Shown: positions 1-64,000 of the stretch, piece after piece
Numbering within the stretch: position 1 is the stretch's first letter
Layout: every line of letters starts with the position of its first letter
Assembly (NCBI GenBank): GCA_035623825.1
Contig: DASPSR010000063.1
Coordinates: 1-64,000, forward strand
DNA from: Nitrospirota bacterium
GTDB taxonomy: Bacteria > Nitrospirota > UBA9217
Direction: 5' to 3'
DNA: 64,000 nt
Translations under genes and position numbers: made by a program
The notes under the pieces: generated by a model
The model's input: only the letters and a program-made list of their open reading frames with translations
Told to the model about the DNA's origin: nothing
The model's database searches: none

Positions 1-1
1 C

Positions 2-169
2 AAAGCGAGGGTGGAAGTGGTCGCTAAAGACGAAGATGCTGAGCTTATCATCAAAGCCATTCGTGACGCCGCGCTTACCGGCGAGGTTGGGGACGGCAGG
101 ATCTTCGTTCACGAGATGGCCGACGCAATACGGATACGTACCAACGAAAGCGGCATGGCGGCGTTATAA
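2..169 (+). CDS. P-II family nitrogen regulator, C-terminal part (5' truncated by window edge)
   Basis: Frame 2 translates KARVEVVAKDEDAELIIKAIRDAALTGEVGDGRIFVHEMADAIRIRTNESGMAAL*, with the P-II TGxxGDGxIF and RIRT motifs; not in the supplied ORF track. Confidence 0.9.
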   Translation, partial: KARVEVVAKDEDAELIIKAIRDAALTGEVGDGRIFVHEMADAIRIRTNESGMAAL

Positions 170-180
170 CGTGATTAATC

Positions 181-573
181 ATGCGGGCAAGAAATATTTC
201 TGCTGGAAGAGCCTTTAGATATCTGAGCATAGGGTTTTTTATTTTGGCTTTAGTGGGAATACTTGCCCTGCTGATTTCCGACGTTTTGCACCAGCTGCGT
301 TTCTCGTTGGTTCATCAGCGAGTGGGCTCGTGGCCGCTTATTTGCATCGGCTTGTCATATATCAGTTTTCAGATAAGCGCCAAGCGGAAACAGGGTGAAT
401 TGATCAAGGGCATGTTGCTCGGCGTTGCGTTCGTTTTTTGGGGCGGCGAACAACTCTTGCCGCCCACTCCCATCACTACTGTGATGGACAGCATGGTGAT
501 AACCATTTTTGTCGTGGACTTGGGGTTGATCATCATAGAACACTTGAAAAGAAAAAACCATGAGATGCCTTAA
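181..573 (+). CDS. Hypothetical membrane protein (~4 TM)
   Basis: 130-aa ORF with four hydrophobic stretches, in operon-like position between P-II and the CooC-like gene. Confidence 0.65.
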   Translation: MRARNISAGRAFRYLSIGFFILALVGILALLISDVLHQLRFSLVHQRVGSWPLICIGLSYISFQISAKRKQGELIKGMLLGVAFVFWGGEQLLPPTPITTVMDSMVITIFVVDLGLIIIEHLKRKNHEMP

Positions 574-648
574 GATCTTTTCTGACAAAACTGCAAGCGG
601 ATCTTATTCGGTTTACGGATCCCTTTATCTAATGAGCATTAGGAGCTT

Positions 649-1428
649 ATGCATCCGATGGCTTATGCGATAGCATTTGCGGGCAAGGGAGGTACGGGCA
701 AGACCAGCCTCTGCGGCCTTGCCATACGATATTTACTCGAAAAAAAGAAGGGGCCGGTATTTGCCGTTGATGCGGACGCCAACGCGAACCTCAATGATGT
801 GCTTGGCGTGGAGGTCCACACGACCATAGGTGCACTCCGGGAGGCGTCACTCGAAACCATCAAAGTTACGGGGCGCAGGCCAGGCGGCATGAGCGTCGAG
901 GAGCTCTTCGATTACCACGTTCATCAGTCCCTTGTTGAGGCCGAGGGCTTCGATCTGCTCGTGATGGGGAGGCCGGAAGGGGCTGGCTGCTACTGTGCGG
1001 CGAACAATTATATCCGCAAATACATGGACAAACTCAACGATAGATATCCCTATACCGTGATGGACAACGAGGCCGGCCTCGAGCACTTGTCGCGCCGCAC
1101 CACGCAGGACATAGACCTGCTTATGATCATCAGCGACCCTTCCGTCCGTGGGGTGATGACCGCCGGACGCATTACGGCTCTAGTGAGGGAGCTGGGCCTG
1201 AACATCAAACGTGCGGTCCTTGTCGTGAACCGTGTTCAGGACGGGATGCGGGAAGATCCATCACTATTGCAGGCCATCAAGCATCAAGCAATGGATTTCG
1301 CGGGGTTCGTTCCCGCTGACCAAGTAATCATTGATTATGATATGAAAGGCAGGCCTTTGATCGAACTTCCCGCGGACGCCAGGGCGCTGAACGAGTTTTA
1401 CGGCATCATGACCAGACTGATCCCGTGA
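649..1428 (+). CDS. cooC: CooC/AcsF-type nickel-insertion ATPase (MinD/ParA superfamily)
   Basis: Deviant Walker A GKGGTGKT, DADAN, GRPEGAGCYC (CxC), DNEAGLEHLSRRT; AGGAG RBS at 641-645. Confidence 0.85.
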   Translation: MHPMAYAIAFAGKGGTGKTSLCGLAIRYLLEKKKGPVFAVDADANANLNDVLGVEVHTTIGALREASLETIKVTGRRPGGMSVEELFDYHVHQSLVEAEGFDLLVMGRPEGAGCYCAANNYIRKYMDKLNDRYPYTVMDNEAGLEHLSRRTTQDIDLLMIISDPSVRGVMTAGRITALVRELGLNIKRAVLVVNRVQDGMREDPSLLQAIKHQAMDFAGFVPADQVIIDYDMKGRPLIELPADARALNEFYGIMTRLIP

Positions 1429-1473
1429 CATAGGCGGAATACGAATGTTGGGAGAAAACTAAGGAAGATCGGT

Positions 1474-3077
<1,604 letters not shown>

Positions 3078-3121
3078 GCGTCCCCTCCCAATTCACCTCC
3101 CTGATTTCGAGGGGCAAGAGA

Positions 3122-3149
3122 GGGCCGGTATGAATCATCATACCGGCCC
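3122..3149 (+). terminator. Perfect 12-bp stem-loop after P-II gene (probable terminator)
   Basis: GGGCCGGTATGA-ATCA-TCATACCGGCCC; no clear U-tract. Confidence 0.55.
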
Positions 3150-3255
3150 AATATAACAATATTCCGTATCGAAACGACCAGCTTCATGATTATATTCTGT
3201 CCTCTTATTGATGCTTGTACACTATGCAGTAAGGCATCTCTTGCGATACCTCGTG

Positions 3256-3291
3256 TGCTTATTATTAGTGCACCTGCCTAAAATAGCGTCT
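3256..3291 (+). promoter_or_regulatory. Tandem NtrC-type enhancer boxes
   Basis: TGCTTATTATTAGTGCA (3256-3272) and TGCCTAAAATAGCGTCT (3275-3291), similar to TGCACC-N5-GGTGCA; starts 133 bp upstream of the sigma54 motif. Confidence 0.7.
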
Positions 3292-3349
3292 TAAATATCA
3301 GGGATGGCTGTAATTCAATCTTCAAACTCCCCAATTGATAACCCAATAA

Positions 3350-3790
<441 letters not shown>

Positions 3791-3835
3791 CACTTTTTTT
3801 AAAATAGTTTTTTTAATGACAGGGAGGAACACAAT

Positions 3836-5182
3836 ATGAAGAAGATGTTCACGGAAATCATGGTTATTCTGGTGCTGCTGATCGGGGTAGCAGCGTTCCT
3901 GGCGCCGGCTCTGGTAACGGCGGAAGAAGCCGCGGCCCCGGCTGCGGCTTCTCCAGCGCCGCCTCTTAAGATTGACACAGGGGACACTGCGTGGATGACG
4001 GTGGCAACCGCATTCGTCATGCTCATGTCTCTCCCCGGCCTGGCGCTGTTCTACGGAGGGCTGTCGAAGCGGAAGGATTCGCTCAACACTATGGCTATGA
4101 CCTTTGTGACCTTCTGCATCGTGAGTGTGCTCTGGGTTCTCTATGGATATACATTTGCTTTCAGTACGGACATCGGCGGGTGGATAGGAAAAGCCGACAA
4201 ATTGTTCTTAAAAGGCATCACCCCTAACAGCATCTCCGATCTTGCAAAGACAATCCCTGAATATATTTTCATCGTCTACCAGCTCACCTTTGCTGCGATC
4301 ACCGTTGCCCTCGCGAGCGGCGCGTATGTCGAGCGCATGAAGTTCTCGGCCTGGCTCCTGTTCTCTGTGCTCTGGTTGACGGTGGTCTATGTCCCGATTG
4401 CGCACTGGGTCTGGGGCAATGGGTTCCTGGCCAAACTCGGCGCATTGGACTTCGCTGGCGGGACCGTCGTGCATATCAATGCCGGTATCGCGGCGCTCGT
4501 TGGTGCACTAGTCCTCGGTAAGAGGCGCGAGAAGGCGATCATGCCGAGCAATCTCACCCTTGTGGTAACCGGCGCTGGCCTCCTCTGGTTCGGCTGGTTC
4601 GGGTTCAATGCGGGTTCCGCGCTTGCGGCAAACGGTCTTGCAGGTGCTGCATTCATAAACACGAACACGGCAACGGCTATGGCGGCCATTTCATGGATGG
4701 TCGTTGAATGGATGCATTCCGGCAAGCCTACGGTGCTCGGTCTTGCGTCAGGTGCGGTTGGCGGTCTCGTGGCCATTACCCCGGCTGCCGGGTTTGTGAA
4801 CATCTCCGGTGCCATCATCATAGGCATCGCGGCGGGTGTGATCCCCTTCTTCGCCGTGGCCAAGCTGAAACCCATGTTCGGATATGATGACACTCTTGAT
4901 GCTTTCGGCATTCACGGCATCGGCGGGACCATCGGCGCCCTACTGACCGGGATCTTCGCGGACCCCGTGATAAACGATGCGGGGAAGGGACTCCTCTACG
5001 GCAATGCCGGGCAGCTCTGGATACAGTTCATCGCTGTGGCCGTGACATTTGTATACAGCGGCGTCATGACATACGTGATTTTCAAGATCATCAAGGCGAT
5101 TGTCGGGGTCCGGGTCGAGACAGAAGATGAAGTCGTCGGCCTCGATGAGAGCCAGCACGGCGAAAAAGCGTACAATATGTAG
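3836..5182 (+). CDS. amtB: Ammonium transporter AmtB
   Basis: N-terminal signal-like segment, DTGDTAW, PGLALFYGG, YQLTFA, DFAGGTVVH, DDTLDAFGIHG. Confidence 0.95.
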   Translation: MKKMFTEIMVILVLLIGVAAFLAPALVTAEEAAAPAAASPAPPLKIDTGDTAWMTVATAFVMLMSLPGLALFYGGLSKRKDSLNTMAMTFVTFCIVSVLWVLYGYTFAFSTDIGGWIGKADKLFLKGITPNSISDLAKTIPEYIFIVYQLTFAAITVALASGAYVERMKFSAWLLFSVLWLTVVYVPIAHWVWGNGFLAKLGALDFAGGTVVHINAGIAALVGALVLGKRREKAIMPSNLTLVVTGAGLLWFGWFGFNAGSALAANGLAGAAFINTNTATAMAAISWMVVEWMHSGKPTVLGLASGAVGGLVAITPAAGFVNISGAIIIGIAAGVIPFFAVAKLKPMFGYDDTLDAFGIHGIGGTIGALLTGIFADPVINDAGKGLLYGNAGQLWIQFIAVAVTFVYSGVMTYVIFKIIKAIVGVRVETEDEVVGLDESQHGEKAYNM

Positions 5183-5257
5183 GAATCATGCTGAGATTAT
5201 CCTCAGTGGTTCTCTCTCAGGTACCATGTAGCGTTTCGACTATTATGCAATGAACTT

Positions 5258-5296
5258 ATGGACAGGCAGAGAAAGTCTCTGCCTGTCCATTTTTTT
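5258..5296 (+). terminator. Rho-independent terminator
   Basis: ATGGACAGGCAGAGA-AAG-TCTCTGCCTGTCCAT followed by a T run. Confidence 0.9.
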
Positions 5297-5330
5297 GTTT
5301 CCTGATAATTCCGCTTCTCCTTATAGGTTA

Positions 5331-5366
5331 TGCACATTTCCTATACACATGCCTAATTATTAATCA
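5331..5366 (+). promoter_or_regulatory. Tandem NtrC-type enhancer boxes
   Basis: TGCACATTTCCTATACA (5331-5347) and TGCCTAATTATTAATCA (5350-5366); same 19-bp offset and 133-bp distance to sigma54 motif as the first module. Confidence 0.7.
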
Positions 5367-5423
5367 TAATTGCAGTTTTTCATGTGCCATGTGCTCATTC
5401 ACAATCTATATATTATTTAATTA

Positions 5424-5436
5424 AATCAATTAGTTA
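5424..5436 (+). promoter_or_regulatory. IHF-like site
   Basis: AATCAATTAGTTA matches WATCAANNNNTTR, between enhancer and sigma54 promoter. Confidence 0.6.
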
Positions 5437-5449
5437 TTTTTAAAGGTAA

Positions 5450-5878
<429 letters not shown>

Positions 5879-6003
5879 AAGCGGGGGATAATAAAGCCAC
5901 AAATTGCGAATACGACAGATGTCGAGAATTCAATTTGCGTTCTTCGAACCACACAAAATTCGTTTCGGCATTTCGAGTAAATAAATCTAGGAGATAATTC
6001 GAT

Positions 6004-7332
6004 ATGACAAGCGGCTTGAAAAAATTTACGGTCTTCGTTCTGTTGCTGATTGTTGCGGCTCTTGCCATGCCACATATAATCATGGCTGCGGACGGCCCCG
6101 AAGCGCATAAGATAGATACCGGAGACACGGCATGGATATTGGTCTCGGCAGCCCTCGTGATGCTCATGACCCCGGGGCTCGCCATGTTCTATGGCGGCAT
6201 GGTGCGAAACAAGAACGTGCTCGGCACCATCATGCACAGTTTCATTGCGATTGCATTGGTGAGCATCCAGTGGATCCTGTTCGGCTACTCGCTCGCCTTC
6301 GGCCCGGACATTAGGGGGATTATCGGCAACCTCAATTGGGCCGGGCTCTCCGGCGTGGGGCTCGCCCCCAACGCGGATTATGCGGCGACGGTACCGCACC
6401 TTGCGTTCATGGCCTACCAGATGATGTTCGCCGTCATCACGCCGGCGCTCATCAGTGGCGCCTTTGCCGAGCGGATGAAATTCTCGTCCTATCTTCTGTT
6501 CATACTTGTCTGGACGACGGTGGTATATGATCCTGTCGCGCACTGGGTATGGGGGAATCATGGGTGGCTCAAGCAGCTGGGCGTTCTCGATTTCGCCGGC
6601 GGCACCGTTGTCCACGCCACATCCGGGTTCTCTGCCCTGGCGGCAGCGCTCTTCATCGGGAAACGGAAAGGTTTTCTCCAGGAACCCATGCCGCCACACA
6701 ACCTCCCGCTTACGGTGCTCGGCGCAGGACTTCTCTGGTTCGGGTGGTTCGGGTTCAACGCGGGCAGCGCCCTGTCGTCAGGCGAGCTCGCCACTATGGC
6801 ATTCGTCACGACGAATACAGCGGCAAGCTCGGCAACGCTCACCTGGATCATTGTCGAGTGGTTTCATCGGGGAAAGCCAACTATGTTTGGGGCAGCAACG
6901 GGGGCCATTGCCGGCCTGGCCACCATTACGCCGGCAGCGGGCTACGTCGGACCGATGGCGGCTCTCGCGATCGGTATTGCAGCCGGACTGTTGTGCTATA
7001 CGGCGCTTAACGCCAAGACCAAGTTCGGCTACGATGATTCTCTTGACGCCTTTGGCGTGCATGGGGTGGGAGGGAGCCTCGGGACGATCATGACCGGGGT
7101 CTTCGCTTCGATCGCGATCAATGCTGGTGGGGCAAACGGTCTCCTTTTTGGGAACCCCCATCAGCTCGCCGTACAGGCGGGATCGGTCCTCCTGATCGCT
7201 GCCTATTCCTTCATCGTCAGCATCGTACTATTCAAGATCATCGACGCAACGATCGGGCTTCGGGTCGGCAAAGATGAAGAGACCGAAGGCCTCGACATCA
7301 GTCAGCATGGAGAGGCGGGATATACGCATTAA
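6004..7332 (+). CDS. amtB: Ammonium transporter AmtB
   Basis: DTGDTAW, MTPGLAMFYGG, YQMMFA, DFAGGTVVH, DDSLDAFGVHG. Confidence 0.95.
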   Translation: MTSGLKKFTVFVLLLIVAALAMPHIIMAADGPEAHKIDTGDTAWILVSAALVMLMTPGLAMFYGGMVRNKNVLGTIMHSFIAIALVSIQWILFGYSLAFGPDIRGIIGNLNWAGLSGVGLAPNADYAATVPHLAFMAYQMMFAVITPALISGAFAERMKFSSYLLFILVWTTVVYDPVAHWVWGNHGWLKQLGVLDFAGGTVVHATSGFSALAAALFIGKRKGFLQEPMPPHNLPLTVLGAGLLWFGWFGFNAGSALSSGELATMAFVTTNTAASSATLTWIIVEWFHRGKPTMFGAATGAIAGLATITPAAGYVGPMAALAIGIAAGLLCYTALNAKTKFGYDDSLDAFGVHGVGGSLGTIMTGVFASIAINAGGANGLLFGNPHQLAVQAGSVLLIAAYSFIVSIVLFKIIDATIGLRVGKDEETEGLDISQHGEAGYTH

Positions 7333-7364
7333 GGTTCACGGTGAGGCGATGAACCGGATAAGGG

Positions 7365-7403
7365 AACGGATAGGCAGTGAAAGGTCTGCCTATCCGTTTT
7401 TTT
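7365..7403 (+). terminator. Rho-independent terminator
   Basis: AACGGATAGGCAG-TGAAAGGT-CTGCCTATCCGTT followed by a T run. Confidence 0.88.
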
Positions 7404-7414
7404 CTACCTCGGCC

Positions 7415-7450
7415 TGTTTAATTTATGGTCACATGCCTAAAAGTGCGTCA
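7415..7450 (+). promoter_or_regulatory. Tandem NtrC-type enhancer boxes (third module)
   Basis: TGTTTAATTTATGGTCA (7415-7431) and TGCCTAAAAGTGCGTCA (7434-7450); 19-bp offset again. Confidence 0.62.
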
Positions 7451-7507
7451 GCGGCATTAATCTCGATTAAAAAACGTATCCCCCTTGGTGTGTAATATAG
7501 TTAATGA

Positions 7508-7520
7508 AATCAATATGTTA
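7508..7520 (+). promoter_or_regulatory. IHF-like site
   Basis: AATCAATATGTTA matches WATCAANNNNTTR. Confidence 0.6.
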
Positions 7521-7544
7521 TCAGCTTTCGTACCACAACAAATA

Positions 7545-7560
7545 TGGCATATCCCTTGCT
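7545..7560 (+). promoter_or_regulatory. sigma54 -24/-12 promoter with no adjacent sense ORF
   Basis: TGGCATATCCCTTGCT; points into the 3' end of the minus-strand DMT gene. Confidence 0.78.
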
Positions 7561-7601
7561 TAATAATTTGTGTGTCCTCTCGGATCTGTGAATAAACAGC
7601 C

Positions 7602-8474
7602 TTATGTGCTTTGAATATTTTGAACCAATGCGACGCCGGCCAGTATGCCGATGCCTCCGGTGATCTGTGCAACGGATAGTCGTTCTCCGAGAAACAGGGC
7701 GGCGAAGAGTACGGCCACGAGGGGAACGAAATAATGGTAGACGATCGTGCGAGTGACCCCGTGCCGCTGCACACCCTTGTACCAGAGGCTGAAGGCAATG
7801 CCGCCGGACACCAAAGATGAGAACCCGAATGCCGCCCATGATGGGGCTGTGACCTCGGACCATGATTGCCGTGCCAATTCATGAAGGCTCATGGGCAAGA
7901 GCAGCACGGTCCCTGTAGCCATGCTATAGGCAGTGACTTTCACGGCAGAATATTTTTGGAGGAGCGGCTGTGCATGTATGGTGTAGAGCGCCCAGAAAAT
8001 CGATGCGCAGAGGGTAAGCAGGTTGCCCGCGAGATCGTGGCGGGTGAAACTGATGCCCCCGGGTCTGCTCTGAATGATGAGAAAGACCCCGACGGCCGAC
8101 AGGACGATACCCAGCCCGCTTTGGAACAGGATTCGCTCTTTTTTCGCTATCCCCTGTATCAGGGCAGCGAACAGGGGGGACAGCGAGATAAGAAGGGCGG
8201 AGTTCGAAGCGCTTGTAAGATTGAGCCCGTACATGAACAGGATGTTGTAGAGAGCGATGCCGATGAGGCCGAGCCGGATAAAGGGGCTTATGTCCTTGCG
8301 TTCTATCCTGAGGGACTCTCGCCTCACGATCAGGATGAAGGCGAGGAACAGCGACGAGAGAGCAAAGCGGACAACGGTGAAGCTCAAAGGATAAAAGTAA
8401 CGAAGCGCGTACTTCACCGCTGAGAAGTTCACTCCCCAGATAAGGGAGACGAGTATGAGCCGGAGGTCGAGCAT
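7602..8474 (-). CDS. DMT/EamA family transporter (10 TM)
   Basis: LIWGVNFSAVK, RFALS, SASNSALLISLSP, LFLGERLS; start re-called at ATG 8474. Confidence 0.88.
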   Translation of the reverse strand: MLDLRLILVSLIWGVNFSAVKYALRYFYPLSFTVVRFALSSLFLAFILIVRRESLRIERKDISPFIRLGLIGIALYNILFMYGLNLTSASNSALLISLSPLFAALIQGIAKKERILFQSGLGIVLSAVGVFLIIQSRPGGISFTRHDLAGNLLTLCASIFWALYTIHAQPLLQKYSAVKVTAYSMATGTVLLLPMSLHELARQSWSEVTAPSWAAFGFSSLVSGGIAFSLWYKGVQRHGVTRTIVYHYFVPLVAVLFAALFLGERLSVAQITGGIGILAGVALVQNIQST

Positions 8475-8626
8475 GGCGGTCTGAGCAGCATAGGGCAAAG
8501 CGCATGGAGCATGGGAGCACATGGGATCCAGACCAGAGTTCGATGCACGCTGCCTTTTCGCGGCGCAGCCGCCACTATACCATAAATTGTCTTGAATCAT
8601 CAAATATATTGTGCTATCAATAAAGA

Positions 8627-9745
8627 ATGGATTCACTTGCGACGAGGATACAGGACCTGACCGCGGATATTCTGGCCGGCATTGTTGACGGAGTGGTCGT
8701 GACGGATGCGGAGGGACAGGTCCTCATATGGAACAGGGCCGCTGAGGAAATGGCCGGCATCGCCGCCTCCGAAGCGCTCGGCAAGCATTTCGCTGCCGTG
8801 TTTTCCGATAATGCAGCGATAGCGCGGCAGATCGAAAAGACCTTGTCCTCGGGGAGGTCTTATTCCGATTACGAGGCGGAAATCGCCGCAAAGCACCGGC
8901 AGCCTCATCCGGTAGGGCTGGTCACGACGGTGCTCCTTGACAACCGCGGACACCTGACAGGCGCGATCCTGACGATCCGCGACCAAGCAGGAGTGCGAGA
9001 CCTCAAGGAACGCATGAGAAGGTCCGACCGCCTTGCGACACTCGGCATGATCGCAGCGGGTATCGCTCACGAGGTCAAGAATCCGCTCGTCGGCATACGC
9101 GGCGCGGCGCAGCTCATGAAATCCGAGCTGAGATCGGAGGGCAAGGAAGGGTCGGCCAAAGGCGGGAGCCTGATAGAATATCTCGATGTGATTTTGAAGG
9201 AAGCAGATCGCCTCAACAATGTCCTCGAGGAGATCCTGGACTTCACGCGGTTAAAGCCTCGGGAGATGAAGACGTTCAATATCCACAGCATTCTGGACCG
9301 CGCCCTGCTCTTGAACGAGGAGAGCGCGAGGCAGAGCGGTGTTGTCCTCGCGCGGCTGTATGACCCAAGCCTTCCGGACGTGATAGGGAGCCAGGACCAG
9401 TTGATCCAGGTGTTCCTGAACATCATCAAGAACGCGGTCGAGGTCATGCCAGGCGGCGGAAAGCTTACGGTGACGACGAGGATGTCCGACATGTTCACGA
9501 GCGTGCAGGCCGACGGCAAGAAGCACCGGCTGATCGTCGTAAAGGTGGCCGATACCGGCCCCGGCATCAAGCAGGAGCATCTGCAGGACATTTTTACCCC
9601 CTTCTTCACTACAAAGGACCGGGGTGTGGGTCTAGGCCTTGCGCTTTCATATCAGATTGTGCAGGAACACCTGGGGACGATACGGGTCGAGAGCCAGGAA
9701 AACGAAGGTACGACATTCAGCGTGTATCTGCCGCTGGCGGGATGA
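8627..9745 (+). CDS. ntrB: PAS-domain sensor histidine kinase NtrB
   Basis: N-terminal PAS, AHEVKNPLVGIRGAAQL H-box, QVFLNIIKNA, DTGPG, PFFTTK, GVGLGL. Confidence 0.88.
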   Translation: MDSLATRIQDLTADILAGIVDGVVVTDAEGQVLIWNRAAEEMAGIAASEALGKHFAAVFSDNAAIARQIEKTLSSGRSYSDYEAEIAAKHRQPHPVGLVTTVLLDNRGHLTGAILTIRDQAGVRDLKERMRRSDRLATLGMIAAGIAHEVKNPLVGIRGAAQLMKSELRSEGKEGSAKGGSLIEYLDVILKEADRLNNVLEEILDFTRLKPREMKTFNIHSILDRALLLNEESARQSGVVLARLYDPSLPDVIGSQDQLIQVFLNIIKNAVEVMPGGGKLTVTTRMSDMFTSVQADGKKHRLIVVKVADTGPGIKQEHLQDIFTPFFTTKDRGVGLGLALSYQIVQEHLGTIRVESQENEGTTFSVYLPLAG

Positions 9746-9862
9746 AGAGGTATGGCGCATGGTGACAAAGGAGTGAAGTTTGGGCTTGGATCTGACATGA
9801 TAGCAAGCAGTGACCCCACTCCCTGATCTCTGTTCCGAGCCATGGCCATAGGTGCATCAACC

Positions 9863-11317
9863 ATGACAAATGAAAAGGTCTTGATAGTCGACGACGACGA
9901 GAGCGTTCGCTGGGTGCTCAAGAAGTCGCTTGAAAAAGAGGGCATCGAAACCGTGCTAGCGAAAGACGCTGCAGAGGCGCTCGAACGGATCAAGGAAGGC
10001 GATGTAGCGATCATGCTCATGGACATCCGCATGCCGGGCATGAGCGGGTTCGAGGCGCTCGAAAAGATCAAGGAAGAGGGCAGGGGTATATCGGTAATCA
10101 TCATGACAGCCCAGGCCACGATGCAGAACGCCATTGAGGCCATGCGCCGCGGCGCTTTTGACTATATCACCAAGCCCTTCGACCTCGACGAGGTGAACAT
10201 CCTCGTTCGCAAAGCCGTCGAGGTGCGTCAACTTTCACTCGAGGTGAACGCGCTTCGCGCCGAAGTGCGCGAAAAGTACGAGGGCGGGCTCGTGGGCAAC
10301 ACTCCCGCCATGCAGGAGATCTACAAGACCATCGGCCGGGTAGCGGAGAGCGATGCCACGGTCCTGGTCCACGGCGAGAGCGGCACAGGTAAGGAACTTG
10401 TTGCACGCGCGATCCACTACCATAGCAAGCGCGCGGGGCGGCCTTTTGTGGCGGTGAATTCTGCAGCGATCCCCTCGGAGCTTCTCGAAAGCGAGCTCTT
10501 TGGCCATGAGAAAGGGGCCTTCACGGGAGCAGTGAGCCGCAAGGTAGGGAAATTCGAGGCCGCGGCAGGCGGTACTCTTTTTTTGGACGAGATCGGTGAT
10601 ATGAACCTGCCGCTCCAGGGAAAGCTCCTCCGCGTGCTCCAGGAGCGCGAGTTCGAGCGTGTCGGAGGCACAGAACCGATCAAGACCGATGTACGCGTGA
10701 TCGCGGCGACGCACCAGAACCTCGAAAAAGCCGTGCGCGAGAAGAAGTTCCGTGAAGACTTGTTCTACCGGCTGAATGTGATCCAGATCAACATCCCGCC
10801 GCTCAGAAAACGCAAGGACGATATCTCGACCCTCGCGGAGTATTTCATGCAGAAGCATCAGCCTGGATCCGGCAAGACCAAGATCCTCACCCCGGAGACG
10901 CTCAAGATCCTCCGGGCCTACGACTGGCCCGGAAACGTACGAGAACTCGAGAATGCCGTCCAGCGCGCTATCACGCTCGCGCAGGGAGACAAGATATTCC
11001 CCGATGCCCTGCCGCCTCAGATCTTCAAGCCGGGCCACGGGGTGGGCCTTTCCTTCGAGAATTTTCTGGAAGAGAAGCTTGCCGACCTCGTGGAACGGAT
11101 GGGAGGGCTGGAGAGGGGCGACATCTACTCCATGGTTATCCAGCGCGTGGAGAAGCCGCTCATCTCGCTGGTCCTCAAGAAGACGGAGGGCAATCAAGTG
11201 CGCGCCTCGCATCTGCTCGGCATTAACCGGAATACGCTCAGAAAAAAGATAAAGGAATTGGGCATCAGGGGGCCGTTCAACGGGGCTGGTGAAGAAGAGG
11301 GGGAAGATGAGGAGTGA
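9863..11317 (+). CDS. ntrC: sigma54-dependent response regulator NtrC
   Basis: Receiver (VDDDESVRWVL), AAA+ with GESGTGKE and GAFTGA, C-terminal HTH LGINRNTLRKK. Confidence 0.92.
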   Translation: MTNEKVLIVDDDESVRWVLKKSLEKEGIETVLAKDAAEALERIKEGDVAIMLMDIRMPGMSGFEALEKIKEEGRGISVIIMTAQATMQNAIEAMRRGAFDYITKPFDLDEVNILVRKAVEVRQLSLEVNALRAEVREKYEGGLVGNTPAMQEIYKTIGRVAESDATVLVHGESGTGKELVARAIHYHSKRAGRPFVAVNSAAIPSELLESELFGHEKGAFTGAVSRKVGKFEAAAGGTLFLDEIGDMNLPLQGKLLRVLQEREFERVGGTEPIKTDVRVIAATHQNLEKAVREKKFREDLFYRLNVIQINIPPLRKRKDDISTLAEYFMQKHQPGSGKTKILTPETLKILRAYDWPGNVRELENAVQRAITLAQGDKIFPDALPPQIFKPGHGVGLSFENFLEEKLADLVERMGGLERGDIYSMVIQRVEKPLISLVLKKTEGNQVRASHLLGINRNTLRKKIKELGIRGPFNGAGEEEGEDEE

Positions 11318-11592
11318 TATCCTCCGGCGTTTTTTCTGAGGACAACGGATCGGCCTTTGCGCGCCTGAGCCCCCACGTCTGACAGCCCATTCAATACATT
11401 TCTGCCGACTCGAAGCCACCATTGATCTCTGGCGAAGGCCGGATACGCCACTGAAGTCCTTGCGATTAACCCAAATTTAGAGTAATGTTGTTAAAGGGGG
11501 TATCGCCATCAGAGAGCCGTTTGGGGGAGAAACTGCCGCAGGCCATCATAGCCTGTTTAACCGATGATCTCATCGGGAAAGGAGACGGGTCC

Positions 11593-12006
11593 ATGAAACA
11601 GCGAAATGTTTTTCATGCGGTCATGCTCATCATGATCATGATCGGCATGCCTTTATCAACATATGTCCGAGCTGCGGTGGACGCGCCGCGGATCAGCAAG
11701 GAAGACGTGAAGGCGCTCTTAGGTGATCCGGGCGTCATCATCCTCGATGCCAGGACCGGGTCGAGTTGGTACAACAGCGATAAAAAGATCAAGGGCGCGG
11801 TTCGGGTCGATCCCGATGAAGTCTCTTCATGGGCCGGCAGCATCCCCAAGGACAAGAAGATTATAGTCTACTGCTCTTGAACGAACGAAGCCACGAGCGC
11901 CCGTGTGGTGCTCAAGCTCAAGGAGATGGGATTCGTGAACGTATTCGCGCTCAAGGGCGGATGGACTGAATGGGTCAACGCCGGGTATCCGGTCCAAAGC
12001 AAGTGA
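11593..12006 (+). CDS. Rhodanese-domain protein with in-frame UGA, probable selenoprotein (C-S-U motif), with signal peptide
   Basis: IVYCS-TGA(11878-11880)-TNEATSARVVLKLKEMGFVNVFALKGGWTEWVNAGYPVQSK*; readthrough completes the rhodanese fold; small hairpin follows the UGA. Confidence 0.85.
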
Positions 12007-12137
12007 TCTCGGCCCATGCGCCGAGCGGATTTCAAATGTCTTGCAGACAGCTTGCATTGGCAGAGAAGAAATTTCAGAGCTACCGAGAAGACCAGCTTGT
12101 TCGAGGTCCGGGCACTCCATCCGGGGGAGGAGGCCCC

Positions 12138-12482
12138 TTGCGGGTTATAGTACATCAAGACATCACGATAACCGTTGATGATGACGGGTTTCTTGTCAAT
12201 CTTGAAGACTGGTCGGAAGCGGTTGGGCGCGTCCTCGCCGCACAGGAAGGAATCGGAGATTTGTCAGAAGACAAACTCGACGTCCTGAAGTTCATGAGGG
12301 AGTATTACCAAAAACATCATTTCTTCCCCATTGTGCGTTTTGTATGCAAGAATGTACACCAGCCTAGCAACTGTGTAACGGAACAATTCATGGACCCGGT
12401 CAAAGCCTGGAAGATCGCCGGGCTGCCCAATCCCGGCGAGGAAGTGATCAAATTCAAGGCGTGGGATCCGCTCGGATTTTAA
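12138..12482 (+). CDS. TusE/DsrC family sulfur relay-like protein lacking the C-terminal Cys
   Basis: VDDDGFLVNLEDWSE, FMREYY, KIAGLPNP; TTG start after GGAGG. Confidence 0.82.
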   Translation: MRVIVHQDITITVDDDGFLVNLEDWSEAVGRVLAAQEGIGDLSEDKLDVLKFMREYYQKHHFFPIVRFVCKNVHQPSNCVTEQFMDPVKAWKIAGLPNPGEEVIKFKAWDPLGF

Positions 12483-12626
12483 CGGAGCCCCGGAGGAGGA
12501 GCCGGCGCCAGGTCTTTTCCTCTTGATGACGAATAGCGGTACGTCAGCTTCGCGTCATTTCCTCCACAGGGCACCAAGAGAGCGTAGGATATCTCCTTCC
12601 AAGGAGACAGTCGTCCGGCCAGCGAA

Positions 12627-13016
12627 CTAAAAATAGAGCATTCCGTCATACTCCAGCGCATAGGAGATCAAGTGGATGCCGCCTGCTATCTCGGTTCCCT
12701 CGACGAGGTCTTCCTTTTTCAGGCCCCTGTTCCTTGCGACCTGTTCGCACAATTGAAATTTGACCCCCGCTTCCAGGGCTTCTGCAAGTCGTTGCTCGAA
12801 GGTTGGGACACCTGACGGCAGTCCGCCTTCCTCCCGGATCTTCCCCTTGATAACGGCATCAGCACCATCCTGCACGCAGTAGACAACGGTCTCGCAGCCG
12901 GAATACTGGGCGAGGGTGGCGAACATAAGCGCGGATTTCACCGTCCCCACATTATTTATACCTGTGGACAATTGCACGGCGAACTTTTTCCTTGCCTTTT
13001 TATCGGGTTCAATCAT
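12627..13016 (-). CDS. DsrE/DsrF family protein
   Basis: ALMFATLA, VYCVQDG, AGVKFQLCEQ, RGLKKEDLVEG. Confidence 0.8.
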   Translation of the reverse strand: MIEPDKKARKKFAVQLSTGINNVGTVKSALMFATLAQYSGCETVVYCVQDGADAVIKGKIREEGGLPSGVPTFEQRLAEALEAGVKFQLCEQVARNRGLKKEDLVEGTEIAGGIHLISYALEYDGMLYF

Positions 13017-13212
13017 GTTATGCTCCTCCTGTACCTATCGGGTCTTGTTCGTCTACCCGTGCAAAAGCGATAAGATGAATACCCCGAAGAATGACCACCG
13101 AGAGGCGTGTCGGGATCGAACGGTTGCCAGGCCGGGGAATGCTCAGCTGATCCGTTGCCGCAACGCATTGTCCAAGAGGCCCCCTAAAGCGCGCTTACGG
13201 CTCGATCATCAT

Positions 13213-13836
13213 TTACAGTTCGATTTCATTGTACGACGTATAGACGAACAAGGTGAAATCGTTCGGGATCCGATTGTGCCAAAGAGTGACAGCGGGGGAA
13301 AGGTTCTCGATCGAGAACTTGACCATCTCCTCCGGCGAGGTATAGTTGAGCTCGATATCCTTGATCGGAGTATGTGAGGACAGGGCGTTCAATGCCAACC
13401 CCTTGTTGCAGTTTTTGAAAAGCGTGACAAGAGCGTTCTTCAGGTCGTCGTGCACTCCCGGGACCCGGAGGTTGAATACGCCGCAGATGAAAATGTAGTC
13501 ATAGAATCCCTCGAGCTGATCCTCATCGATGTTCATGACCTTGAACGTACACTCGGGATACTTGTTCTTCGCCAGTTTGATGAAGTTCTCGTTGATGTCA
13601 ACGCCGGTATAATGGACTCTTATTTCTCTCCGCTTCAGGAACTGGTAAAAATCCCCGGTTCCGCAGCCGTAGTCAAGTATCTTCTGATCGTTCAGGTCGG
13701 GTGCGATATCAAGGAGCGTATGATAGCGCCTGAGCTGGCCTTGAGGGGTCCAGCGGAGCGCTTCAGGCCTGTCACCGAATTTTTTCAGATGGAAATTGTA
13801 GAACGACAATAGCTGCTCTTTCGCATGAGGATCCAT
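13213..13836 (-). CDS. Class I SAM-dependent methyltransferase
   Basis: ILDYGCGTG, YTGVDIN, YDYIFICGVFN. Confidence 0.88.
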   Translation of the reverse strand: MDPHAKEQLLSFYNFHLKKFGDRPEALRWTPQGQLRRYHTLLDIAPDLNDQKILDYGCGTGDFYQFLKRREIRVHYTGVDINENFIKLAKNKYPECTFKVMNIDEDQLEGFYDYIFICGVFNLRVPGVHDDLKNALVTLFKNCNKGLALNALSSHTPIKDIELNYTSPEEMVKFSIENLSPAVTLWHNRIPNDFTLFVYTSYNEIEL

Positions 13837-14103
13837 GGCTCCCTCCTCCCAGCATATTGTATCGTATTTGACCAGGCGGAAGCAAGACCGAACCAGCCCT
13901 TGTTTTTCCCCAACGTTTCATCCGGGCATCATATCCATGGGAACAGACTGGACGCCTGTCCTCCCCGGCGAGGGAACATGCCATTTGCAGCTCCGATGCC
14001 GTCCGGCCGGATTCTCGTAAGATGCTGAACCCCTTGAGTTTTTCTTATAGATGAGTAAAAAAAATTAATACAGAACCAATCTTGTCCTGTTATAATGTTT
14101 TGC

Positions 14104-14132
14104 TTGACAAAATATTTATCGTGGCTTATTAT
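14104..14132 (+). promoter_or_regulatory. sigma70-type promoter of nuo operon
   Basis: TTGACA-17 nt-TATTAT about 57 bp upstream of nuoA. Confidence 0.7.
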
Positions 14133-14189
14133 GCAAAAGTTTTAGACTTTCTGCTAATCCAAAATATGATAATTTACAGGGAGTAGTGT

Positions 14190-14564
14190 ATGACGCCAAG
14201 TACCTATCTTCCGGAACAGTACCTGCCGGTAGTGGTTTTTCTGCTGCTCGGCTTGGCGGTCGGCTTTGGCATGCTGATCGCAGGATGGTTCATCCGGCCC
14301 CGGAGACCTTATCCTGAAAAGCTGATTACGTACGAGTCCGGTATCACCCCCTTCATGGATGCCCATCAGAAGTTTTCTATCCGCTATTATATTGTAGCCA
14401 TGCTATTCCTCATTTTCGATATTGAAGCCGTTTTCCTCTATCCGTGGGCCGTTGCCTATGGGCAGATCGGCCTTTACGGATTTGTGGAGATGGTGATCTT
14501 CGTAGTAATCTTGCTCGTAGGATATTTCTACGCATGGAAGAAGGGGGCTCTCGAATGGGAGTAG
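14190..14564 (+). CDS. nuoA: NADH-quinone oxidoreductase subunit A
   Basis: [35 protein letters not shown]. Confidence 0.95.
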
Positions 14565-15034
14565 TGCAGAATCTCTTTGACGAAGGATATATTTCCACGA
14601 CCATCGATGGGTTCCTCAATTACTGCAGGGCCTGCTCCATCTGGCCGATGACGTTCGGGCTTGCATGCTGCGCCATCGAGATGATCCAGTACTATTCCGC
14701 GCCCCAGCATGATTTCGACCGTTTCGGCACGGTCCCGCGCCCTTCACCGCGGCAGTCGGACCTCTTGCTCGTTGCCGGCACTCTGTCGAAAAAGATGGCG
14801 CCGATCGTGCGCCGCGTGTATGACCAAATGCCTGAGCCCCGGTATGTGATCGCCATGGGGAGCTGCGCCGGATCAGGCGGCATCTTCAACACCTACGCCG
14901 TGGTACAGGGCGTTGACAACATCGTCCCGGTGGATGTGTATATCCCCGGCTGTCCGCCGCGGCCTGAAGCGCTGATGTACGGCATAATGAAGTTGCAGGA
15001 GAAGATCAAGAAGGAAAAATATATCAGAAAGTAG
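14555..15034 (+). CDS. nuoB: NADH-quinone oxidoreductase subunit B
   Basis: [32 protein letters not shown]. Confidence 0.95.
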
Positions 15035-15059
15035 CCCCGGAGGACTCGATAGAGGTTGT

Positions 15060-15530
15060 ATGGACCCTTTACAAATAGCCAAGATGATTGAAGAGAAGTT
15101 TGCCGGACAAGTGCTCGGCACGATGTTTTATGCTGGCCAGGTCGGTGTCTCGCTCAAGAAAGACATGATTAAAGATGTTTGTCTTTATCTTCGTGATGAA
15201 CCCTCGCTCAAGATGGACCACCTCTCTGATCTCACCGCGGTCGATTTTTCCAGGTATCCCGGGGACCCCGGACCCCGGTTCGAGGTCGTGTATAACATGA
15301 TATCCACCGTATACCGCCACCGCATTCGCCTAAAGGTCAGAGTACCGGAGGAGGACCCGCGGGTAGACTCGGTTGCCTCGATCTGGCAAACGGCTAACTG
15401 GCATGAACGCGAGACCTATGACCTTATGGGAGTCAGGTTCGACGGCCACCCTGACCTCCGCAGGATCCTCCTGCCCGAGGACTGGGAGGGTCATCCGCTC
15501 AGGAAAGAATATCCACTGAAGGGATATTGA
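15060..15530 (+). CDS. nuoC: NADH-quinone oxidoreductase subunit C
   Basis: [32 protein letters not shown]. Confidence 0.95.
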
Positions 15531-15675
15531 AACGACAAGCGCCAGTGAGCAGGAACTGAATCCTTCATGATTTCCTAGCACCAATCACAAATAAAACCGT
15601 TTCGGAGATTGGGATTTTGATGCTGGATATAGGCTGAAATCTGAATTTTGGAATCTGATAATTAATGGTGAATAT

Positions 15676-16869
15676 ATGTCCGTTACCGTGCCGAAAGAGA
15701 TCGTCCAAAAAGAAATCACCCTGAACATGGGGCCTCAGCACCCGGCCACCCACGGCGTGCTTCGCCTGGTGCTCGACCTGCAGGGCGAGACCGTGGTGGG
15801 CGTCGATCCGCGGCCAGGCTACCTTCACCGCGGGATCGAGAAGTGGATGGAGAGCAGGACCTACCATCAGATCATCCCCATGACCGACCGGTTGGAGTAT
15901 ATCACCTGCATGAACAACAACCTGGGCTGGGTGGTTGCCGTGGAGAAGCTTGCCGGAATTACGGTGCCGGAGCGGGCGCAGTTCATCAGGACGCTGATGG
16001 CCGAGCTTACGCGGCTCTCCGGGCATCTTGTGTGGCTGGGGACCCACGCCCTTGACATCGGCGCCATGACGGTCTGTATGTACACCCTCCGGGAACGGGA
16101 ACTTGTCCTCGATCTGACGGAGATGGTGACGGGAGCGCGTCAGACTGTGAGCTATGTCCGCATCGGCGGTGTGCGGAACGATATCCCCCGGGATTTTATC
16201 GACAAATGCCGGGAGTTCACCGAGCTCTTTCCCAAGCGGCTCGAAGAGTATGATACGTTGATTCGGGAAAACCGCATCTGGCTCAAGCGCACCGTGGGGA
16301 TCGGCGTGATGACGCCGGAGGACGCGGTCAACTACGGCCTCACCGGCGGCACGCTGCGTGGGTCGGGCGTGAACTACGACCTCCGCAAGGTCGAACCCTA
16401 TGCCGCGTACGACAAGGTGGATTTCGAAGTGCCGCTTGGAAAGAACGGCGACGTCTACGACCGGTACGTTGTGCGAATCAATGAGATGCGCCAGAGCAAC
16501 CGGATCATCAGGCAGTGCCTTGACATGATGCAGCCGGGCCCGATCAAGACCGATGACCCGCGCTATGCAGTACCCGAAAAGATCGATGTCATGAAGAGCA
16601 TGGCATCGCTGGCCCACCAGTTCGTGCTCATGAGCAAGTGGGTGCCAATGCCGAAAGGCGAGGTATATGTGGCGACCGAGGCGCCGAAGGGCGAGCTCGG
16701 CTTCTATATCGTCAGTGATGGCAGCGGAAGACCATACCGCGTTAAGATCCGCGCCCCATCGTATGTTCACATAAGCGCTCTTCCGAAAATGGTGATTGGC
16801 CATATGGTGGCAGATGTTATCGCATGCATCGGGACCATTGACATCGTGCTCGGCGAGTGCGACCGGTAG
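15676..16869 (+). CDS. nuoD: NADH-quinone oxidoreductase subunit D
   Basis: NMGPQHPATHGVLRL, GYLHRGIEK, EAPKGELG, DIVLGECDR. Confidence 0.96.
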   Translation: MSVTVPKEIVQKEITLNMGPQHPATHGVLRLVLDLQGETVVGVDPRPGYLHRGIEKWMESRTYHQIIPMTDRLEYITCMNNNLGWVVAVEKLAGITVPERAQFIRTLMAELTRLSGHLVWLGTHALDIGAMTVCMYTLRERELVLDLTEMVTGARQTVSYVRIGGVRNDIPRDFIDKCREFTELFPKRLEEYDTLIRENRIWLKRTVGIGVMTPEDAVNYGLTGGTLRGSGVNYDLRKVEPYAAYDKVDFEVPLGKNGDVYDRYVVRINEMRQSNRIIRQCLDMMQPGPIKTDDPRYAVPEKIDVMKSMASLAHQFVLMSKWVPMPKGEVYVATEAPKGELGFYIVSDGSGRPYRVKIRAPSYVHISALPKMVIGHMVADVIACIGTIDIVLGECDR

Positions 16870-16883
16870 TGGAGAACCACCGG

Positions 16884-17240
16884 ATGAAATTGAGAGAGAT
16901 AATCAAACTCCTTCGTGCCGATGTTCTTGCGGGCGACGGCCTCGTCGATGAGATCGAGGTGGACTGCTGCTTCAGCGCAGACCTCATGAGCGATGTGCTG
17001 GGCCGCACTCATGCGAACGGGATCCTTATCACGGGCATCACAAATCCGCAGGCAGTCCGGACTGCCGATATCGCCGACATCCGGGCGGTCTGCGTTGTGC
17101 GCGGAAAGCAGCCGGAGGCCGACGCCGTGTCCCTGGCAAAACAGAAGGATATCCCACTATTCGTCACGAAGCTGACAATGTTTGAGGCATGCGGCATACT
17201 GTACATGAACGGCCTTAAGGCAGTAGGCGAGCGGCAATAG
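16884..17240 (+). CDS. DRTGG-domain protein
   Basis: SADLMSDVL, LITGITNPQAVRTA, VRGKQP. Confidence 0.82.
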   Translation: MKLREIIKLLRADVLAGDGLVDEIEVDCCFSADLMSDVLGRTHANGILITGITNPQAVRTADIADIRAVCVVRGKQPEADAVSLAKQKDIPLFVTKLTMFEACGILYMNGLKAVGERQ

Positions 17241-17244
17241 ACTG

Positions 17245-18198
17245 ATGGCACAGATGGGCAAAGAGCAGGGGACGCTGGACCGGGTGACCAAGACCCAGGA
17301 GATGGTCTATGAGGTCTCCGTGGGCGAGGTCATGGCTCCCAAGATGGTCACCGTGGGGCCGGAGCAGACCATGTCGGAGTTCAGAATCCTCTTGCGGGAC
17401 AACCGCATCTCCGGCACGCCGGTGGTCGAGAACGGCAAGCTCGTGGGCATGGTCAGCATAGAAGACCTGATCAACGCCCTGTATGACAACGCTATAAATG
17501 CTCCCATACGGGAGAGGATGAAGACGAAGATAGAGTGTCTGTACAGCGACGAACTGCTCGTTCACTGTATCGCCAAGTTTTCCAAGTACGGGTATAGACG
17601 GTACCCCGTATTGAACCGGAATGGGGAGCTGGTCGGCATCATCACCAAAGGGAGCATCGTCGAAGGGCTGCTCAGGAAGCTTGAGATCGAATACGAGCAG
17701 CATGAGGCCAATGCTTCCCTGGCGCGGCAGCGGCCTGCGATGCGAAAGTTCTTTGAGGACGTATCTGCAGACGAGATCAGCTTCACCTTCAAGTATAATG
17801 TTACCGGTCAGACCCTGAAGGACGCGGGAAAGGCCGCAAGCGAGCTCAAGAACGCGCTCAAGAAACTGGGAGTCTGCCCGCCGCTTCTCAGGCGGATCGG
17901 GGTCGCCACCTATGAGGCGGAGATCAACCTCGCCTCGTATACAAAAGGCGGTGAGATCAGGGCACAGGTTGAGAAGTGGGGGATCATCGTAGAGGTGATC
18001 GATCATGGCCCCGGCATCCCGGATATAGAGCTGGCGATGAAGCCCGGATACTCCACGGCCCCCGATTGGGTCCGGGAACTGGGGTTCGGCGCGGGCATGG
18101 GGCTCGTGAACATAAAGAAATGCTCCGATGAAATGGATCTCAAATCATCGGTGCCCGAGGGAACACATCTGACCATGCAGTTCTACTATACGAGCTGA
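17245..18198 (+). CDS. CBS-pair + anti-sigma-factor-type (RsbT/RsbW-like) Ser/Thr kinase fusion
   Basis: N-terminal tandem CBS (ISGTPVV, RYPVL...VGIITKG); C-terminal YEAEIN, DHGPGIPDIELAMKPGYSTA, GFGAGMGL. Confidence 0.85.
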   Translation: MAQMGKEQGTLDRVTKTQEMVYEVSVGEVMAPKMVTVGPEQTMSEFRILLRDNRISGTPVVENGKLVGMVSIEDLINALYDNAINAPIRERMKTKIECLYSDELLVHCIAKFSKYGYRRYPVLNRNGELVGIITKGSIVEGLLRKLEIEYEQHEANASLARQRPAMRKFFEDVSADEISFTFKYNVTGQTLKDAGKAASELKNALKKLGVCPPLLRRIGVATYEAEINLASYTKGGEIRAQVEKWGIIVEVIDHGPGIPDIELAMKPGYSTAPDWVRELGFGAGMGLVNIKKCSDEMDLKSSVPEGTHLTMQFYYTS

Positions 18199-18211
18199 CG
18201 GGAACAAGCCG

Positions 18212-18553
18212 ATGAATCTGAACAACATAGTAAAGGAATTCGGTCTGGAAGTGAAAACCGGTTCTGACCGCCTTGATCGCGAGGTGACGGGGGGCTACGT
18301 GAGCGATCTCCTATCAGACGTGCTGGCACATGCGGATGAAGGGATGCTCTGGGTCACGCTCCACATTCATCAGAATATCGTGGCCGTCGCGGCGCACAAG
18401 GATTTGGCGGGGATCATCCTGGTCCAGGGCAGGGATCCGGAAAAAGAAACGGTGATCAAGGCCGAAGAAGAGGGGATCCCGATCATGGTGAGCAGCCTCT
18501 CGGCCTTCGAACTCGTTGGCAGACTGTACAAGGCAGGGATCCGTGGCGCTTAG
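18212..18553 (+). CDS. DRTGG-domain protein (HPr-kinase N-terminal-like)
   Basis: GGYVSDLLSDVL, WVTLHIHQNIVAVA. Confidence 0.82.
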   Translation: MNLNNIVKEFGLEVKTGSDRLDREVTGGYVSDLLSDVLAHADEGMLWVTLHIHQNIVAVAAHKDLAGIILVQGRDPEKETVIKAEEEGIPIMVSSLSAFELVGRLYKAGIRGA

Positions 18554-19289
18554 GCGCATTAAAGCTGACCTGCATGTTCATACATGTCTGTCACCCTGTT
18601 CAGGTCTGGACATGTCGCCTCGTGAAGTTGTAAACGCGGCTCTCAAGAAGGGTCTCGACCTGATCGGCGTGTGCGATCATAACTCCGCAGAAAACGTTCT
18701 GGCTGTCAAGAAGGCGGGAGAACGGAACGGATTGATGGTGATCGGCGGGATGGAGGTCGCCTCTTCCGAAGAAGCGCACATCCTGGTGTTCTTTGACGAT
18801 GACGACGACCTTCTTGGATTCCAGAAGCACATCTACAGGCATCTGGACGGAAGGAATGACGAACATGCCTTCGGCCTCCAGGTGATCGCAGACGACGAAG
18901 ACGGGGTGACCGGTTTCTGCGACCGTCTTCTGATCGCGGCAACGTCGCTCCCGGCCGAAGCAATCGTGGCGGAAGCACGCATGGCAAAAGGAGAGAGCCT
19001 GGTGATCGCCGCACATGTTGACCGTGAGGCGTTCAGCATGATTGGCCAGCTGGGATTTATTCCTCCCGGTCTTTCCCTGGACGCTGTGGAGATATCTCCC
19101 CACATCGCCGTAGCAGACGCCCGGAGACGGTTCCCTGAATGCACGAAATACCCCGTTATCACCGGCTCCGACGCGCACCATCCCGAGGACGTCGGGAAGC
19201 GGTACACCTGCTTCACCGTTGCAGACGGGACAATAGCGGAGATCAGGATGGCCTTGGCGGGCAGGGACGGCAGAAAGACGGAGTGCTGA
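18543..19289 (+). CDS. PHP-domain phosphoesterase
   Basis: DLHVHTCLSPC, DHN, GMEV..EEAH, AHVDR, SDAH. Confidence 0.88.
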   Translation: MALRRIKADLHVHTCLSPCSGLDMSPREVVNAALKKGLDLIGVCDHNSAENVLAVKKAGERNGLMVIGGMEVASSEEAHILVFFDDDDDLLGFQKHIYRHLDGRNDEHAFGLQVIADDEDGVTGFCDRLLIAATSLPAEAIVAEARMAKGESLVIAAHVDREAFSMIGQLGFIPPGLSLDAVEISPHIAVADARRRFPECTKYPVITGSDAHHPEDVGKRYTCFTVADGTIAEIRMALAGRDGRKTEC

Positions 19290-19293
19290 GGCC

Positions 19294-19830
19294 GTGGAAG
19301 ATATCTCGCTCCACATCCTCGATATCGTCGAAAACTCGATCCGTGCTGAAGCAAAGAGCGTAGAGATCATGCTGGCGAAGGATGACGAGCACGATCTCCT
19401 CCGGATAGAGATCAGCGATGACGGCAAGGGAATGGGGCCCGAGACGCTCGAAAAGGTCAGGGATCCCTTCTTCACGACCAAGAGGAAGAAGACCGGCCTG
19501 GGGATACCCCTTCTTGCGCAGGCGGCAGAACAAACAGGCGGCAAGCTCACCGTTGATTCCGCTCCAGAAAAAGGGACACGGGTGTCGGTCACATTCCGAT
19601 GGAGCCATATAGACCGGCCGGCGATCGGCAGCATGGCCGATACGCTGCTGACACTGATTGCAGGCCACCCGGACAGGGATTTTGTGTATGAGGAACGGGA
19701 TGGCGAGCGGGTATTCCGATTCGACACGCGTGAGATCAAGGACGATCTAGGCGATGTGCCGATCGCGTCCCCGGCGGTAATTGATGCAATCAGGGACTTG
19801 CTGGTGAATAACATACGACGCTTTGAATAG
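19294..19830 (+). CDS. Stand-alone HATPase_c (histidine-kinase-like ATP-binding) protein
   Basis: SLHILDIVENSIRA, DDGKGM, DPFFTTK, GLGIP; no sensor or DHp domain. Confidence 0.85.
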   Translation: MEDISLHILDIVENSIRAEAKSVEIMLAKDDEHDLLRIEISDDGKGMGPETLEKVRDPFFTTKRKKTGLGIPLLAQAAEQTGGKLTVDSAPEKGTRVSVTFRWSHIDRPAIGSMADTLLTLIAGHPDRDFVYEERDGERVFRFDTREIKDDLGDVPIASPAVIDAIRDLLVNNIRRFE

Positions 19831-19864
19831 CATTATTCCAAAGCAGCAGACGATGGAGATGATA

Positions 19865-20404
19865 ATGAGTAACGATACGGTGGCACCGAAGGAAACAGCG
19901 GTTGCCGGAAAACAGCCCGCCTTGGACACGGGAGCGGACACCATAACGCCGGAGATGTATGAGAAGATCGACGGGATCATCGAGCGGTACAAGGACAAGC
20001 CCGGTTCGCTCATCCCGGTGCTCCAGCAGACGCAGGAGGTGTGCGGGTACCTGCCGCACCTCGTGCAGCGCTATATCGCGAAAGGCATGAAGATGTCGCC
20101 GAGCGTGGTGTTCGGCGTTGCCACCTTCTATTCGTTCTTCACGCTCGTGCCGCGCGGCAAACACGTCATCAGGGTCTGTCTCGGGACAGCGTGCTACGTG
20201 AAGAGGAGTGAAGAGATCCTCGAGAAGATCAAGGATGAGCTGGACCTTGAGGTGGGGGAAATCACAAGAGACAAAAAATATTCTCTTGAAGCAGTGAGAT
20301 GTCTCGGCGCCTGTGGTCTCGCGCCGGTCGTCGTGATAGGAGCGGACACGTATGGCGACGTTGCCGCCACGAAGGTGATGGACATCATAAAGAAATATGA
20401 GTAA
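19865..20404 (+). CDS. nuoE: NuoE/HndA/HydC-like [2Fe-2S] subunit
   Basis: VATFYSFF, CLGTAC, CLGACGLAP. Confidence 0.92.
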   Translation: MSNDTVAPKETAVAGKQPALDTGADTITPEMYEKIDGIIERYKDKPGSLIPVLQQTQEVCGYLPHLVQRYIAKGMKMSPSVVFGVATFYSFFTLVPRGKHVIRVCLGTACYVKRSEEILEKIKDELDLEVGEITRDKKYSLEAVRCLGACGLAPVVVIGADTYGDVAATKVMDIIKKYE

Positions 20405-20505
20405 ATCCTGAACGCGAAATACGAAATTCTAAACAATATCGGGAAACCGCAACAGCAGGGATCTTGATATGAAGATTTAGAATTTCCCCTGTGAGGGGGG
20501 TAACC

Positions 20506-20883
20506 ATGGCAAAGCTGACGATTGCAGATTTGAAAAAGATCAAAGAAGATTACCATCAGGGACTGCGCGAGGGCGGGTTTCGGGCCAAGATCACGGTGCA
20601 TATGGGGACCTGTGGCATCGCAGCAGGTGCCAGAGGCATCATGAACACCATCATGGAAGAGCTCGCCAAATCCAACCTGAAGGACGTGGCGATCACCACA
20701 TCGGGCTGCGCCGGGCTCTGCAGCCAGGAGCCGATGGCCACAGTCGAACTTTCTGGAGAACCTCCCGTGAAATATATCTCGCTGACCGAGGAGAAGATGC
20801 GCAAGATCTTCGCGGAACATGTAGTAGGCGGGAAACCAGTCAAGGAATACGCCCTGGTCGTCGGGCATGAAACGACGTACTGA
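20506..20883 (+). CDS. Thioredoxin-like [2Fe-2S] ferredoxin-family protein (HndB/HydD-like)
   Basis: HMGTCGIAAGA, SGCAGLCSQEP, EHVVGGKPV. Confidence 0.85.
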   Translation: MAKLTIADLKKIKEDYHQGLREGGFRAKITVHMGTCGIAAGARGIMNTIMEELAKSNLKDVAITTSGCAGLCSQEPMATVELSGEPPVKYISLTEEKMRKIFAEHVVGGKPVKEYALVVGHETTY

Positions 20884-20920
20884 TGAATCCGGTTTAAACC
20901 GTTAAATGGGGTAAGGTAAC

Positions 20921-22711
20921 GTGGAGACAACATACCGCTCAAATATAATGATCTGCGCAGGGACGGGATGTGTGGCAAACGGCTCGCTCAAGGTGAAGGA
21001 GGCGCTCGAGACCGAACTGATCAGGCGAAACCTTCAGAACGAGGTCAAGATCGTCTTGACGGGGTGCAACGGGTTCTGCGCCAAAGGCCCGGTCATAGTG
21101 GTCTATCCCGAAGACATATTCTATCAGCTCGTGAAGCCTGAAGACGTGCCGCACCTTGTTGAAGAGCACTTTGTCAAGGGGAGGCCGGTCCAGAAATTCC
21201 TCTACACGCCTCCGGCGCAGAAAGACGCCATCCCCGTCATGAACGAGATCCCGTTCTTCAAACACCAGGTGCTGCGTGCGCTTCGGAACAGGAGCCTCAT
21301 CGACGCCGAGAAGATAGAGGAATACATCGCCCGTGACGGCTATATGGCCGCAGCCAAGGCGCTGACCGAGATGACGCCCGAGCAGATCGTCAGCGAGGTG
21401 AAGAAGTCCGGGCTGCGCGGAAGGGGCGGGGCCGGGTTCCTCACCGGCCTCAAGTGGGAGCTCTGCGCCCGCGTCTCAGGCGAGATCAAATATATACTGT
21501 GCAACGGAGACGAGGGCGACCCGGGCGCGTTCATGGACCGCAGCGTCATGGAAGCCGATCCTCATTCCGTTCTCGAGGGCATGATCATCGCGGCCAAGGC
21601 GATCAATGCCCACTACGGCTATATCTATGTACGTGCCGAGTACCCCCTTGCGGTGCACCGTCTTCAGCTTGCCATCGAGCAGGCCAAGGAGCGGGGCCTT
21701 TTGGGCCCGGATATCCTGGGCTCAGGATTCGCTCTGGAGATCGAGATCTACCAGGGTGCGGGTGCGTTCGTGTGCGGCGAGGAAACGGCGCTCATGGCAT
21801 CCATCGAGGGCAAACGGGGCATGCCGAGGCCAAAACCGCCGTTCCCCGCGGTCAAGGGCTTGTGGCAGCGGCCGTCGGTGCTGAACAACGTCGAGACCTT
21901 TGCGAATGTGCCCCCCATCATCCTGCACGGTGCGGACTGGTTCGCGAGCCTCGGGACCGAGAAGAGCAAGGGCACCAAGGTATTCGCCCTTTCGGGAGCG
22001 CTGAATAACATTGGCCTCGTAGAAGTGCCCATGGGCATTCCTCTCAAGACGGTGATCTACGACATCGGCGGCGGCATCAAAAACAACCGGAAGTTCAAGG
22101 CAGTGCAGATGGGCGGTCCGTCGGGAGGCTGCATTCCCCATTCGCTCATTGATACGCCCGTCGACTACGAGAACATCAACAAGACAGGAGCGATCATGGG
22201 ATCCGGCGGCATGGTGGTGATGGACGAGACCACCTGCATGCCGGCCATGGCCAAATTTTTCCTTGAGTTCACTGAAGACGAGTCCTGCGGCAAGTGCGTG
22301 CCCTGCCGGATCGGGAACAAGACGCTCCTGAGCATCCTGCAACGCATCACAAACGGCGAAGGCCGCGAGGGAGACATCGAACTTCTCTTGAACCTCTCTC
22401 AGCAGATCAAGGACACGTCGCTCTGCGGACTGGGTCAGACCTCGCCGAACCCGGTCCTCACGACGATCAAGTATTTCCGCGACGAGTATGAGGCCCATAT
22501 CAAGGAGAAGAAATGCCCGGCCAGGGTCTGCACGCCGCTGATCGAGTTCAAAGTGAACGAGGAAAAATGCAAAAAGTGCGGCCAGTGCTTCAAGAATTGC
22601 CCGGTGGGCGCCATAACCTGGGAGAAGGGCAAAGTGGCCTACATCGATCAGGAGAAGTGCACCAAGTGCAAGACGTGCATCAAGAACTGCAGGTTCTGGG
22701 CTATTGATTAA
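20921..22711 (+). CDS. nuoF: Long NuoF (HndC/HydB-type) flavoprotein with N-terminal [2Fe-2S] and C-terminal 2x[4Fe-4S] domains
   Basis: CAGTGC...CNGFC; GLRGRGGAGF; DEGDPGAFMDR; CGEETA; GGPSGG; ESCGKCVPCR; CKKCGQCFKNCP, CTKCKTCIKNC. Confidence 0.93.
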   Translation: METTYRSNIMICAGTGCVANGSLKVKEALETELIRRNLQNEVKIVLTGCNGFCAKGPVIVVYPEDIFYQLVKPEDVPHLVEEHFVKGRPVQKFLYTPPAQKDAIPVMNEIPFFKHQVLRALRNRSLIDAEKIEEYIARDGYMAAAKALTEMTPEQIVSEVKKSGLRGRGGAGFLTGLKWELCARVSGEIKYILCNGDEGDPGAFMDRSVMEADPHSVLEGMIIAAKAINAHYGYIYVRAEYPLAVHRLQLAIEQAKERGLLGPDILGSGFALEIEIYQGAGAFVCGEETALMASIEGKRGMPRPKPPFPAVKGLWQRPSVLNNVETFANVPPIILHGADWFASLGTEKSKGTKVFALSGALNNIGLVEVPMGIPLKTVIYDIGGGIKNNRKFKAVQMGGPSGGCIPHSLIDTPVDYENINKTGAIMGSGGMVVMDETTCMPAMAKFFLEFTEDESCGKCVPCRIGNKTLLSILQRITNGEGREGDIELLLNLSQQIKDTSLCGLGQTSPNPVLTTIKYFRDEYEAHIKEKKCPARVCTPLIEFKVNEEKCKKCGQCFKNCPVGAITWEKGKVAYIDQEKCTKCKTCIKNCRFWAID

Positions 22712-22777
22712 AACGAGCTCATAGTCGAATGCTGATTGCGATTGCCAGGAGCTCTTAGGTAAGAAGGTAAAGAACTT

Positions 22778-24901
22778 ATGCAAAAAATGACAGTTACAGT
22801 AGACGGGAAAAAAGTTGAGGTCCCTGTCGGCTCGACCATCCTGGAGGCTGCGAACGCGGCCGGATCGCGGGTGCCGACCCTGTGCCACGACAACAAGCTC
22901 CATCCCTTCGGCGCGTGCAGGGTCTGTCTCGTCGAAGTGGAAGGCACGCCGCGCAAGTTCACTCCGTCGTGCACCACGCCGGCCACGGACAACATGGTCG
23001 TGAAGACATCGACACCGGCGCTCATCGAGGCGCGACGGATGGTGCTCGAGCTCCTCTTGATCAAACACCCCCTCGACTGCCCGGTCTGCGACAAGGCGGG
23101 AGAGTGCCAGCTCCAGGATCTCGTGCACGAGTACGGGCTTGGACAGAGCAGGTTCGACGCGGAGAAGGGATACCTTCCGCCGGATTACGAGAGCGCGATC
23201 ATCGAGCGCAACATCAGCCGCTGCATTCTCTGCGGCAAGTGCGTCAGGATCTGCGACGAACAGAACGGCGTGGGCGAGTGGGCCTTCACCAGGCGGGGAA
23301 CGCGGGCGCGCATCAGCACCGATTTCGACCGGCCGCTCGACTGCGAATTCTGCGGCGAATGCACAGAGATCTGCCCGGTCGGCGCCCTCACCACGCGCCA
23401 GTTCAAGTACAGGGCTCGGTCGTGGAACCTCGAGGCGACCGCGTCGGTCTGCAATTATTGCGGCTGCGGCTGCGGCGTCAGCTATGAGACGCGTGACGGC
23501 AAGATCATGCGGGTCGGACCCGCACGGAACAACTATCTCTGCACAAAGGGCCGATTCGGCTGGGATGCCGTCCATCACCAGGACCGGCTTACCACGCCGA
23601 TGATGCGTGTTGGCGGACAGCTTGTGGATTGCACCTGGGAAGAGGCCCTTTCGATCGTCGCGACCAACTTGAAGGTGATCAGGGACAAGCACGGCGCCGG
23701 GAAGATCGGAGGATTCGGTTCGGTCCGGACCACCAACGAGGACAGCTATCTATTCCAGAAGTTCCTGCGGTCGGTTGTCGGGACGAACAATGTGGACATG
23801 CTTGCCCGGATCAAGGTCCCGAAGGGTCTGAACACGACATTCTTTTCAGGCGAATTGAGCAGGATTTCGGACCACGAGGTGATCCTCGTGCTCGACAAGG
23901 ACGTGGGCGAGATCAATCCGCTCACCGGCATCGAGATCGTGCGTGCCGTTAACAGGAAGAACCGGAAGGTAATCCTCGTGAATGACGAGTTCAACAAGTT
24001 CAATAAAATTGCCTCGGTGGTGCTGCCCGCCTCCACCGACCGGGCGCTTGAAGAACTGCGCGGCGCGTTGTCATCCTCATCAGGAAGCGAGGAGGCAAAA
24101 CGGGCAGCGGAGTTGCTGAAGAACGCCGGGAATGTCGCAGTCATCGTCCCTGCCCGGCTTTCGGACAAGGAACTTGCCAATATCAGGGAGCTGTGCGGGC
24201 AACTCAAGAACGTAACCTATTATCCGCTTGTCCGGCGGAGCAACTTCCAGGGCGCTCTCGATATGGGGACGGTTCCAGATTACCTCCCCGGCTACCGGAA
24301 GGCAGAGACACCGGGCATGAATGCCGTTGAAATGATAAGTGCGATGAATACCGGTAAGCTGGCTTCGCTCTATATCATGGGCGACGATCCGGCGGGAAGC
24401 GATCAGAACCTCAAGGCAGCGTTGGGGAAGCTCGAGTTCCTTGTGGTTCAGGACATTTTCATGACCGAGACGGCCAAACTCGCCCATGTGGTGCTGCCGG
24501 CAGCCGCCAGCGCCGAGAAGTCCGGCACGTTCACCAACGTTGAGCGCAGACTTCAGCAGCTGAACAAGGCTGAGGAGCCCGTGGGGGAATCAAGGCCCGA
24601 CTGGGAAATCCTCCAGGAGATCGCGAAAAGAATGGGCGGTGACATGCACTATGCGTCAGAGCGGGACATTTTGAGGGAAATAAGATCTGTCGTTCCTCAG
24701 TATGCGGACCTCGCTTTCGGTTCCTGCTGGGCCAGCGACAAGTCCCCCTTGGCGGGGGTTCTTGCCGACCTGTCCCTTGCAACGGATTCGATCATGAATC
24801 GGGAAGTTATCACTGCGGAGCGCCTTCTGTTCTCGTCAGGCATGACCATTACACGGTCGAAGGAAATAGGGACCATACAACACGTCAAGATCGAAGGGTA
24901 G
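22778..24901 (+). CDS. nuoG: NuoG-like Fe-S subunit with degenerate molybdopterin-oxidoreductase domain
   Basis: PTLCH..GACRVC, HPLDCPVCDKAGEC, CILCGKCVRIC, CEFCGECTEICP, CNYCGCGC..LCTKGRFG; no H-cluster motifs. Confidence 0.85.
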   Translation: MQKMTVTVDGKKVEVPVGSTILEAANAAGSRVPTLCHDNKLHPFGACRVCLVEVEGTPRKFTPSCTTPATDNMVVKTSTPALIEARRMVLELLLIKHPLDCPVCDKAGECQLQDLVHEYGLGQSRFDAEKGYLPPDYESAIIERNISRCILCGKCVRICDEQNGVGEWAFTRRGTRARISTDFDRPLDCEFCGECTEICPVGALTTRQFKYRARSWNLEATASVCNYCGCGCGVSYETRDGKIMRVGPARNNYLCTKGRFGWDAVHHQDRLTTPMMRVGGQLVDCTWEEALSIVATNLKVIRDKHGAGKIGGFGSVRTTNEDSYLFQKFLRSVVGTNNVDMLARIKVPKGLNTTFFSGELSRISDHEVILVLDKDVGEINPLTGIEIVRAVNRKNRKVILVNDEFNKFNKIASVVLPASTDRALEELRGALSSSSGSEEAKRAAELLKNAGNVAVIVPARLSDKELANIRELCGQLKNVTYYPLVRRSNFQGALDMGTVPDYLPGYRKAETPGMNAVEMISAMNTGKLASLYIMGDDPAGSDQNLKAALGKLEFLVVQDIFMTETAKLAHVVLPAAASAEKSGTFTNVERRLQQLNKAEEPVGESRPDWEILQEIAKRMGGDMHYASERDILREIRSVVPQYADLAFGSCWASDKSPLAGVLADLSLATDSIMNREVITAERLLFSSGMTITRSKEIGTIQHVKIEG

Positions 24902-24909
24902 GAGCGAAC

Positions 24910-25998
24910 ATGCCAGATATGCATCAGATATTGAGTATCGTTTATACGCTTGTTATTCCCGTCGCAGCGCTTTTGGCCTTCATTCTGGCAAACGCCATGT
25001 ACCTGCAGTTGATGGAGCGCAAGGTACTCGCGCACATGCAGGGGCGGCTCGGTCCCATGCGGACCGGCTGGCACGGGATCCTTCAGCCCGTTGCCGACGC
25101 CGTCAAGTTCATCATGAAGGAAGACATCATCCCCGCCAAGGCTGACAAATGGGTATTCAGCATAGCGCCGGTCATCATGCTCGTCATGGCCTTCGGAGCC
25201 TTCGTTGCGTTGCCCTTCGGACCGTCAACGAATTTTTACGGCCTCCTCTCAAAGAAAATCCCCCTTTGGGTGGCGAACCTGAACATAGGCGTGCTTTACA
25301 TCCTCGCGCTGTCGAGCGTCGGCACATATGGCGTGATCATGGCGGGCTGGGCATCGAACAACAAGTACTCGCTGATGGGAGGTTTTCGTTCAGCGGCGCA
25401 GATGATCAGCTATGAAATCCCCATGGCCTTCGCCATTGTCACCGTCGTGCTCATGGCCGGGTCCCTGAACCTGTCCGATATCGTAAACGCCCAGACGCAT
25501 CGGTGGTTCCTTGTGGCACTGCCGGTAGGGCCGGTCGCCTTCTTCCTCTATCTCTTCTCCGGCATCGCGGAGACGAACCGCGTGCCCTTTGATTTGCCCG
25601 AGGCAGAGAGCGAACTTGTAGCCGGCTACTTTACCGAGTACACCGGCATCCGCTTCGGCCTGTTCTACATGTCGGAGTACCTGAACATGATGATCGTGTC
25701 GCTCCTCGCGAGCATCATGTTCTTGGGCGGCTGGTTGCCGGTCCAGATACTTCCCAACACGGCCATCGGCCATTTTGCCCCCATATCCCTGCTCAACAAG
25801 GCGCTGGCGGCCTTGCCGTCGACGCTCTGGCTTCTCGTGAAGCTGTATTTCTTTATCTTTTTCTACATGTGGCTGCGGGCAACTCTGCCCAGATACCGCT
25901 ATGATCAGCTCATGGCGATTTCATGGAAGATACTTCTTCCGCTCTCGCTTGCGACGCTGCTTGTTGCGGCATTCATGAGGCAGGCGGGCTGGCTGTAA
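24910..25998 (+). CDS. nuoH: NADH-quinone oxidoreductase subunit H
   Basis: ERKVLAHMQGRLGP, AQMISYE, AETNRVPFDLPEAESELVAG, PRYRYDQL. Confidence 0.96.
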   Translation: MPDMHQILSIVYTLVIPVAALLAFILANAMYLQLMERKVLAHMQGRLGPMRTGWHGILQPVADAVKFIMKEDIIPAKADKWVFSIAPVIMLVMAFGAFVALPFGPSTNFYGLLSKKIPLWVANLNIGVLYILALSSVGTYGVIMAGWASNNKYSLMGGFRSAAQMISYEIPMAFAIVTVVLMAGSLNLSDIVNAQTHRWFLVALPVGPVAFFLYLFSGIAETNRVPFDLPEAESELVAGYFTEYTGIRFGLFYMSEYLNMMIVSLLASIMFLGGWLPVQILPNTAIGHFAPISLLNKALAALPSTLWLLVKLYFFIFFYMWLRATLPRYRYDQLMAISWKILLPLSLATLLVAAFMRQAGWL

Positions 25999-26014
25999 AA
26001 GAGAGGTTGGCACG

Positions 26015-26491
26015 ATGAAGAAGCTAAAAAAACTGCTCAGGACCATTTTCCTTATCGAAATAGCCGAAGGGATGGCGTTGACGCTCAAAACCATGCTGAC
26101 TCCCGCGGTGACGCGGCAGTACCCGACATATAAGCGCAAACCGATCCTCGGGTCCCGCGGGCTCCATGCGATGCGGCGGGACGAAACAGGAAAGGGGGCC
26201 TGCATCGGATGCGGCCTCTGCGAGGCCGTATGCCCTTCGAAGGCGATAACCGTGGTGACCTCCGAGGGATCCGAACATGACAAGCTCGTGAATTCATACG
26301 AGCTAGACCTGCTCCGCTGCGTGTTTTGCGGTTTCTGCATCGATGCCTGTCCCGTTTCTGCGATATATCAGACGCCGGAGTTCGAGCTTTCCTGCTATTC
26401 ACGGAAAGATGCCTTCTATACCAAGGAGCGGCTGATCGAAGTGGGCGACCGATTTATGGGCGGAAAGGCGGTAAAGAAGCATGATCAATAA
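26015..26491 (+). CDS. nuoI: NADH-quinone oxidoreductase subunit I
   Basis: CIGCGLCEAVCP, CVFCGFCIDACP. Confidence 0.95.
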   Translation: MKKLKKLLRTIFLIEIAEGMALTLKTMLTPAVTRQYPTYKRKPILGSRGLHAMRRDETGKGACIGCGLCEAVCPSKAITVVTSEGSEHDKLVNSYELDLLRCVFCGFCIDACPVSAIYQTPEFELSCYSRKDAFYTKERLIEVGDRFMGGKAVKKHDQ

Positions 26492-26990
26492 GGTGATCTT
26501 CCTCTATTTTGCGGCAGTGATACTGGCGTCGGCCATCATGATGGTAACGCGGAGAAATCCCATCCATAGCGTATTGTTCATGCTGCTGCTGTTTTTCCAC
26601 ATTGCGGGGCTGTTCGTGTTGCTCAATGCCGAGTTCCTGGCCGCGGTCCAGCTCATTGTATACGCCGGCGCCATCCTCATCCTCTATCTCTTCGTGGTGA
26701 TGCTCCTGAACGTGGACAAGGAGAGCATAGCGGCCAGGGCGAACCGGTACTGGCCCTGGATAGCCGCATTCGGGATCCTCATTGCTGGAGAGGTAGTGCT
26801 CCTTGTTTCACGAGGGATCTTCCCCGCCGACGAGGGCCAAGAGCCGATGAGGCTCGCCTCCGACGGGGTCCTTTCTCTGGGGACGGAACTTTACACAAAA
26901 TATCTGGTGCCGTTCGAGATCGCATCGGTCGTGCTCTTGGTAGGGCTGGTCGGGGCTGTGATGCTGGCAAAGATAAAGACGAAGGAGTAA
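26481..26990 (+). CDS. nuoJ: NADH-quinone oxidoreductase subunit J
   Basis: NPIHS, AEFLAAVQLIVYAGAI, PFEIASVVLL. Confidence 0.95.
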   Translation: MINKVIFLYFAAVILASAIMMVTRRNPIHSVLFMLLLFFHIAGLFVLLNAEFLAAVQLIVYAGAILILYLFVVMLLNVDKESIAARANRYWPWIAAFGILIAGEVVLLVSRGIFPADEGQEPMRLASDGVLSLGTELYTKYLVPFEIASVVLLVGLVGAVMLAKIKTKE

Positions 26991-26995
26991 ATCGT

Positions 26996-27298
26996 ATGAT
27001 CCCCTTATCATGGTATGTGATCCTGAGCGCTGCTCTGTTCACCATCGGCGTGGTCGGCGTGTTCTCGAGACGTAATATCTTCATCCTTCTGATGTCCATA
27101 GAACTCATGCTGAACGCGGCCAACATCAATTTCATAGCATTCTCTCATTACCTGCAGTCCCTGACTGGGCAGATATTCGTGATCTTCGTCATCACCGTGG
27201 CCGCGGCAGAGGCCGCCGTGGCGCTTGCGATCATCATCCTGCTTGCAAGGAACCGCGGAAGTGTCTACGTCGACGAGTTCAACATCATGAAAGGGTAG
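26996..27298 (+). CDS. nuoK: NADH-quinone oxidoreductase subunit K
   Basis: SIELMLNAAN, VAAAEAAV. Confidence 0.95.
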   Translation: MIPLSWYVILSAALFTIGVVGVFSRRNIFILLMSIELMLNAANINFIAFSHYLQSLTGQIFVIFVITVAAAEAAVALAIIILLARNRGSVYVDEFNIMKG

Positions 27299-27434
27299 GG
27301 ATAGAGTCCCAGATCCCGGAAGCAAGTGCCATAGGCCCTTATCACCGAAGGAGAAGCGCGTTTTTTGATTTAGAGGTCGGCCGATGTCTGGGGTTGGGGA
27401 TTTGATTGGCAGATATTAAACCGAGGTGCACGAC

Positions 27435-29363
27435 ATGCTTACATACGCATTGATTCCGATCCTGCCGTTCGCCGGCTTCCTGATCGCGGGACTGTTCGGC
27501 AAGTATCTCAAGGAGAGGGCGGCATACGCCGCTATAGCCGGAGTCGTCGGCGCGTTTCTTCTTTCGTTCAGCACATTCCTCGACGTGCTCGACGGGACGA
27601 TCATAAATGAGAACCTCTATTCCTGGATTTCCATCGGCACCCTCAGCGTGAATGTAGGTTTCCAGATCGACCAGCTCACAGCGGTGATGCTCCTCGTGGT
27701 GACCACGCTCAGCTCCCTCATCCACATATACTCGGTGGGATACATGCACGGCGACAAGGGATATGCGCGCTTCTTCTCCTACCTGGCGCTTTTCACGTTC
27801 TTCATGCTTGTGCTGGTGATGGCCAACAACTTCCTCCTCATGTTCGTGGGCTGGGAAGGGGTGGGCCTCTGCTCCTATCTCCTCATCGGTTTCTGGTATG
27901 AGAAAAAATCCGCTTCGGATGCGGGCGTCAAGGCGTTTGTCGTGAACCGCGTCGGCGACTTCGGATTCGTGCTTGGAATGCTGCTTATCTTCAGCACGTT
28001 CGGCACCCTTGATTTCGCCGGCGTCTTTGCCGCCCTCTCCGGACCCGCGGCGAAGCAGAGCATTGCCCTGCTCGGCGGCAATATCAGCGTGGTCACCCTG
28101 ATCGCGCTTCTCCTGTTCCTCGGAGCGACGGGCAAATCCGCACAGCTCCCGCTCTATGTCTGGCTGCCGGATGCCATGGAGGGCCCGACGCCGGTCAGCG
28201 CCTTGATCCACGCCGCGACCATGGTAACCGCAGGGGTGTTTATGGTGTCGCGCTGCGCGCCGATCTTCTCGCTTTCGGAGACGGCGATGACAACGGTGGC
28301 CGTGGTCGGCGGCCTGACCGCGGTCTTTGCGGCGACCATCGGCCTCGTGCAGAATGACATCAAGAGGGTTATCGCATACTCCACTATCAGTCAGCTCGGA
28401 TACATGTTCCTGGGCCTTGGTGTTGGGGCGTTCTCCGCCGGCATTTTCCACCTCACGACGCATGCCTTCTTCAAGGGGCTCCTGTTCCTGGCGTCGGGCA
28501 GCGTCATCCATGCCCTGTCCGGCGAACAGGACATGCGCAAGATGGGTGCGCTCAAGTCCAAGATCAGCATCACCCATGTGGTCTTTATCATCGGATCTCT
28601 TGCGCTGGCGGGCATCTTCCCGTTCGCGGGGTTCTTCAGCAAGGATGAGATCCTCTGGAGCGCGTACAGCTCACCCGGGATGGGGAGGGTGCTGTGGCTC
28701 CTCGGCGTGGCAGGGGCGTTCATGACGGCGTTCTACTCGTTCCGTCTGATCTACCTGACGTTCTATGGGGAATCGCGCATAGACCATGAGGTCGAACACC
28801 ACGTGCATGAGTCGCCGAAGGTGATGACCGTACCGCTCATGATCCTGGCGTTCTTCTCCCTGACCATAGGATGGATCGGCATGCCGGGGGCGATCCTTCC
28901 CAACGTCAACCTGTTCGGAAACTTCCTCGCGCCAATCTTCCCGCATGCGGAGCATGCGGCCGCGGAGAGCCATGGCATCGAGAGATGGTTGATGCTCTTC
29001 TCGGTCCTGGTCGCGCTCTCGGGCATCAGGATGGCCTATTCCCTCTACGTGAAGAACACGTCGCTCCCGGACCGTATCGCTGACCGCTACAAAGGTGCCT
29101 ACAACCTGCTCCTTTCCAAGTATAAGATTGACGAGATATACAACTATCTTTTCGTCGATGGCCTGGTCCACAAGGTCGCCACGTTCCTGTACAAAGTCGG
29201 CGACGTCAAGATCGTTGACGGCGCGGTGAACGGCATCGCCAGACTCATCGGGACGACAAGCGAGCGGGGCCGGAGGATTCAAACCGGCTATGTGCAGCAG
29301 TACGCGTTCACCATGGGGCTCGGTCTCGTGGTGCTCGTTGGGCTTTATTATGTCTTGAAGTGA
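27435..29363 (+). CDS. nuoL: NADH-quinone oxidoreductase subunit L
   Basis: GWEGVGLCSYLLIGFW, KSAQLPLYVWLPDAMEGPTPVSALIHAATM; alternative GTG start at 27426. Confidence 0.96.
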   Translation: MLTYALIPILPFAGFLIAGLFGKYLKERAAYAAIAGVVGAFLLSFSTFLDVLDGTIINENLYSWISIGTLSVNVGFQIDQLTAVMLLVVTTLSSLIHIYSVGYMHGDKGYARFFSYLALFTFFMLVLVMANNFLLMFVGWEGVGLCSYLLIGFWYEKKSASDAGVKAFVVNRVGDFGFVLGMLLIFSTFGTLDFAGVFAALSGPAAKQSIALLGGNISVVTLIALLLFLGATGKSAQLPLYVWLPDAMEGPTPVSALIHAATMVTAGVFMVSRCAPIFSLSETAMTTVAVVGGLTAVFAATIGLVQNDIKRVIAYSTISQLGYMFLGLGVGAFSAGIFHLTTHAFFKGLLFLASGSVIHALSGEQDMRKMGALKSKISITHVVFIIGSLALAGIFPFAGFFSKDEILWSAYSSPGMGRVLWLLGVAGAFMTAFYSFRLIYLTFYGESRIDHEVEHHVHESPKVMTVPLMILAFFSLTIGWIGMPGAILPNVNLFGNFLAPIFPHAEHAAAESHGIERWLMLFSVLVALSGIRMAYSLYVKNTSLPDRIADRYKGAYNLLLSKYKIDEIYNYLFVDGLVHKVATFLYKVGDVKIVDGAVNGIARLIGTTSERGRRIQTGYVQQYAFTMGLGLVVLVGLYYVLK

Positions 29364-29445
29364 CGTGCGGAGAGCATAGGGAGGAGCGCAAAGGGCAGAT
29401 GCCTTTCGCTCCACGTCCCATGCTCTGTGTCAAAAGGAGTCATAC

Positions 29446-30990
29446 ATGCTCGAACTAAGATTGCATCAGCTCGATTATCCTCTGCTGAGCCTCATGATAT
29501 TCATCCCGGTGCTCGGCTCGTTCCTCCTGCTGTTCATACGGAACGCCGCTACGGTGCGCTGGGTCGCGCTTGGCTTCTCTTTCGTCGAGCTGGCCCTGTG
29601 TGTACCCCTGCTCCTTAATTTCGACAGCTCGATTCCCCACATGCAGTTCGGCGAGAGCCACACATGGATCGCCGCGTGGGATATCAACTACCGGCTCGGC
29701 GTTGACGGGATCAGCATCCTGTTCGTTGCGCTGACGGCGCTCCTCACGAGCATATCCATCATGGTCTCGTGGACGGCCATCCAGGACCGGGTGCGGGAAT
29801 TCATGATTGCCATGCTGTTCCTCGAGGCCGGTATGATCGGGGTGTTCACCGCGCTCGACCTCTTCCTGTTCTACATCTTCTGGGAGGCGATGCTCATCCC
29901 CATGTACCTGTTGATCGGCATCTGGGGCGGCCCCAACCGGCTTTACGCCGCGATCAAGTTCTTCCTGTATACTTTGGTCGGGAGCGTGCTGATGCTCGTC
30001 GGGATCATCGCGGTGTATGTCGCCGCGGGCAACACCTTCGACGTGCTCACGCTCATGAATCACAAATTCAGCTACACATTCCAGATGTGGGTGTTCGCCG
30101 CGTTCTTCCTTGCATTCGCGGTCAAGGTTCCCATGTTCCCGGTCCATACCTGGCTGCCTGATGCGCACGTAGAAGCGCCGACCGCCGGGAGCATCATACT
30201 CGCTGGCATCCTGATCAAGATGGGGGCCTACGGCTTCCTGCGGTTCTCGCTGCCGTTCTTCCCGGATGCGGCCATGAAGTGGACGCCGGCAATCATGGTC
30301 CTGTCCGTGATTGCCATCATCTACGGCGCATACATGGCCTTCGCCCAGACAGATTTCAAGAAGCTGATAGCCTATTCGAGCGTCAGCCATATGGGTTTCG
30401 TCACCCTCGGGATCTTCGCCCTGAACCTTCAGGGGCTTGAAGGCGGCATCCTCCAGATGCTGAACCACGGTGTTTCAACCGGGGCATTGTTCCTCGCCGT
30501 CGGCGTCATCTACGAACGGACCCATACGCGGCAGATTGCAGACTATGGCGGCATTGCGGCGAAGGTTCCGGTCTATGCGGCGTTCCTGCTGATCATAACG
30601 CTTTCGTCCATCGGCCTTCCGGGGACGAACGGCTTCATCGGCGAATTCACGATCTTGCTCGGCGCGTTCCTGCACTCGAAGCCGTACGCGGTGATCGCAT
30701 CGATCGGGATCATCCTCGGCGCGGGTTACATGCTCTGGCTGTATCAGCGTGTCGCATTCGGCACGATTACCAACCCACACAACGAGCACCTCGCGGATAT
30801 GAACCTGCGCGAGGTGGCGGCCGCGCTCCCGCTCGTTGTGCTCGTATTCATTATCGGCTTTTATCCCAACGCCGCGTTCGGCGTGATGCACGCTTCTGTA
30901 TCGAACCTGATGCAGCATATAAATGAAAAGGTCCAGACCGCTCCTGCTGTCACGCAGATGGTGAGCGACGTTCTTCGGATGTCGAATTGA
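29446..30990 (+). CDS. nuoM: NADH-quinone oxidoreductase subunit M
   Basis: FWEAMLIPMY, KVPMFPVHTWLPDAHVEAPT, IAYSSVSHMG. Confidence 0.96.
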   Translation: MLELRLHQLDYPLLSLMIFIPVLGSFLLLFIRNAATVRWVALGFSFVELALCVPLLLNFDSSIPHMQFGESHTWIAAWDINYRLGVDGISILFVALTALLTSISIMVSWTAIQDRVREFMIAMLFLEAGMIGVFTALDLFLFYIFWEAMLIPMYLLIGIWGGPNRLYAAIKFFLYTLVGSVLMLVGIIAVYVAAGNTFDVLTLMNHKFSYTFQMWVFAAFFLAFAVKVPMFPVHTWLPDAHVEAPTAGSIILAGILIKMGAYGFLRFSLPFFPDAAMKWTPAIMVLSVIAIIYGAYMAFAQTDFKKLIAYSSVSHMGFVTLGIFALNLQGLEGGILQMLNHGVSTGALFLAVGVIYERTHTRQIADYGGIAAKVPVYAAFLLIITLSSIGLPGTNGFIGEFTILLGAFLHSKPYAVIASIGIILGAGYMLWLYQRVAFGTITNPHNEHLADMNLREVAAALPLVVLVFIIGFYPNAAFGVMHASVSNLMQHINEKVQTAPAVTQMVSDVLRMSN

Positions 30991-31090
30991 AAATTGAAGG
31001 CTGGAGAACGCGGTAGTGAAGGCACGTAATGGGCGATTACCAATTTCCCATTTGCACTTTACACTAGAACGAGGTCTTTAAGGAGTTACC

Positions 31091-32545
31091 ATGTCCATCA
31101 TGTACCAGGATTTCTTGCGGTCCATAATGCCCATCAACGCCGAAGTGATCGTCGTCACCGTGGCGCTGATCGTGCTCATTCTCGATTTCTTTGTTGAGGA
31201 AGAGAGCAAATACTATCTTGGCTGGCTCAGTCTGGGCGGGATCATCTGGGCGGCGGCCGCCACGTATAACGTGATGGGCGCTAACGGCGCATTCTTCAGC
31301 GGGACGTTCCTGCTCGACCCCTTTTCGACCTTCTTCAAGTTTGTTTTCTACCTTGCCTGCGGACTCGGCATCCTGGTATCCATCAACTACTTGAAGATCG
31401 AAGACATTCGCCGCGGCGAATACTATGCGCTGATGCTGTTTGCCACGAGCGGCATGATGCTGATGGCCTCGGCTGGCGACCTCATCACCCTCTATCTTGG
31501 TCTGGAGCTTATGGCGCTCTCCATCTATATCCTTGCGGGGTTCATGCGGAGCGACAACCGGTCGAATGAATCAGCGATCAAGTACCTGCTCCTCGGCGCG
31601 TTCTCGTCCGGCATCATGCTCTACGGCATGTCGCTCCTCTACGGGCTTTCCGGCACTACGAACCTCGCGGGAATCCTGACGTTCCTGCGCGAAGCTGACC
31701 TCACGAATCCGGTGCTGTTCCTGGCCATGATCATGCTGGTCGTGAGCTTCGGGTTCAAGGTCGCGGCGGCGCCGTTCCACATGTGGGTCCCGGATGTGTA
31801 CGAAGGCGCCCCTACATCGGTAACGGCCTTCATGTCCGCAGGGCCCAAGGTGGCCGGTTTCGCCGTACTCCTCAGGGTCTTTACGTACGCGCTCGAACCT
31901 CTGCACGCGCACTCGACGGCGATCATCGCCGGCCTGGCCGTGCTCACCATGGCTGTCGGCAACATCATGGCCCTGTCCCAGACGAACATCAAGCGCATGC
32001 TTGCATACTCGTCTATCGCGCATGCCGGATACGCCCTGGTGGGGCTTGCCGCCGGCGGCCCGGATGGCGCAGCGAGCGTGATGCTCTACGTGTGCATCTA
32101 TGCCCTGATGAACATGGGCGCGTTCGGCGTGGTGATCATGCTTCGGAAAACCGGTGAGCGTGGCGAGGAGATAACCGACTTCGCAGGGCTCGGCAAGAGC
32201 AACAAGACGGCGGCGTTCCTCATGCTCATCTTCATGTTCTCCCTCACGGGAATACCCCCCTTGGCCGGTTTTGTGGGCAAATTCTATATCTTCAAGGCGG
32301 CGGTGGAGGCAGGGCTTGTATGGCTTGCGGTGGTGGGAGTGCTGTTCTCCGCCATAAGCGCGTACTTCTACCTCCGGATCATCATGATCATGTATATGAA
32401 CGAGCCCAAAGGGAGCTTCGAACTGACCACATCGCCCTCCCTTGCGCTTGCTCTGGCGATCTCGGTTACGGCCGTCATTGTCATCGGAGTATATCCGACG
32501 AACCTTCTGAACTTCGCACGCGCATCCATCATCGGGATCATGTAG
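31091..32545 (+). CDS. nuoN: NADH-quinone oxidoreductase subunit N
   Basis: ESAIKY, FKVAAAPFHMWVPDVYEGAP, KRMLAYSSIAHAGY. Confidence 0.96.
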   Translation: MSIMYQDFLRSIMPINAEVIVVTVALIVLILDFFVEEESKYYLGWLSLGGIIWAAAATYNVMGANGAFFSGTFLLDPFSTFFKFVFYLACGLGILVSINYLKIEDIRRGEYYALMLFATSGMMLMASAGDLITLYLGLELMALSIYILAGFMRSDNRSNESAIKYLLLGAFSSGIMLYGMSLLYGLSGTTNLAGILTFLREADLTNPVLFLAMIMLVVSFGFKVAAAPFHMWVPDVYEGAPTSVTAFMSAGPKVAGFAVLLRVFTYALEPLHAHSTAIIAGLAVLTMAVGNIMALSQTNIKRMLAYSSIAHAGYALVGLAAGGPDGAASVMLYVCIYALMNMGAFGVVIMLRKTGERGEEITDFAGLGKSNKTAAFLMLIFMFSLTGIPPLAGFVGKFYIFKAAVEAGLVWLAVVGVLFSAISAYFYLRIIMIMYMNEPKGSFELTTSPSLALALAISVTAVIVIGVYPTNLLNFARASIIGIM

Positions 32546-32870
32546 TGGAACGATCGCCTGCCTGTTTTCGCCTCGGGAGGCGGCAGCTGGAGCAAGGCAC
32601 ACCAGGGCACTCTTTCTGGCAGGATGCGGAACGATGAACGCATGGTTTGGTCGGCTTGTTCGTAAGAAATCTGCAGCAGGTGACGGTATTCGGCACTCCC
32701 TGACGTAGAACGGCGCCCTCTCCTGTCGGACGGCTCAAGCCAGGCTCTTTAACACGCCGGATTTGGCTGGCGGACGATGTCCCGCCGACCACCTCCCTCT
32801 CCCCCCTGTGACAAACTCGCATATGTTTTATCTCATACCGGTTCGACGTAATCCATGGTATATTTTGTTC

Positions 32871-33572
32871 ATGAGAAACGAAGCCAAAGGATATTTCCTG
32901 AAGGAATACGGATCATGGAGCGTCTTGATCATCGCGTATCTCATCGGCCTCGGCGTGAGCAGGGAATTCACGTGGACAGCGATCCCGCTCTTCCTTGCCC
33001 TCGCCCTGTTGATCAATTCGAAGCAGGCATACACGAAATGGAACCGGCGGCCGGAAGACCGGAAAGCGCTCATCATTTTTCTTGCTCACATTGTCGTGGC
33101 GGCGGTGATCCTGGTCGCCGTCTTCGGCAGGGACATCCCCATGCTCCTGCCGCTTATCATATTCCCGCTTGTCTATCTCCTCATGAGCAGGTTTGCAGGG
33201 GAGCATTTTGTCCTTACTGAACTGTTGGGCTTCACGCTCATCAGTCTTTCGGCGGTCCTGGCAAAATTCCTGTTGACGGGAGGCCTGGATGTCAGGCTTT
33301 TCCTCGGGACGACGCTGTATTTTACGGCGGGGGTGTTCAAGATCAAAGCGGTGCTCTTGAAAAGGACGAAATACAGGGTTCTGACGGCAGTCTACGTCTT
33401 GTTCGCGGCCCTCGTCTACCAGCTCATGCACATCCCGGTCATCATACTTCTGCCGCTGGTGGATAACCTTATTGTTGCTGCCACGCTTTACAAGGTCAAG
33501 CTCCAGACTACGGGCTGGATCGAAGTGGCCAAGAGCCTCGCGGTCCTTGCCCTCTTTATTTCCTTCTACTAG
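32871..33572 (+). CDS. YwiC-like membrane protein
   Basis: N-terminal KEYGSW (resembles the YwiC PxEHGAW motif), multi-TM, C-terminal GWIE. Confidence 0.6.
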   Translation: MRNEAKGYFLKEYGSWSVLIIAYLIGLGVSREFTWTAIPLFLALALLINSKQAYTKWNRRPEDRKALIIFLAHIVVAAVILVAVFGRDIPMLLPLIIFPLVYLLMSRFAGEHFVLTELLGFTLISLSAVLAKFLLTGGLDVRLFLGTTLYFTAGVFKIKAVLLKRTKYRVLTAVYVLFAALVYQLMHIPVIILLPLVDNLIVAATLYKVKLQTTGWIEVAKSLAVLALFISFY

Positions 33573-33660
33573 GGCGCTTCGCGCCTGCCTGGCGGGCCTT
33601 CTCCGGCATGTACCTGTTCCCCCTCGAAGGTGGTAGAATATAATAAAAGGGGGAAAGGGG

Positions 33661-35406
33661 ATGGCAGTCAAACCTCCGGAGATAAATCTTGCTACCAATG
33701 CTTTGGCCGTGCTTGACCGGCGGTACCTGAAAAAGGACGAGCAGGGCAGGGTGGTGGAATCGCCTGGACAGATGTTCAGGAGGGTGGCTAACAACATCGC
33801 CCAGGCCGACCTCATGTACGATGGCCATGCCGATATCCGCAGGAGCGAAGAGGAATTTTACCGTATCCTCTCGACGCTCGAATTTCTGCCGAACTCACCG
33901 ACCTTGATGAACGCAGGCCGCCCTCTCCAGCAGCTTGCGGCGTGCTTCGTCCTGCCCGTCGAGGACTCGCTCGAATCCATCTTTGAGGAGGTTAAAAACA
34001 CCGCATTGATCCACCAGAGCGGCGGCGGCACCGGCTTCTCGTTCAGCAGGCTGCGTCCCAAGGACGACCTGGTGCATACTACGAGCGGCGCGGCGAGCGG
34101 CCCGGTCTCTTTCATGCGGGTCTTCAATATGGCCACGGAGGTGATCAAGCAGGGAGGCACGCGGCGAGGCGCGAATATGGGTATCCTGCGGGTGGACCAT
34201 CCAGACATCCTCGATTTCATATCATGCAAGGTCGATAATAAAGAGTTCTCCAATTTCAACATTTCCGTGGCAGTGACCGAAGAATTCATGCGCGCTGTCG
34301 AAGCCGACGCTGATCTGCCGCTTATCAATCCCTCCACACACCAGGTGGTAAAAAAACTGAAAGCCCGGGAGATCTTCGACCGGATCGTGGAGATGGCATG
34401 GAAGACCGGTGACCCCGGAGTGGTGTTCCTCGACCGGATCAACCGCGATAACCCTACGCCGCGGCTGGGAGAGATGGAGAGCACGAACCCCTGCGGCGAG
34501 CAACCGCTCCTGCCGTACGAGCCGTGCAACCTGGGGTCGCTTAACCTGTCGCGCATGCTCTGGGAAGACGGAGGCCGCCCTGTGATAGACTGGGAAAAGC
34601 TGGAACGGGCTGTCAGGGCCGGTGTGCACTTCCTCGATAACGTCATCGACATGAGCCGCTATCCGCTGGACCAGATCGACCGCATGGCCAAGGGGAACCG
34701 CAAGATCGGCCTCGGCGTCATGGGCTTTGCCGATTTACTGATAAGGCTCGGGATCCCCTACGATTCGGAAGAGGCGGTCAAGACCGGGGAGAGGATCATG
34801 CAGTTCGTCAAGGAAAAGGGTTGGCAGTCCTCCGAAGAGCTTGCCCGGGAGCGGGGCGTGTTCCCGAATTTCAAGGGGAGCAAATACGATACGCCGGGCG
34901 GGCCGAAACTCCGGAACGCGACGGTGACCACGGTAGCGCCCACCGGCACGCTCTCTATCATCGGGGGGTGCTCGAGCGGGATCGAGCCGCTCTTCGCTCT
35001 CTCTTACACGCGGCACGTGCTCGGGGACGTGGACCTTCCCGAGGTGTATGATTACTTCCTCGAGACGGCAAAGAGACGCGCCTTCTACAGCGATCATCTG
35101 CTGATGCGCATCACGGCAGGGGAGTCCATCCAGCGGATGAGCGACGTCCCGGAGGACATGAAGCGCGTGTTCGTGACGGCCTTCGACATCGCACCCGAGT
35201 GGCATGTGCGCATGCAGGCCGCATTCCAGCGCCATACGGACAATGCGGTGTCCAAGACTATCAACTTTCCGCCACAGGCGACGAAGGATGACGTGCAGCA
35301 GGCCTTCCTCCTGGCCTACCGGGAAGGGGTGAAAGGGATCACCATCTTCCGGAGCGGGAGTAAAAGCGAGCAGGTGCTCACCTGCGCCGACCCGCTGTAC
35401 TGCTGA
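33661..35406 (+). CDS. nrdJ: Class II (adenosylcobalamin-dependent) ribonucleotide reductase, compact form
   Basis: PNSPTLMNAG, ACFV, GGTRRGANM, TNPCGEQPL, APTGT, SKTINF, KGITIFR. Confidence 0.92.
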   Translation: MAVKPPEINLATNALAVLDRRYLKKDEQGRVVESPGQMFRRVANNIAQADLMYDGHADIRRSEEEFYRILSTLEFLPNSPTLMNAGRPLQQLAACFVLPVEDSLESIFEEVKNTALIHQSGGGTGFSFSRLRPKDDLVHTTSGAASGPVSFMRVFNMATEVIKQGGTRRGANMGILRVDHPDILDFISCKVDNKEFSNFNISVAVTEEFMRAVEADADLPLINPSTHQVVKKLKAREIFDRIVEMAWKTGDPGVVFLDRINRDNPTPRLGEMESTNPCGEQPLLPYEPCNLGSLNLSRMLWEDGGRPVIDWEKLERAVRAGVHFLDNVIDMSRYPLDQIDRMAKGNRKIGLGVMGFADLLIRLGIPYDSEEAVKTGERIMQFVKEKGWQSSEELARERGVFPNFKGSKYDTPGGPKLRNATVTTVAPTGTLSIIGGCSSGIEPLFALSYTRHVLGDVDLPEVYDYFLETAKRRAFYSDHLLMRITAGESIQRMSDVPEDMKRVFVTAFDIAPEWHVRMQAAFQRHTDNAVSKTINFPPQATKDDVQQAFLLAYREGVKGITIFRSGSKSEQVLTCADPLYC

Positions 35407-35644
35407 AACACCGTCCTCTCATTTTTTATCGTTCGTCCATCCGTTCATCGCGCACCGTTGTGCCTTCTCACCCTCCGTTTCCCCGCGTCATCTGAACCTT
35501 GTCAGTATGCCCTTATCTTTCAACAGGTTCTTGACTTTCTTCCGGTTTTTCGTAATTGAACGCGATGCGGGGAAGGTATGGCTTCCTCATGAGAAGGGGC
35601 GCGGCGTATGCCGCTTGACAGCAGTGTTATTATGAAGCAGGAGG

Positions 35645-36700
35645 ATGAATATGATGAAAAGCGTCATGGAATGGATATCGAACGACACTGTAAAACCCGA
35701 AAACAGGCAGGCCGAGCAGACCTCATCGCCCTCTGATGACGGACTTCTGGATGCGTACTCCCGTGCGGTAATCACAGCGGCGGAAAAGGTCAGCCCTTCA
35801 GTTGTCAATATAGAGGTCCGGCAGCAGATGCGGGGCAGGAATGCCGAGCCGCGCGTTTCCCGGGAGTTCCAAGCAAGCGGCTCAGGCTTCATATTCACGC
35901 CCGACGGGTTCATCCTTACGAACAGCCACGTGGTGCACGGAGCGGAGGAGATCGGAGTCATGCTTCCGGACGGCCGGCAGTTTCAGGCCCAGAATGTGGG
36001 GGATGATCCTAATACGGATCTCGCGGTGATCAGGATTGATGCGCCTAAGCTCACGGCCGTCAGTCTCGGCGATTCGCAGACAATCCGAGTGGGCCAGCTT
36101 GTCATCGCCATCGGCAATCCGTATGGTTTCCAGTATACGGTGACCGCTGGCGTGGTGAGCGCGCTCGGCCGTTCACTCCGGTCCATCTCCGGCAGGCTCA
36201 TCGACAGCGTGATCCAGACCGATGCGGCGCTCAACCCGGGCAATTCTGGCGGACCGCTTGTCACGTCCCGCGGCGACGTGATCGGCGTGAATACAGCGGT
36301 GATCATGCCGGCTCAGGGGATCTGCTTCGCCATCGGCATCAACACCGCAAAGTTCGTTGTGGCGAGCCTGATCAAGGACGGCAAGGTACGGCGCAGTTAC
36401 ATCGGGGTAGGAGGACAGAACGTCCCGCTCCTTCGGCGCATTGTGCGTTTTCACGACCTCCCGGCAGAAAGCGGTGTCTTGGTCGTCTCAATCGAAGCAG
36501 ACAGCCCGGCCATGCGGGCCGGCCTGCGAGGGGGAGACATCATCGTGGGATTCGGCGGTTCGGCCGTCGCTGGCATTGATGAGCTGCACAGGCTCCTGAC
36601 ACAGGAGAAGGTCGGCGTGAGCTTACCAATCGTGATCATCCGGGGAACGGAAAAGCTGAGCCTTCCTATCGTCCCCGGTGAATTCAAGACGAGATCATAA
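35645..36700 (+). CDS. HtrA/DegP-like trypsin serine protease with one PDZ domain
   Basis: TNSHVV, DLAV, QTDAALNPGNSGGPL, C-terminal PDZ. Confidence 0.92.
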   Translation: MNMMKSVMEWISNDTVKPENRQAEQTSSPSDDGLLDAYSRAVITAAEKVSPSVVNIEVRQQMRGRNAEPRVSREFQASGSGFIFTPDGFILTNSHVVHGAEEIGVMLPDGRQFQAQNVGDDPNTDLAVIRIDAPKLTAVSLGDSQTIRVGQLVIAIGNPYGFQYTVTAGVVSALGRSLRSISGRLIDSVIQTDAALNPGNSGGPLVTSRGDVIGVNTAVIMPAQGICFAIGINTAKFVVASLIKDGKVRRSYIGVGGQNVPLLRRIVRFHDLPAESGVLVVSIEADSPAMRAGLRGGDIIVGFGGSAVAGIDELHRLLTQEKVGVSLPIVIIRGTEKLSLPIVPGEFKTRS

Positions 36701-36721
36701 CCGCAGAAGGGCGAGCATGGA

Positions 36722-37975
36722 TTACCGGTGCCGATCCGCGGTATTGCTGAAAGGAGGTAGTGCCCAGGGGACAAGATATCGATGCGGGCCAATGGCCGGC
36801 GTGCGCTTGGCACAGGCCGTCATTGGATTTTTCGCATTCAAGTGCCCATCCTTGTCATCGATTGCGGGCTCGGTTTCTTGAGCAGCATTCCTGCGTGCTG
36901 CCTGTTGTTGGGAAGGACGCTGCGCGAGGGTTGTCTCCTTTTCGAACACGGGGCAAATATCAGGGCCATTTCCAGGCTCTCTTGAAGATTCGCCCTGATT
37001 GAGAAGAGATATATAGACTTCTTCGTCCCACGAAATCCGGATCTCAGCTTTCCGGATTGCATCAATTCTAGCCAGGAAGATCTTCTTTTTCCCCTTAGGG
37101 ATCTTCAGGAGGTAGCGGTTATCATCGGGAGGCGTTGATTTTCCGTTGATTTCGGGGTTCAGGGACTTGATCCTCTCGTAGGTGCTGTCGGTACAGTACG
37201 CGACGGTGCGTAGATCCATCACCTCCCTGATCACAACCTCGTCATAACGGAGCGGTTCGACATCGGGAACCCGGAAGCCGTATGCAGCGGGATCTCTGGC
37301 GATGAGGGACGCCGCCATGAATTTCGACACATAAACCTTTGTTTCCCTCCGGAGATATGCGGACTCCTTCAAATCCCAGAAGTCCTCAGAACCGGTCTTC
37401 TGCATCGCGCGCAGCACTTTGCTGGCGCCGGCATTGTATGCCGCCAGGACGAGCGGCCAGGATCCGAATCGGCTGTGGAGATCCCTGAAATGCTGCGCCG
37501 CGGCATGGGTCGACTTGATGTAGTCCTTTCGCTCGTCAATCCACCAGTCGCTTCTAAGCCCGTATTGCCGTGCCGTGTCAGGCATGAACTGCCAGTGGCC
37601 TGCCGCTTTTGACCGAGACACCGCGCCGGAATCAAACCCGCTTTCGATCATGGCTACATATACGAGTTCCTCCGGCAGGTTCTCATCCTTGAAGATCTTT
37701 TTCATCGGATCGAGGTAGTGCGCAGAATTGTTCAGCCACCGCTGAAACGTGCGTTTCTCCCGGGTTCTGAAATATTCAATATATGTTTCCACGCTGTTAT
37801 TCAGGACGACCGGAATGTGATATTTATTCTCTTCAATCGCTTCGTCTGCCGGGGTTGTCGCTTCGAATGGGGAAGAAGGCTGGTTTATCGCCGCCGTTAC
37901 GGTCTCGGAAGGTTCTGCTCCGACCGGTAGCGCGTGGAGCGTGATAAATAGTATGCCGATGAGCACTGTCAACAT
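36722..37975 (-). CDS. Lytic transglycosylase (MltD-like SLT domain)
   Basis: MIESGF, WQFMPDTA, AAYNAG, ETKVYV; start re-called at ATG 37975 after GGAGG. Confidence 0.88.
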   Translation of the reverse strand: MLTVLIGILFITLHALPVGAEPSETVTAAINQPSSPFEATTPADEAIEENKYHIPVVLNNSVETYIEYFRTREKRTFQRWLNNSAHYLDPMKKIFKDENLPEELVYVAMIESGFDSGAVSRSKAAGHWQFMPDTARQYGLRSDWWIDERKDYIKSTHAAAQHFRDLHSRFGSWPLVLAAYNAGASKVLRAMQKTGSEDFWDLKESAYLRRETKVYVSKFMAASLIARDPAAYGFRVPDVEPLRYDEVVIREVMDLRTVAYCTDSTYERIKSLNPEINGKSTPPDDNRYLLKIPKGKKKIFLARIDAIRKAEIRISWDEEVYISLLNQGESSREPGNGPDICPVFEKETTLAQRPSQQQAARRNAAQETEPAIDDKDGHLNAKNPMTACAKRTPAIGPHRYLVPWALPPFSNTADRHR

Positions 37976-38793
37976 ATTGCCTCCTGTGCCGCCACGATAA
38001 TACGCAAACACAGGTTTCGGCAAGCATCCAGATACCTTTTCCCCCCCGGGCCGTTTATCACGGCGCCAAGGAATAAATAAGACACGAAGGCATCAAGGGG
38101 CCTTGCTGGATTCGGCATAGATTGGATTTTATAAGGTTATTCTCCTGGCCACCTCACTTGATTCCTCCGATTCCTCAAGAACAAGAATGTATGTGTATTA
38201 ATCCTCTATCCCTATAGTAGTATTTAAGCGCAAGTGTAACCATGCTGTCAAGTAAACTTTAGTACTACTGTTGATGGATTCTGCAGTTATGACCTAAATA
38301 TCAGCACATTCCCCACCTGCTTGGCGTTGATAGCCTGGAGGAGGTCGAGGGGATTGGTTGGATTTTTTCTGGGTCTGTCTGGTGATTCTTGCCGGTCGAC
38401 GTTCTCCTTGGGCCTACCTTAAGATCATTCCGCCTGCCGCGGGTCTCATCGGTTGGTGTCCTCATACGCCCTCTTCGGCTTTTCCACCTGCAAAGAGAGC
38501 AAATAAAAGAGCGAATATGTCAGACAGTGCCTAAAGGATTCGTTTTTAATGAAGACGTAAAGTCTCATGAAGCGGTGCGGATAGTATTTCACCCGTTCAT
38601 GGCTTTGTAATACCTAAGTGCACGGGACATCGTGCAACTCATGCCTCTTAATTTCAACCTTCCTGTCTTCCGCCCCCTTTCTTGACAATCCAGCAAGATC
38701 GGCGGTAATTTTTAATTAGAGGGATATAGCCACCCTTTGATTCGGAGGGACTGGAACTGGTTACAACCGTGGTGGGGCGAACACAAGGCGGCG

Positions 38794-39453
38794 ATGAAAA
38801 TGTTTATCAATAGGACCGATGCGGGCATCCGGCTCGCGGACAAGCTGAAGGATTATAGTAACCGGGAGGGAGTACTCGTCCTAGCCTTGCCGCGCGGCGG
38901 GGTCGCAGTGGGATTCGAACTGGCCAGGCGTCTGAACGTCGGCCTGGACGTTCTGATCGTCCGTAAGATCGGTGTACCGTCTCAGCCCGAGCTCGCCGCA
39001 GGCGCTATCTCCGAAACGGGGACCGTGCACCTGAACCGTGACGTCATATCGGCCGTCGGCAATTTGAGTTCGTATATCGAAAAAGAGATAGCCCGGCAGA
39101 AGGAGGAGATCTCTCGCAGGATCATGCTCTATCGGAACGGCGAGCCGATCAGGGAATTGACCGGCAAGACCATCATCCTCGTCGATGACGGCGTGGCCAC
39201 CGGCGCCACGTTGAAGGCGGCTATTGAGACAATGAAGAAAGAGCGGATCTCAAAGCTCGTCGTTGCGGTGCCGGTGGCCCCTCCCAGTACCGCAGAGGAG
39301 CTTAAGCACATGGCAGACGAGTTCGTGTGCATCGAAACTCCCTATTATTTTATGGCAGTGGGAAGCCATTATAGCGATTTTACTCAGGTAACGGATGAAG
39401 AAGTCGTGAAACTGCTCAGGCAATCAGAAAGCTTCGGGAAAAGGGCCGCGTGA
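38794..39453 (+). CDS. Phosphoribosyltransferase family protein
   Basis: LALPRGG, RKIG, ILVDDGVATGAT. Confidence 0.9.
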   Translation: MKMFINRTDAGIRLADKLKDYSNREGVLVLALPRGGVAVGFELARRLNVGLDVLIVRKIGVPSQPELAAGAISETGTVHLNRDVISAVGNLSSYIEKEIARQKEEISRRIMLYRNGEPIRELTGKTIILVDDGVATGATLKAAIETMKKERISKLVVAVPVAPPSTAEELKHMADEFVCIETPYYFMAVGSHYSDFTQVTDEEVVKLLRQSESFGKRAA

Positions 39454-39617
39454 TCGCCCCTGTTTTGGGCAGGAGGCAAAGGTCAAGGCGCAAAGAGAAA
39501 CGATCACGGCTTGCGAGCGCTCACACTTGTTCCTGCATGCGGATATGGCATGCGAGGCTCGCAGAGAGAGTTATAATGGCAGTGAGAGAAAATGAGCGCA
39601 GGGGAAGGAGGTTCACC

Positions 39618-40286
39618 ATGGCAGTTGCTAATGTCGGACAATTGGTCCATATCCCCGCTGATACGGTTACTCTCGACGGCTGGCTTGCACTGCCCGGAGG
39701 CGCCGATGCGATCGTTGTTTTTGCCCACGGAAGCGGCAGCAGCCGGCACAGCCCGAGGAACAGGTTTGTGGCCGAGGCCCTGCAAGAGGAGGGTTTAGGC
39801 ACGCTTCTCTTTGATCTGCTGACAAGTGATGAAGATGCCCTCTACGCAAACCGATTTAACGTTTCGCTTTTGACCGACCGGCTGAAGATTGCGACCCGCT
39901 GGCTCGCGCAGCAGCCGGAAGCGAAAGGGCTTGCCATAGGTTATTTCGGTGCCAGTACGGGGGCGGCCGCCGCGCTCTGGGCTGCAGCCGACCTCGGCGT
40001 AGACGTTCGAGCGGTCGTTTCTCGGGGCGGCAGGCCCGATCTGGCCGGGCCGGTCCTTGATCGTGTCGAGGCGCCCACCCTCCTCATCGTCGGCGGGCGT
40101 GATTACGCGGTCATTGATCTCAACTGGGACGCGTACAAGCGAATAACCGCGGTAAAGGACATGAAGATCATAGCAGGCGCAACTCATCTTTTTGAAGAGC
40201 ACGGCGCCCTCGAACAGGTGGCCCATGCCGCGGCAGAATGGTTTGTCCGCTACCTCCCAAGCACAGATCGCAAGACGGCTGCATGA
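39618..40286 (+). CDS. Dienelactone hydrolase-like alpha/beta hydrolase
   Basis: FAHGSGSSRHSPRN, GYFGASTG, SRGGRPDL, HLFEE. Confidence 0.88.
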   Translation: MAVANVGQLVHIPADTVTLDGWLALPGGADAIVVFAHGSGSSRHSPRNRFVAEALQEEGLGTLLFDLLTSDEDALYANRFNVSLLTDRLKIATRWLAQQPEAKGLAIGYFGASTGAAAALWAAADLGVDVRAVVSRGGRPDLAGPVLDRVEAPTLLIVGGRDYAVIDLNWDAYKRITAVKDMKIIAGATHLFEEHGALEQVAHAAAEWFVRYLPSTDRKTAA

Positions 40287-40563
40287 ATCGTTCACCGGAC
40301 CCTGAAGCATGAACCGAAGGTATATCCTGGGTCAACACCAGGCCAATCGGTCGGAAAAGGGATCGTGGTGCCTCAATCTGACAAGCGTCAATTTTGACCG
40401 GGGAATTCGCCGGGCGGCGACATCGACGCCAGGAAGCATGATCATCGGACCCCTCGCAGATGGTAAATCCTTTTCGAGCACTGTCGGATTAACTTTCGGC
40501 TTGACAGAACGGCGTGGGTGGGTGTATTTTACCTAATCATTGACATGGTTTTGCCGTGCCAAG

Positions 40564-40589
40564 AGCCCCTTGTAAAAGGGGCTTTTTTT
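40564..40589 (+). terminator. Terminator-like hairpin in the leader of the glutamate synthase genes
   Basis: AGCCCCT-TGTAAA-AGGGGCT followed by a T run. Confidence 0.55.
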
Positions 40590-40758
40590 CACGCTGGCAG
40601 GCAAAGCTCTGAAGATGCAATTTTAGCAAAACCTGAACACCAGATCCCAGGTAACTTCCAGGCATCAAATTCCAAATACGGTGGAAATGAAGATTTAAGG
40701 TTTGGTTATTGTTCCGTATTTGGGATTTGACGGGCAGGATTTCATTCAGGAGTCGATT

Positions 40759-41868
40759 ATGTGCCGTTTGAGTGCAATCACATCGAGCGATTATTTCTCT
40801 CCCATGGAAAACATCCACGCGCTCGAAACCATGAAGGAAGGCCACGATGGGTCCGGCCTGGGGCTGATGCTCAAGGACATGGGCGGTCCTTTCGCTGACT
40901 TTAAAAAGTATCCGACGCTTTCCGCAATCTGTTCCGACAACGGCCTCGCCATGCTTGATGAGTATATGAAGGCCCACGGCTTCGCGGAAAAGTTCGTCTG
41001 GGAGCCGCCGATCAAGAATTCAACGGGCATCGATCGCAGGGACCATTATGTGGCGAAGGTCTATGATTATCCGGCGGAGTATGCGGACAGGACGCAGCGT
41101 GACAAGGAAGACCTGCTCATGCGGACACGGCTTGCTCTTCGGGAGATGGGCGAACCCCGCGAGCAGCTTTTCGTGTTCTCGTTCTTTCCCGACGTGCTCA
41201 CGCTCAAGGAAGTGGGAGACCCTCTGCAGCTTGGCGAGTTCTTCGGCTTGGAAAAGGCCGGGCTCAAAGCGAAGATCATCCTGGCCCAGGGCAGGCAGAA
41301 CACGAATTACGCCATCTACCTCTACGCCTGCCACCCGTTCTTCATACAGGGCTTCGCCACCATGACGAACGGCGAGAACACCGCTTTCGTGCCGATCCGC
41401 GAGTTCCTCATGGGCAGGGGCAATCCCGGATACATGGGCTACAATTCGGATTCCGAGGTCTTTACCCACATTGTGCATTATACGAACAGGACCCTCGGAT
41501 ATCCGCTGCACTACTATAAAGACGTGATCACGCCTATGAAGGACGCCGAGATCGTCAAGAGGTCCGATGCCGCGGCGCTCCGGCTGCTCAAAAAATCGCT
41601 GCGGCCCCTCTGCATCGACGGCCCGAACTGCGTGATCGGATTCACGCCCGACGGAACCTGTTTCATGGTGCAGGACTCGAAGAAGCTCCGGCCGGGCGTT
41701 GTCGGCGGAAAGCCCGGCAAGTACGCGCTCATGTCAGAGGTCTGCGGTGTCGACCGGGCGATCCCGAACCGGGAAAAAAGCAAGGATATTTTCCCCATGA
41801 AGTACGACATGGTGATCATCGCGCCCGGCGCGCGGGAGGTTACGGTATGGAACCAGCTGCACGGTTAG
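40759..41868 (+). CDS. Glutamate synthase amidotransferase subunit (GltB1-type, class II GATase)
   Basis: Met-Cys N-terminus (MCRL), GRQNTN, CHPF, NGEN, SDSEV, KLRP. Confidence 0.85.
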   Translation: MCRLSAITSSDYFSPMENIHALETMKEGHDGSGLGLMLKDMGGPFADFKKYPTLSAICSDNGLAMLDEYMKAHGFAEKFVWEPPIKNSTGIDRRDHYVAKVYDYPAEYADRTQRDKEDLLMRTRLALREMGEPREQLFVFSFFPDVLTLKEVGDPLQLGEFFGLEKAGLKAKIILAQGRQNTNYAIYLYACHPFFIQGFATMTNGENTAFVPIREFLMGRGNPGYMGYNSDSEVFTHIVHYTNRTLGYPLHYYKDVITPMKDAEIVKRSDAAALRLLKKSLRPLCIDGPNCVIGFTPDGTCFMVQDSKKLRPGVVGGKPGKYALMSEVCGVDRAIPNREKSKDIFPMKYDMVIIAPGAREVTVWNQLHG

Positions 41869-43502
41869 ATCAGAATCACCAGCTCTCATTGAAAGAGCTT
41901 CCCTATATTATCCAGTGGCGGGAAGACCGTTGCACCCGCTGCGGCCGGTGCACGGCTGTCTGCCCTATGAAGGCCATCGAAGCAACGGTCTACACCCAGC
42001 GGGTGGTGACGTCCGAGGGCGCGAGCCCGGAACCGAAGGTCTCGCGGCGGCTGACCCACGTGGTGCGTCAGGTCACGGAAATCGAGCGTTACTGCATCGG
42101 CTGCGGCGGCTGCGCGCTCGTCTGCCCCACGGATGCGATATTCCCGGAGCATAATTTCCAGCATAAGTTCTACCACTTCAAGAACAAGGGCGGCATCCCG
42201 TATATGCGGGGCGGCAGACGGAACGATCCGTCAACGTCGACGCTCGACAAGCTCAAGTTCACTCGCATCTCGATGCTCACGGACCCGGCCCTCGATGCAG
42301 GCAGGCATGAGTTCCGCATCAGGACGCTACTCGGCAGGAACCTGCCGGCGGAGAGGCTCCCGCTTAAAGTTGAAGGCGACAAGCTCTCGATCAGCGACCA
42401 CACCTTTATCCCGCCGGTACGCGAGATCTTCCCGATCCGCATCGGCAGCATGTCCATCGGCGCGCTCTCTCCGCACATGTGGGAAGGCCTTGCCATGGGC
42501 ATCACGTACTTGAACGAGGTAGAAGGCCTTCCGGTGGTGATGTGCTCGGGCGAAGGCGGCATGCCCCCGAGCATCCTGAAGTCGCGCTACATCAAATACT
42601 TCATCCTCCAGATCGCTTCCGGTTATTTCGGCTGGGACGAGATCATCCATGCCATTCCCGACATGATCGAGGATCCCTGCGCAATCGAGATCAAATACGG
42701 CCAGGGCGCAAAGCCCGGCGACGGCGGTCTGCTCCAGGCTTATAAAGTTCTTGGCCTCATCGCCAAGATCCGCGGCGTACCGCAGTTCGTCGACCTTGCA
42801 TCACCGCCCACGCACCAGACCAAGTACTCGATCGAAGAGGCCGTGGCGAAGATGATCCAGTCCATGTCCATGGCCTGGGGATTCCGCGTGCCGGTTTATC
42901 CCAAGATCTCCGGGACCAAGACAGCGCGCGCCGTTCTCAATAACCTCGCGAGGAACCCATACGCTGCAGCGCTCTGCATCGACGGAGAGGACGGCGGCAC
43001 GGGCGCGGCGTACAACGTTTCGATGGACAAGATGGGCCATCCCATCGCATCCAACATCCGCGACTGCTACCTGGACCTCGTCAGGCAGGGCAAGCAGAAC
43101 GAGCTTCCTATCATCGCTGCAGGCGGCGTAGGCAAGGGCGGCAATCTCGCGGCGAACGCGGCAGCGCTCATTATGCTTGGGGCGTCGGCCGTTGACATCG
43201 GCAAGTACATCATGCAGGCTGCCGCGGGCTGCTTCGGCGACGAACACAACCGCTGCAACGTGTGCAACCTGGGCAGATGCCCGCGCGGCATCACGACCCA
43301 GGACCCGAAACTCTACCGCAGGCTCGACCCGGACAAGGTTGCCGAGCGTGTGGTCGAGGTCTTTAAAGCCGCGGACGTGGAGCTCAAGAAGATATTCGCG
43401 CCCATGGGCAGGAGCACCGAGCTGCCCATCGGCATGTCTGACGGCCTCGGCGTTGGTGATAAAGAGATCGCGGACCGGCTGCAGATCAGCTACGTGTGCT
43501 GA
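41847..43502 (+). CDS. Glutamate synthase FMN-binding subunit (GltB2-type) with N-terminal 2x[4Fe-4S]
   Basis: MSIGALS, SGEGG, QIASGYFG, IEIKYGQGAKPGDGG, GGTGAA, CPRGITTQ. Confidence 0.9.
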   Translation: MEPAARLDQNHQLSLKELPYIIQWREDRCTRCGRCTAVCPMKAIEATVYTQRVVTSEGASPEPKVSRRLTHVVRQVTEIERYCIGCGGCALVCPTDAIFPEHNFQHKFYHFKNKGGIPYMRGGRRNDPSTSTLDKLKFTRISMLTDPALDAGRHEFRIRTLLGRNLPAERLPLKVEGDKLSISDHTFIPPVREIFPIRIGSMSIGALSPHMWEGLAMGITYLNEVEGLPVVMCSGEGGMPPSILKSRYIKYFILQIASGYFGWDEIIHAIPDMIEDPCAIEIKYGQGAKPGDGGLLQAYKVLGLIAKIRGVPQFVDLASPPTHQTKYSIEEAVAKMIQSMSMAWGFRVPVYPKISGTKTARAVLNNLARNPYAAALCIDGEDGGTGAAYNVSMDKMGHPIASNIRDCYLDLVRQGKQNELPIIAAGGVGKGGNLAANAAALIMLGASAVDIGKYIMQAAAGCFGDEHNRCNVCNLGRCPRGITTQDPKLYRRLDPDKVAERVVEVFKAADVELKKIFAPMGRSTELPIGMSDGLGVGDKEIADRLQISYVC

Positions 43503-43593
43503 TACAGAGTCCCCATGCTTTACCGCGAAGACGCCAGGTCGCCACATTATTGCTTAAACGTATTTGAGACTAGGTGGCAGATAGGGTTAAAAG

Positions 43594-45924
43594 ATGATAA
43601 TCAGAGGCAATATCGACGGGAAAAGGGTCTCATCAAAAGACCTCGAAGAGCAGGTGCAGAAAGCCATCAGGGATGGCGTTAAAGAGATCACCGTTCATGC
43701 CGACGGCCAGCACGGCATCGGCGGCCGGATCTGGCCAAGAGCGGAGAAGGTCAAGGTGACCATCGAAGGCACGGCCGGCCAGCGCGTAGGCAGCATGGGC
43801 ATGGACAACACCGAGATCGTAATCAAGGGTTCGTCGTCCGATGACACAGGCTGGCTCAACTGCGGCGCCACCATCACGGTGCTCGGGGACGTTGCGAATG
43901 GCGCCCATAACGCAGGCGCCCAGGGCATTCTCTATGTGCAGGGCGGCGGCGGGGCGCGCTGCGACACGATGACCAAGAAAAACCCCCGGTTCCCTGACCT
44001 GCAGTCGTGGTACTTCGGTGGAGTTGGCGATTCCTTTGCGGAGTTCAAGGCAGGCGGCATTGCCGTGGTCTGCGGCGTGAACCCCCGCGATCCGGAGAAC
44101 ATCCTCGGTTACCGCCCTTGCGTAGGCATGGTCGGCGGCACGATTTACTTCCGCGGCAAGATCAAGGACGAGTACAGCAAGACCGATGTAAGGCTTGTCG
44201 AGCTTACGTCCCAAGACTGGGAGTGGCTGACTGAGAACATGAAGCCCTACCTCAAGGCCATTGATCGCATGTCCTACTACGAGGAACTGACGAAGGACAT
44301 GAGCGCTTGGAAGAAGATCATCGCTTACACGCCTGCCGAGAAAGCGAAGCTGAAGGGCAGACTCAAGATGAGTTTGACCGAGTTCCGCCTGAACGTCTGG
44401 GAGAAGGAAGTCGGTAGAGGTGGCATGTTCGGCGCGTATCTCACGCACGACCGCACGGTGCTTCCTTATATAACCACTGGCGAAGACCGCCGCTGGAAGC
44501 CGGTCTGGAAGAACGATTCGTACCTTCCGCCCTGCGCCTATGCCTGCCCATCGCGCATCCCGTCGCACAAAAGGGCTTCGCTCATCCGGCAGGGGAGGGC
44601 GGACGAAGCGCTGGCCCTGGTGCTTCAGTACAGCCCGCTCCCGGCAACGGTCTGCGGCACGGTCTGCCCCAACCTGTGCATGACCGATTGTACCCGCGGC
44701 AGGGTCGACAAACCTCTCGATATCAAGAAGTACGGTCAGCTTGCGCTGAATCTCAAGGCCCCGAAGAAGGCAAAATCGTCCGGCTACTCGATCGCCGTCA
44801 TCGGCGGTGGACCGGGCGGCCTCTCGGCCGCGTGGCAGCTCGGACTCAAGGGGCACGCCGTTGACCTCTATGAGGCGTCAGGCAAGATCGGCGGAAAGCT
44901 GGAGATGTGCATCCCGCGAGAGCGTTTGCCCAAGAGGATCTTGGATAAAGAGCTCTCGCGCTTTGCCGAGATAGGCGTTAACGTCCACACCGGGGTTTCG
45001 GTGGACAAAAAGAAATTCGACAGCATCTACAAGGACCACGATGTGGTGATTGTCGCCGTGGGAGCGCATGAGGCGCGGGTAATCCCTTTCCCGGGCTCCG
45101 ATGACGTGGTGGCGGGCATCGACTACCTCAAGGAAGTGAACTTCGGCAGGCCGAAGAATCTGAAAGGGAAGAAGGTCGTCGTGATCGGCGCGGGCAACGT
45201 CGGTATGGATATCGCCTGCCAGGCGTACGACCATGGCGCAGAGTCTGTGATCGCCGTTGACATCCAGAAGCCATTATCATTCAGCAAGGAGCAGGAACTT
45301 GCCAGATCCAAGGGCACTGAAATCCAGTATCCGAAGATAACAGAGCGGTACGACGCGAAAGGAAAGAAGATCTTTTTCAAGGACGGCACGTCGCTCCACG
45401 CCGATATGGTCGTCATTTCCATCGGCGAAAAGCCGATGCTCGACTTCCTGCCTGCCGAGATCCACACCGAGCGTGGATATATAACGGTTAACGATCTTGG
45501 CCAGACGTCGGATGTGAAGGTCTTTGCCATAGGAGATGCGACCAAACCCGGCCTCGTGACCCATGCAATTGGCCAGGGGAAGGTGGCTGCCGATGTAATC
45601 AATGCCCAGCTGATGAACTACCGCTATGTACCGGAAGAGCGTAAGGTCATCCCCTACGAGAAGGTGAAGACCCAGTACTACGAAGTATGCAGGCTCAACG
45701 ACGTAAAGTTCTCGCCGAAAAAGGAAGCGGACCGCTGCATGAGCTGCGGTTCCTGCCGGGATTGCGGCATGTGCGAACAGTCGTGCTACTACGGTGCTAT
45801 CACACGCAGGAAGCTCCCGAACAGGTCCTACGAGTACGTCGTTGACGAGTCCAGGTGTATCGGCTGCGGTTTCTGCTCCGGCATTTGCCCTTGCGGGGTC
45901 TGGGAAATGGTCGAAAATGTTTAA
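43594..45924 (+). CDS. Glutamate synthase GXGXG (GltB3) domain fused to GltD-like FAD/NAD(P) oxidoreductase and C-terminal ferredoxin
   Basis: N-terminal Gly-rich beta-helix repeats; CAYACP...CPNLC; GGGPGG; GAGNVG; C-terminal CxxCxxC motifs. Confidence 0.85.
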   Translation: MIIRGNIDGKRVSSKDLEEQVQKAIRDGVKEITVHADGQHGIGGRIWPRAEKVKVTIEGTAGQRVGSMGMDNTEIVIKGSSSDDTGWLNCGATITVLGDVANGAHNAGAQGILYVQGGGGARCDTMTKKNPRFPDLQSWYFGGVGDSFAEFKAGGIAVVCGVNPRDPENILGYRPCVGMVGGTIYFRGKIKDEYSKTDVRLVELTSQDWEWLTENMKPYLKAIDRMSYYEELTKDMSAWKKIIAYTPAEKAKLKGRLKMSLTEFRLNVWEKEVGRGGMFGAYLTHDRTVLPYITTGEDRRWKPVWKNDSYLPPCAYACPSRIPSHKRASLIRQGRADEALALVLQYSPLPATVCGTVCPNLCMTDCTRGRVDKPLDIKKYGQLALNLKAPKKAKSSGYSIAVIGGGPGGLSAAWQLGLKGHAVDLYEASGKIGGKLEMCIPRERLPKRILDKELSRFAEIGVNVHTGVSVDKKKFDSIYKDHDVVIVAVGAHEARVIPFPGSDDVVAGIDYLKEVNFGRPKNLKGKKVVVIGAGNVGMDIACQAYDHGAESVIAVDIQKPLSFSKEQELARSKGTEIQYPKITERYDAKGKKIFFKDGTSLHADMVVISIGEKPMLDFLPAEIHTERGYITVNDLGQTSDVKVFAIGDATKPGLVTHAIGQGKVAADVINAQLMNYRYVPEERKVIPYEKVKTQYYEVCRLNDVKFSPKKEADRCMSCGSCRDCGMCEQSCYYGAITRRKLPNRSYEYVVDESRCIGCGFCSGICPCGVWEMVENV

Positions 45925-46183
45925 ATCACGAGCTATGTTCTATGACCCTGTCCTTATGGCATCTTGGGGCATTGATGAAAGACGGAAATGTGCAACGAAT
46001 GGTGCAAATAGCGAAGCCTGCCAGGGACGCCCGGCCGGCTTTTTTTATTGTAACGGCGTGCCTTCCTGGTGTCGCCCCCCATATTGACATCCTGTCATCA
46101 GTGTGACAGGAAGGCGTTCACCCTGTGTTGTATCAGTGCTCAGGTTTGAGCTTACCGCGTTCTGCGGGACGAAGGAGTATTTC

Positions 46184-46660
46184 GTGCATAAGACCTCACT
46201 CCGGGGGGTGCGGACGGTCGCGGTCTTCGAGGCGGCAAAGGGCGCCCTTGTTCTGCTGACGGGGTTCGGCATTGTGTCTCTCATCCACCACGGCGCGCAG
46301 GAGGTGGCCGAGGAGCTGGTTGGCCATCTCCACCTCGATCCGGCAAATGGTTCCCCGCGCATCTTCCTTGACCTCGCTGGAAGGCTTACAGATCAGAGGC
46401 TGTGGCTGCTTGCCGTACTGGCATTCGGCTATGCAAGTATGCGGTTCGCCGAGGCATGGGGGCTGTGGTGGGGACGGCGCTGGGCTTTATGGTTCGCTGT
46501 GGCGAGCGGATCTATTTATGTACCGGTAGAGGTATATGAACTGTTCCACGGAGTGTCGCGGGTAAAGGTCATTGCATTGGTCGTGAACGGAATCATCGTG
46601 GCCTCCATGAGCTATGCATTGTGGCAGCGCAAAAAGGGCCATGGTGACGGTGGGATATGA
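46184..46660 (+). CDS. DUF2127-like membrane protein
   Basis: AVFEAAKG, EAWGLW, YVPVEVYE; GTG start after AAGGAG. Confidence 0.75.
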   Translation: MHKTSLRGVRTVAVFEAAKGALVLLTGFGIVSLIHHGAQEVAEELVGHLHLDPANGSPRIFLDLAGRLTDQRLWLLAVLAFGYASMRFAEAWGLWWGRRWALWFAVASGSIYVPVEVYELFHGVSRVKVIALVVNGIIVASMSYALWQRKKGHGDGGI

Positions 46661-47028
46661 TTGGCCGGAAAATCCCATGAGCCGCCGATCCACCCGTGCC
46701 TGACGGTCTGATTCTGCGCGGTCATGCCCGCGAAGCTCCCGAACAAGTCTTGCGAGCTCGCGGCTGATGAACCTAAAATGGGCGCGGAATGATAGCCGTC
46801 AGAATCATCATCTGGCCGGCCCCTCGATCATTTGATGGCTTGTTGACACAATGCAATCTTTCAGATAGACTCTGAAGAAGGCTGACGCGCGGTTGACACA
46901 GCGGCGGATGAAAGAACCATGGGGGAAACCTGTAACTTCTTTTGCTTCTCATTGAAGTGAAGAAATAGAAACAGTCCGGGTGCATGGCACAGGGTGAAGG
47001 CGGAGTCGTCAAGAGCGAAGGAGACAGC

Positions 47029-47367
47029 ATGGGGGACTTTTTCAAGAAGATGAAGACCAAGGCAATCCTCGGGGGAATAGTCTTTTGTATTCTGACGATA
47101 CTGTACAGTTACTTCGTTGCGGACACTGTCCAGACAAGGATCACCGACGCCGAGATGACGAAGGTGGACGGGAGGTTCATGATCGCGACCGAATACCGCC
47201 CCTTTGTGAATGAGGACGCCCGGTACCGGTTCAAGTTCGATTCGGGTACAATCCAGAACGAAGCAATCCGGCTAAAGGGAAAGCTGGTAAGGATCAAGAA
47301 GTACGGGTGGAGAATGCCGCTCTTTTCCATGTATGAAAATGTAGTGAATATTGAAGAGGTGAAGTAG
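47029..47367 (+). CDS. Small membrane-anchored protein (DUF1523-like)
   Basis: One N-terminal TM, NED..FKFDS, YGWRMPLFSMYEN. Confidence 0.6.
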   Translation: MGDFFKKMKTKAILGGIVFCILTILYSYFVADTVQTRITDAEMTKVDGRFMIATEYRPFVNEDARYRFKFDSGTIQNEAIRLKGKLVRIKKYGWRMPLFSMYENVVNIEEVK

Positions 47368-47497
47368 GGCGGTTCAATGCCTGTTGCAAGATGCGGAGTC
47401 AGGATGCAAACCCGATCCGCAATGCGCGCCATCTGGAGCGAGCAAGAAGAAATCACTATGAATGGCTGAACCTCAAAGGTTCGCCGTGGGTGTGAAT

Positions 47498-48262
47498 ATG
47501 TCTGGACCGACTGGTTACAAACGATCAATACGCAAGACGCGGCTCACGGTCGTCGCCGTAATTGCCGCGGCGCTTGTCGTTGCAGCGGCCATCTTGACTG
47601 TCGAGTCATTGCCGGCGGGGGCTCAAAATGGTCTGTTGCCCGTCCGAAAACCCGATGCGCCCGCGTGGCCTGAACCGGATCCTCTAAACGATTCGCTGCC
47701 GGCCAAAGGGAAATTCCTCGTCGCCAGCAATACACTCGGTGATCCCCGGTTTCAGGAGACCGTTGTCCTGCTTATCAGCTACAATGACGATGGCGCAGCG
47801 GGCCTCATCATCAACCGGCCCACAAAGGTGCCTATTGCCGACATGCTCCCCGACGTGCGGGACCTGAAGAGAAGAGCCGATATCGTCTACTATGGCGGGC
47901 CCGTCGAGAACAATCGGATATTGATGCTCATCCGGTCCGGCGAAAAGCCGGAAGATTCGGGCCGCGTGTTTGGAAATGTGTACGTGAGTATGAGCGAGAA
48001 TACTCTGGAACGGATGATCGGCGCGAAAAAACCTGAAAAAGAGCTTCGGTTCTATGCGGGATATGCGGGGTGGTTGCCGGGGCAGCTTGACGGCGAGGTG
48101 TCGAGAGGCGACTGGCACATCATCCAAGCCGATGTAGGTTCTATCTTTGATAAGAAATCGTCCGATATCTGGAAGGAACTCTTTCGACGAGCCTCTGCGA
48201 TACAGGTATTAAACCAGAGCGAGCCTGATTTTGCGCTTGTTCCAGAAACGCCGACCTCCTGA
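47498..48262 (+). CDS. YqgE/AlgH family protein with N-terminal hydrophobic extension
   Basis: FLVAS..DPRF, GLIINRP, YGGPVE, YAGWLPGQLDGE; start uncertain. Confidence 0.85.
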   Translation: MSGPTGYKRSIRKTRLTVVAVIAAALVVAAAILTVESLPAGAQNGLLPVRKPDAPAWPEPDPLNDSLPAKGKFLVASNTLGDPRFQETVVLLISYNDDGAAGLIINRPTKVPIADMLPDVRDLKRRADIVYYGGPVENNRILMLIRSGEKPEDSGRVFGNVYVSMSENTLERMIGAKKPEKELRFYAGYAGWLPGQLDGEVSRGDWHIIQADVGSIFDKKSSDIWKELFRRASAIQVLNQSEPDFALVPETPTS

Positions 48263-48450
48263 CGATGTCGCAGTTGTTCCGCTCTTCTTCCCCTCCTGCG
48301 ACGCACGCCGACGGATCGCGTATAATCCAAAGCGTCGGGGAGCAAAATCGTTTAGGAGTACACCACCTGTCCTTTGATTAAAAAAGCCTGACAGCGTATC
48401 AGCTGGCAGGCTTTTGTCTTCCTTATTCTTATCGCCATCGGGACTCTCTA

Positions 48451-49034
48451 TCACCGTTGAGGCGGCGGGGCAGGTACTGAAGCCGGTATCTGATTCTTGA
48501 CCGGCTTGATGCTCTTTAGATAGGCAAAGATCGCCTTGAGATCAGAGTCCGTCATTTTGCCAATGTCCTGCCAGGGCATGGGGGGCAAAATGTCGCGCCC
48601 TGCTTCCATGAACTTGCCGGTGCGCAGTGTCCTGATAAACAGCTCCTCATGCCAAACCCCTATGCCGGGTTCCGCGTCAGGCGTAAGATTGGAAGAATAG
48701 CTGATGCCCAGGGGCCGGCCCACCCTGTCAAATTGTTGTTGGTTAAAGCGCCCCATTTGTCCGGGCCGATTACACTCGGCGGAATCGGTGGCAGTTTCTC
48801 ATCGGCAGGGTGCCCTGAAAGAAGCCGCGCCTCATCAGGCGCGGGGCCGTTCGGGGTCATTTTTTTTGGTGAGTGGCAGTCATTGCATCCCCCCACGGTG
48901 GCAAGATATTGACCCCTCTCGATCATTGCCTTTTCGCCGGCCCCTTTCTGCTCTGAGCTGAACGAAACTCCTGTTATCAAAAAAAGGCTGGATAGACCAA
49001 TAATCGCACCTCCTGCAATGGCTGTCCCTCTCAT
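48451..49034 (-). pseudogene. Monoheme c-type cytochrome split by a 1-bp frameshift
   Basis: 5' part: signal peptide, RGQYL..CNDCHSP...WAGPW; 3' part in another frame: GISYSSNLTPD...PPMPW...DLKAIFAYLKS; one G missing at about 48707-48709. Confidence 0.8.
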
Positions 49035-49428
49035 GGCATACCTCCTTGATGAAGAAATTAGAAGCAGTGTGCTTGCCCAACAAAAGTTGACTTGCCCGTC
49101 AGAGTATTGAGGATGGGCTCCGTCGTCCTCATGGTGTGGCACTTTTCTCGTGAACTGCAGATGTCCTATCAAAATCTTGTTTAAAAAGTAACATATGGTC
49201 TAGCGACAATCAATGAGACAAAGGTATGATTTTCATGTACTGTGCATAATGGTCTCGAAAGGGTTGATTTTATTAAATACGAAAATATTTAAAACATCGG
49301 TCTCATTTTGCCGCTGTTCCGTTGACTGTGCCTGAAGACAGAGATATAATTAAAAAAAGGACAAACAAAGTTCTCAATTGCAGGTGATTGCTCCCTATTT
49401 TTATGGAAGGGGGGCAAGGAGGTAAAGT

Positions 49429-49695
49429 ATGTGGTACATGATTGAGTCGCGCCACACTCCTGAAGAGTGCCTGAGGGCGCTGGATGAACAGCTTGCCAAG
49501 GGCCCGGACGTTTTGAAGAAGTTCTACTATGGCTGCAAGGCCGGGGACCACACCGGATATGCCATCGTAGAATCGAAGAGTGATATAGAAGCCCGCAAAC
49601 TGGTTCCAAGCTTCCTGATCGACAAGACACGCATTTTGGAGGTGGGCGTATTCACCCCCGAGGTGATCAGGTCCTTCCATACTAAAGCGGCATAG
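49429..49695 (+). CDS. Hypothetical protein (88 aa)
   Basis: Strong RBS AAGGAGGT, followed by a terminator; HTPEEC...GC..GDH motif. Confidence 0.75.
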   Translation: MWYMIESRHTPEECLRALDEQLAKGPDVLKKFYYGCKAGDHTGYAIVESKSDIEARKLVPSFLIDKTRILEVGVFTPEVIRSFHTKAA

Positions 49696-49727
49696 CAGGC
49701 AGAAGAACCAAAATCACTATCGTTTCC

Positions 49728-49765
49728 TGTCCGGATGGGGGCAAACTCATCCGGACATTTTTTTG
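49728..49765 (+). terminator. Rho-independent terminator
   Basis: TGTCCGGATG...CATCCGGACA followed by a T run. Confidence 0.85.
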
Positions 49766-50062
49766 AGGTCGCAAAGAGACAGGGGTGTTAAACAACCCTG
49801 ATCGGATCGTTTGGATGAAAAAAACCCAGAAATATACTTATAAATGGGTGATACGTGATAAAAGCTACCCAATACCGGATCCCGTAGTCAGGTCATTTTT
49901 TGGCCCACCCCTGATCAAATTTGACATCGCCTCGTTCCAGAAATAAAATAAATAAAGTACCGACTCGCTCGCGACATTACATGAAGCGGGCGGTTTTCAT
50001 ACGCCTTAAGGCTTATGATAAGGAATGATTGTCCGGCTCGCTCATGAAGCGGAGGTGATACC

Positions 50063-51202
50063 GTGTTTGGAAGGCGCATAACTCTGTTCAAGCTCCTCGG
50101 ATTCGAAGTGCATATCGACCTGAGTTGGTTCCTTATAGCGCTGCTCATCACCTGGTCGCTCGCCAAGGGGCTATTCCCCGCCTCTTATCAGGGCCTTGCT
50201 CAGGCAACCTACTTGTGGATGGGCCTCTGCGGCGCGGCAGGGCTTTTTCTTTCGATCGTGTTTCATGAACTCTGTCATTCCCTTGTTGCCCGGCGGTTCG
50301 GTCTGCCCATGAAGGGGATAACGCTTTTTGTCTTTGGCGGTGTCGCTGAAATGTCCGAAGAGCCATCAAGCGCGAAGGCCGAATTCCTGATGGCCATTGC
50401 AGGGCCTCTTTCGAGCATCCTTCTCGGGCTGATACTCTATGTCGTGACCGCCCTCGCCGGCGAGATACTGTCCACCCCTGTGACCGGCGTAATCGATTAT
50501 CTGGCGTCCATAAACTTCATCCTTGCCGCGTTTAATTTACTTCCCGCCTTTCCCCTGGACGGGGGCCGCGTCTTGCGTGCTGCCTTGTGGCAATGGAAGA
50601 AGAACCTGAGATGGGCTACGCGCGTCGCGTCCCGTTTCGGCACAGGGTTCGGCATGCTTCTTATCCTGCTTGGCATTTTCAACGTCATCAGAGGCAACCT
50701 TATCGGCGGGATCTGGCAGTTCATGATCGGCATGTTTCTGCGGAACGCGGCCCAGATGTCGTACCAGCAGGTGCTCATACGCAAGGCGCTTGAGGGAGAG
50801 ACGGTTCAGCATTTTATGAAAAAAGACCCTGTCACGGTGCCGTCCTCTCTTTCTATCAAACGTCTCGTTGAGGATTACATTTACAACTATCATTTCAAGA
50901 TGTATCCGGTTGTAGAGGGCGGGACGCTCGTCGGCTGCATCACGACACGCCAGGTGAAAGAGACCTCGCGTGATCAGTGGGACATCCGCACCGTGGGGGA
51001 CGTGGCGAACAGGTGCTCCCCGGAAAACACCATCGGGCCGGCAGCAGATGCCCTTAAGGCCATGTCGGTCATGAGCAAGACGGGCAATAGCCGGCTGATG
51101 GTTGTCGACGACGGACGTTTGGTCGGCATTATCACGCTCAAAGACATCATGGGATTCCTTTCGGTAAAACTGGAACTCGATGAATTTGAAAAAAAGGCCT
51201 GA
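50063..51202 (+). CDS. Site-2 (M50) intramembrane metalloprotease with CBS pair
   Basis: HELCH, AIAGP, FNLLPAFPLDGGR, C-terminal CBS domains. Confidence 0.93.
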   Translation: MFGRRITLFKLLGFEVHIDLSWFLIALLITWSLAKGLFPASYQGLAQATYLWMGLCGAAGLFLSIVFHELCHSLVARRFGLPMKGITLFVFGGVAEMSEEPSSAKAEFLMAIAGPLSSILLGLILYVVTALAGEILSTPVTGVIDYLASINFILAAFNLLPAFPLDGGRVLRAALWQWKKNLRWATRVASRFGTGFGMLLILLGIFNVIRGNLIGGIWQFMIGMFLRNAAQMSYQQVLIRKALEGETVQHFMKKDPVTVPSSLSIKRLVEDYIYNYHFKMYPVVEGGTLVGCITTRQVKETSRDQWDIRTVGDVANRCSPENTIGPAADALKAMSVMSKTGNSRLMVVDDGRLVGIITLKDIMGFLSVKLELDEFEKKA

Positions 51203-51364
51203 TATGCGGAAAACATCCGGAGCTGTCAGGCAAAGAGATTAGATCGCGCTTTTCGGGAAGGGATGCCCTCTTTCTTCAGTGCCGAAAAGTGCTCAGCAAT
51301 GGGCATTGTTCATGCGGTGCGGGATGTAATTCCGCATGGCCGATCCCGCGGGAGGAAAGACGCG

Positions 51365-51784
51365 ATGATGAGAACGCCTGCCTGGTTCGTGCCTGCAGTG
51401 GCCGCCTTGATACTCTGGGGAGTGTGGGGGTTGTTTCAAAAGCTGGCCACGAACCAGATGACGCCGCGGAATGTATATCTCGCCGCAGTCCTGGGCATGA
51501 TCGTGGTCGCGCTTGCAGTTTTTGCAATGAGTGATGTCCCGCTCCAGATGAACGCCCGAGGGGTGTTCCTCGCCCTTCTGGCCGGGATCTGCAGTTCATT
51601 GGGAGGCTTTCTGTTTCTCCATGCAATCAGCAGAGGAAAGGCGTCGGTCGTAATACCTTTCACTGCGCTCTATCCGCTCGTCACCATAATCCTGTCAGTC
51701 ACTGTCCTCAATGAGACCATAACGGCAAGGCATGGCTTGGGGATCGTGATGGCGCTCATCTCTATGGTGCTGCTTGCGGGCTAG
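51365..51784 (+). CDS. Single-domain EamA/DMT transporter
   Basis: LWGVWGLFQK, GKASVVIPFTALYP, LNETIT. Confidence 0.82.
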   Translation: MMRTPAWFVPAVAALILWGVWGLFQKLATNQMTPRNVYLAAVLGMIVVALAVFAMSDVPLQMNARGVFLALLAGICSSLGGFLFLHAISRGKASVVIPFTALYPLVTIILSVTVLNETITARHGLGIVMALISMVLLAG

Positions 51785-52046
51785 CCGAAACCGGATGGCG
51801 GGATCGGGTTCATCATGGGTGACGACCCGGTTGATGATATGCTCAAAGTCATTGAAGCAGAAGGCAAGAGAGGAAAAGATGAGCGATGCAGGGAGCGGTT
51901 GACATGCCGTCCGGAGCGGTTTTCGTCGTGGCCCATTTGTCGGGCGGGGATCATTCGATGGAGCTATGCAAAGAAATAGCGGGCGCTCCTTAGCAAAAAG
52001 CATCGTCAGCCATGATATAATCTTCAAAAAAGGGAGGAGTGAGCTT

Positions 52047-53558
52047 ATGAATGCTGCTCGAGTTTATTCCATGAAGGTATTTTGTCTCGTCACTGCTATG
52101 TTCCTTGCGGCAGGGTGCGCTCCTACCAAGATGCACGAGCAGGCGCCAGATATCCCTGTATTCCGCTATGAGCAGTATGTGCACAATGAAGGCTTCCGAG
52201 GAAAGTTCGCTTTCGAATCACACGATATTATCATGCTGACTCCTGACCGCAAAAAGACGGATAGTACCTTCAAATTCACCGGAGCGGTCCTCGGGAAACT
52301 GACCGGAGAACAGCGGAGCGCCGAGATCGTGCGACTCGACAAAGACCTTATCTGGAGGATCAATATCAATAAAAAGAGCTATATGGAGTATCCCATCAAA
52401 CGAGCCGCGTTCCAGGCAGGGGTCATGATCAACGACACGTCCGGGGAAACGGTGTATGTCGAGGATTGCTGCTCTGTCAAGACCAGCATCAAACACCCCC
52501 GGGTAAAAAAGGTCGTGAATGGGTATAATGCCGAAGAAGTGGTCCTCACCATGTCATCGACCTGTCAGGCGGATGCAGGGCAACCGCCGAACAAGGTGAC
52601 CTTTATCCTCGACGTCTGGATCGCGCCCGACGTCCAGGTTGACGATCTAGAAGCTTTTGATGAGGCATATGCCAAGAAGGTGGGCATGGATATCGAGATG
52701 TTCCAGGCGATGGGCGAGCAGTTCATGAAGATGTACCCGGGTGTCAGAGACCTGGGCCTGATGATGAACGGTTTGAAGGGGTATCCGATCTTGAGCACCC
52801 TGACGGTGGAGGATGCAAACTACCTGAAGAAGCAGCAGGAAGAGAGGATGAGGGAAAGCAAGAAAGGAGATGGCAAACAGGGCGGTTCGCCTACCGAAAT
52901 GGCGACCGGATTTTTTTCGAAAAAAGTGACAGAGCATGAAGAAAACAAACAAAAAGAGGAAGACCTCAAGTGGGGCAATGCGATATGGCGCGTTTCGTGG
53001 GAGTCCAGAAACTTCGAGACGACACGGATTACCGCGGATGAGTTCGAACTTCCCGATGACCTGAAAAAAGTTGAGCAGAAGGAAAATCTAGAAGGTGAAC
53101 AGGGGAAGGCTGCTCATGAAGAAAAGCCGGCGCATTTTGTCAAAACCGCCTGTCTCTCCAAGTTGACGAAAGCGCAGCTGGGAACCTCGGTCTATCCGGG
53201 AGCGAAAGTCGCCCATGCGCGGCCGTATAACGAGGGCGATCATAATACCCAGTGGTACTACGCGGGCAAGAACAACTACCGTGTCCTTTTTTCCACGACG
53301 GATCCCATGGAAAAAGTGATGGCCTTCTATGAAAAGGAATTCAAGGGCAAATGCACGGTGACGACTCAGCAGGAGGGGGGGAATTCATTCAAAGAGGCGG
53401 TATGCGCCAGGCCCGTCGGCCTCAAGCTTGTGCGCACATTCAAAATGAGCGAAAAACCGCTTGAGCTCAAGATGGATGTCGGAACCATGCCCGCTCCTTC
53501 CGATAAATCACCGCAGAAGTTTTTAGGATTTGAGCTGAGCGTCGGCAAACCACAATGA
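52047..53558 (+). CDS. Hypothetical lipoprotein
   Basis: Lipobox LAAGC, strong RBS GGAGGAG, 503-aa ORF. Confidence 0.75.
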   Translation: MNAARVYSMKVFCLVTAMFLAAGCAPTKMHEQAPDIPVFRYEQYVHNEGFRGKFAFESHDIIMLTPDRKKTDSTFKFTGAVLGKLTGEQRSAEIVRLDKDLIWRININKKSYMEYPIKRAAFQAGVMINDTSGETVYVEDCCSVKTSIKHPRVKKVVNGYNAEEVVLTMSSTCQADAGQPPNKVTFILDVWIAPDVQVDDLEAFDEAYAKKVGMDIEMFQAMGEQFMKMYPGVRDLGLMMNGLKGYPILSTLTVEDANYLKKQQEERMRESKKGDGKQGGSPTEMATGFFSKKVTEHEENKQKEEDLKWGNAIWRVSWESRNFETTRITADEFELPDDLKKVEQKENLEGEQGKAAHEEKPAHFVKTACLSKLTKAQLGTSVYPGAKVAHARPYNEGDHNTQWYYAGKNNYRVLFSTTDPMEKVMAFYEKEFKGKCTVTTQQEGGNSFKEAVCARPVGLKLVRTFKMSEKPLELKMDVGTMPAPSDKSPQKFLGFELSVGKPQ

Positions 53559-53711
53559 ATATGCCGGCAAGGTCTCGCAGCAGGCGGGAGAACTCTTCTG
53601 AAAAATCCGCCGAGTCTTGAAACTAGCCTGGCGAAATCGCTGGAGCCCTTTCCGAAGGCATGACCGCGAGGAAATATTACGCAGAGGCACCCCGCAGTTT
53701 GCTGCAGGGGG

Positions 53712-54182
53712 TCATTTTGCTTTCTCTGCGGTCATGTGTTCAAGCTCTACCAGCAAACCCACCTGCCCCTGATTGATCTTCTGCTTCGCCTCCTCGATAC
53801 CGAACCATGCGGCGCGGTCTGCTTCCGGGAAATCCTGCCGTTTGCCGGAGCGGGGAGGCCATTCCATAGAGAACGTATTGCTTTTTATGGCCGCAGGGTC
53901 ACACTCTCCTTCGATCGCCCAAGCGTGGATAGCTTTGCCGCTTTTGAGTTTCACGGGAGAAAGAGGAATAAATCGACCGGAGACAGTAAACCCTGTTTCT
54001 TCCCGAAATTCGCGTTTCGCTGCCTCGAGCCGGTCCTCCCCCTGTTCCACCAATCCCTTCGGGATGGACCATGCCCCGGCGTCTTTTTTGGACCACAGCG
54101 GACCACCCGGGTGGATGAGGAGGACCTGGAGGATCCCGTCCCGCTTGCGGTAGAGCAGAAGACCCGCGCTGACGATCGGCAT
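53712..54182 (-). CDS. NUDIX hydrolase
   Basis: PKG..EQGEDRLEAAKREFREETG Nudix box; HPGGP; MEWPPRSG. Confidence 0.92.
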   Translation of the reverse strand: MPIVSAGLLLYRKRDGILQVLLIHPGGPLWSKKDAGAWSIPKGLVEQGEDRLEAAKREFREETGFTVSGRFIPLSPVKLKSGKAIHAWAIEGECDPAAIKSNTFSMEWPPRSGKRQDFPEADRAAWFGIEEAKQKINQGQVGLLVELEHMTAEKAK

Positions 54183-54385
54183 GATTTTATTGTAGCAGAA
54201 GCTCTTGTCCTTTGCGAAATCCAACGTGCGGTATGCGAGATCAAGGAGCTGTTTGCCCCGAATCAGGAAAGGGTTCGAGCGGTATTATCACGCCCGCGCT
54301 CTCCTTGACGCATGAACGTCTTTCGTTTACAATGCATTATGATGATTGCCGAGAACTAATATACCATCGGAAGGACTCTTTAAGA

Positions 54386-54766
54386 GTGAGGAAATTTACG
54401 GACAAGAAGATATTAGTTGCCGATGACTCCCAGACGATGCGGATGTTTATCATATTCCATTTGATCAAGATGCTGCCGGGCGTGCAGATCATCGAAGCTG
54501 AGAACGGCGCCGCTGCAGTCGAGAAATTCACGAGGCAGGATGTCGACCTCGTTCTCACCGACATGAACATGCCGATACTGGACGGGGCCGGATTCATCAG
54601 GGCCGTCCGCCTGGGCCTGAAGAAAGAAACACCCATCATCGTCATCACCACCAAAGGCGAGGAACACGACCGGGAGAAGGGGATAGCCCTGGGTGCGAAC
54701 GGTTATATTACGAAGCCGATCAATATCCGGGAGTTTAGGGAGACGGTCCTGAGATTTCTTTCGTGA
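54386..54766 (+). CDS. Single-domain response regulator (CheY-like)
   Basis: ILVADDS, LTDMNMPILDG, YITKP; start uncertain. Confidence 0.88.
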   Translation: MRKFTDKKILVADDSQTMRMFIIFHLIKMLPGVQIIEAENGAAAVEKFTRQDVDLVLTDMNMPILDGAGFIRAVRLGLKKETPIIVITTKGEEHDREKGIALGANGYITKPINIREFRETVLRFLS

Positions 54767-55241
54767 TCCGGCCGAGCGAGAAGCGCGTCAGTATCCACGG
54801 TACATGTACTGGATATTAGATCTTCGTCATTCAAAAAGGAAGCAAGAACAGGCAACTGGACCAATGATATGCTGTTTCGCGTTGACGCAGCAAAAACAGA
54901 AGCGTACTCTGTGAATTATTCTCTTCCCGGCGCCTCTCTCCTCTTAACGTTCATGACGGGATAGAGATCGGATAGGCGCGATCCGGCCCGGCCTGCCCGG
55001 GGGTGGATCCGGATCTCCTCACCTTTCCCCTTCATGCCCTTCCTGCTTATAAGCCATTACAAGAATGTATGGGTCTTGACCCTTGACTTTCGACGCGTAT
55101 TTGCCTATCTTGGGAGAAAGCCTTTCTGCATTACCAGTTTTGACATGTACAAGCATACTGAGTGCCCCGCATCTGCACTCATGCCCAGGAGCAGTGCCTC
55201 GTTTGTATAAACCGGCCCCAACATATGCCAGAGCCGCTGTC

Positions 55242-56621
55242 ATGGCTGCAGTCCTGTACCCGCTTATCCTTGCATTGATTCCCCTTTCGGTATGCAAGTA
55301 TGCCTCTCTCTTTGGCATTCCTCTGATATCATGTGCATGGGCACAGCCTGCAGGTCCTGACCAACCCGCAGCGCCTGCCCAACCTCAGGAAAGCCAGGGT
55401 GCGCCGCAACAGCCTCAGGGGCAACAAGAGGCACCAAAGCAGCCGGAAGCGGCTCCTGCTCCCGCCGCACCCGCGGCGCCTGCCCAACCTCAGGAAGGCC
55501 AGGGTGCGCCGCAACAGCCTCAGGGGCAACAGGAGGCACCAAAGCAGCCGGAAGCGGCTCCTGCTCCCGCCGCACCCGCGGCGCCTGCCCAATCTCAGGA
55601 AGGCCAGGGCGCGCCGCAACAGCCTCAGGGGCAGCAGCCGGCACCGAAGCAGCCGGAAGCGCCGCCAGCCGGGCCGCCGCAGCCGCTTCCTTCTGAACAA
55701 AAAAAGAAAGAAACGGAGGCACCGAAGAAACCGCCAGAGTTACAGCTTGAGGAAACCATCATTGATATCGTGCATAGAATGATATCCAAGGATATTCTTT
55801 CGACCGCTACCTATCTCGACTCATTTTTCGGGAACGAACGCTATCTTGCCGAGGCCAATCAGTCGTACATACGGCTGCGGTACAATATGTTCCTTGAACA
55901 TGAATCCCCCTTTCTGCACAGACCCGAGATTGACGTGAGGGTAGTCCTTCCCCAGTTGCAGCAAAAAACGCACCTGGAATTTTCCGGGACGCCGAAGAAT
56001 GCCGCTGACCTGTCCGCCACCCAGGCACCATCCACGATCGACCAGTTCGAGAATCCATCGCAAAAAAATTTCACCACATCGATATCTCAATTCTTTAAGC
56101 AAAGCGATAAGGTGAACTTCGTCATGCGCGGAGGCCTCCAGTGGCACGGTGGGGGGCCTGAAGTGATACTGGGTCCCCGGTTCCGGCTGCTGGTTCCGCT
56201 CTACGATCAGTGGAGTTTTCGGTTCATTGAGGATGTAGTCGTAAGAACAAACAACAACGGCTATCAGATAAAGTCCACGTTTGACCTCGAACGACCGCTT
56301 CCGCACAATCTCTTCTTTCGCGCCACCAACGATTGGATCCGGACCGACCACATGGACGGTTTTACTTATACGGCCATTTTTACCGTGGATCATCCTCTGG
56401 ATGCCCACCACATACTGGCGTACGAATATGACAACTTATTCCAGACCCGACCAGTGAACGAACTTACGGAGATCGATCTCCGCGTCCGGTACCGCCAGAG
56501 GTTCTGGCGGGACTGGTTCTTTTTTGAAGTGGCGCCACAGTACCGGTTCCCTCGTGACCGGGATTTTGTGCCCACGCCGGGGATTCTCTTCAGACTTGAG
56601 GCGATATTTGGACATTATTAG
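55242..56621 (+). CDS. Exported, probably outer-membrane protein with Pro/Gln/Ala-rich N-terminal repeats
   Basis: Signal-like N-terminus ending AWA, repeat linker, amphipathic beta-strand-rich C-terminus (RYRQRFWRDWFFFEVAPQ...RLEAIFG); start uncertain. Confidence 0.72.
   Translation: MAAVLYPLILALIPLSVCKYASLFGIPLISCAWAQPAGPDQPAAPAQPQESQGAPQQPQGQQEAPKQPEAAPAPAAPAAPAQPQEGQGAPQQPQGQQEAPKQPEAAPAPAAPAAPAQSQEGQGAPQQPQGQQPAPKQPEAPPAGPPQPLPSEQKKKETEAPKKPPELQLEETIIDIVHRMISKDILSTATYLDSFFGNERYLAEANQSYIRLRYNMFLEHESPFLHRPEIDVRVVLPQLQQKTHLEFSGTPKNAADLSATQAPSTIDQFENPSQKNFTTSISQFFKQSDKVNFVMRGGLQWHGGGPEVILGPRFRLLVPLYDQWSFRFIEDVVVRTNNNGYQIKSTFDLERPLPHNLFFRATNDWIRTDHMDGFTYTAIFTVDHPLDAHHILAYEYDNLFQTRPVNELTEIDLRVRYRQRFWRDWFFFEVAPQYRFPRDRDFVPTPGILFRLEAIFGHY
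55371..55661 (+). repeat. 105-bp (35-codon) tandem repeat, about 2.8 copies
   Basis: Units start at 55371, 55476 and 55581 (GCGCCTGCCCAAYCTCAGGAA...). Confidence 0.92.
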
Positions 56622-56693
56622 GCGCGGGAAAGGGCACGAGATTCTATGCCGGGCTGCCGCGTTGACGAAGGTCATTTCTATAGGTAGGTTTTA

Positions 56694-57020
56694 TCACCGC
56701 GAGAAATAATCGAGATATCTGCTGCCGACAGGATCAGGCCTGGTCAGCTTGCTCTTTTCCAACTTTGATTCATACAACTTGACTGCATCGTCAAGGTCTC
56801 TCATCCCTTCCACGAGGAGGAACCTCATGTAACCCTCTCCCCCTGTGGGGCTGATCTTCCGGAATCGTTCCCTGAGCGTCAGGAAGTAGCAATAGTAAAA
56901 GAGGTCCTCGCCGGCCAGGTATCCCCGGTCAATAACGCATTCCCGCGTTTTTTTGAGGAAAAAGACCTTTTCGGAAGGGTCCAGCTCGCGCAAGAATTTT
57001 TCTTTAAGTGCTTTTAACAC
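56694..57020 (-). CDS. Hypothetical protein
   Basis: 108-aa ORF directly downstream of and co-oriented with the zinc-ribbon gene. Confidence 0.65.
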   Translation of the reverse strand: MLKALKEKFLRELDPSEKVFFLKKTRECVIDRGYLAGEDLFYYCYFLTLRERFRKISPTGGEGYMRFLLVEGMRDLDDAVKLYESKLEKSKLTRPDPVGSRYLDYFSR

Positions 57021-57035
57021 GATGAAACGCCGGTA

Positions 57036-57203
57036 TTACGATTTTTTGTCAGTTTTGGCGAAGAATCCGGTGAGCATCTTCTCTACGTTGTCACTCTCGC
57101 AGTGCGGGCACGTGATCTTCGGCTTTGCTTCGAGTTCCTTAAGTGAGAGGAAGATCGTGAATTCCTTTTTGCAATCCCTGCACACATATTCGTAGGACGG
57201 CAT
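57036..57203 (-). CDS. FmdB family zinc-ribbon protein
   Basis: MPSYEYVCRDC...CPHCES; GGAGG RBS. Confidence 0.88.
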   Translation of the reverse strand: MPSYEYVCRDCKKEFTIFLSLKELEAKPKITCPHCESDNVEKMLTGFFAKTDKKS

Positions 57204-57461
57204 GAGATTCACCTCCGGAGCGCTCTTCACGTCTGCCTGATAGATATATTATAGCCTAGAAAAAAATCCCCGCAGAACAACAACCTGGGGAATGAAACCT
57301 CATACTTAAGGTGGCAGTAAAATTCTGCTAAAATTAACAAAAAGGGAAAATCCTTGGTCCTGGAAATCAGGAAGTTCCTGTTAGATAACGGAGCGTTTTC
57401 ACCGTATTGATGGGGACCCTCGCACTATGCCGTTGACGGGAAAGAGCAGGAGCGGTACACC

Positions 57462-58196
57462 ATGCGTACCGCAGTCATAGCGGACATCCATGCGAATCTA
57501 GAGGCTCTGCAGGCCGTGCTGACACGGATCGATGTTCTGGGCGCGGACGAGATCGTATGCCTCGGCGACATCGTCGGATACAATGCGGATCCCAATGAAT
57601 GCGTGGACATTATCAGGACCAGGAACATCAAATGCGTCCTGGGGAATCATGACGTCTGCGCGGCCGGTCTGGAAGAGCCTGACGACTTCAATCCCGTCGC
57701 GAAGAGGGCTGTGCTCTGGACCCGAGCCGAGCTCACCGATGAGAACAAGATGTTTCTCAGCAGCTTGCCGCGAGGGCTGCGGGTGAAGGACCTGTTTTTC
57801 TTTCACGGATCGATCGACGACACCAACCGGTACATCATCTTCATGGGCGATGCTGCTGATAATTTCTCATTGCTGGCCGGCTTGGGGAAATCCCTGCGGA
57901 TCGGCTTTTTTGGCCATACGCACGTGAAAGCGGTGCTCTGTTCATCCCGGGGAGAAGTGTCCGTTGGACTTTCTTCCGACCAGCGGCTGGCAGAGGAGAA
58001 TCGGTACCTTATAAACCCTGGCAGCGTGGGGCAGCCAAGAGACGGCGACCCGAGGGCATCGTTCTTGGTGTATGACGCCGGCAGACAACGGGTGAACTTC
58101 AGCCGCGTGGAATACGATCTACGAGCATGCCAGGACAAGATCATCCGCGCAGGCTTGCCGTCATGGCTCGCGGAACGACTCGATTCCGGGATTTGA
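57462..58196 (+). CDS. Metallophosphoesterase
   Basis: DIHAN, GDIVGY, GNHD, GHTH, NPGSVGQPRD. Confidence 0.92.
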   Translation: MRTAVIADIHANLEALQAVLTRIDVLGADEIVCLGDIVGYNADPNECVDIIRTRNIKCVLGNHDVCAAGLEEPDDFNPVAKRAVLWTRAELTDENKMFLSSLPRGLRVKDLFFFHGSIDDTNRYIIFMGDAADNFSLLAGLGKSLRIGFFGHTHVKAVLCSSRGEVSVGLSSDQRLAEENRYLINPGSVGQPRDGDPRASFLVYDAGRQRVNFSRVEYDLRACQDKIIRAGLPSWLAERLDSGI

Positions 58197-58222
58197 TCAA
58201 ATGCCTGCACCGGGGAGGCGCT

Positions 58223-59272
58223 ATGGCTGCGATGCGTTTTGAAAGCGTTTCGTCGACATTCACGATGCGGAACCCGCAGAAAGACTTTGTTGAGGACGTC
58301 TTTCAGGTCGAGGTACGGAGGGACCCCTTGCTCGGAGATACGAGCGTCTACAACCCGATCCTCAGGGACAAAGTCAAAGCATTTTTCGGAGACGGCGATC
58401 CGGCGCTGATCCAGCGGCTGGCAGAAGAGAGTGCCAAGACCTGCATCTTCTGCCCTGATCGGGTCGAGAAAATCACGCCTCAGTACCCAGAGGAACTCGT
58501 CTCCGGAGGAAGGATCCGTGCGGGCGAGGCGCTTCTATTCCCGAATCTCTTCGCCATCGGAAAGTACCATGCAGTGGTATCGCTCTGCAATGCGCATTTT
58601 TTGAAGCTCTCGGAGTTCTCCCCCGATCTGCTCGAAAACGGCTTTCGAGCGGCCAGGGAATTCCTTAAAGCGGTGTTTCGCAACGATCAATCGGTGCACT
58701 GCGTATCGGTCAATGCCAATTACCTTTTTCCCGCGGGTGCCAGCCTGGTCCATCCCCACCTCCAGATGCTGGTCACGCCCGTGGCCTATTCCTACCACGC
58801 GCGCCTCCTCGATGCATGCGGCGCGTACAACCGGAGAACGGGTTCCGCATACCATGCGGACCTCATCGAGGCAGAAAGAAAGGCAGGTTCGCGTTATATT
58901 GCGAAGACCGGATGGTGGCACTGGATGTCCTCATTCTCCCCTCTCGGGAGCAACGAAGTGATGGCCGTGCACGAGAGGGAGGGTGATTTCGCTTTTCTCG
59001 CCGATGCCGATCTCAGGGGTCTTTCCGATGGTCTCTCAAGGGTCCTCGCTTTCTACGAGAGCCTTGGCCATTTGAGCTTCAATTTCACCCTGTATGCTGC
59101 CCGGCAGCCTCAAGCGGGAGAAGGACTCCGGTGCCTTCTGAAGATCATCAACAGGCAGAACCTCTATCCAAACTACCGGAACGATGATTATTTTCTGCAG
59201 AAGATGCTCCAGTCGGAATTAATCATCAACCTTCCCGAGGAGCTTGCACCGAGATTGCGGGCAAATTTTTAA
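58223..59272 (+). CDS. Galactose-1-phosphate uridylyltransferase-like (HIT/GalT) protein
   Basis: RRDPLLG, CIFC, FPNLF, AGASLVHPHLQ. Confidence 0.82.
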   Translation: MAAMRFESVSSTFTMRNPQKDFVEDVFQVEVRRDPLLGDTSVYNPILRDKVKAFFGDGDPALIQRLAEESAKTCIFCPDRVEKITPQYPEELVSGGRIRAGEALLFPNLFAIGKYHAVVSLCNAHFLKLSEFSPDLLENGFRAAREFLKAVFRNDQSVHCVSVNANYLFPAGASLVHPHLQMLVTPVAYSYHARLLDACGAYNRRTGSAYHADLIEAERKAGSRYIAKTGWWHWMSSFSPLGSNEVMAVHEREGDFAFLADADLRGLSDGLSRVLAFYESLGHLSFNFTLYAARQPQAGEGLRCLLKIINRQNLYPNYRNDDYFLQKMLQSELIINLPEELAPRLRANF

Positions 59273-59380
59273 GGCGATCGGTGTTTATCCGATGCCGGAA
59301 ATACGCGGACCAGCATGGAATTGAAATAGCCGGTGCGCCGGTCCTTTCGCCGGACTGACGGCAGGCGTTCATTTACTCTC

Positions 59381-59722
59381 ATGAAGATTGATTCATACTC
59401 ATTCGGCAGTCTGGTCGTTAATGGCAAAAAGTATACTTCTGATGTCATCATCTATCCCGACCGCGTGGACCCTTCCTGGTGGAGGAAGGAGGGGCACCGT
59501 CTCCAGATCGCCGATCTGACCGATGCACTCAAGGCGCAACCCCAGATCCTGATCATCGGGACGGGATATTCCGCAATGATGGCGGTGCCGGAGGAAACGA
59601 AAGACCACATAAGGTCATTAGGTATCGATATCTCCATCGCAGCCACGGGAAAGGCTGTTGAGATGTTCAACACAATGCAGGGCGAAAAGACCATCGTCGC
59701 CGTTCTTCATCTCACCTGCTGA
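59381..59722 (+). CDS. Mth938-like domain protein
   Basis: YSFG, WWRKEGH, IIGTG, C-terminal LHLTC. Confidence 0.88.
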   Translation: MKIDSYSFGSLVVNGKKYTSDVIIYPDRVDPSWWRKEGHRLQIADLTDALKAQPQILIIGTGYSAMMAVPEETKDHIRSLGIDISIAATGKAVEMFNTMQGEKTIVAVLHLTC

Positions 59723-59918
59723 GGGGAGATCCTGTGAAGAAGCTCTGCGCCTTCCATCGGGATACATGACAAATTATTTAAGTGCAAGATGGTCCTCCAG
59801 CGTGATATAATGCGCCTGCATTCCTCTATTCGTCGAGTTACTCAAACGAACAGACCATTATAATTTGACAAAGAGCGTCCTTAAGTTACGATAAGAGTAT
59901 GCTTGAAAAGGAGAAAGC

Positions 59919-61136
59919 ATGTCATTGCAGGTAGTCATCGTAGGTGGAGGTCTAGGAGGGCTTGAGGCAGCATTTTCGCTCAGGAACCTTCTGAGATCTT
60001 CCGTCGAGATCACCCTGATCGATCGGCACGCATATCACTCATTCACCCCTTCGATCCATGAGATCGTTTCCGGTAAAGTCCGGCCGGAGGCGATTCGGAT
60101 ACCCTTGACGGTAGTGCTGAAACCCGCGGGCATCAATTTTGTTCAAGATGAGGTCCTGTCGGTCAATCCGGAAATGCGCGAGGTCATCTCCCGTGAAGGC
60201 ACACTCCACTATGATTATTTGGTGCTGAGCAGCGGAGCGGAAAATAATTTCTACGGAGTGACAGGAGTCGATAAACATTCGTACCGCTTCCGCACCCCTG
60301 GTGATGCCGAGCGCATCCGGGCCGATCTGGAATCCCTTCTCGCCGATCCGATCAGCCGTTTTACGGTCGTCCTGGCAGGAGGCGGCACTGAAGGCGTGGA
60401 GGTCGCCGGAGAATTGCTCGACGCGGTCACGGGTCACGGAAGGGAGGAGGACCTCGGGTCCGGCAGGATCTCCGTCGAGTTGATCGAGGGACGTGAGCAT
60501 CTTCTCCCCGGGTTTCCCCTCAAAGCGCAGGAGTTCGTGGAAAATTACCTGTCACACAGGGGAGTGAAGCTCTTTACCAGCAGCCGCATCGAAAAGGTCA
60601 GGAATGACAGGGTGATCCTCGAATCGGGATCGGAACGGGTGATGGCCATGTTGCTGTGGACGGGAGGAATTCAGCCGATGAAGCTGATCAGGGAACTGCC
60701 GCTTCCCAAGGACCCGTCCGGCTGGCTCAAGGTCACCGACCGGCTCCACTCGCCCGATGACGAGCGTATCTACGGGATCGGGGACGCAATCACCATCCAA
60801 GCGTTCGGCAGCTCTGTGCCGCTGCCGCGCCTGGCATATCATGCGCAGGACCAGGCCCGTGTCGCCGGGTTGAACATCTTTTCGAGCATCAACGGCCGCG
60901 CCCTGGTGCCTTATGTGCCCAAGCTCAAGCCTCAATTGATCTCACTGGGCGGGGACATGGGGATCATGGTGGACGGCGAGCGGTTCTTTTCCGGGTCCTG
61001 GATTGTCACTCTGAAAAAAGCGATCGAGCGGAAGCACATGATGACCTACCTCACCAAACCCGTCACATCCGCGATTGCCGCCAGGATCCCGGGGATGAAT
61101 TTCCTGAGCGGGATATGGCGACGCCTCCCGATATGA
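59919..61136 (+). CDS. NAD(P)/FAD-dependent oxidoreductase (NDH-2-like)
   Basis: GGGLGG, YDYLVLSSG, GGGTEGVEVAGE, WTGG, YGIGD. Confidence 0.85.
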   Translation: MSLQVVIVGGGLGGLEAAFSLRNLLRSSVEITLIDRHAYHSFTPSIHEIVSGKVRPEAIRIPLTVVLKPAGINFVQDEVLSVNPEMREVISREGTLHYDYLVLSSGAENNFYGVTGVDKHSYRFRTPGDAERIRADLESLLADPISRFTVVLAGGGTEGVEVAGELLDAVTGHGREEDLGSGRISVELIEGREHLLPGFPLKAQEFVENYLSHRGVKLFTSSRIEKVRNDRVILESGSERVMAMLLWTGGIQPMKLIRELPLPKDPSGWLKVTDRLHSPDDERIYGIGDAITIQAFGSSVPLPRLAYHAQDQARVAGLNIFSSINGRALVPYVPKLKPQLISLGGDMGIMVDGERFFSGSWIVTLKKAIERKHMMTYLTKPVTSAIAARIPGMNFLSGIWRRLPI

Positions 61137-61154
61137 GGCCCGACATCAACGGTC

Positions 61155-64000
61155 TTATTTCCCTTTCACCACCGCCTCCGTTGCTCTCTCCGTGCCATCT
61201 CGCAGGAACGTGATCGAAATCCTGTCGCCGGGGCTCAGCGATTTGAGTATATCCGAAAGGCCTTTCAGGCCCTCGACCTCGCGGCCGTTGATCGCGAGGA
61301 TGACATCTCCCTCCCTCATCCCCGCAGCTTCAGCCGGAGAGCCGGGCGCAACGCCCGAGAGCCTGAATCCTTTTCCCTGGTATGCGAAATCGGGGATTGT
61401 GCCGAGGCTCACCGTGCGTTCTGTCTTTGGTGCTGTTTTTACGGCTTCCCCGTGCTTGAGCAGTGATGACAGGGGTTCTTCACGGCCTGCAAGATACTCA
61501 ACGACCTCTTTTGCCACTGACGCGACCTTGACAAGTCCGGCAGGGTCGATCTTATCCGCGGTGTCCCCTGGACGATGGTAATCAAGGTTTGGCCCGGAAA
61601 AAAGCTGCACCGCCGGAACGCCTGCTCCCTGAAAGCTTTCCTGGTCGCTTGAATCAAGCTCCTCGGATACTAGTTCAATATCGACACCCGTCACAAATCC
61701 TGCGCCCCGGAAGATATGTACCCACTCTGCTGCAGAGCCGCCGCCAAGGACGAGCAGTTTCTTTTTCCCGAGCCTGCCCACGGTATCAAGATTCACCATG
61801 GCCATGCACTTCGAGACCGGGAAACTCTTTTCGTGCATCACATAATGATGAGACCCGAGCTTTCCTTCCTCCTCCCCGGTGAAAGCGACGAAGACGATAC
61901 TCCGATCCGGAAGCAGACTTTCCTTGAGGACCCTTGCCAGCTCCAGAAGCACTGCCACACCACTGGCATTGTCGTCTGCGCCGGGATGAATCGCTCCTCT
62001 GTCTTCTGATCTTCCGATGGACATGCCGAATCCCAGATGGTCATAGTGCGCTCCAATGACAACGCTCTCATGTGCAGAAGCGGGTTTCTTCCCCGGGATG
62101 ACGGCGATGACGTTCTTCATGATTGCTTTGCCGTCCGGATCATGCCATTGCTGATAATAACTTCCATGATCACCGCCGGGGACGAGCCCAGCCTGCTTGA
62201 ACTTTTCAGCGAGGTAATCGGCTGCCTTGTCGATCTCAGGAGTGCCGATCTCTCTGCCTTTGAGTTCATTGCTGGAGAGAAACCTCACCGCCTCCATCAT
62301 TCGCTCCGATGAGAAGTCGGAAGGGAGGGTCGCAAGCGGCTCTCGCGCTATGAGTCTGCCCATCTCAACGTGTTCGACACCTCCTCCCGTTCCCGGGAGG
62401 AATGCCGTCATGGGGGAATTGACGACCTGCCATCTTCCCTTGGCAATGTTCACAGGCTCATCCCCCTCGAAAGCAAGATAACTGTACTTGTGATAATGCG
62501 GGAGCTTCCTTCCCAGCCCGGGGAGGGGATCTCGTCGATCAGCAGCGATGAACATCAATGCCGTGTCCCTGTTCTCGGGGCTACGAGCCGTTAGCACAAG
62601 GGCATGATTCCCTTTTTCGATCACGGTTTTGCCGATCCTGGTGCGCGTTCCCGTGAACTTTACGTCATATCCGTTCCAGGCGGCTATTGTCTTTTCGAAA
62701 AACCGGTTCTCCCATCCAAGGACCGTCACGGTTCGGTCCGCGGGAAGTTCCTTGACCTCGCTGTCGAGCTTCACGGTCACTTCGTCAGGACCCGATTCGG
62801 CGAGCGTCTTCGCAAATGTTTCGTACGCCTTGAGCATCTCTTTTCCTGCCGATGACGGAAGGAGAACGAGCATTTTTTTCGAGCCTAGGGCCAGAGAGAT
62901 CGCAGGCGGTATTTCCTCGCGATCAAGCCTGCGGAAGACATCGAACTCAGGATCGATATCGAGCCGCAAGGGCCGGTATGGCACGGCGAGCGAAAGGTCG
63001 AGTTTTTTCCCATTCATGTCCACAACGGTCTGGTAGGCGCGCTCTTGCCCTTCCATGGTCACGGCAACGGGGATGCGGAGCAGGTAGGCGTCCTCGGGCT
63101 GGACCTGTTCAAGATGAGCGGTGACGGTATAGCCGTTGCCGCGCTTTGCCGTCCTCGAGTCGCTCAGCTGGAGCTTCGGTGCGCCGGTTTTCGTTATCCA
63201 CTGGTCAAATTCGGCTTTGAGGTCCTTCCTGGAGACGGCCTCAAAGCTTTTTTCAAGATCAAGGAAGGAGGCGAAGCGGAATTTATTTTTCTGATAAAAA
63301 TCGCGAATCGCATGGATGAAGGTTTTGTCGCCAAGATCGAGCCGGATCATGTGGAAGAACATGAGCGCTTTGCCGTAACCCACCGCCTCCGTCGCCGGAC
63401 TATGCCGCGAGGTGAACCGGGTGAGGGGAAAGTCCCTGCCGCCGAGGACATAATCGGCATATTTCTGGAGCGTGGTCAACCGATACTCCGCTCCCTCGCC
63501 CTGCTGCTCCTTCATCATGTGGTCGGCGAGATAGGCAGTGATCCCTTCGGACCAGTTACCTTTCTCGTAGACCGGGAACACGCTGTTGCCCCACCAGTTG
63601 TGCAGGATCTCGTGAGGGTAGGACGTATTGATGATGAAGGGCAGCCGGATAATCGTGGGGCCGAGGAGCGTGAACGAAGGCATGCCCAGGCCCGTTTCCC
63701 AGAAGTTTTCGACGAGGGCGAATTTCTTGTACGGGTAGGGGCCGATGAGCGCGTCGTACATGGTGATGTACCGCACCGTGGCGTCGAGATACTTATTCGC
63801 CAGACCTTCATCCGGCGTGCGGAGGAAGGCCATGGCTGTGAGATTGCCCGAGACCTTCGCGTATTCAGTAAAGCGGTATGCGATAAGGTGGATCTCTTCC
63901 ACGGGCTCTGGAGAATCCCACCGGACGATAGCCGGCTCCTTTTTCTTTTCATGGGCCATCCGGCTGCCTTCGCTCACTGCGTCCCAGCCGGCTGGGAGCT
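61155..64000 (-). CDS. M1-like gluzincin + M28 aminopeptidase + PDZ fusion protein (5' end beyond window)
   Basis: HEILHNWWG...WSEG; GAHYDH, GADDNASG, GEEEG, NLD, DYH; C-terminal PDZ. Confidence 0.88.
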   Translation of the reverse strand, partial: LPAGWDAVSEGSRMAHEKKKEPAIVRWDSPEPVEEIHLIAYRFTEYAKVSGNLTAMAFLRTPDEGLANKYLDATVRYITMYDALIGPYPYKKFALVENFWETGLGMPSFTLLGPTIIRLPFIINTSYPHEILHNWWGNSVFPVYEKGNWSEGITAYLADHMMKEQQGEGAEYRLTTLQKYADYVLGGRDFPLTRFTSRHSPATEAVGYGKALMFFHMIRLDLGDKTFIHAIRDFYQKNKFRFASFLDLEKSFEAVSRKDLKAEFDQWITKTGAPKLQLSDSRTAKRGNGYTVTAHLEQVQPEDAYLLRIPVAVTMEGQERAYQTVVDMNGKKLDLSLAVPYRPLRLDIDPEFDVFRRLDREEIPPAISLALGSKKMLVLLPSSAGKEMLKAYETFAKTLAESGPDEVTVKLDSEVKELPADRTVTVLGWENRFFEKTIAAWNGYDVKFTGTRTRIGKTVIEKGNHALVLTARSPENRDTALMFIAADRRDPLPGLGRKLPHYHKYSYLAFEGDEPVNIAKGRWQVVNSPMTAFLPGTGGGVEHVEMGRLIAREPLATLPSDFSSERMMEAVRFLSSNELKGREIGTPEIDKAADYLAEKFKQAGLVPGGDHGSYYQQWHDPDGKAIMKNVIAVIPGKKPASAHESVVIGAHYDHLGFGMSIGRSEDRGAIHPGADDNASGVAVLLELARVLKESLLPDRSIVFVAFTGEEEGKLGSHHYVMHEKSFPVSKCMAMVNLDTVGRLGKKKLLVLGGGSAAEWVHIFRGAGFVTGVDIELVSEELDSSDQESFQGAGVPAVQLFSGPNLDYHRPGDTADKIDPAGLVKVASVAKEVVEYLAGREEPLSSLLKHGEAVKTAPKTERTVSLGTIPDFAYQGKGFRLSGVAPGSPAEAAGMREGDVILAINGREVEGLKGLSDILKSLSPGDRISITFLRDGTERATEAVVKGK

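Follow-up and report, generated by a model that had tools for sequence, protein, structure and literature searches.

In bifurcating (Bfu) enzymes, NAD and ferredoxin share one side. A complex I with such an input module was predicted, and named Nuo-Bfu, by Schut et al. in 2022 (PMC9304861), whose set of 51 sequences includes Nitrospirae. As the text of that paper sets out, Nuo-Bfu is a type 3 system of 14 subunits in which BfuABC take the place of NuoEFG and menaquinone is the third substrate; the BfuB sequences form clades 38 and 39, with Geobacter sulfurreducens as the example and the Nitrospirae in clade 39. The initial annotation of the locus described here knew of no characterised example. 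We likewise found no biochemical assay of any Nuo-Bfu in the non-subscription literature searched, but the system itself had already been predicted in 2022.

The window analysed here is a 64,000-nucleotide stretch of a Nitrospirota contig (DASPSR010000063.1). Judged by sequence, its system is a Nuo-Bfu, the core idea of which has been in print since 2022 (PMC9304861). As in the text description of Nuo-Bfu, bfuABC lie inside the nuoA-N cluster in place of nuoEFG, and BfuA has clusters A1-A5, A3 and A5 among them, with no catalytic domain of its own. By phylum only, the window BfuB plausibly belongs to clade 39. Three features are absent from that published text description: a HydD-like gene and a five-gene cassette, both found in the window, and the exchange of heads among relatives. 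The 12 Geobacter-type loci that we compared also lack HydD and the cassette, and their B5 site has three cysteines versus four in the window.

Intact copies of nuoA-D and nuoH-N lie between 14190 and 32545 on the + strand (ORF calls and profile searches), and the locus comprises 14 core complex I genes, the HydD-like gene and five cassette genes (Table 1). The full nuo operon seen by the initial annotation is therefore present, but the five genes between nuoD and nuoE had been overlooked; the order of a nuoE-like gene, a thioredoxin-fold gene and a 596-aa NuoF was borne out by ORFs and domains. The promoter candidate is a consensus match only, as the scan was at chance level (11 sites versus 9.5 in shuffles), and terminator counts were at chance level as well. 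Misassembly of two loci, raised as a possible objection, is ruled out by conserved gene order (nuoD-cassette-C-D-B-G in 29 other genomes), by GC and GC3 that are even along the operon, and by contigs from other sequencing runs, possibly of one sampling campaign, that bridge the nuoD/cassette, cassette/nuoE/HydD/nuoF, nuoF/nuoG and nuoG/nuoH junctions. All 12 genes tested against two same-genus genomes had dN/dS values of 0.03-0.16.

Table 1. Features of the Nuo-Bfu locus, in window coordinates.
Feature	Position	Strand	Remarks
Sigma-70-like promoter candidate TTGACA-17-TATTAT	14104..14132	+	upstream of nuoA; 11/12 consensus matches, best of 11 sites
nuoA	14190..14564	+	PF00507; DIEAVF motif
nuoB, cluster N2	14555..15034, start inferred from 159-aa homologues	+	PF01058, NF005012; four N2 Cys motifs
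nuoC	15060..15530	+	PF00329, TIGR01961
nuoD, quinone-reducing type	15676..16869	+	TIGR01962 above cut-off
DRTGG-domain protein 1	16884..17240, ORF from 16857	+	PF07085 E 2e-5, under cut-off; dN/dS 0.08
CBS-CBS-HATPase_c_2 protein, SpoIIAB/RsbW-like kinase fold	17245..18198	+	PF00571, PF13581; TIGR01925 under cut-off
DRTGG-domain protein 2	18212..18553	+	PF07085 E 3e-5, under cut-off; dN/dS 0.13
PHP-domain metallophosphoesterase	18516..19289, likely start 18543	+	PF02811, PF13263
Stand-alone HATPase_c, HydE/HisK-like	19294..19830	+	PF02518; no HisKA match
NuoE-like BfuC/HydC/HndA, cluster C1	19823..20404, likely ATG 19865	+	PF01257; four invariant Cys
HydD/HndB-like thioredoxin-fold protein	20506..20883	+	3 Cys; candidate 15th subunit
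NuoF-like BfuB/HydB/HndC, 596 aa	20921..22711	+	sites B5, FMN/NAD, B1, B2, B3, B4
NuoG/BfuA, 707 aa	22778..24901	+	clusters A1-A5, without catalytic site
nuoH	24910..25998	+	PF00146
nuoI, N6a/N6b	26015..26491	+	TIGR01971; two ferredoxin motifs
nuoJ	26481-26990	+	PF00499, PF00420 (jointly with nuoK)
nuoK	26996-27298	+	PF00499, PF00420 (jointly with nuoJ)
nuoL	27426-29363	+	TIGR01974, TIGR01972, TIGR01770 above cut-off across nuoL/M/N
nuoM	29446-30990	+	single M copy among three antiporter-like subunits
nuoN	31091-32545	+	third antiporter-like subunit

Among solved structures, the window NuoF comes closest to bifurcating beta subunits (7t2r_B, E 1e-259; 7q4v_B, E 2e-244; compare Thermus Nqo1, E 8e-115), and by these relatives and its signatures it falls with HydB/HndC types rather than canonical NuoF. 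PF01512, PF10589 and PF00037 matched above cut-off and the SLBB domain PF10531 weakly, under cut-off (E 7e-4). The proposed N-terminal [2Fe-2S]-type and C-terminal 2x[4Fe-4S] domains have all their cysteine ligands: C12, C17, C49 and C53 (B5) in a thioredoxin-like domain, and eight C-terminal cysteines for B3/B4. The B1 ligands C456/459/462/502 are present, as are those of B2 (three Cys and a His: C439/H526/C532/C537, with T477); the HxxxxxCPxxxC segment noted earlier is thus real, but given Thr477 it probably binds Zn rather than Fe-S. Two of the three motifs first taken as bifurcating-beta signatures hold, AFM (in GAFMDR) at 203-205 and GGPSG at 398-402. NNVETF does not: the Phe described in print is F283, within GAGAF (F282 in A. 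mobile, F281 in T. sibiricus), and position 327, in NNVETF, is F in 79, L in 21, Y in 14 and W in one of 115 AFM-type rows; two proven bifurcating enzymes have W or Y there. With every BfuB ligand and signature retained, the protein fails the canonical non-bifurcating pattern (short, xFK/Tyr/non-GGPSG, no B2-B5), which the F' proteins of its relatives match exactly; as had been claimed, canonical NuoF is shorter, by ~170 aa, and lacks the B2-B5 sites. The Glu that selects NADH over NADPH (E286 in T. sibiricus) is kept as E288, which speaks against NADPH specificity and narrows the NAD(P)H originally suggested to NADH.

The gene between BfuC and BfuB had been read as an extra thioredoxin-like ferredoxin, but it has three cysteines, all invariant among homologues, against the four ligands of such a ferredoxin, so that a [2Fe-2S] cluster is not supported. 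One source annotates it as HndB, and its profile scores (PF01257, 22.3; NF041612, 32.8) are both under cut-off. Fold prediction on BfuB plus BfuC gave a score of 0.69 versus 0.00 for the best control, with at least 32% of contacts shared between runs and partner pLDDT of at least 77. The score mark is reached by 116 of 157 solved pairs and by 2 of 215 mismatched ones, a calibration that applies only roughly here, and the modelling supports binding of the HydD-like protein to BfuB. This pass may stem from the N-terminal domains of solved HydBs, which are similar to HydD. The purified A. mobile enzyme lacks HydD and HisK although its operon encodes both, a precedent that speaks against the HydD-like protein as a 15th subunit; A. 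woodii HydE is likewise no subunit of its enzyme.

NuoG has all 20 A1-A5 cluster ligands, scores 462 against a TIGR01973 cut-off of 470, and in sequence resembles the alpha subunits of formate dehydrogenases more closely than it does solved NuoGs. Searches of it found no Fdh Cys/Sec-His site, no PF01568 match and no H-cluster domain match, and a motif scan of NuoD found no NiFe CxxC motifs, in agreement with the earlier statement that neither an [FeFe] H-cluster nor a [NiFe] large subunit is present. Lacking an H-cluster, NiFe CxxC motifs and a Mo/W Cys/Sec-His site, the complex was rejected as a hydrogenase or formate dehydrogenase. The quinone module and pump are intact by their motifs: PQHP.HG and RL.Y of NuoD align with solved 49-kDa subunits, and NuoL, NuoM and NuoN have their central Glu/Lys motifs. 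Together with mqnC (menaquinone pathway) in the same genome, the quinone-type NuoD makes menaquinone the likely third substrate. The source bacterium is of sulfate-reducer type. Its genome also encodes acsB, dsrA and rnfC, and the presence on C27 of another complex I, of the canonical kind, suggests a role of its own for Nuo-Bfu.

In the cassette, the GHKL boxes of the CBS-CBS-HATPase protein are present in 43/46 homologues, the metal-ligand motif of the PHP-domain protein in 40/45 and the motif of the stand-alone HATPase_c in 45/48. No paper joining DRTGG, hydrogenase, PHP and operon was found in the non-subscription literature searched. The same cassette precedes [FeFe] hydrogenases in three Bacillota loci, and bifurcating hydrogenase operons have, like the window, hydD and His-kinase-like accessory genes. 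The HydABC(D)/HydABCSL/Hnd enzymes (A. mobile 7t2r, A. woodii 7q4v, T. kivui 8a6t, T. maritima 7p5h) share the BfuB and BfuC ligands and signatures; unlike them, the window system has no H-cluster or NiFe site, and its output goes to a quinone module and proton pump. With canonical 14-subunit complex I (E. coli, T. thermophilus, P. denitrificans) it shares the quinone-site and pump residues of NuoA-D and NuoH-N, and differs, besides NuoF, in an extra NuoG [4Fe-4S] cluster (A4) and six extra operon genes. Stand-alone, receiver-fused Bfu heads of other Nitrospirota form a sister BfuB group and have a HydD-like gene, the cassette and a catalytically empty NuoG-like A subunit in common with the window, but lie outside nuo operons, have a response-regulator domain on BfuC and mostly lack the CBS domains.

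A survey of 64 genomes of the Nitrospirota family, extending the suggested look at operon distribution, revealed three operon states: a Bfu head only (36 genomes), a plain NuoEF head only (10) and both (11); two genomes have the two heads within one operon, ahead of a single nuoG. The plain head has the TFK/Y/GGAST pattern and in 10 genomes is paired with the same NuoG clade and pump. Trees, all quick searches, require at least three head changes, so by sequence the head is a module swapped for the plain head several times within the family. We found no publication of this, and nothing on head exchange on complex I was apparent among the matches listed from the non-subscription literature. The idea that a plain operon recently acquired the Bfu head by insertion was not supported, as the deepest family branches of the backbone tree carry the Bfu head (on gappy rows, 34-48% filled, with branch support of only 83-94); the simplest account would be an ancestor with both modules. 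A single clade of window and Geobacter BfuBs was rejected (AU p 0.0054, LG+G4), but a single origin of all complex-I-linked BfuBs was not (AU p 0.07), so an origin independent of Geobacter's BfuB is not demonstrated. Head type is not linked to Wood-Ljungdahl, Dsr or Rnf genes: genomes with only the plain head keep acsB (10/10), dsrA (9/10) and rnfC (9/10), making the Bfu head dispensable.

On the strength of the BfuB ligands and signatures, a NuoG without a third-substrate site, a quinone-type NuoD and an intact pump, we consider it probable that the locus encodes a reversible Nuo-Bfu that would pass electrons from NADH and reduced ferredoxin to menaquinone with ~4 H+/2e-. The initial annotation was right to propose a membrane-bound, ion-pumping complex I whose bifurcating head is of the HydBC(D)/Hnd type. 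In the forward direction, we infer, NADH would react at the FMN of BfuB and reduced ferredoxin dock at B3/B4; their electrons would merge at the FMN-B1-C1 site and run through NuoG (A1, A2, A3), NuoI and N2 until they reach menaquinone in NuoBD, with NuoHJKLMN pumping ~4 H+ per 2e-. Arithmetic with the potentials of Schut et al. 2022 (PMC9304861) and an assumed proton-motive force of 150-180 mV allows 2.3-3.3 H+/2e- from NADH to menaquinone and 3.5-4.2 from the NADH/ferredoxin mean. NADH alone is thus too weak for four protons in a menaquinone-linked complex I, and averaging with ferredoxin would supply the missing energy. Reverse electron transport, also suggested initially, fits: menaquinol and the proton-motive force could yield NADH together with reduced ferredoxin for the Wood-Ljungdahl pathway, letting an anaerobe reduce ferredoxin from quinol for CO2 fixation. 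The HydD-like protein may be an accessory subunit clipped to BfuB, and the cassette may be a kinase/phosphatase-type control unit travelling with the head. Motifs predict bifurcation and do not prove it, and Rnf could supply ferredoxin.

That the same NuoG clade and pump also occur with a plain head, and that no metabolic marker separates the head types, would fit an ordinary NADH:menaquinone oxidoreductase that does not need ferredoxin and keeps its extra clusters as inherited baggage or a redox buffer. We regard this as unlikely: no other gene of the block is as conserved as BfuB (dN/dS 0.03-0.04), the eight B3/B4 cysteines and every B2 and B5 ligand are unchanged in 53/53 aligned rows, and two heads in 11 genomes, or a second complex I in the window genome, would be redundant if they did the same job. 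Improbable, too, is an ungated enzyme taking NADH or ferredoxin independently, as ferredoxin-fed NDH-1 does; B3/B4 offer the dock and each donor alone would run downhill to menaquinone, but characterised Bfu enzymes couple both substrates (that of T. sibiricus needs all three) and none of the gating elements (C1 domain, B2 hinge, GGPSG) has been lost.

The initial annotation also proposed that NADH reduces ferredoxin while reducing quinone. One complex does hold the NADH site and both branches, and an EtfABCX/Fix-like split of NADH as mid-potential donor would be near equilibrium without pumping at published potentials; pumping 4 H+/2e-, however, brings menaquinone to an effective potential of about -374 to -434 mV, which already lies below NADH, so that the reaction is uphill, and Bfu wiring puts NAD and ferredoxin on one side. 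We give this split very little credence, and equally little to a soluble C-D-B-G enzyme for another partner, co-transcribed with a headless 11-subunit complex I. Such an enzyme would suit the stand-alone modules of other Nitrospirota that are the nearest BfuB relatives, and the formate dehydrogenase likeness of NuoG, but this NuoG has no catalytic site, its clade provides the only NuoG of relatives' plain nuoA-N operons, and the block occupies the EFG position in 29 other genomes.

If the Nuo-Bfu reading is right, plain and bifurcating heads might compete in vivo for one proton pump (in genus g4, for the same NuoG), altering its gearing and its capacity to make reduced ferredoxin from quinol. 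The bifurcating head would then be controlled by the nucleotide-sensing kinase/phosphatase cassette and the HydD-like 15th subunit, with a cNMP-binding protein accompanying the plain head; we offer this only tentatively, as a possibility that we rather doubt. The relatives surveyed are metagenome assemblies, so work on them would have to be heterologous or by proxy in Geobacter. The family is also a setting in which roles could be assigned to HydD and to the cassette, which occurs alongside many Bfu enzymes. Its members form natural matched pairs, with the same pump and NuoG lineage bearing bifurcating, plain or both heads, in which the H+/2e- ratio, the dependence on ferredoxin and the way complex I evolves by modules can be compared directly.

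Profile annotation of the window resolved a 20-gene operon with the order nuoABCD, a five-gene cassette (DRTGG, CBS-CBS-HATPase, DRTGG, PHP and stand-alone HATPase), a NuoE-like gene, a gene for a 125-aa thioredoxin-fold protein, NuoF (596 aa), NuoG (707 aa) and nuoH to N. The initial annotation had placed the nuo genes, the extra gene and the 596-aa NuoF correctly, and had skipped the five genes between nuoD and nuoE. NuoF is far more similar to bifurcating beta subunits than to respiratory NuoF, and its nearest named relatives come from Nitrospirota assemblies (91-92% identity), including 'Nitrospirae bacterium GWC2_56_14'. Alignment identified four B5 Cys, the B1 Cys, eight B3/B4 Cys and a B2 set of C439, H526, C532 and C537, along with the signatures AFM (203-205), F283 and GGPSG (398-402), as ligands and signatures are defined in PMC7311640, PMC8880783 and PMC12018979. 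The B2 site has Thr477, and Thr in place of Cys there is described as indicating Zn (PMC12018979). The earlier assignment of NuoF to the bifurcating type is upheld by the closer match and the full ligand and signature set, although NNVETF, then cited as a signature, is not diagnostic. By these residues NuoF and the NuoE-like protein form a predicted complete Bfu core, with E288 pointing to NADH as the nucleotide. NuoG contains 20 of 20 ligands for clusters A1-A5, and a search of it for the formate-dehydrogenase Cys/Sec-His and for an H-cluster found neither. NuoD is of the quinone type, with none of the NiFe motifs sought in it, and the pump subunits retain their central charged motifs.

The 125-aa HydD-like protein, named HndB by one source, has three Cys. 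A predicted fold of BfuB (NuoF), BfuC (NuoE-like) and HydD scored 0.69, compared with 0.00 for the best of three controls, with contact agreement of at least 32% and partner pLDDT of at least 77; in the benchmark, 116 of 157 solved pairs and 2 of 215 mismatched ones attained this mark, and these figures apply only approximately to the present combination. The model sets a HydD helix (2-25) against BfuB 133-145 and 257-267 and supports binding of the HydD-like protein to the head, though the score may stem from likeness to solved HydBs. The A. mobile HydD is described as absent from the purified A. mobile enzyme (PMC8880783).

The locus recurs across the family. Among 63 family loci, which were fetched via hits to window or NuoG genes and so are not a random sample, 29, each from a different genome, have nuoD, the cassette and the BfuC, HydD-like, BfuB and NuoG genes (C-D-B-G) in order, and 14 were left untagged, being cut by contig or locus ends. 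Together with contigs from other sequencing runs that bridge the operon junctions, this recurrence rules out an assembly artefact, a concern raised in the initial annotation. Purifying selection acts on each of the 12 genes tested, the five of the cassette among them (dN/dS 0.03-0.16). In 2022, Schut et al. (PMC9304861) described 51 sequences of Nuo-Bfu, complex I with a bifurcating head, assigned to clade 38 (Deferribacteres, Proteobacteria) and clade 39 (Planctomycetes, Nitrospirae), and predicted a 14-subunit enzyme that jointly oxidises NADH and reduced ferredoxin, reduces menaquinone and pumps four protons. Our literature searches found no assay of a Nuo-Bfu. The window locus is a real, conserved member of this class, its enzyme activity being itself a prediction; it is a variant with six accessory genes, and its family exchanges the head on the same pump.

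Related systems differ in content. Neither HydD nor the cassette of the window operon occurs in twelve Nuo-Bfu loci of the Geobacter type, and their B5 site has three Cys rather than four. In two delta-proteobacterial loci (L118, L120) HydD is present and the cassette is split into pieces around nuoABCD; in the L118 BfuB, Ser replaces the NADH-selecting Glu (CGESTAL). Other Nitrospirota (L106, L108, L109; L050 and L060 of G036) encode stand-alone modules of receiver-fused BfuC, HydD, BfuB and a NuoG-like subunit with no catalytic site. In three loci the module is oriented divergently from a plain nuo operon; such modules likely act as a second head in trans. In quick tree searches (LG+G4, used for BfuB and backbone trees alike), the window BfuB clustered with L118/L120 and the stand-alone heads (SH-aLRT 93-95). 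A clade uniting window-type and Geobacter BfuBs was rejected (AU p 0.0054), and a single origin of all complex-I-linked BfuBs survived the test (p 0.07). The same cassette lies upstream of Bacillota [FeFe] hydrogenases. A. woodii HydE (PMC3315566) and A. mobile HisK (PMC8880783) are reported not to be enzyme subunits and to have no known role.

The initial annotation had proposed an operon survey, which we ran across 64 family genomes. The HydD-like gene, counted at >=72% identity (two hits at 54-55% were left out), occurs in 47, and the F' of the plain, non-bifurcating head (E'F'G') in 21. Crossing these lists gave 36 genomes with Bfu only, 10 with plain only, 11 with both and 7 with neither, where "only" means that the other head was not found with the query used and many genomes are incomplete. 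F' has the non-bifurcating pattern TFK/Tyr/GGAST. Nine loci read nuoD-(cNMP gene)-E'-F'-G, in another nine an E'F'G' module lies apart from the Bfu-bearing operon, and two genomes (G006, G022) have both heads in one operon, nuoD-cNMP-E'-F'-cassette-C-D-B-G, each with one NuoG of the window lineage. In the NuoG tree, the 26 family members fall into a single clade irrespective of head (support 100). When the tree is built from the 11 non-head subunits, operons with a plain head arise three separate times; AU tests rejected one common clade for the plain-head operons (p 7.5e-5) and likewise for the Bfu-bearing ones (p 8e-65). The G018 backbone is nested among Bfu operons, yet its NuoG falls in the plain-head clade, suggesting that the head module was replaced as a whole. 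Within the family, the head is exchangeable on one pump.

The stand-alone cNMP-binding-domain gene precedes plain E'F' in nearly all family loci seen (homologues in L064-L081); it is absent there in L067, and L071 is cut short of that point. Two BfuBs of genus g11 are degenerate, with GGSAG instead of GGPSG and all Fe-S ligands retained; the G187 operon has this copy alone, and in G099 it forms a tandem pair with an intact copy. It is possibly a flavin-less, ferredoxin-only head.

Locations of the operon and related features (G000, host genome; C, contig; L, comparison locus; the window spans G000 C24 1-64000)
Feature	Location	Strand	Remark
Complex I operon	window 14190-32545	+	
Genes upstream of operon	window 8627-13836		PAS histidine kinase and sigma-54 response regulator pair, DsrC-like, DsrE-like, methyltransferase
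Second, canonical complex I (L057)	G000 C27 ~162800-178300		fused NuoCD 582 aa; NuoG 934 aa
Further BfuB module (L058)	G000 C22 ~9800-17500		
Further BfuB module (L059)	G000 C13 ~217900-225200		
cNMP-binding-domain gene	L046:13041-13595	-	
E'F'G' module locus (L051)	G009:C9:3000-16000		module between second nuoIJKLMN set and nuoA of Bfu operon
Degenerate BfuB, genus g11	L101:7152-8924	+	no GDEGDPGA loop
Degenerate BfuB, genus g11	L102:5410-7305	-	no GDEGDPGA loop

The anatomy and conservation of the complex are observed directly; its reaction is reasoned from known Bfu enzymes and from potentials. In Bfu enzymes, NAD and ferredoxin are described as sharing one side of the FMN-B1-C1 site, with the A chain carrying mid-potential electrons (PMC9304861, PMC12018979). 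If menaquinone lies at -74 mV and the pmf is assumed to be 150-180 mV, four pumped protons would shift the effective acceptor to -374 to -434 mV, between NADH and ferredoxin, so that proton-loaded menaquinone would fill the mid-potential niche of H2 in HydABC. At that pmf, NADH alone would support 2.3-3.3 H+/2e- and the NADH and ferredoxin pair 3.5-4.2. Because the effective acceptor lies between the two donors and the NADH-only yield is too low, the most likely reading, and a reasonably probable one, is that the complex draws on NADH and reduced ferredoxin jointly (confurcation) to reduce menaquinone or, in reverse, makes both from quinol.

We consider an NADH-only complex I improbable. Ungated input from either NADH or ferredoxin is more improbable still. 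The initial annotation had suggested, as one option, that NADH electrons split between ferredoxin and quinone, for which the complex has the sites; with the calculated acceptor above ferredoxin and below NADH, this is very unlikely. Equally remote is a soluble role for the C-D-B-G head, which has a parallel in the stand-alone Nitrospirota modules and is set against the conserved placement of these genes among those of the pump. Plain-head-only genomes carry the same acsB, dsrA and rnfC as Bfu ones, which counts against a vital role for the Bfu head. From its domains, we favour the cassette as a nucleotide-sensing unit in which a Ser/Thr kinase (CBS plus SpoIIAB-like fold) would work with a PHP phosphatase, with DRTGG proteins as substrates or adaptors. 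Regulated switching between the two heads in vivo is a tentative and rather doubtful extension.

We take the host lineage to belong to GTDB class UBA9217. Members of this class are described as chiefly sulfate reducers on C1 compounds and hydrogen (PMC10203281), and acsB, dsrA, rnfC and mqnC were all detected in the host genome. Of its two further BfuB modules, one has a TGA-interrupted formate dehydrogenase, probably a selenocysteine enzyme, adjoining acsB and formyl-THF ligase; the other has an additional 203-aa Fe-S gene and adjoins a CO dehydrogenase.
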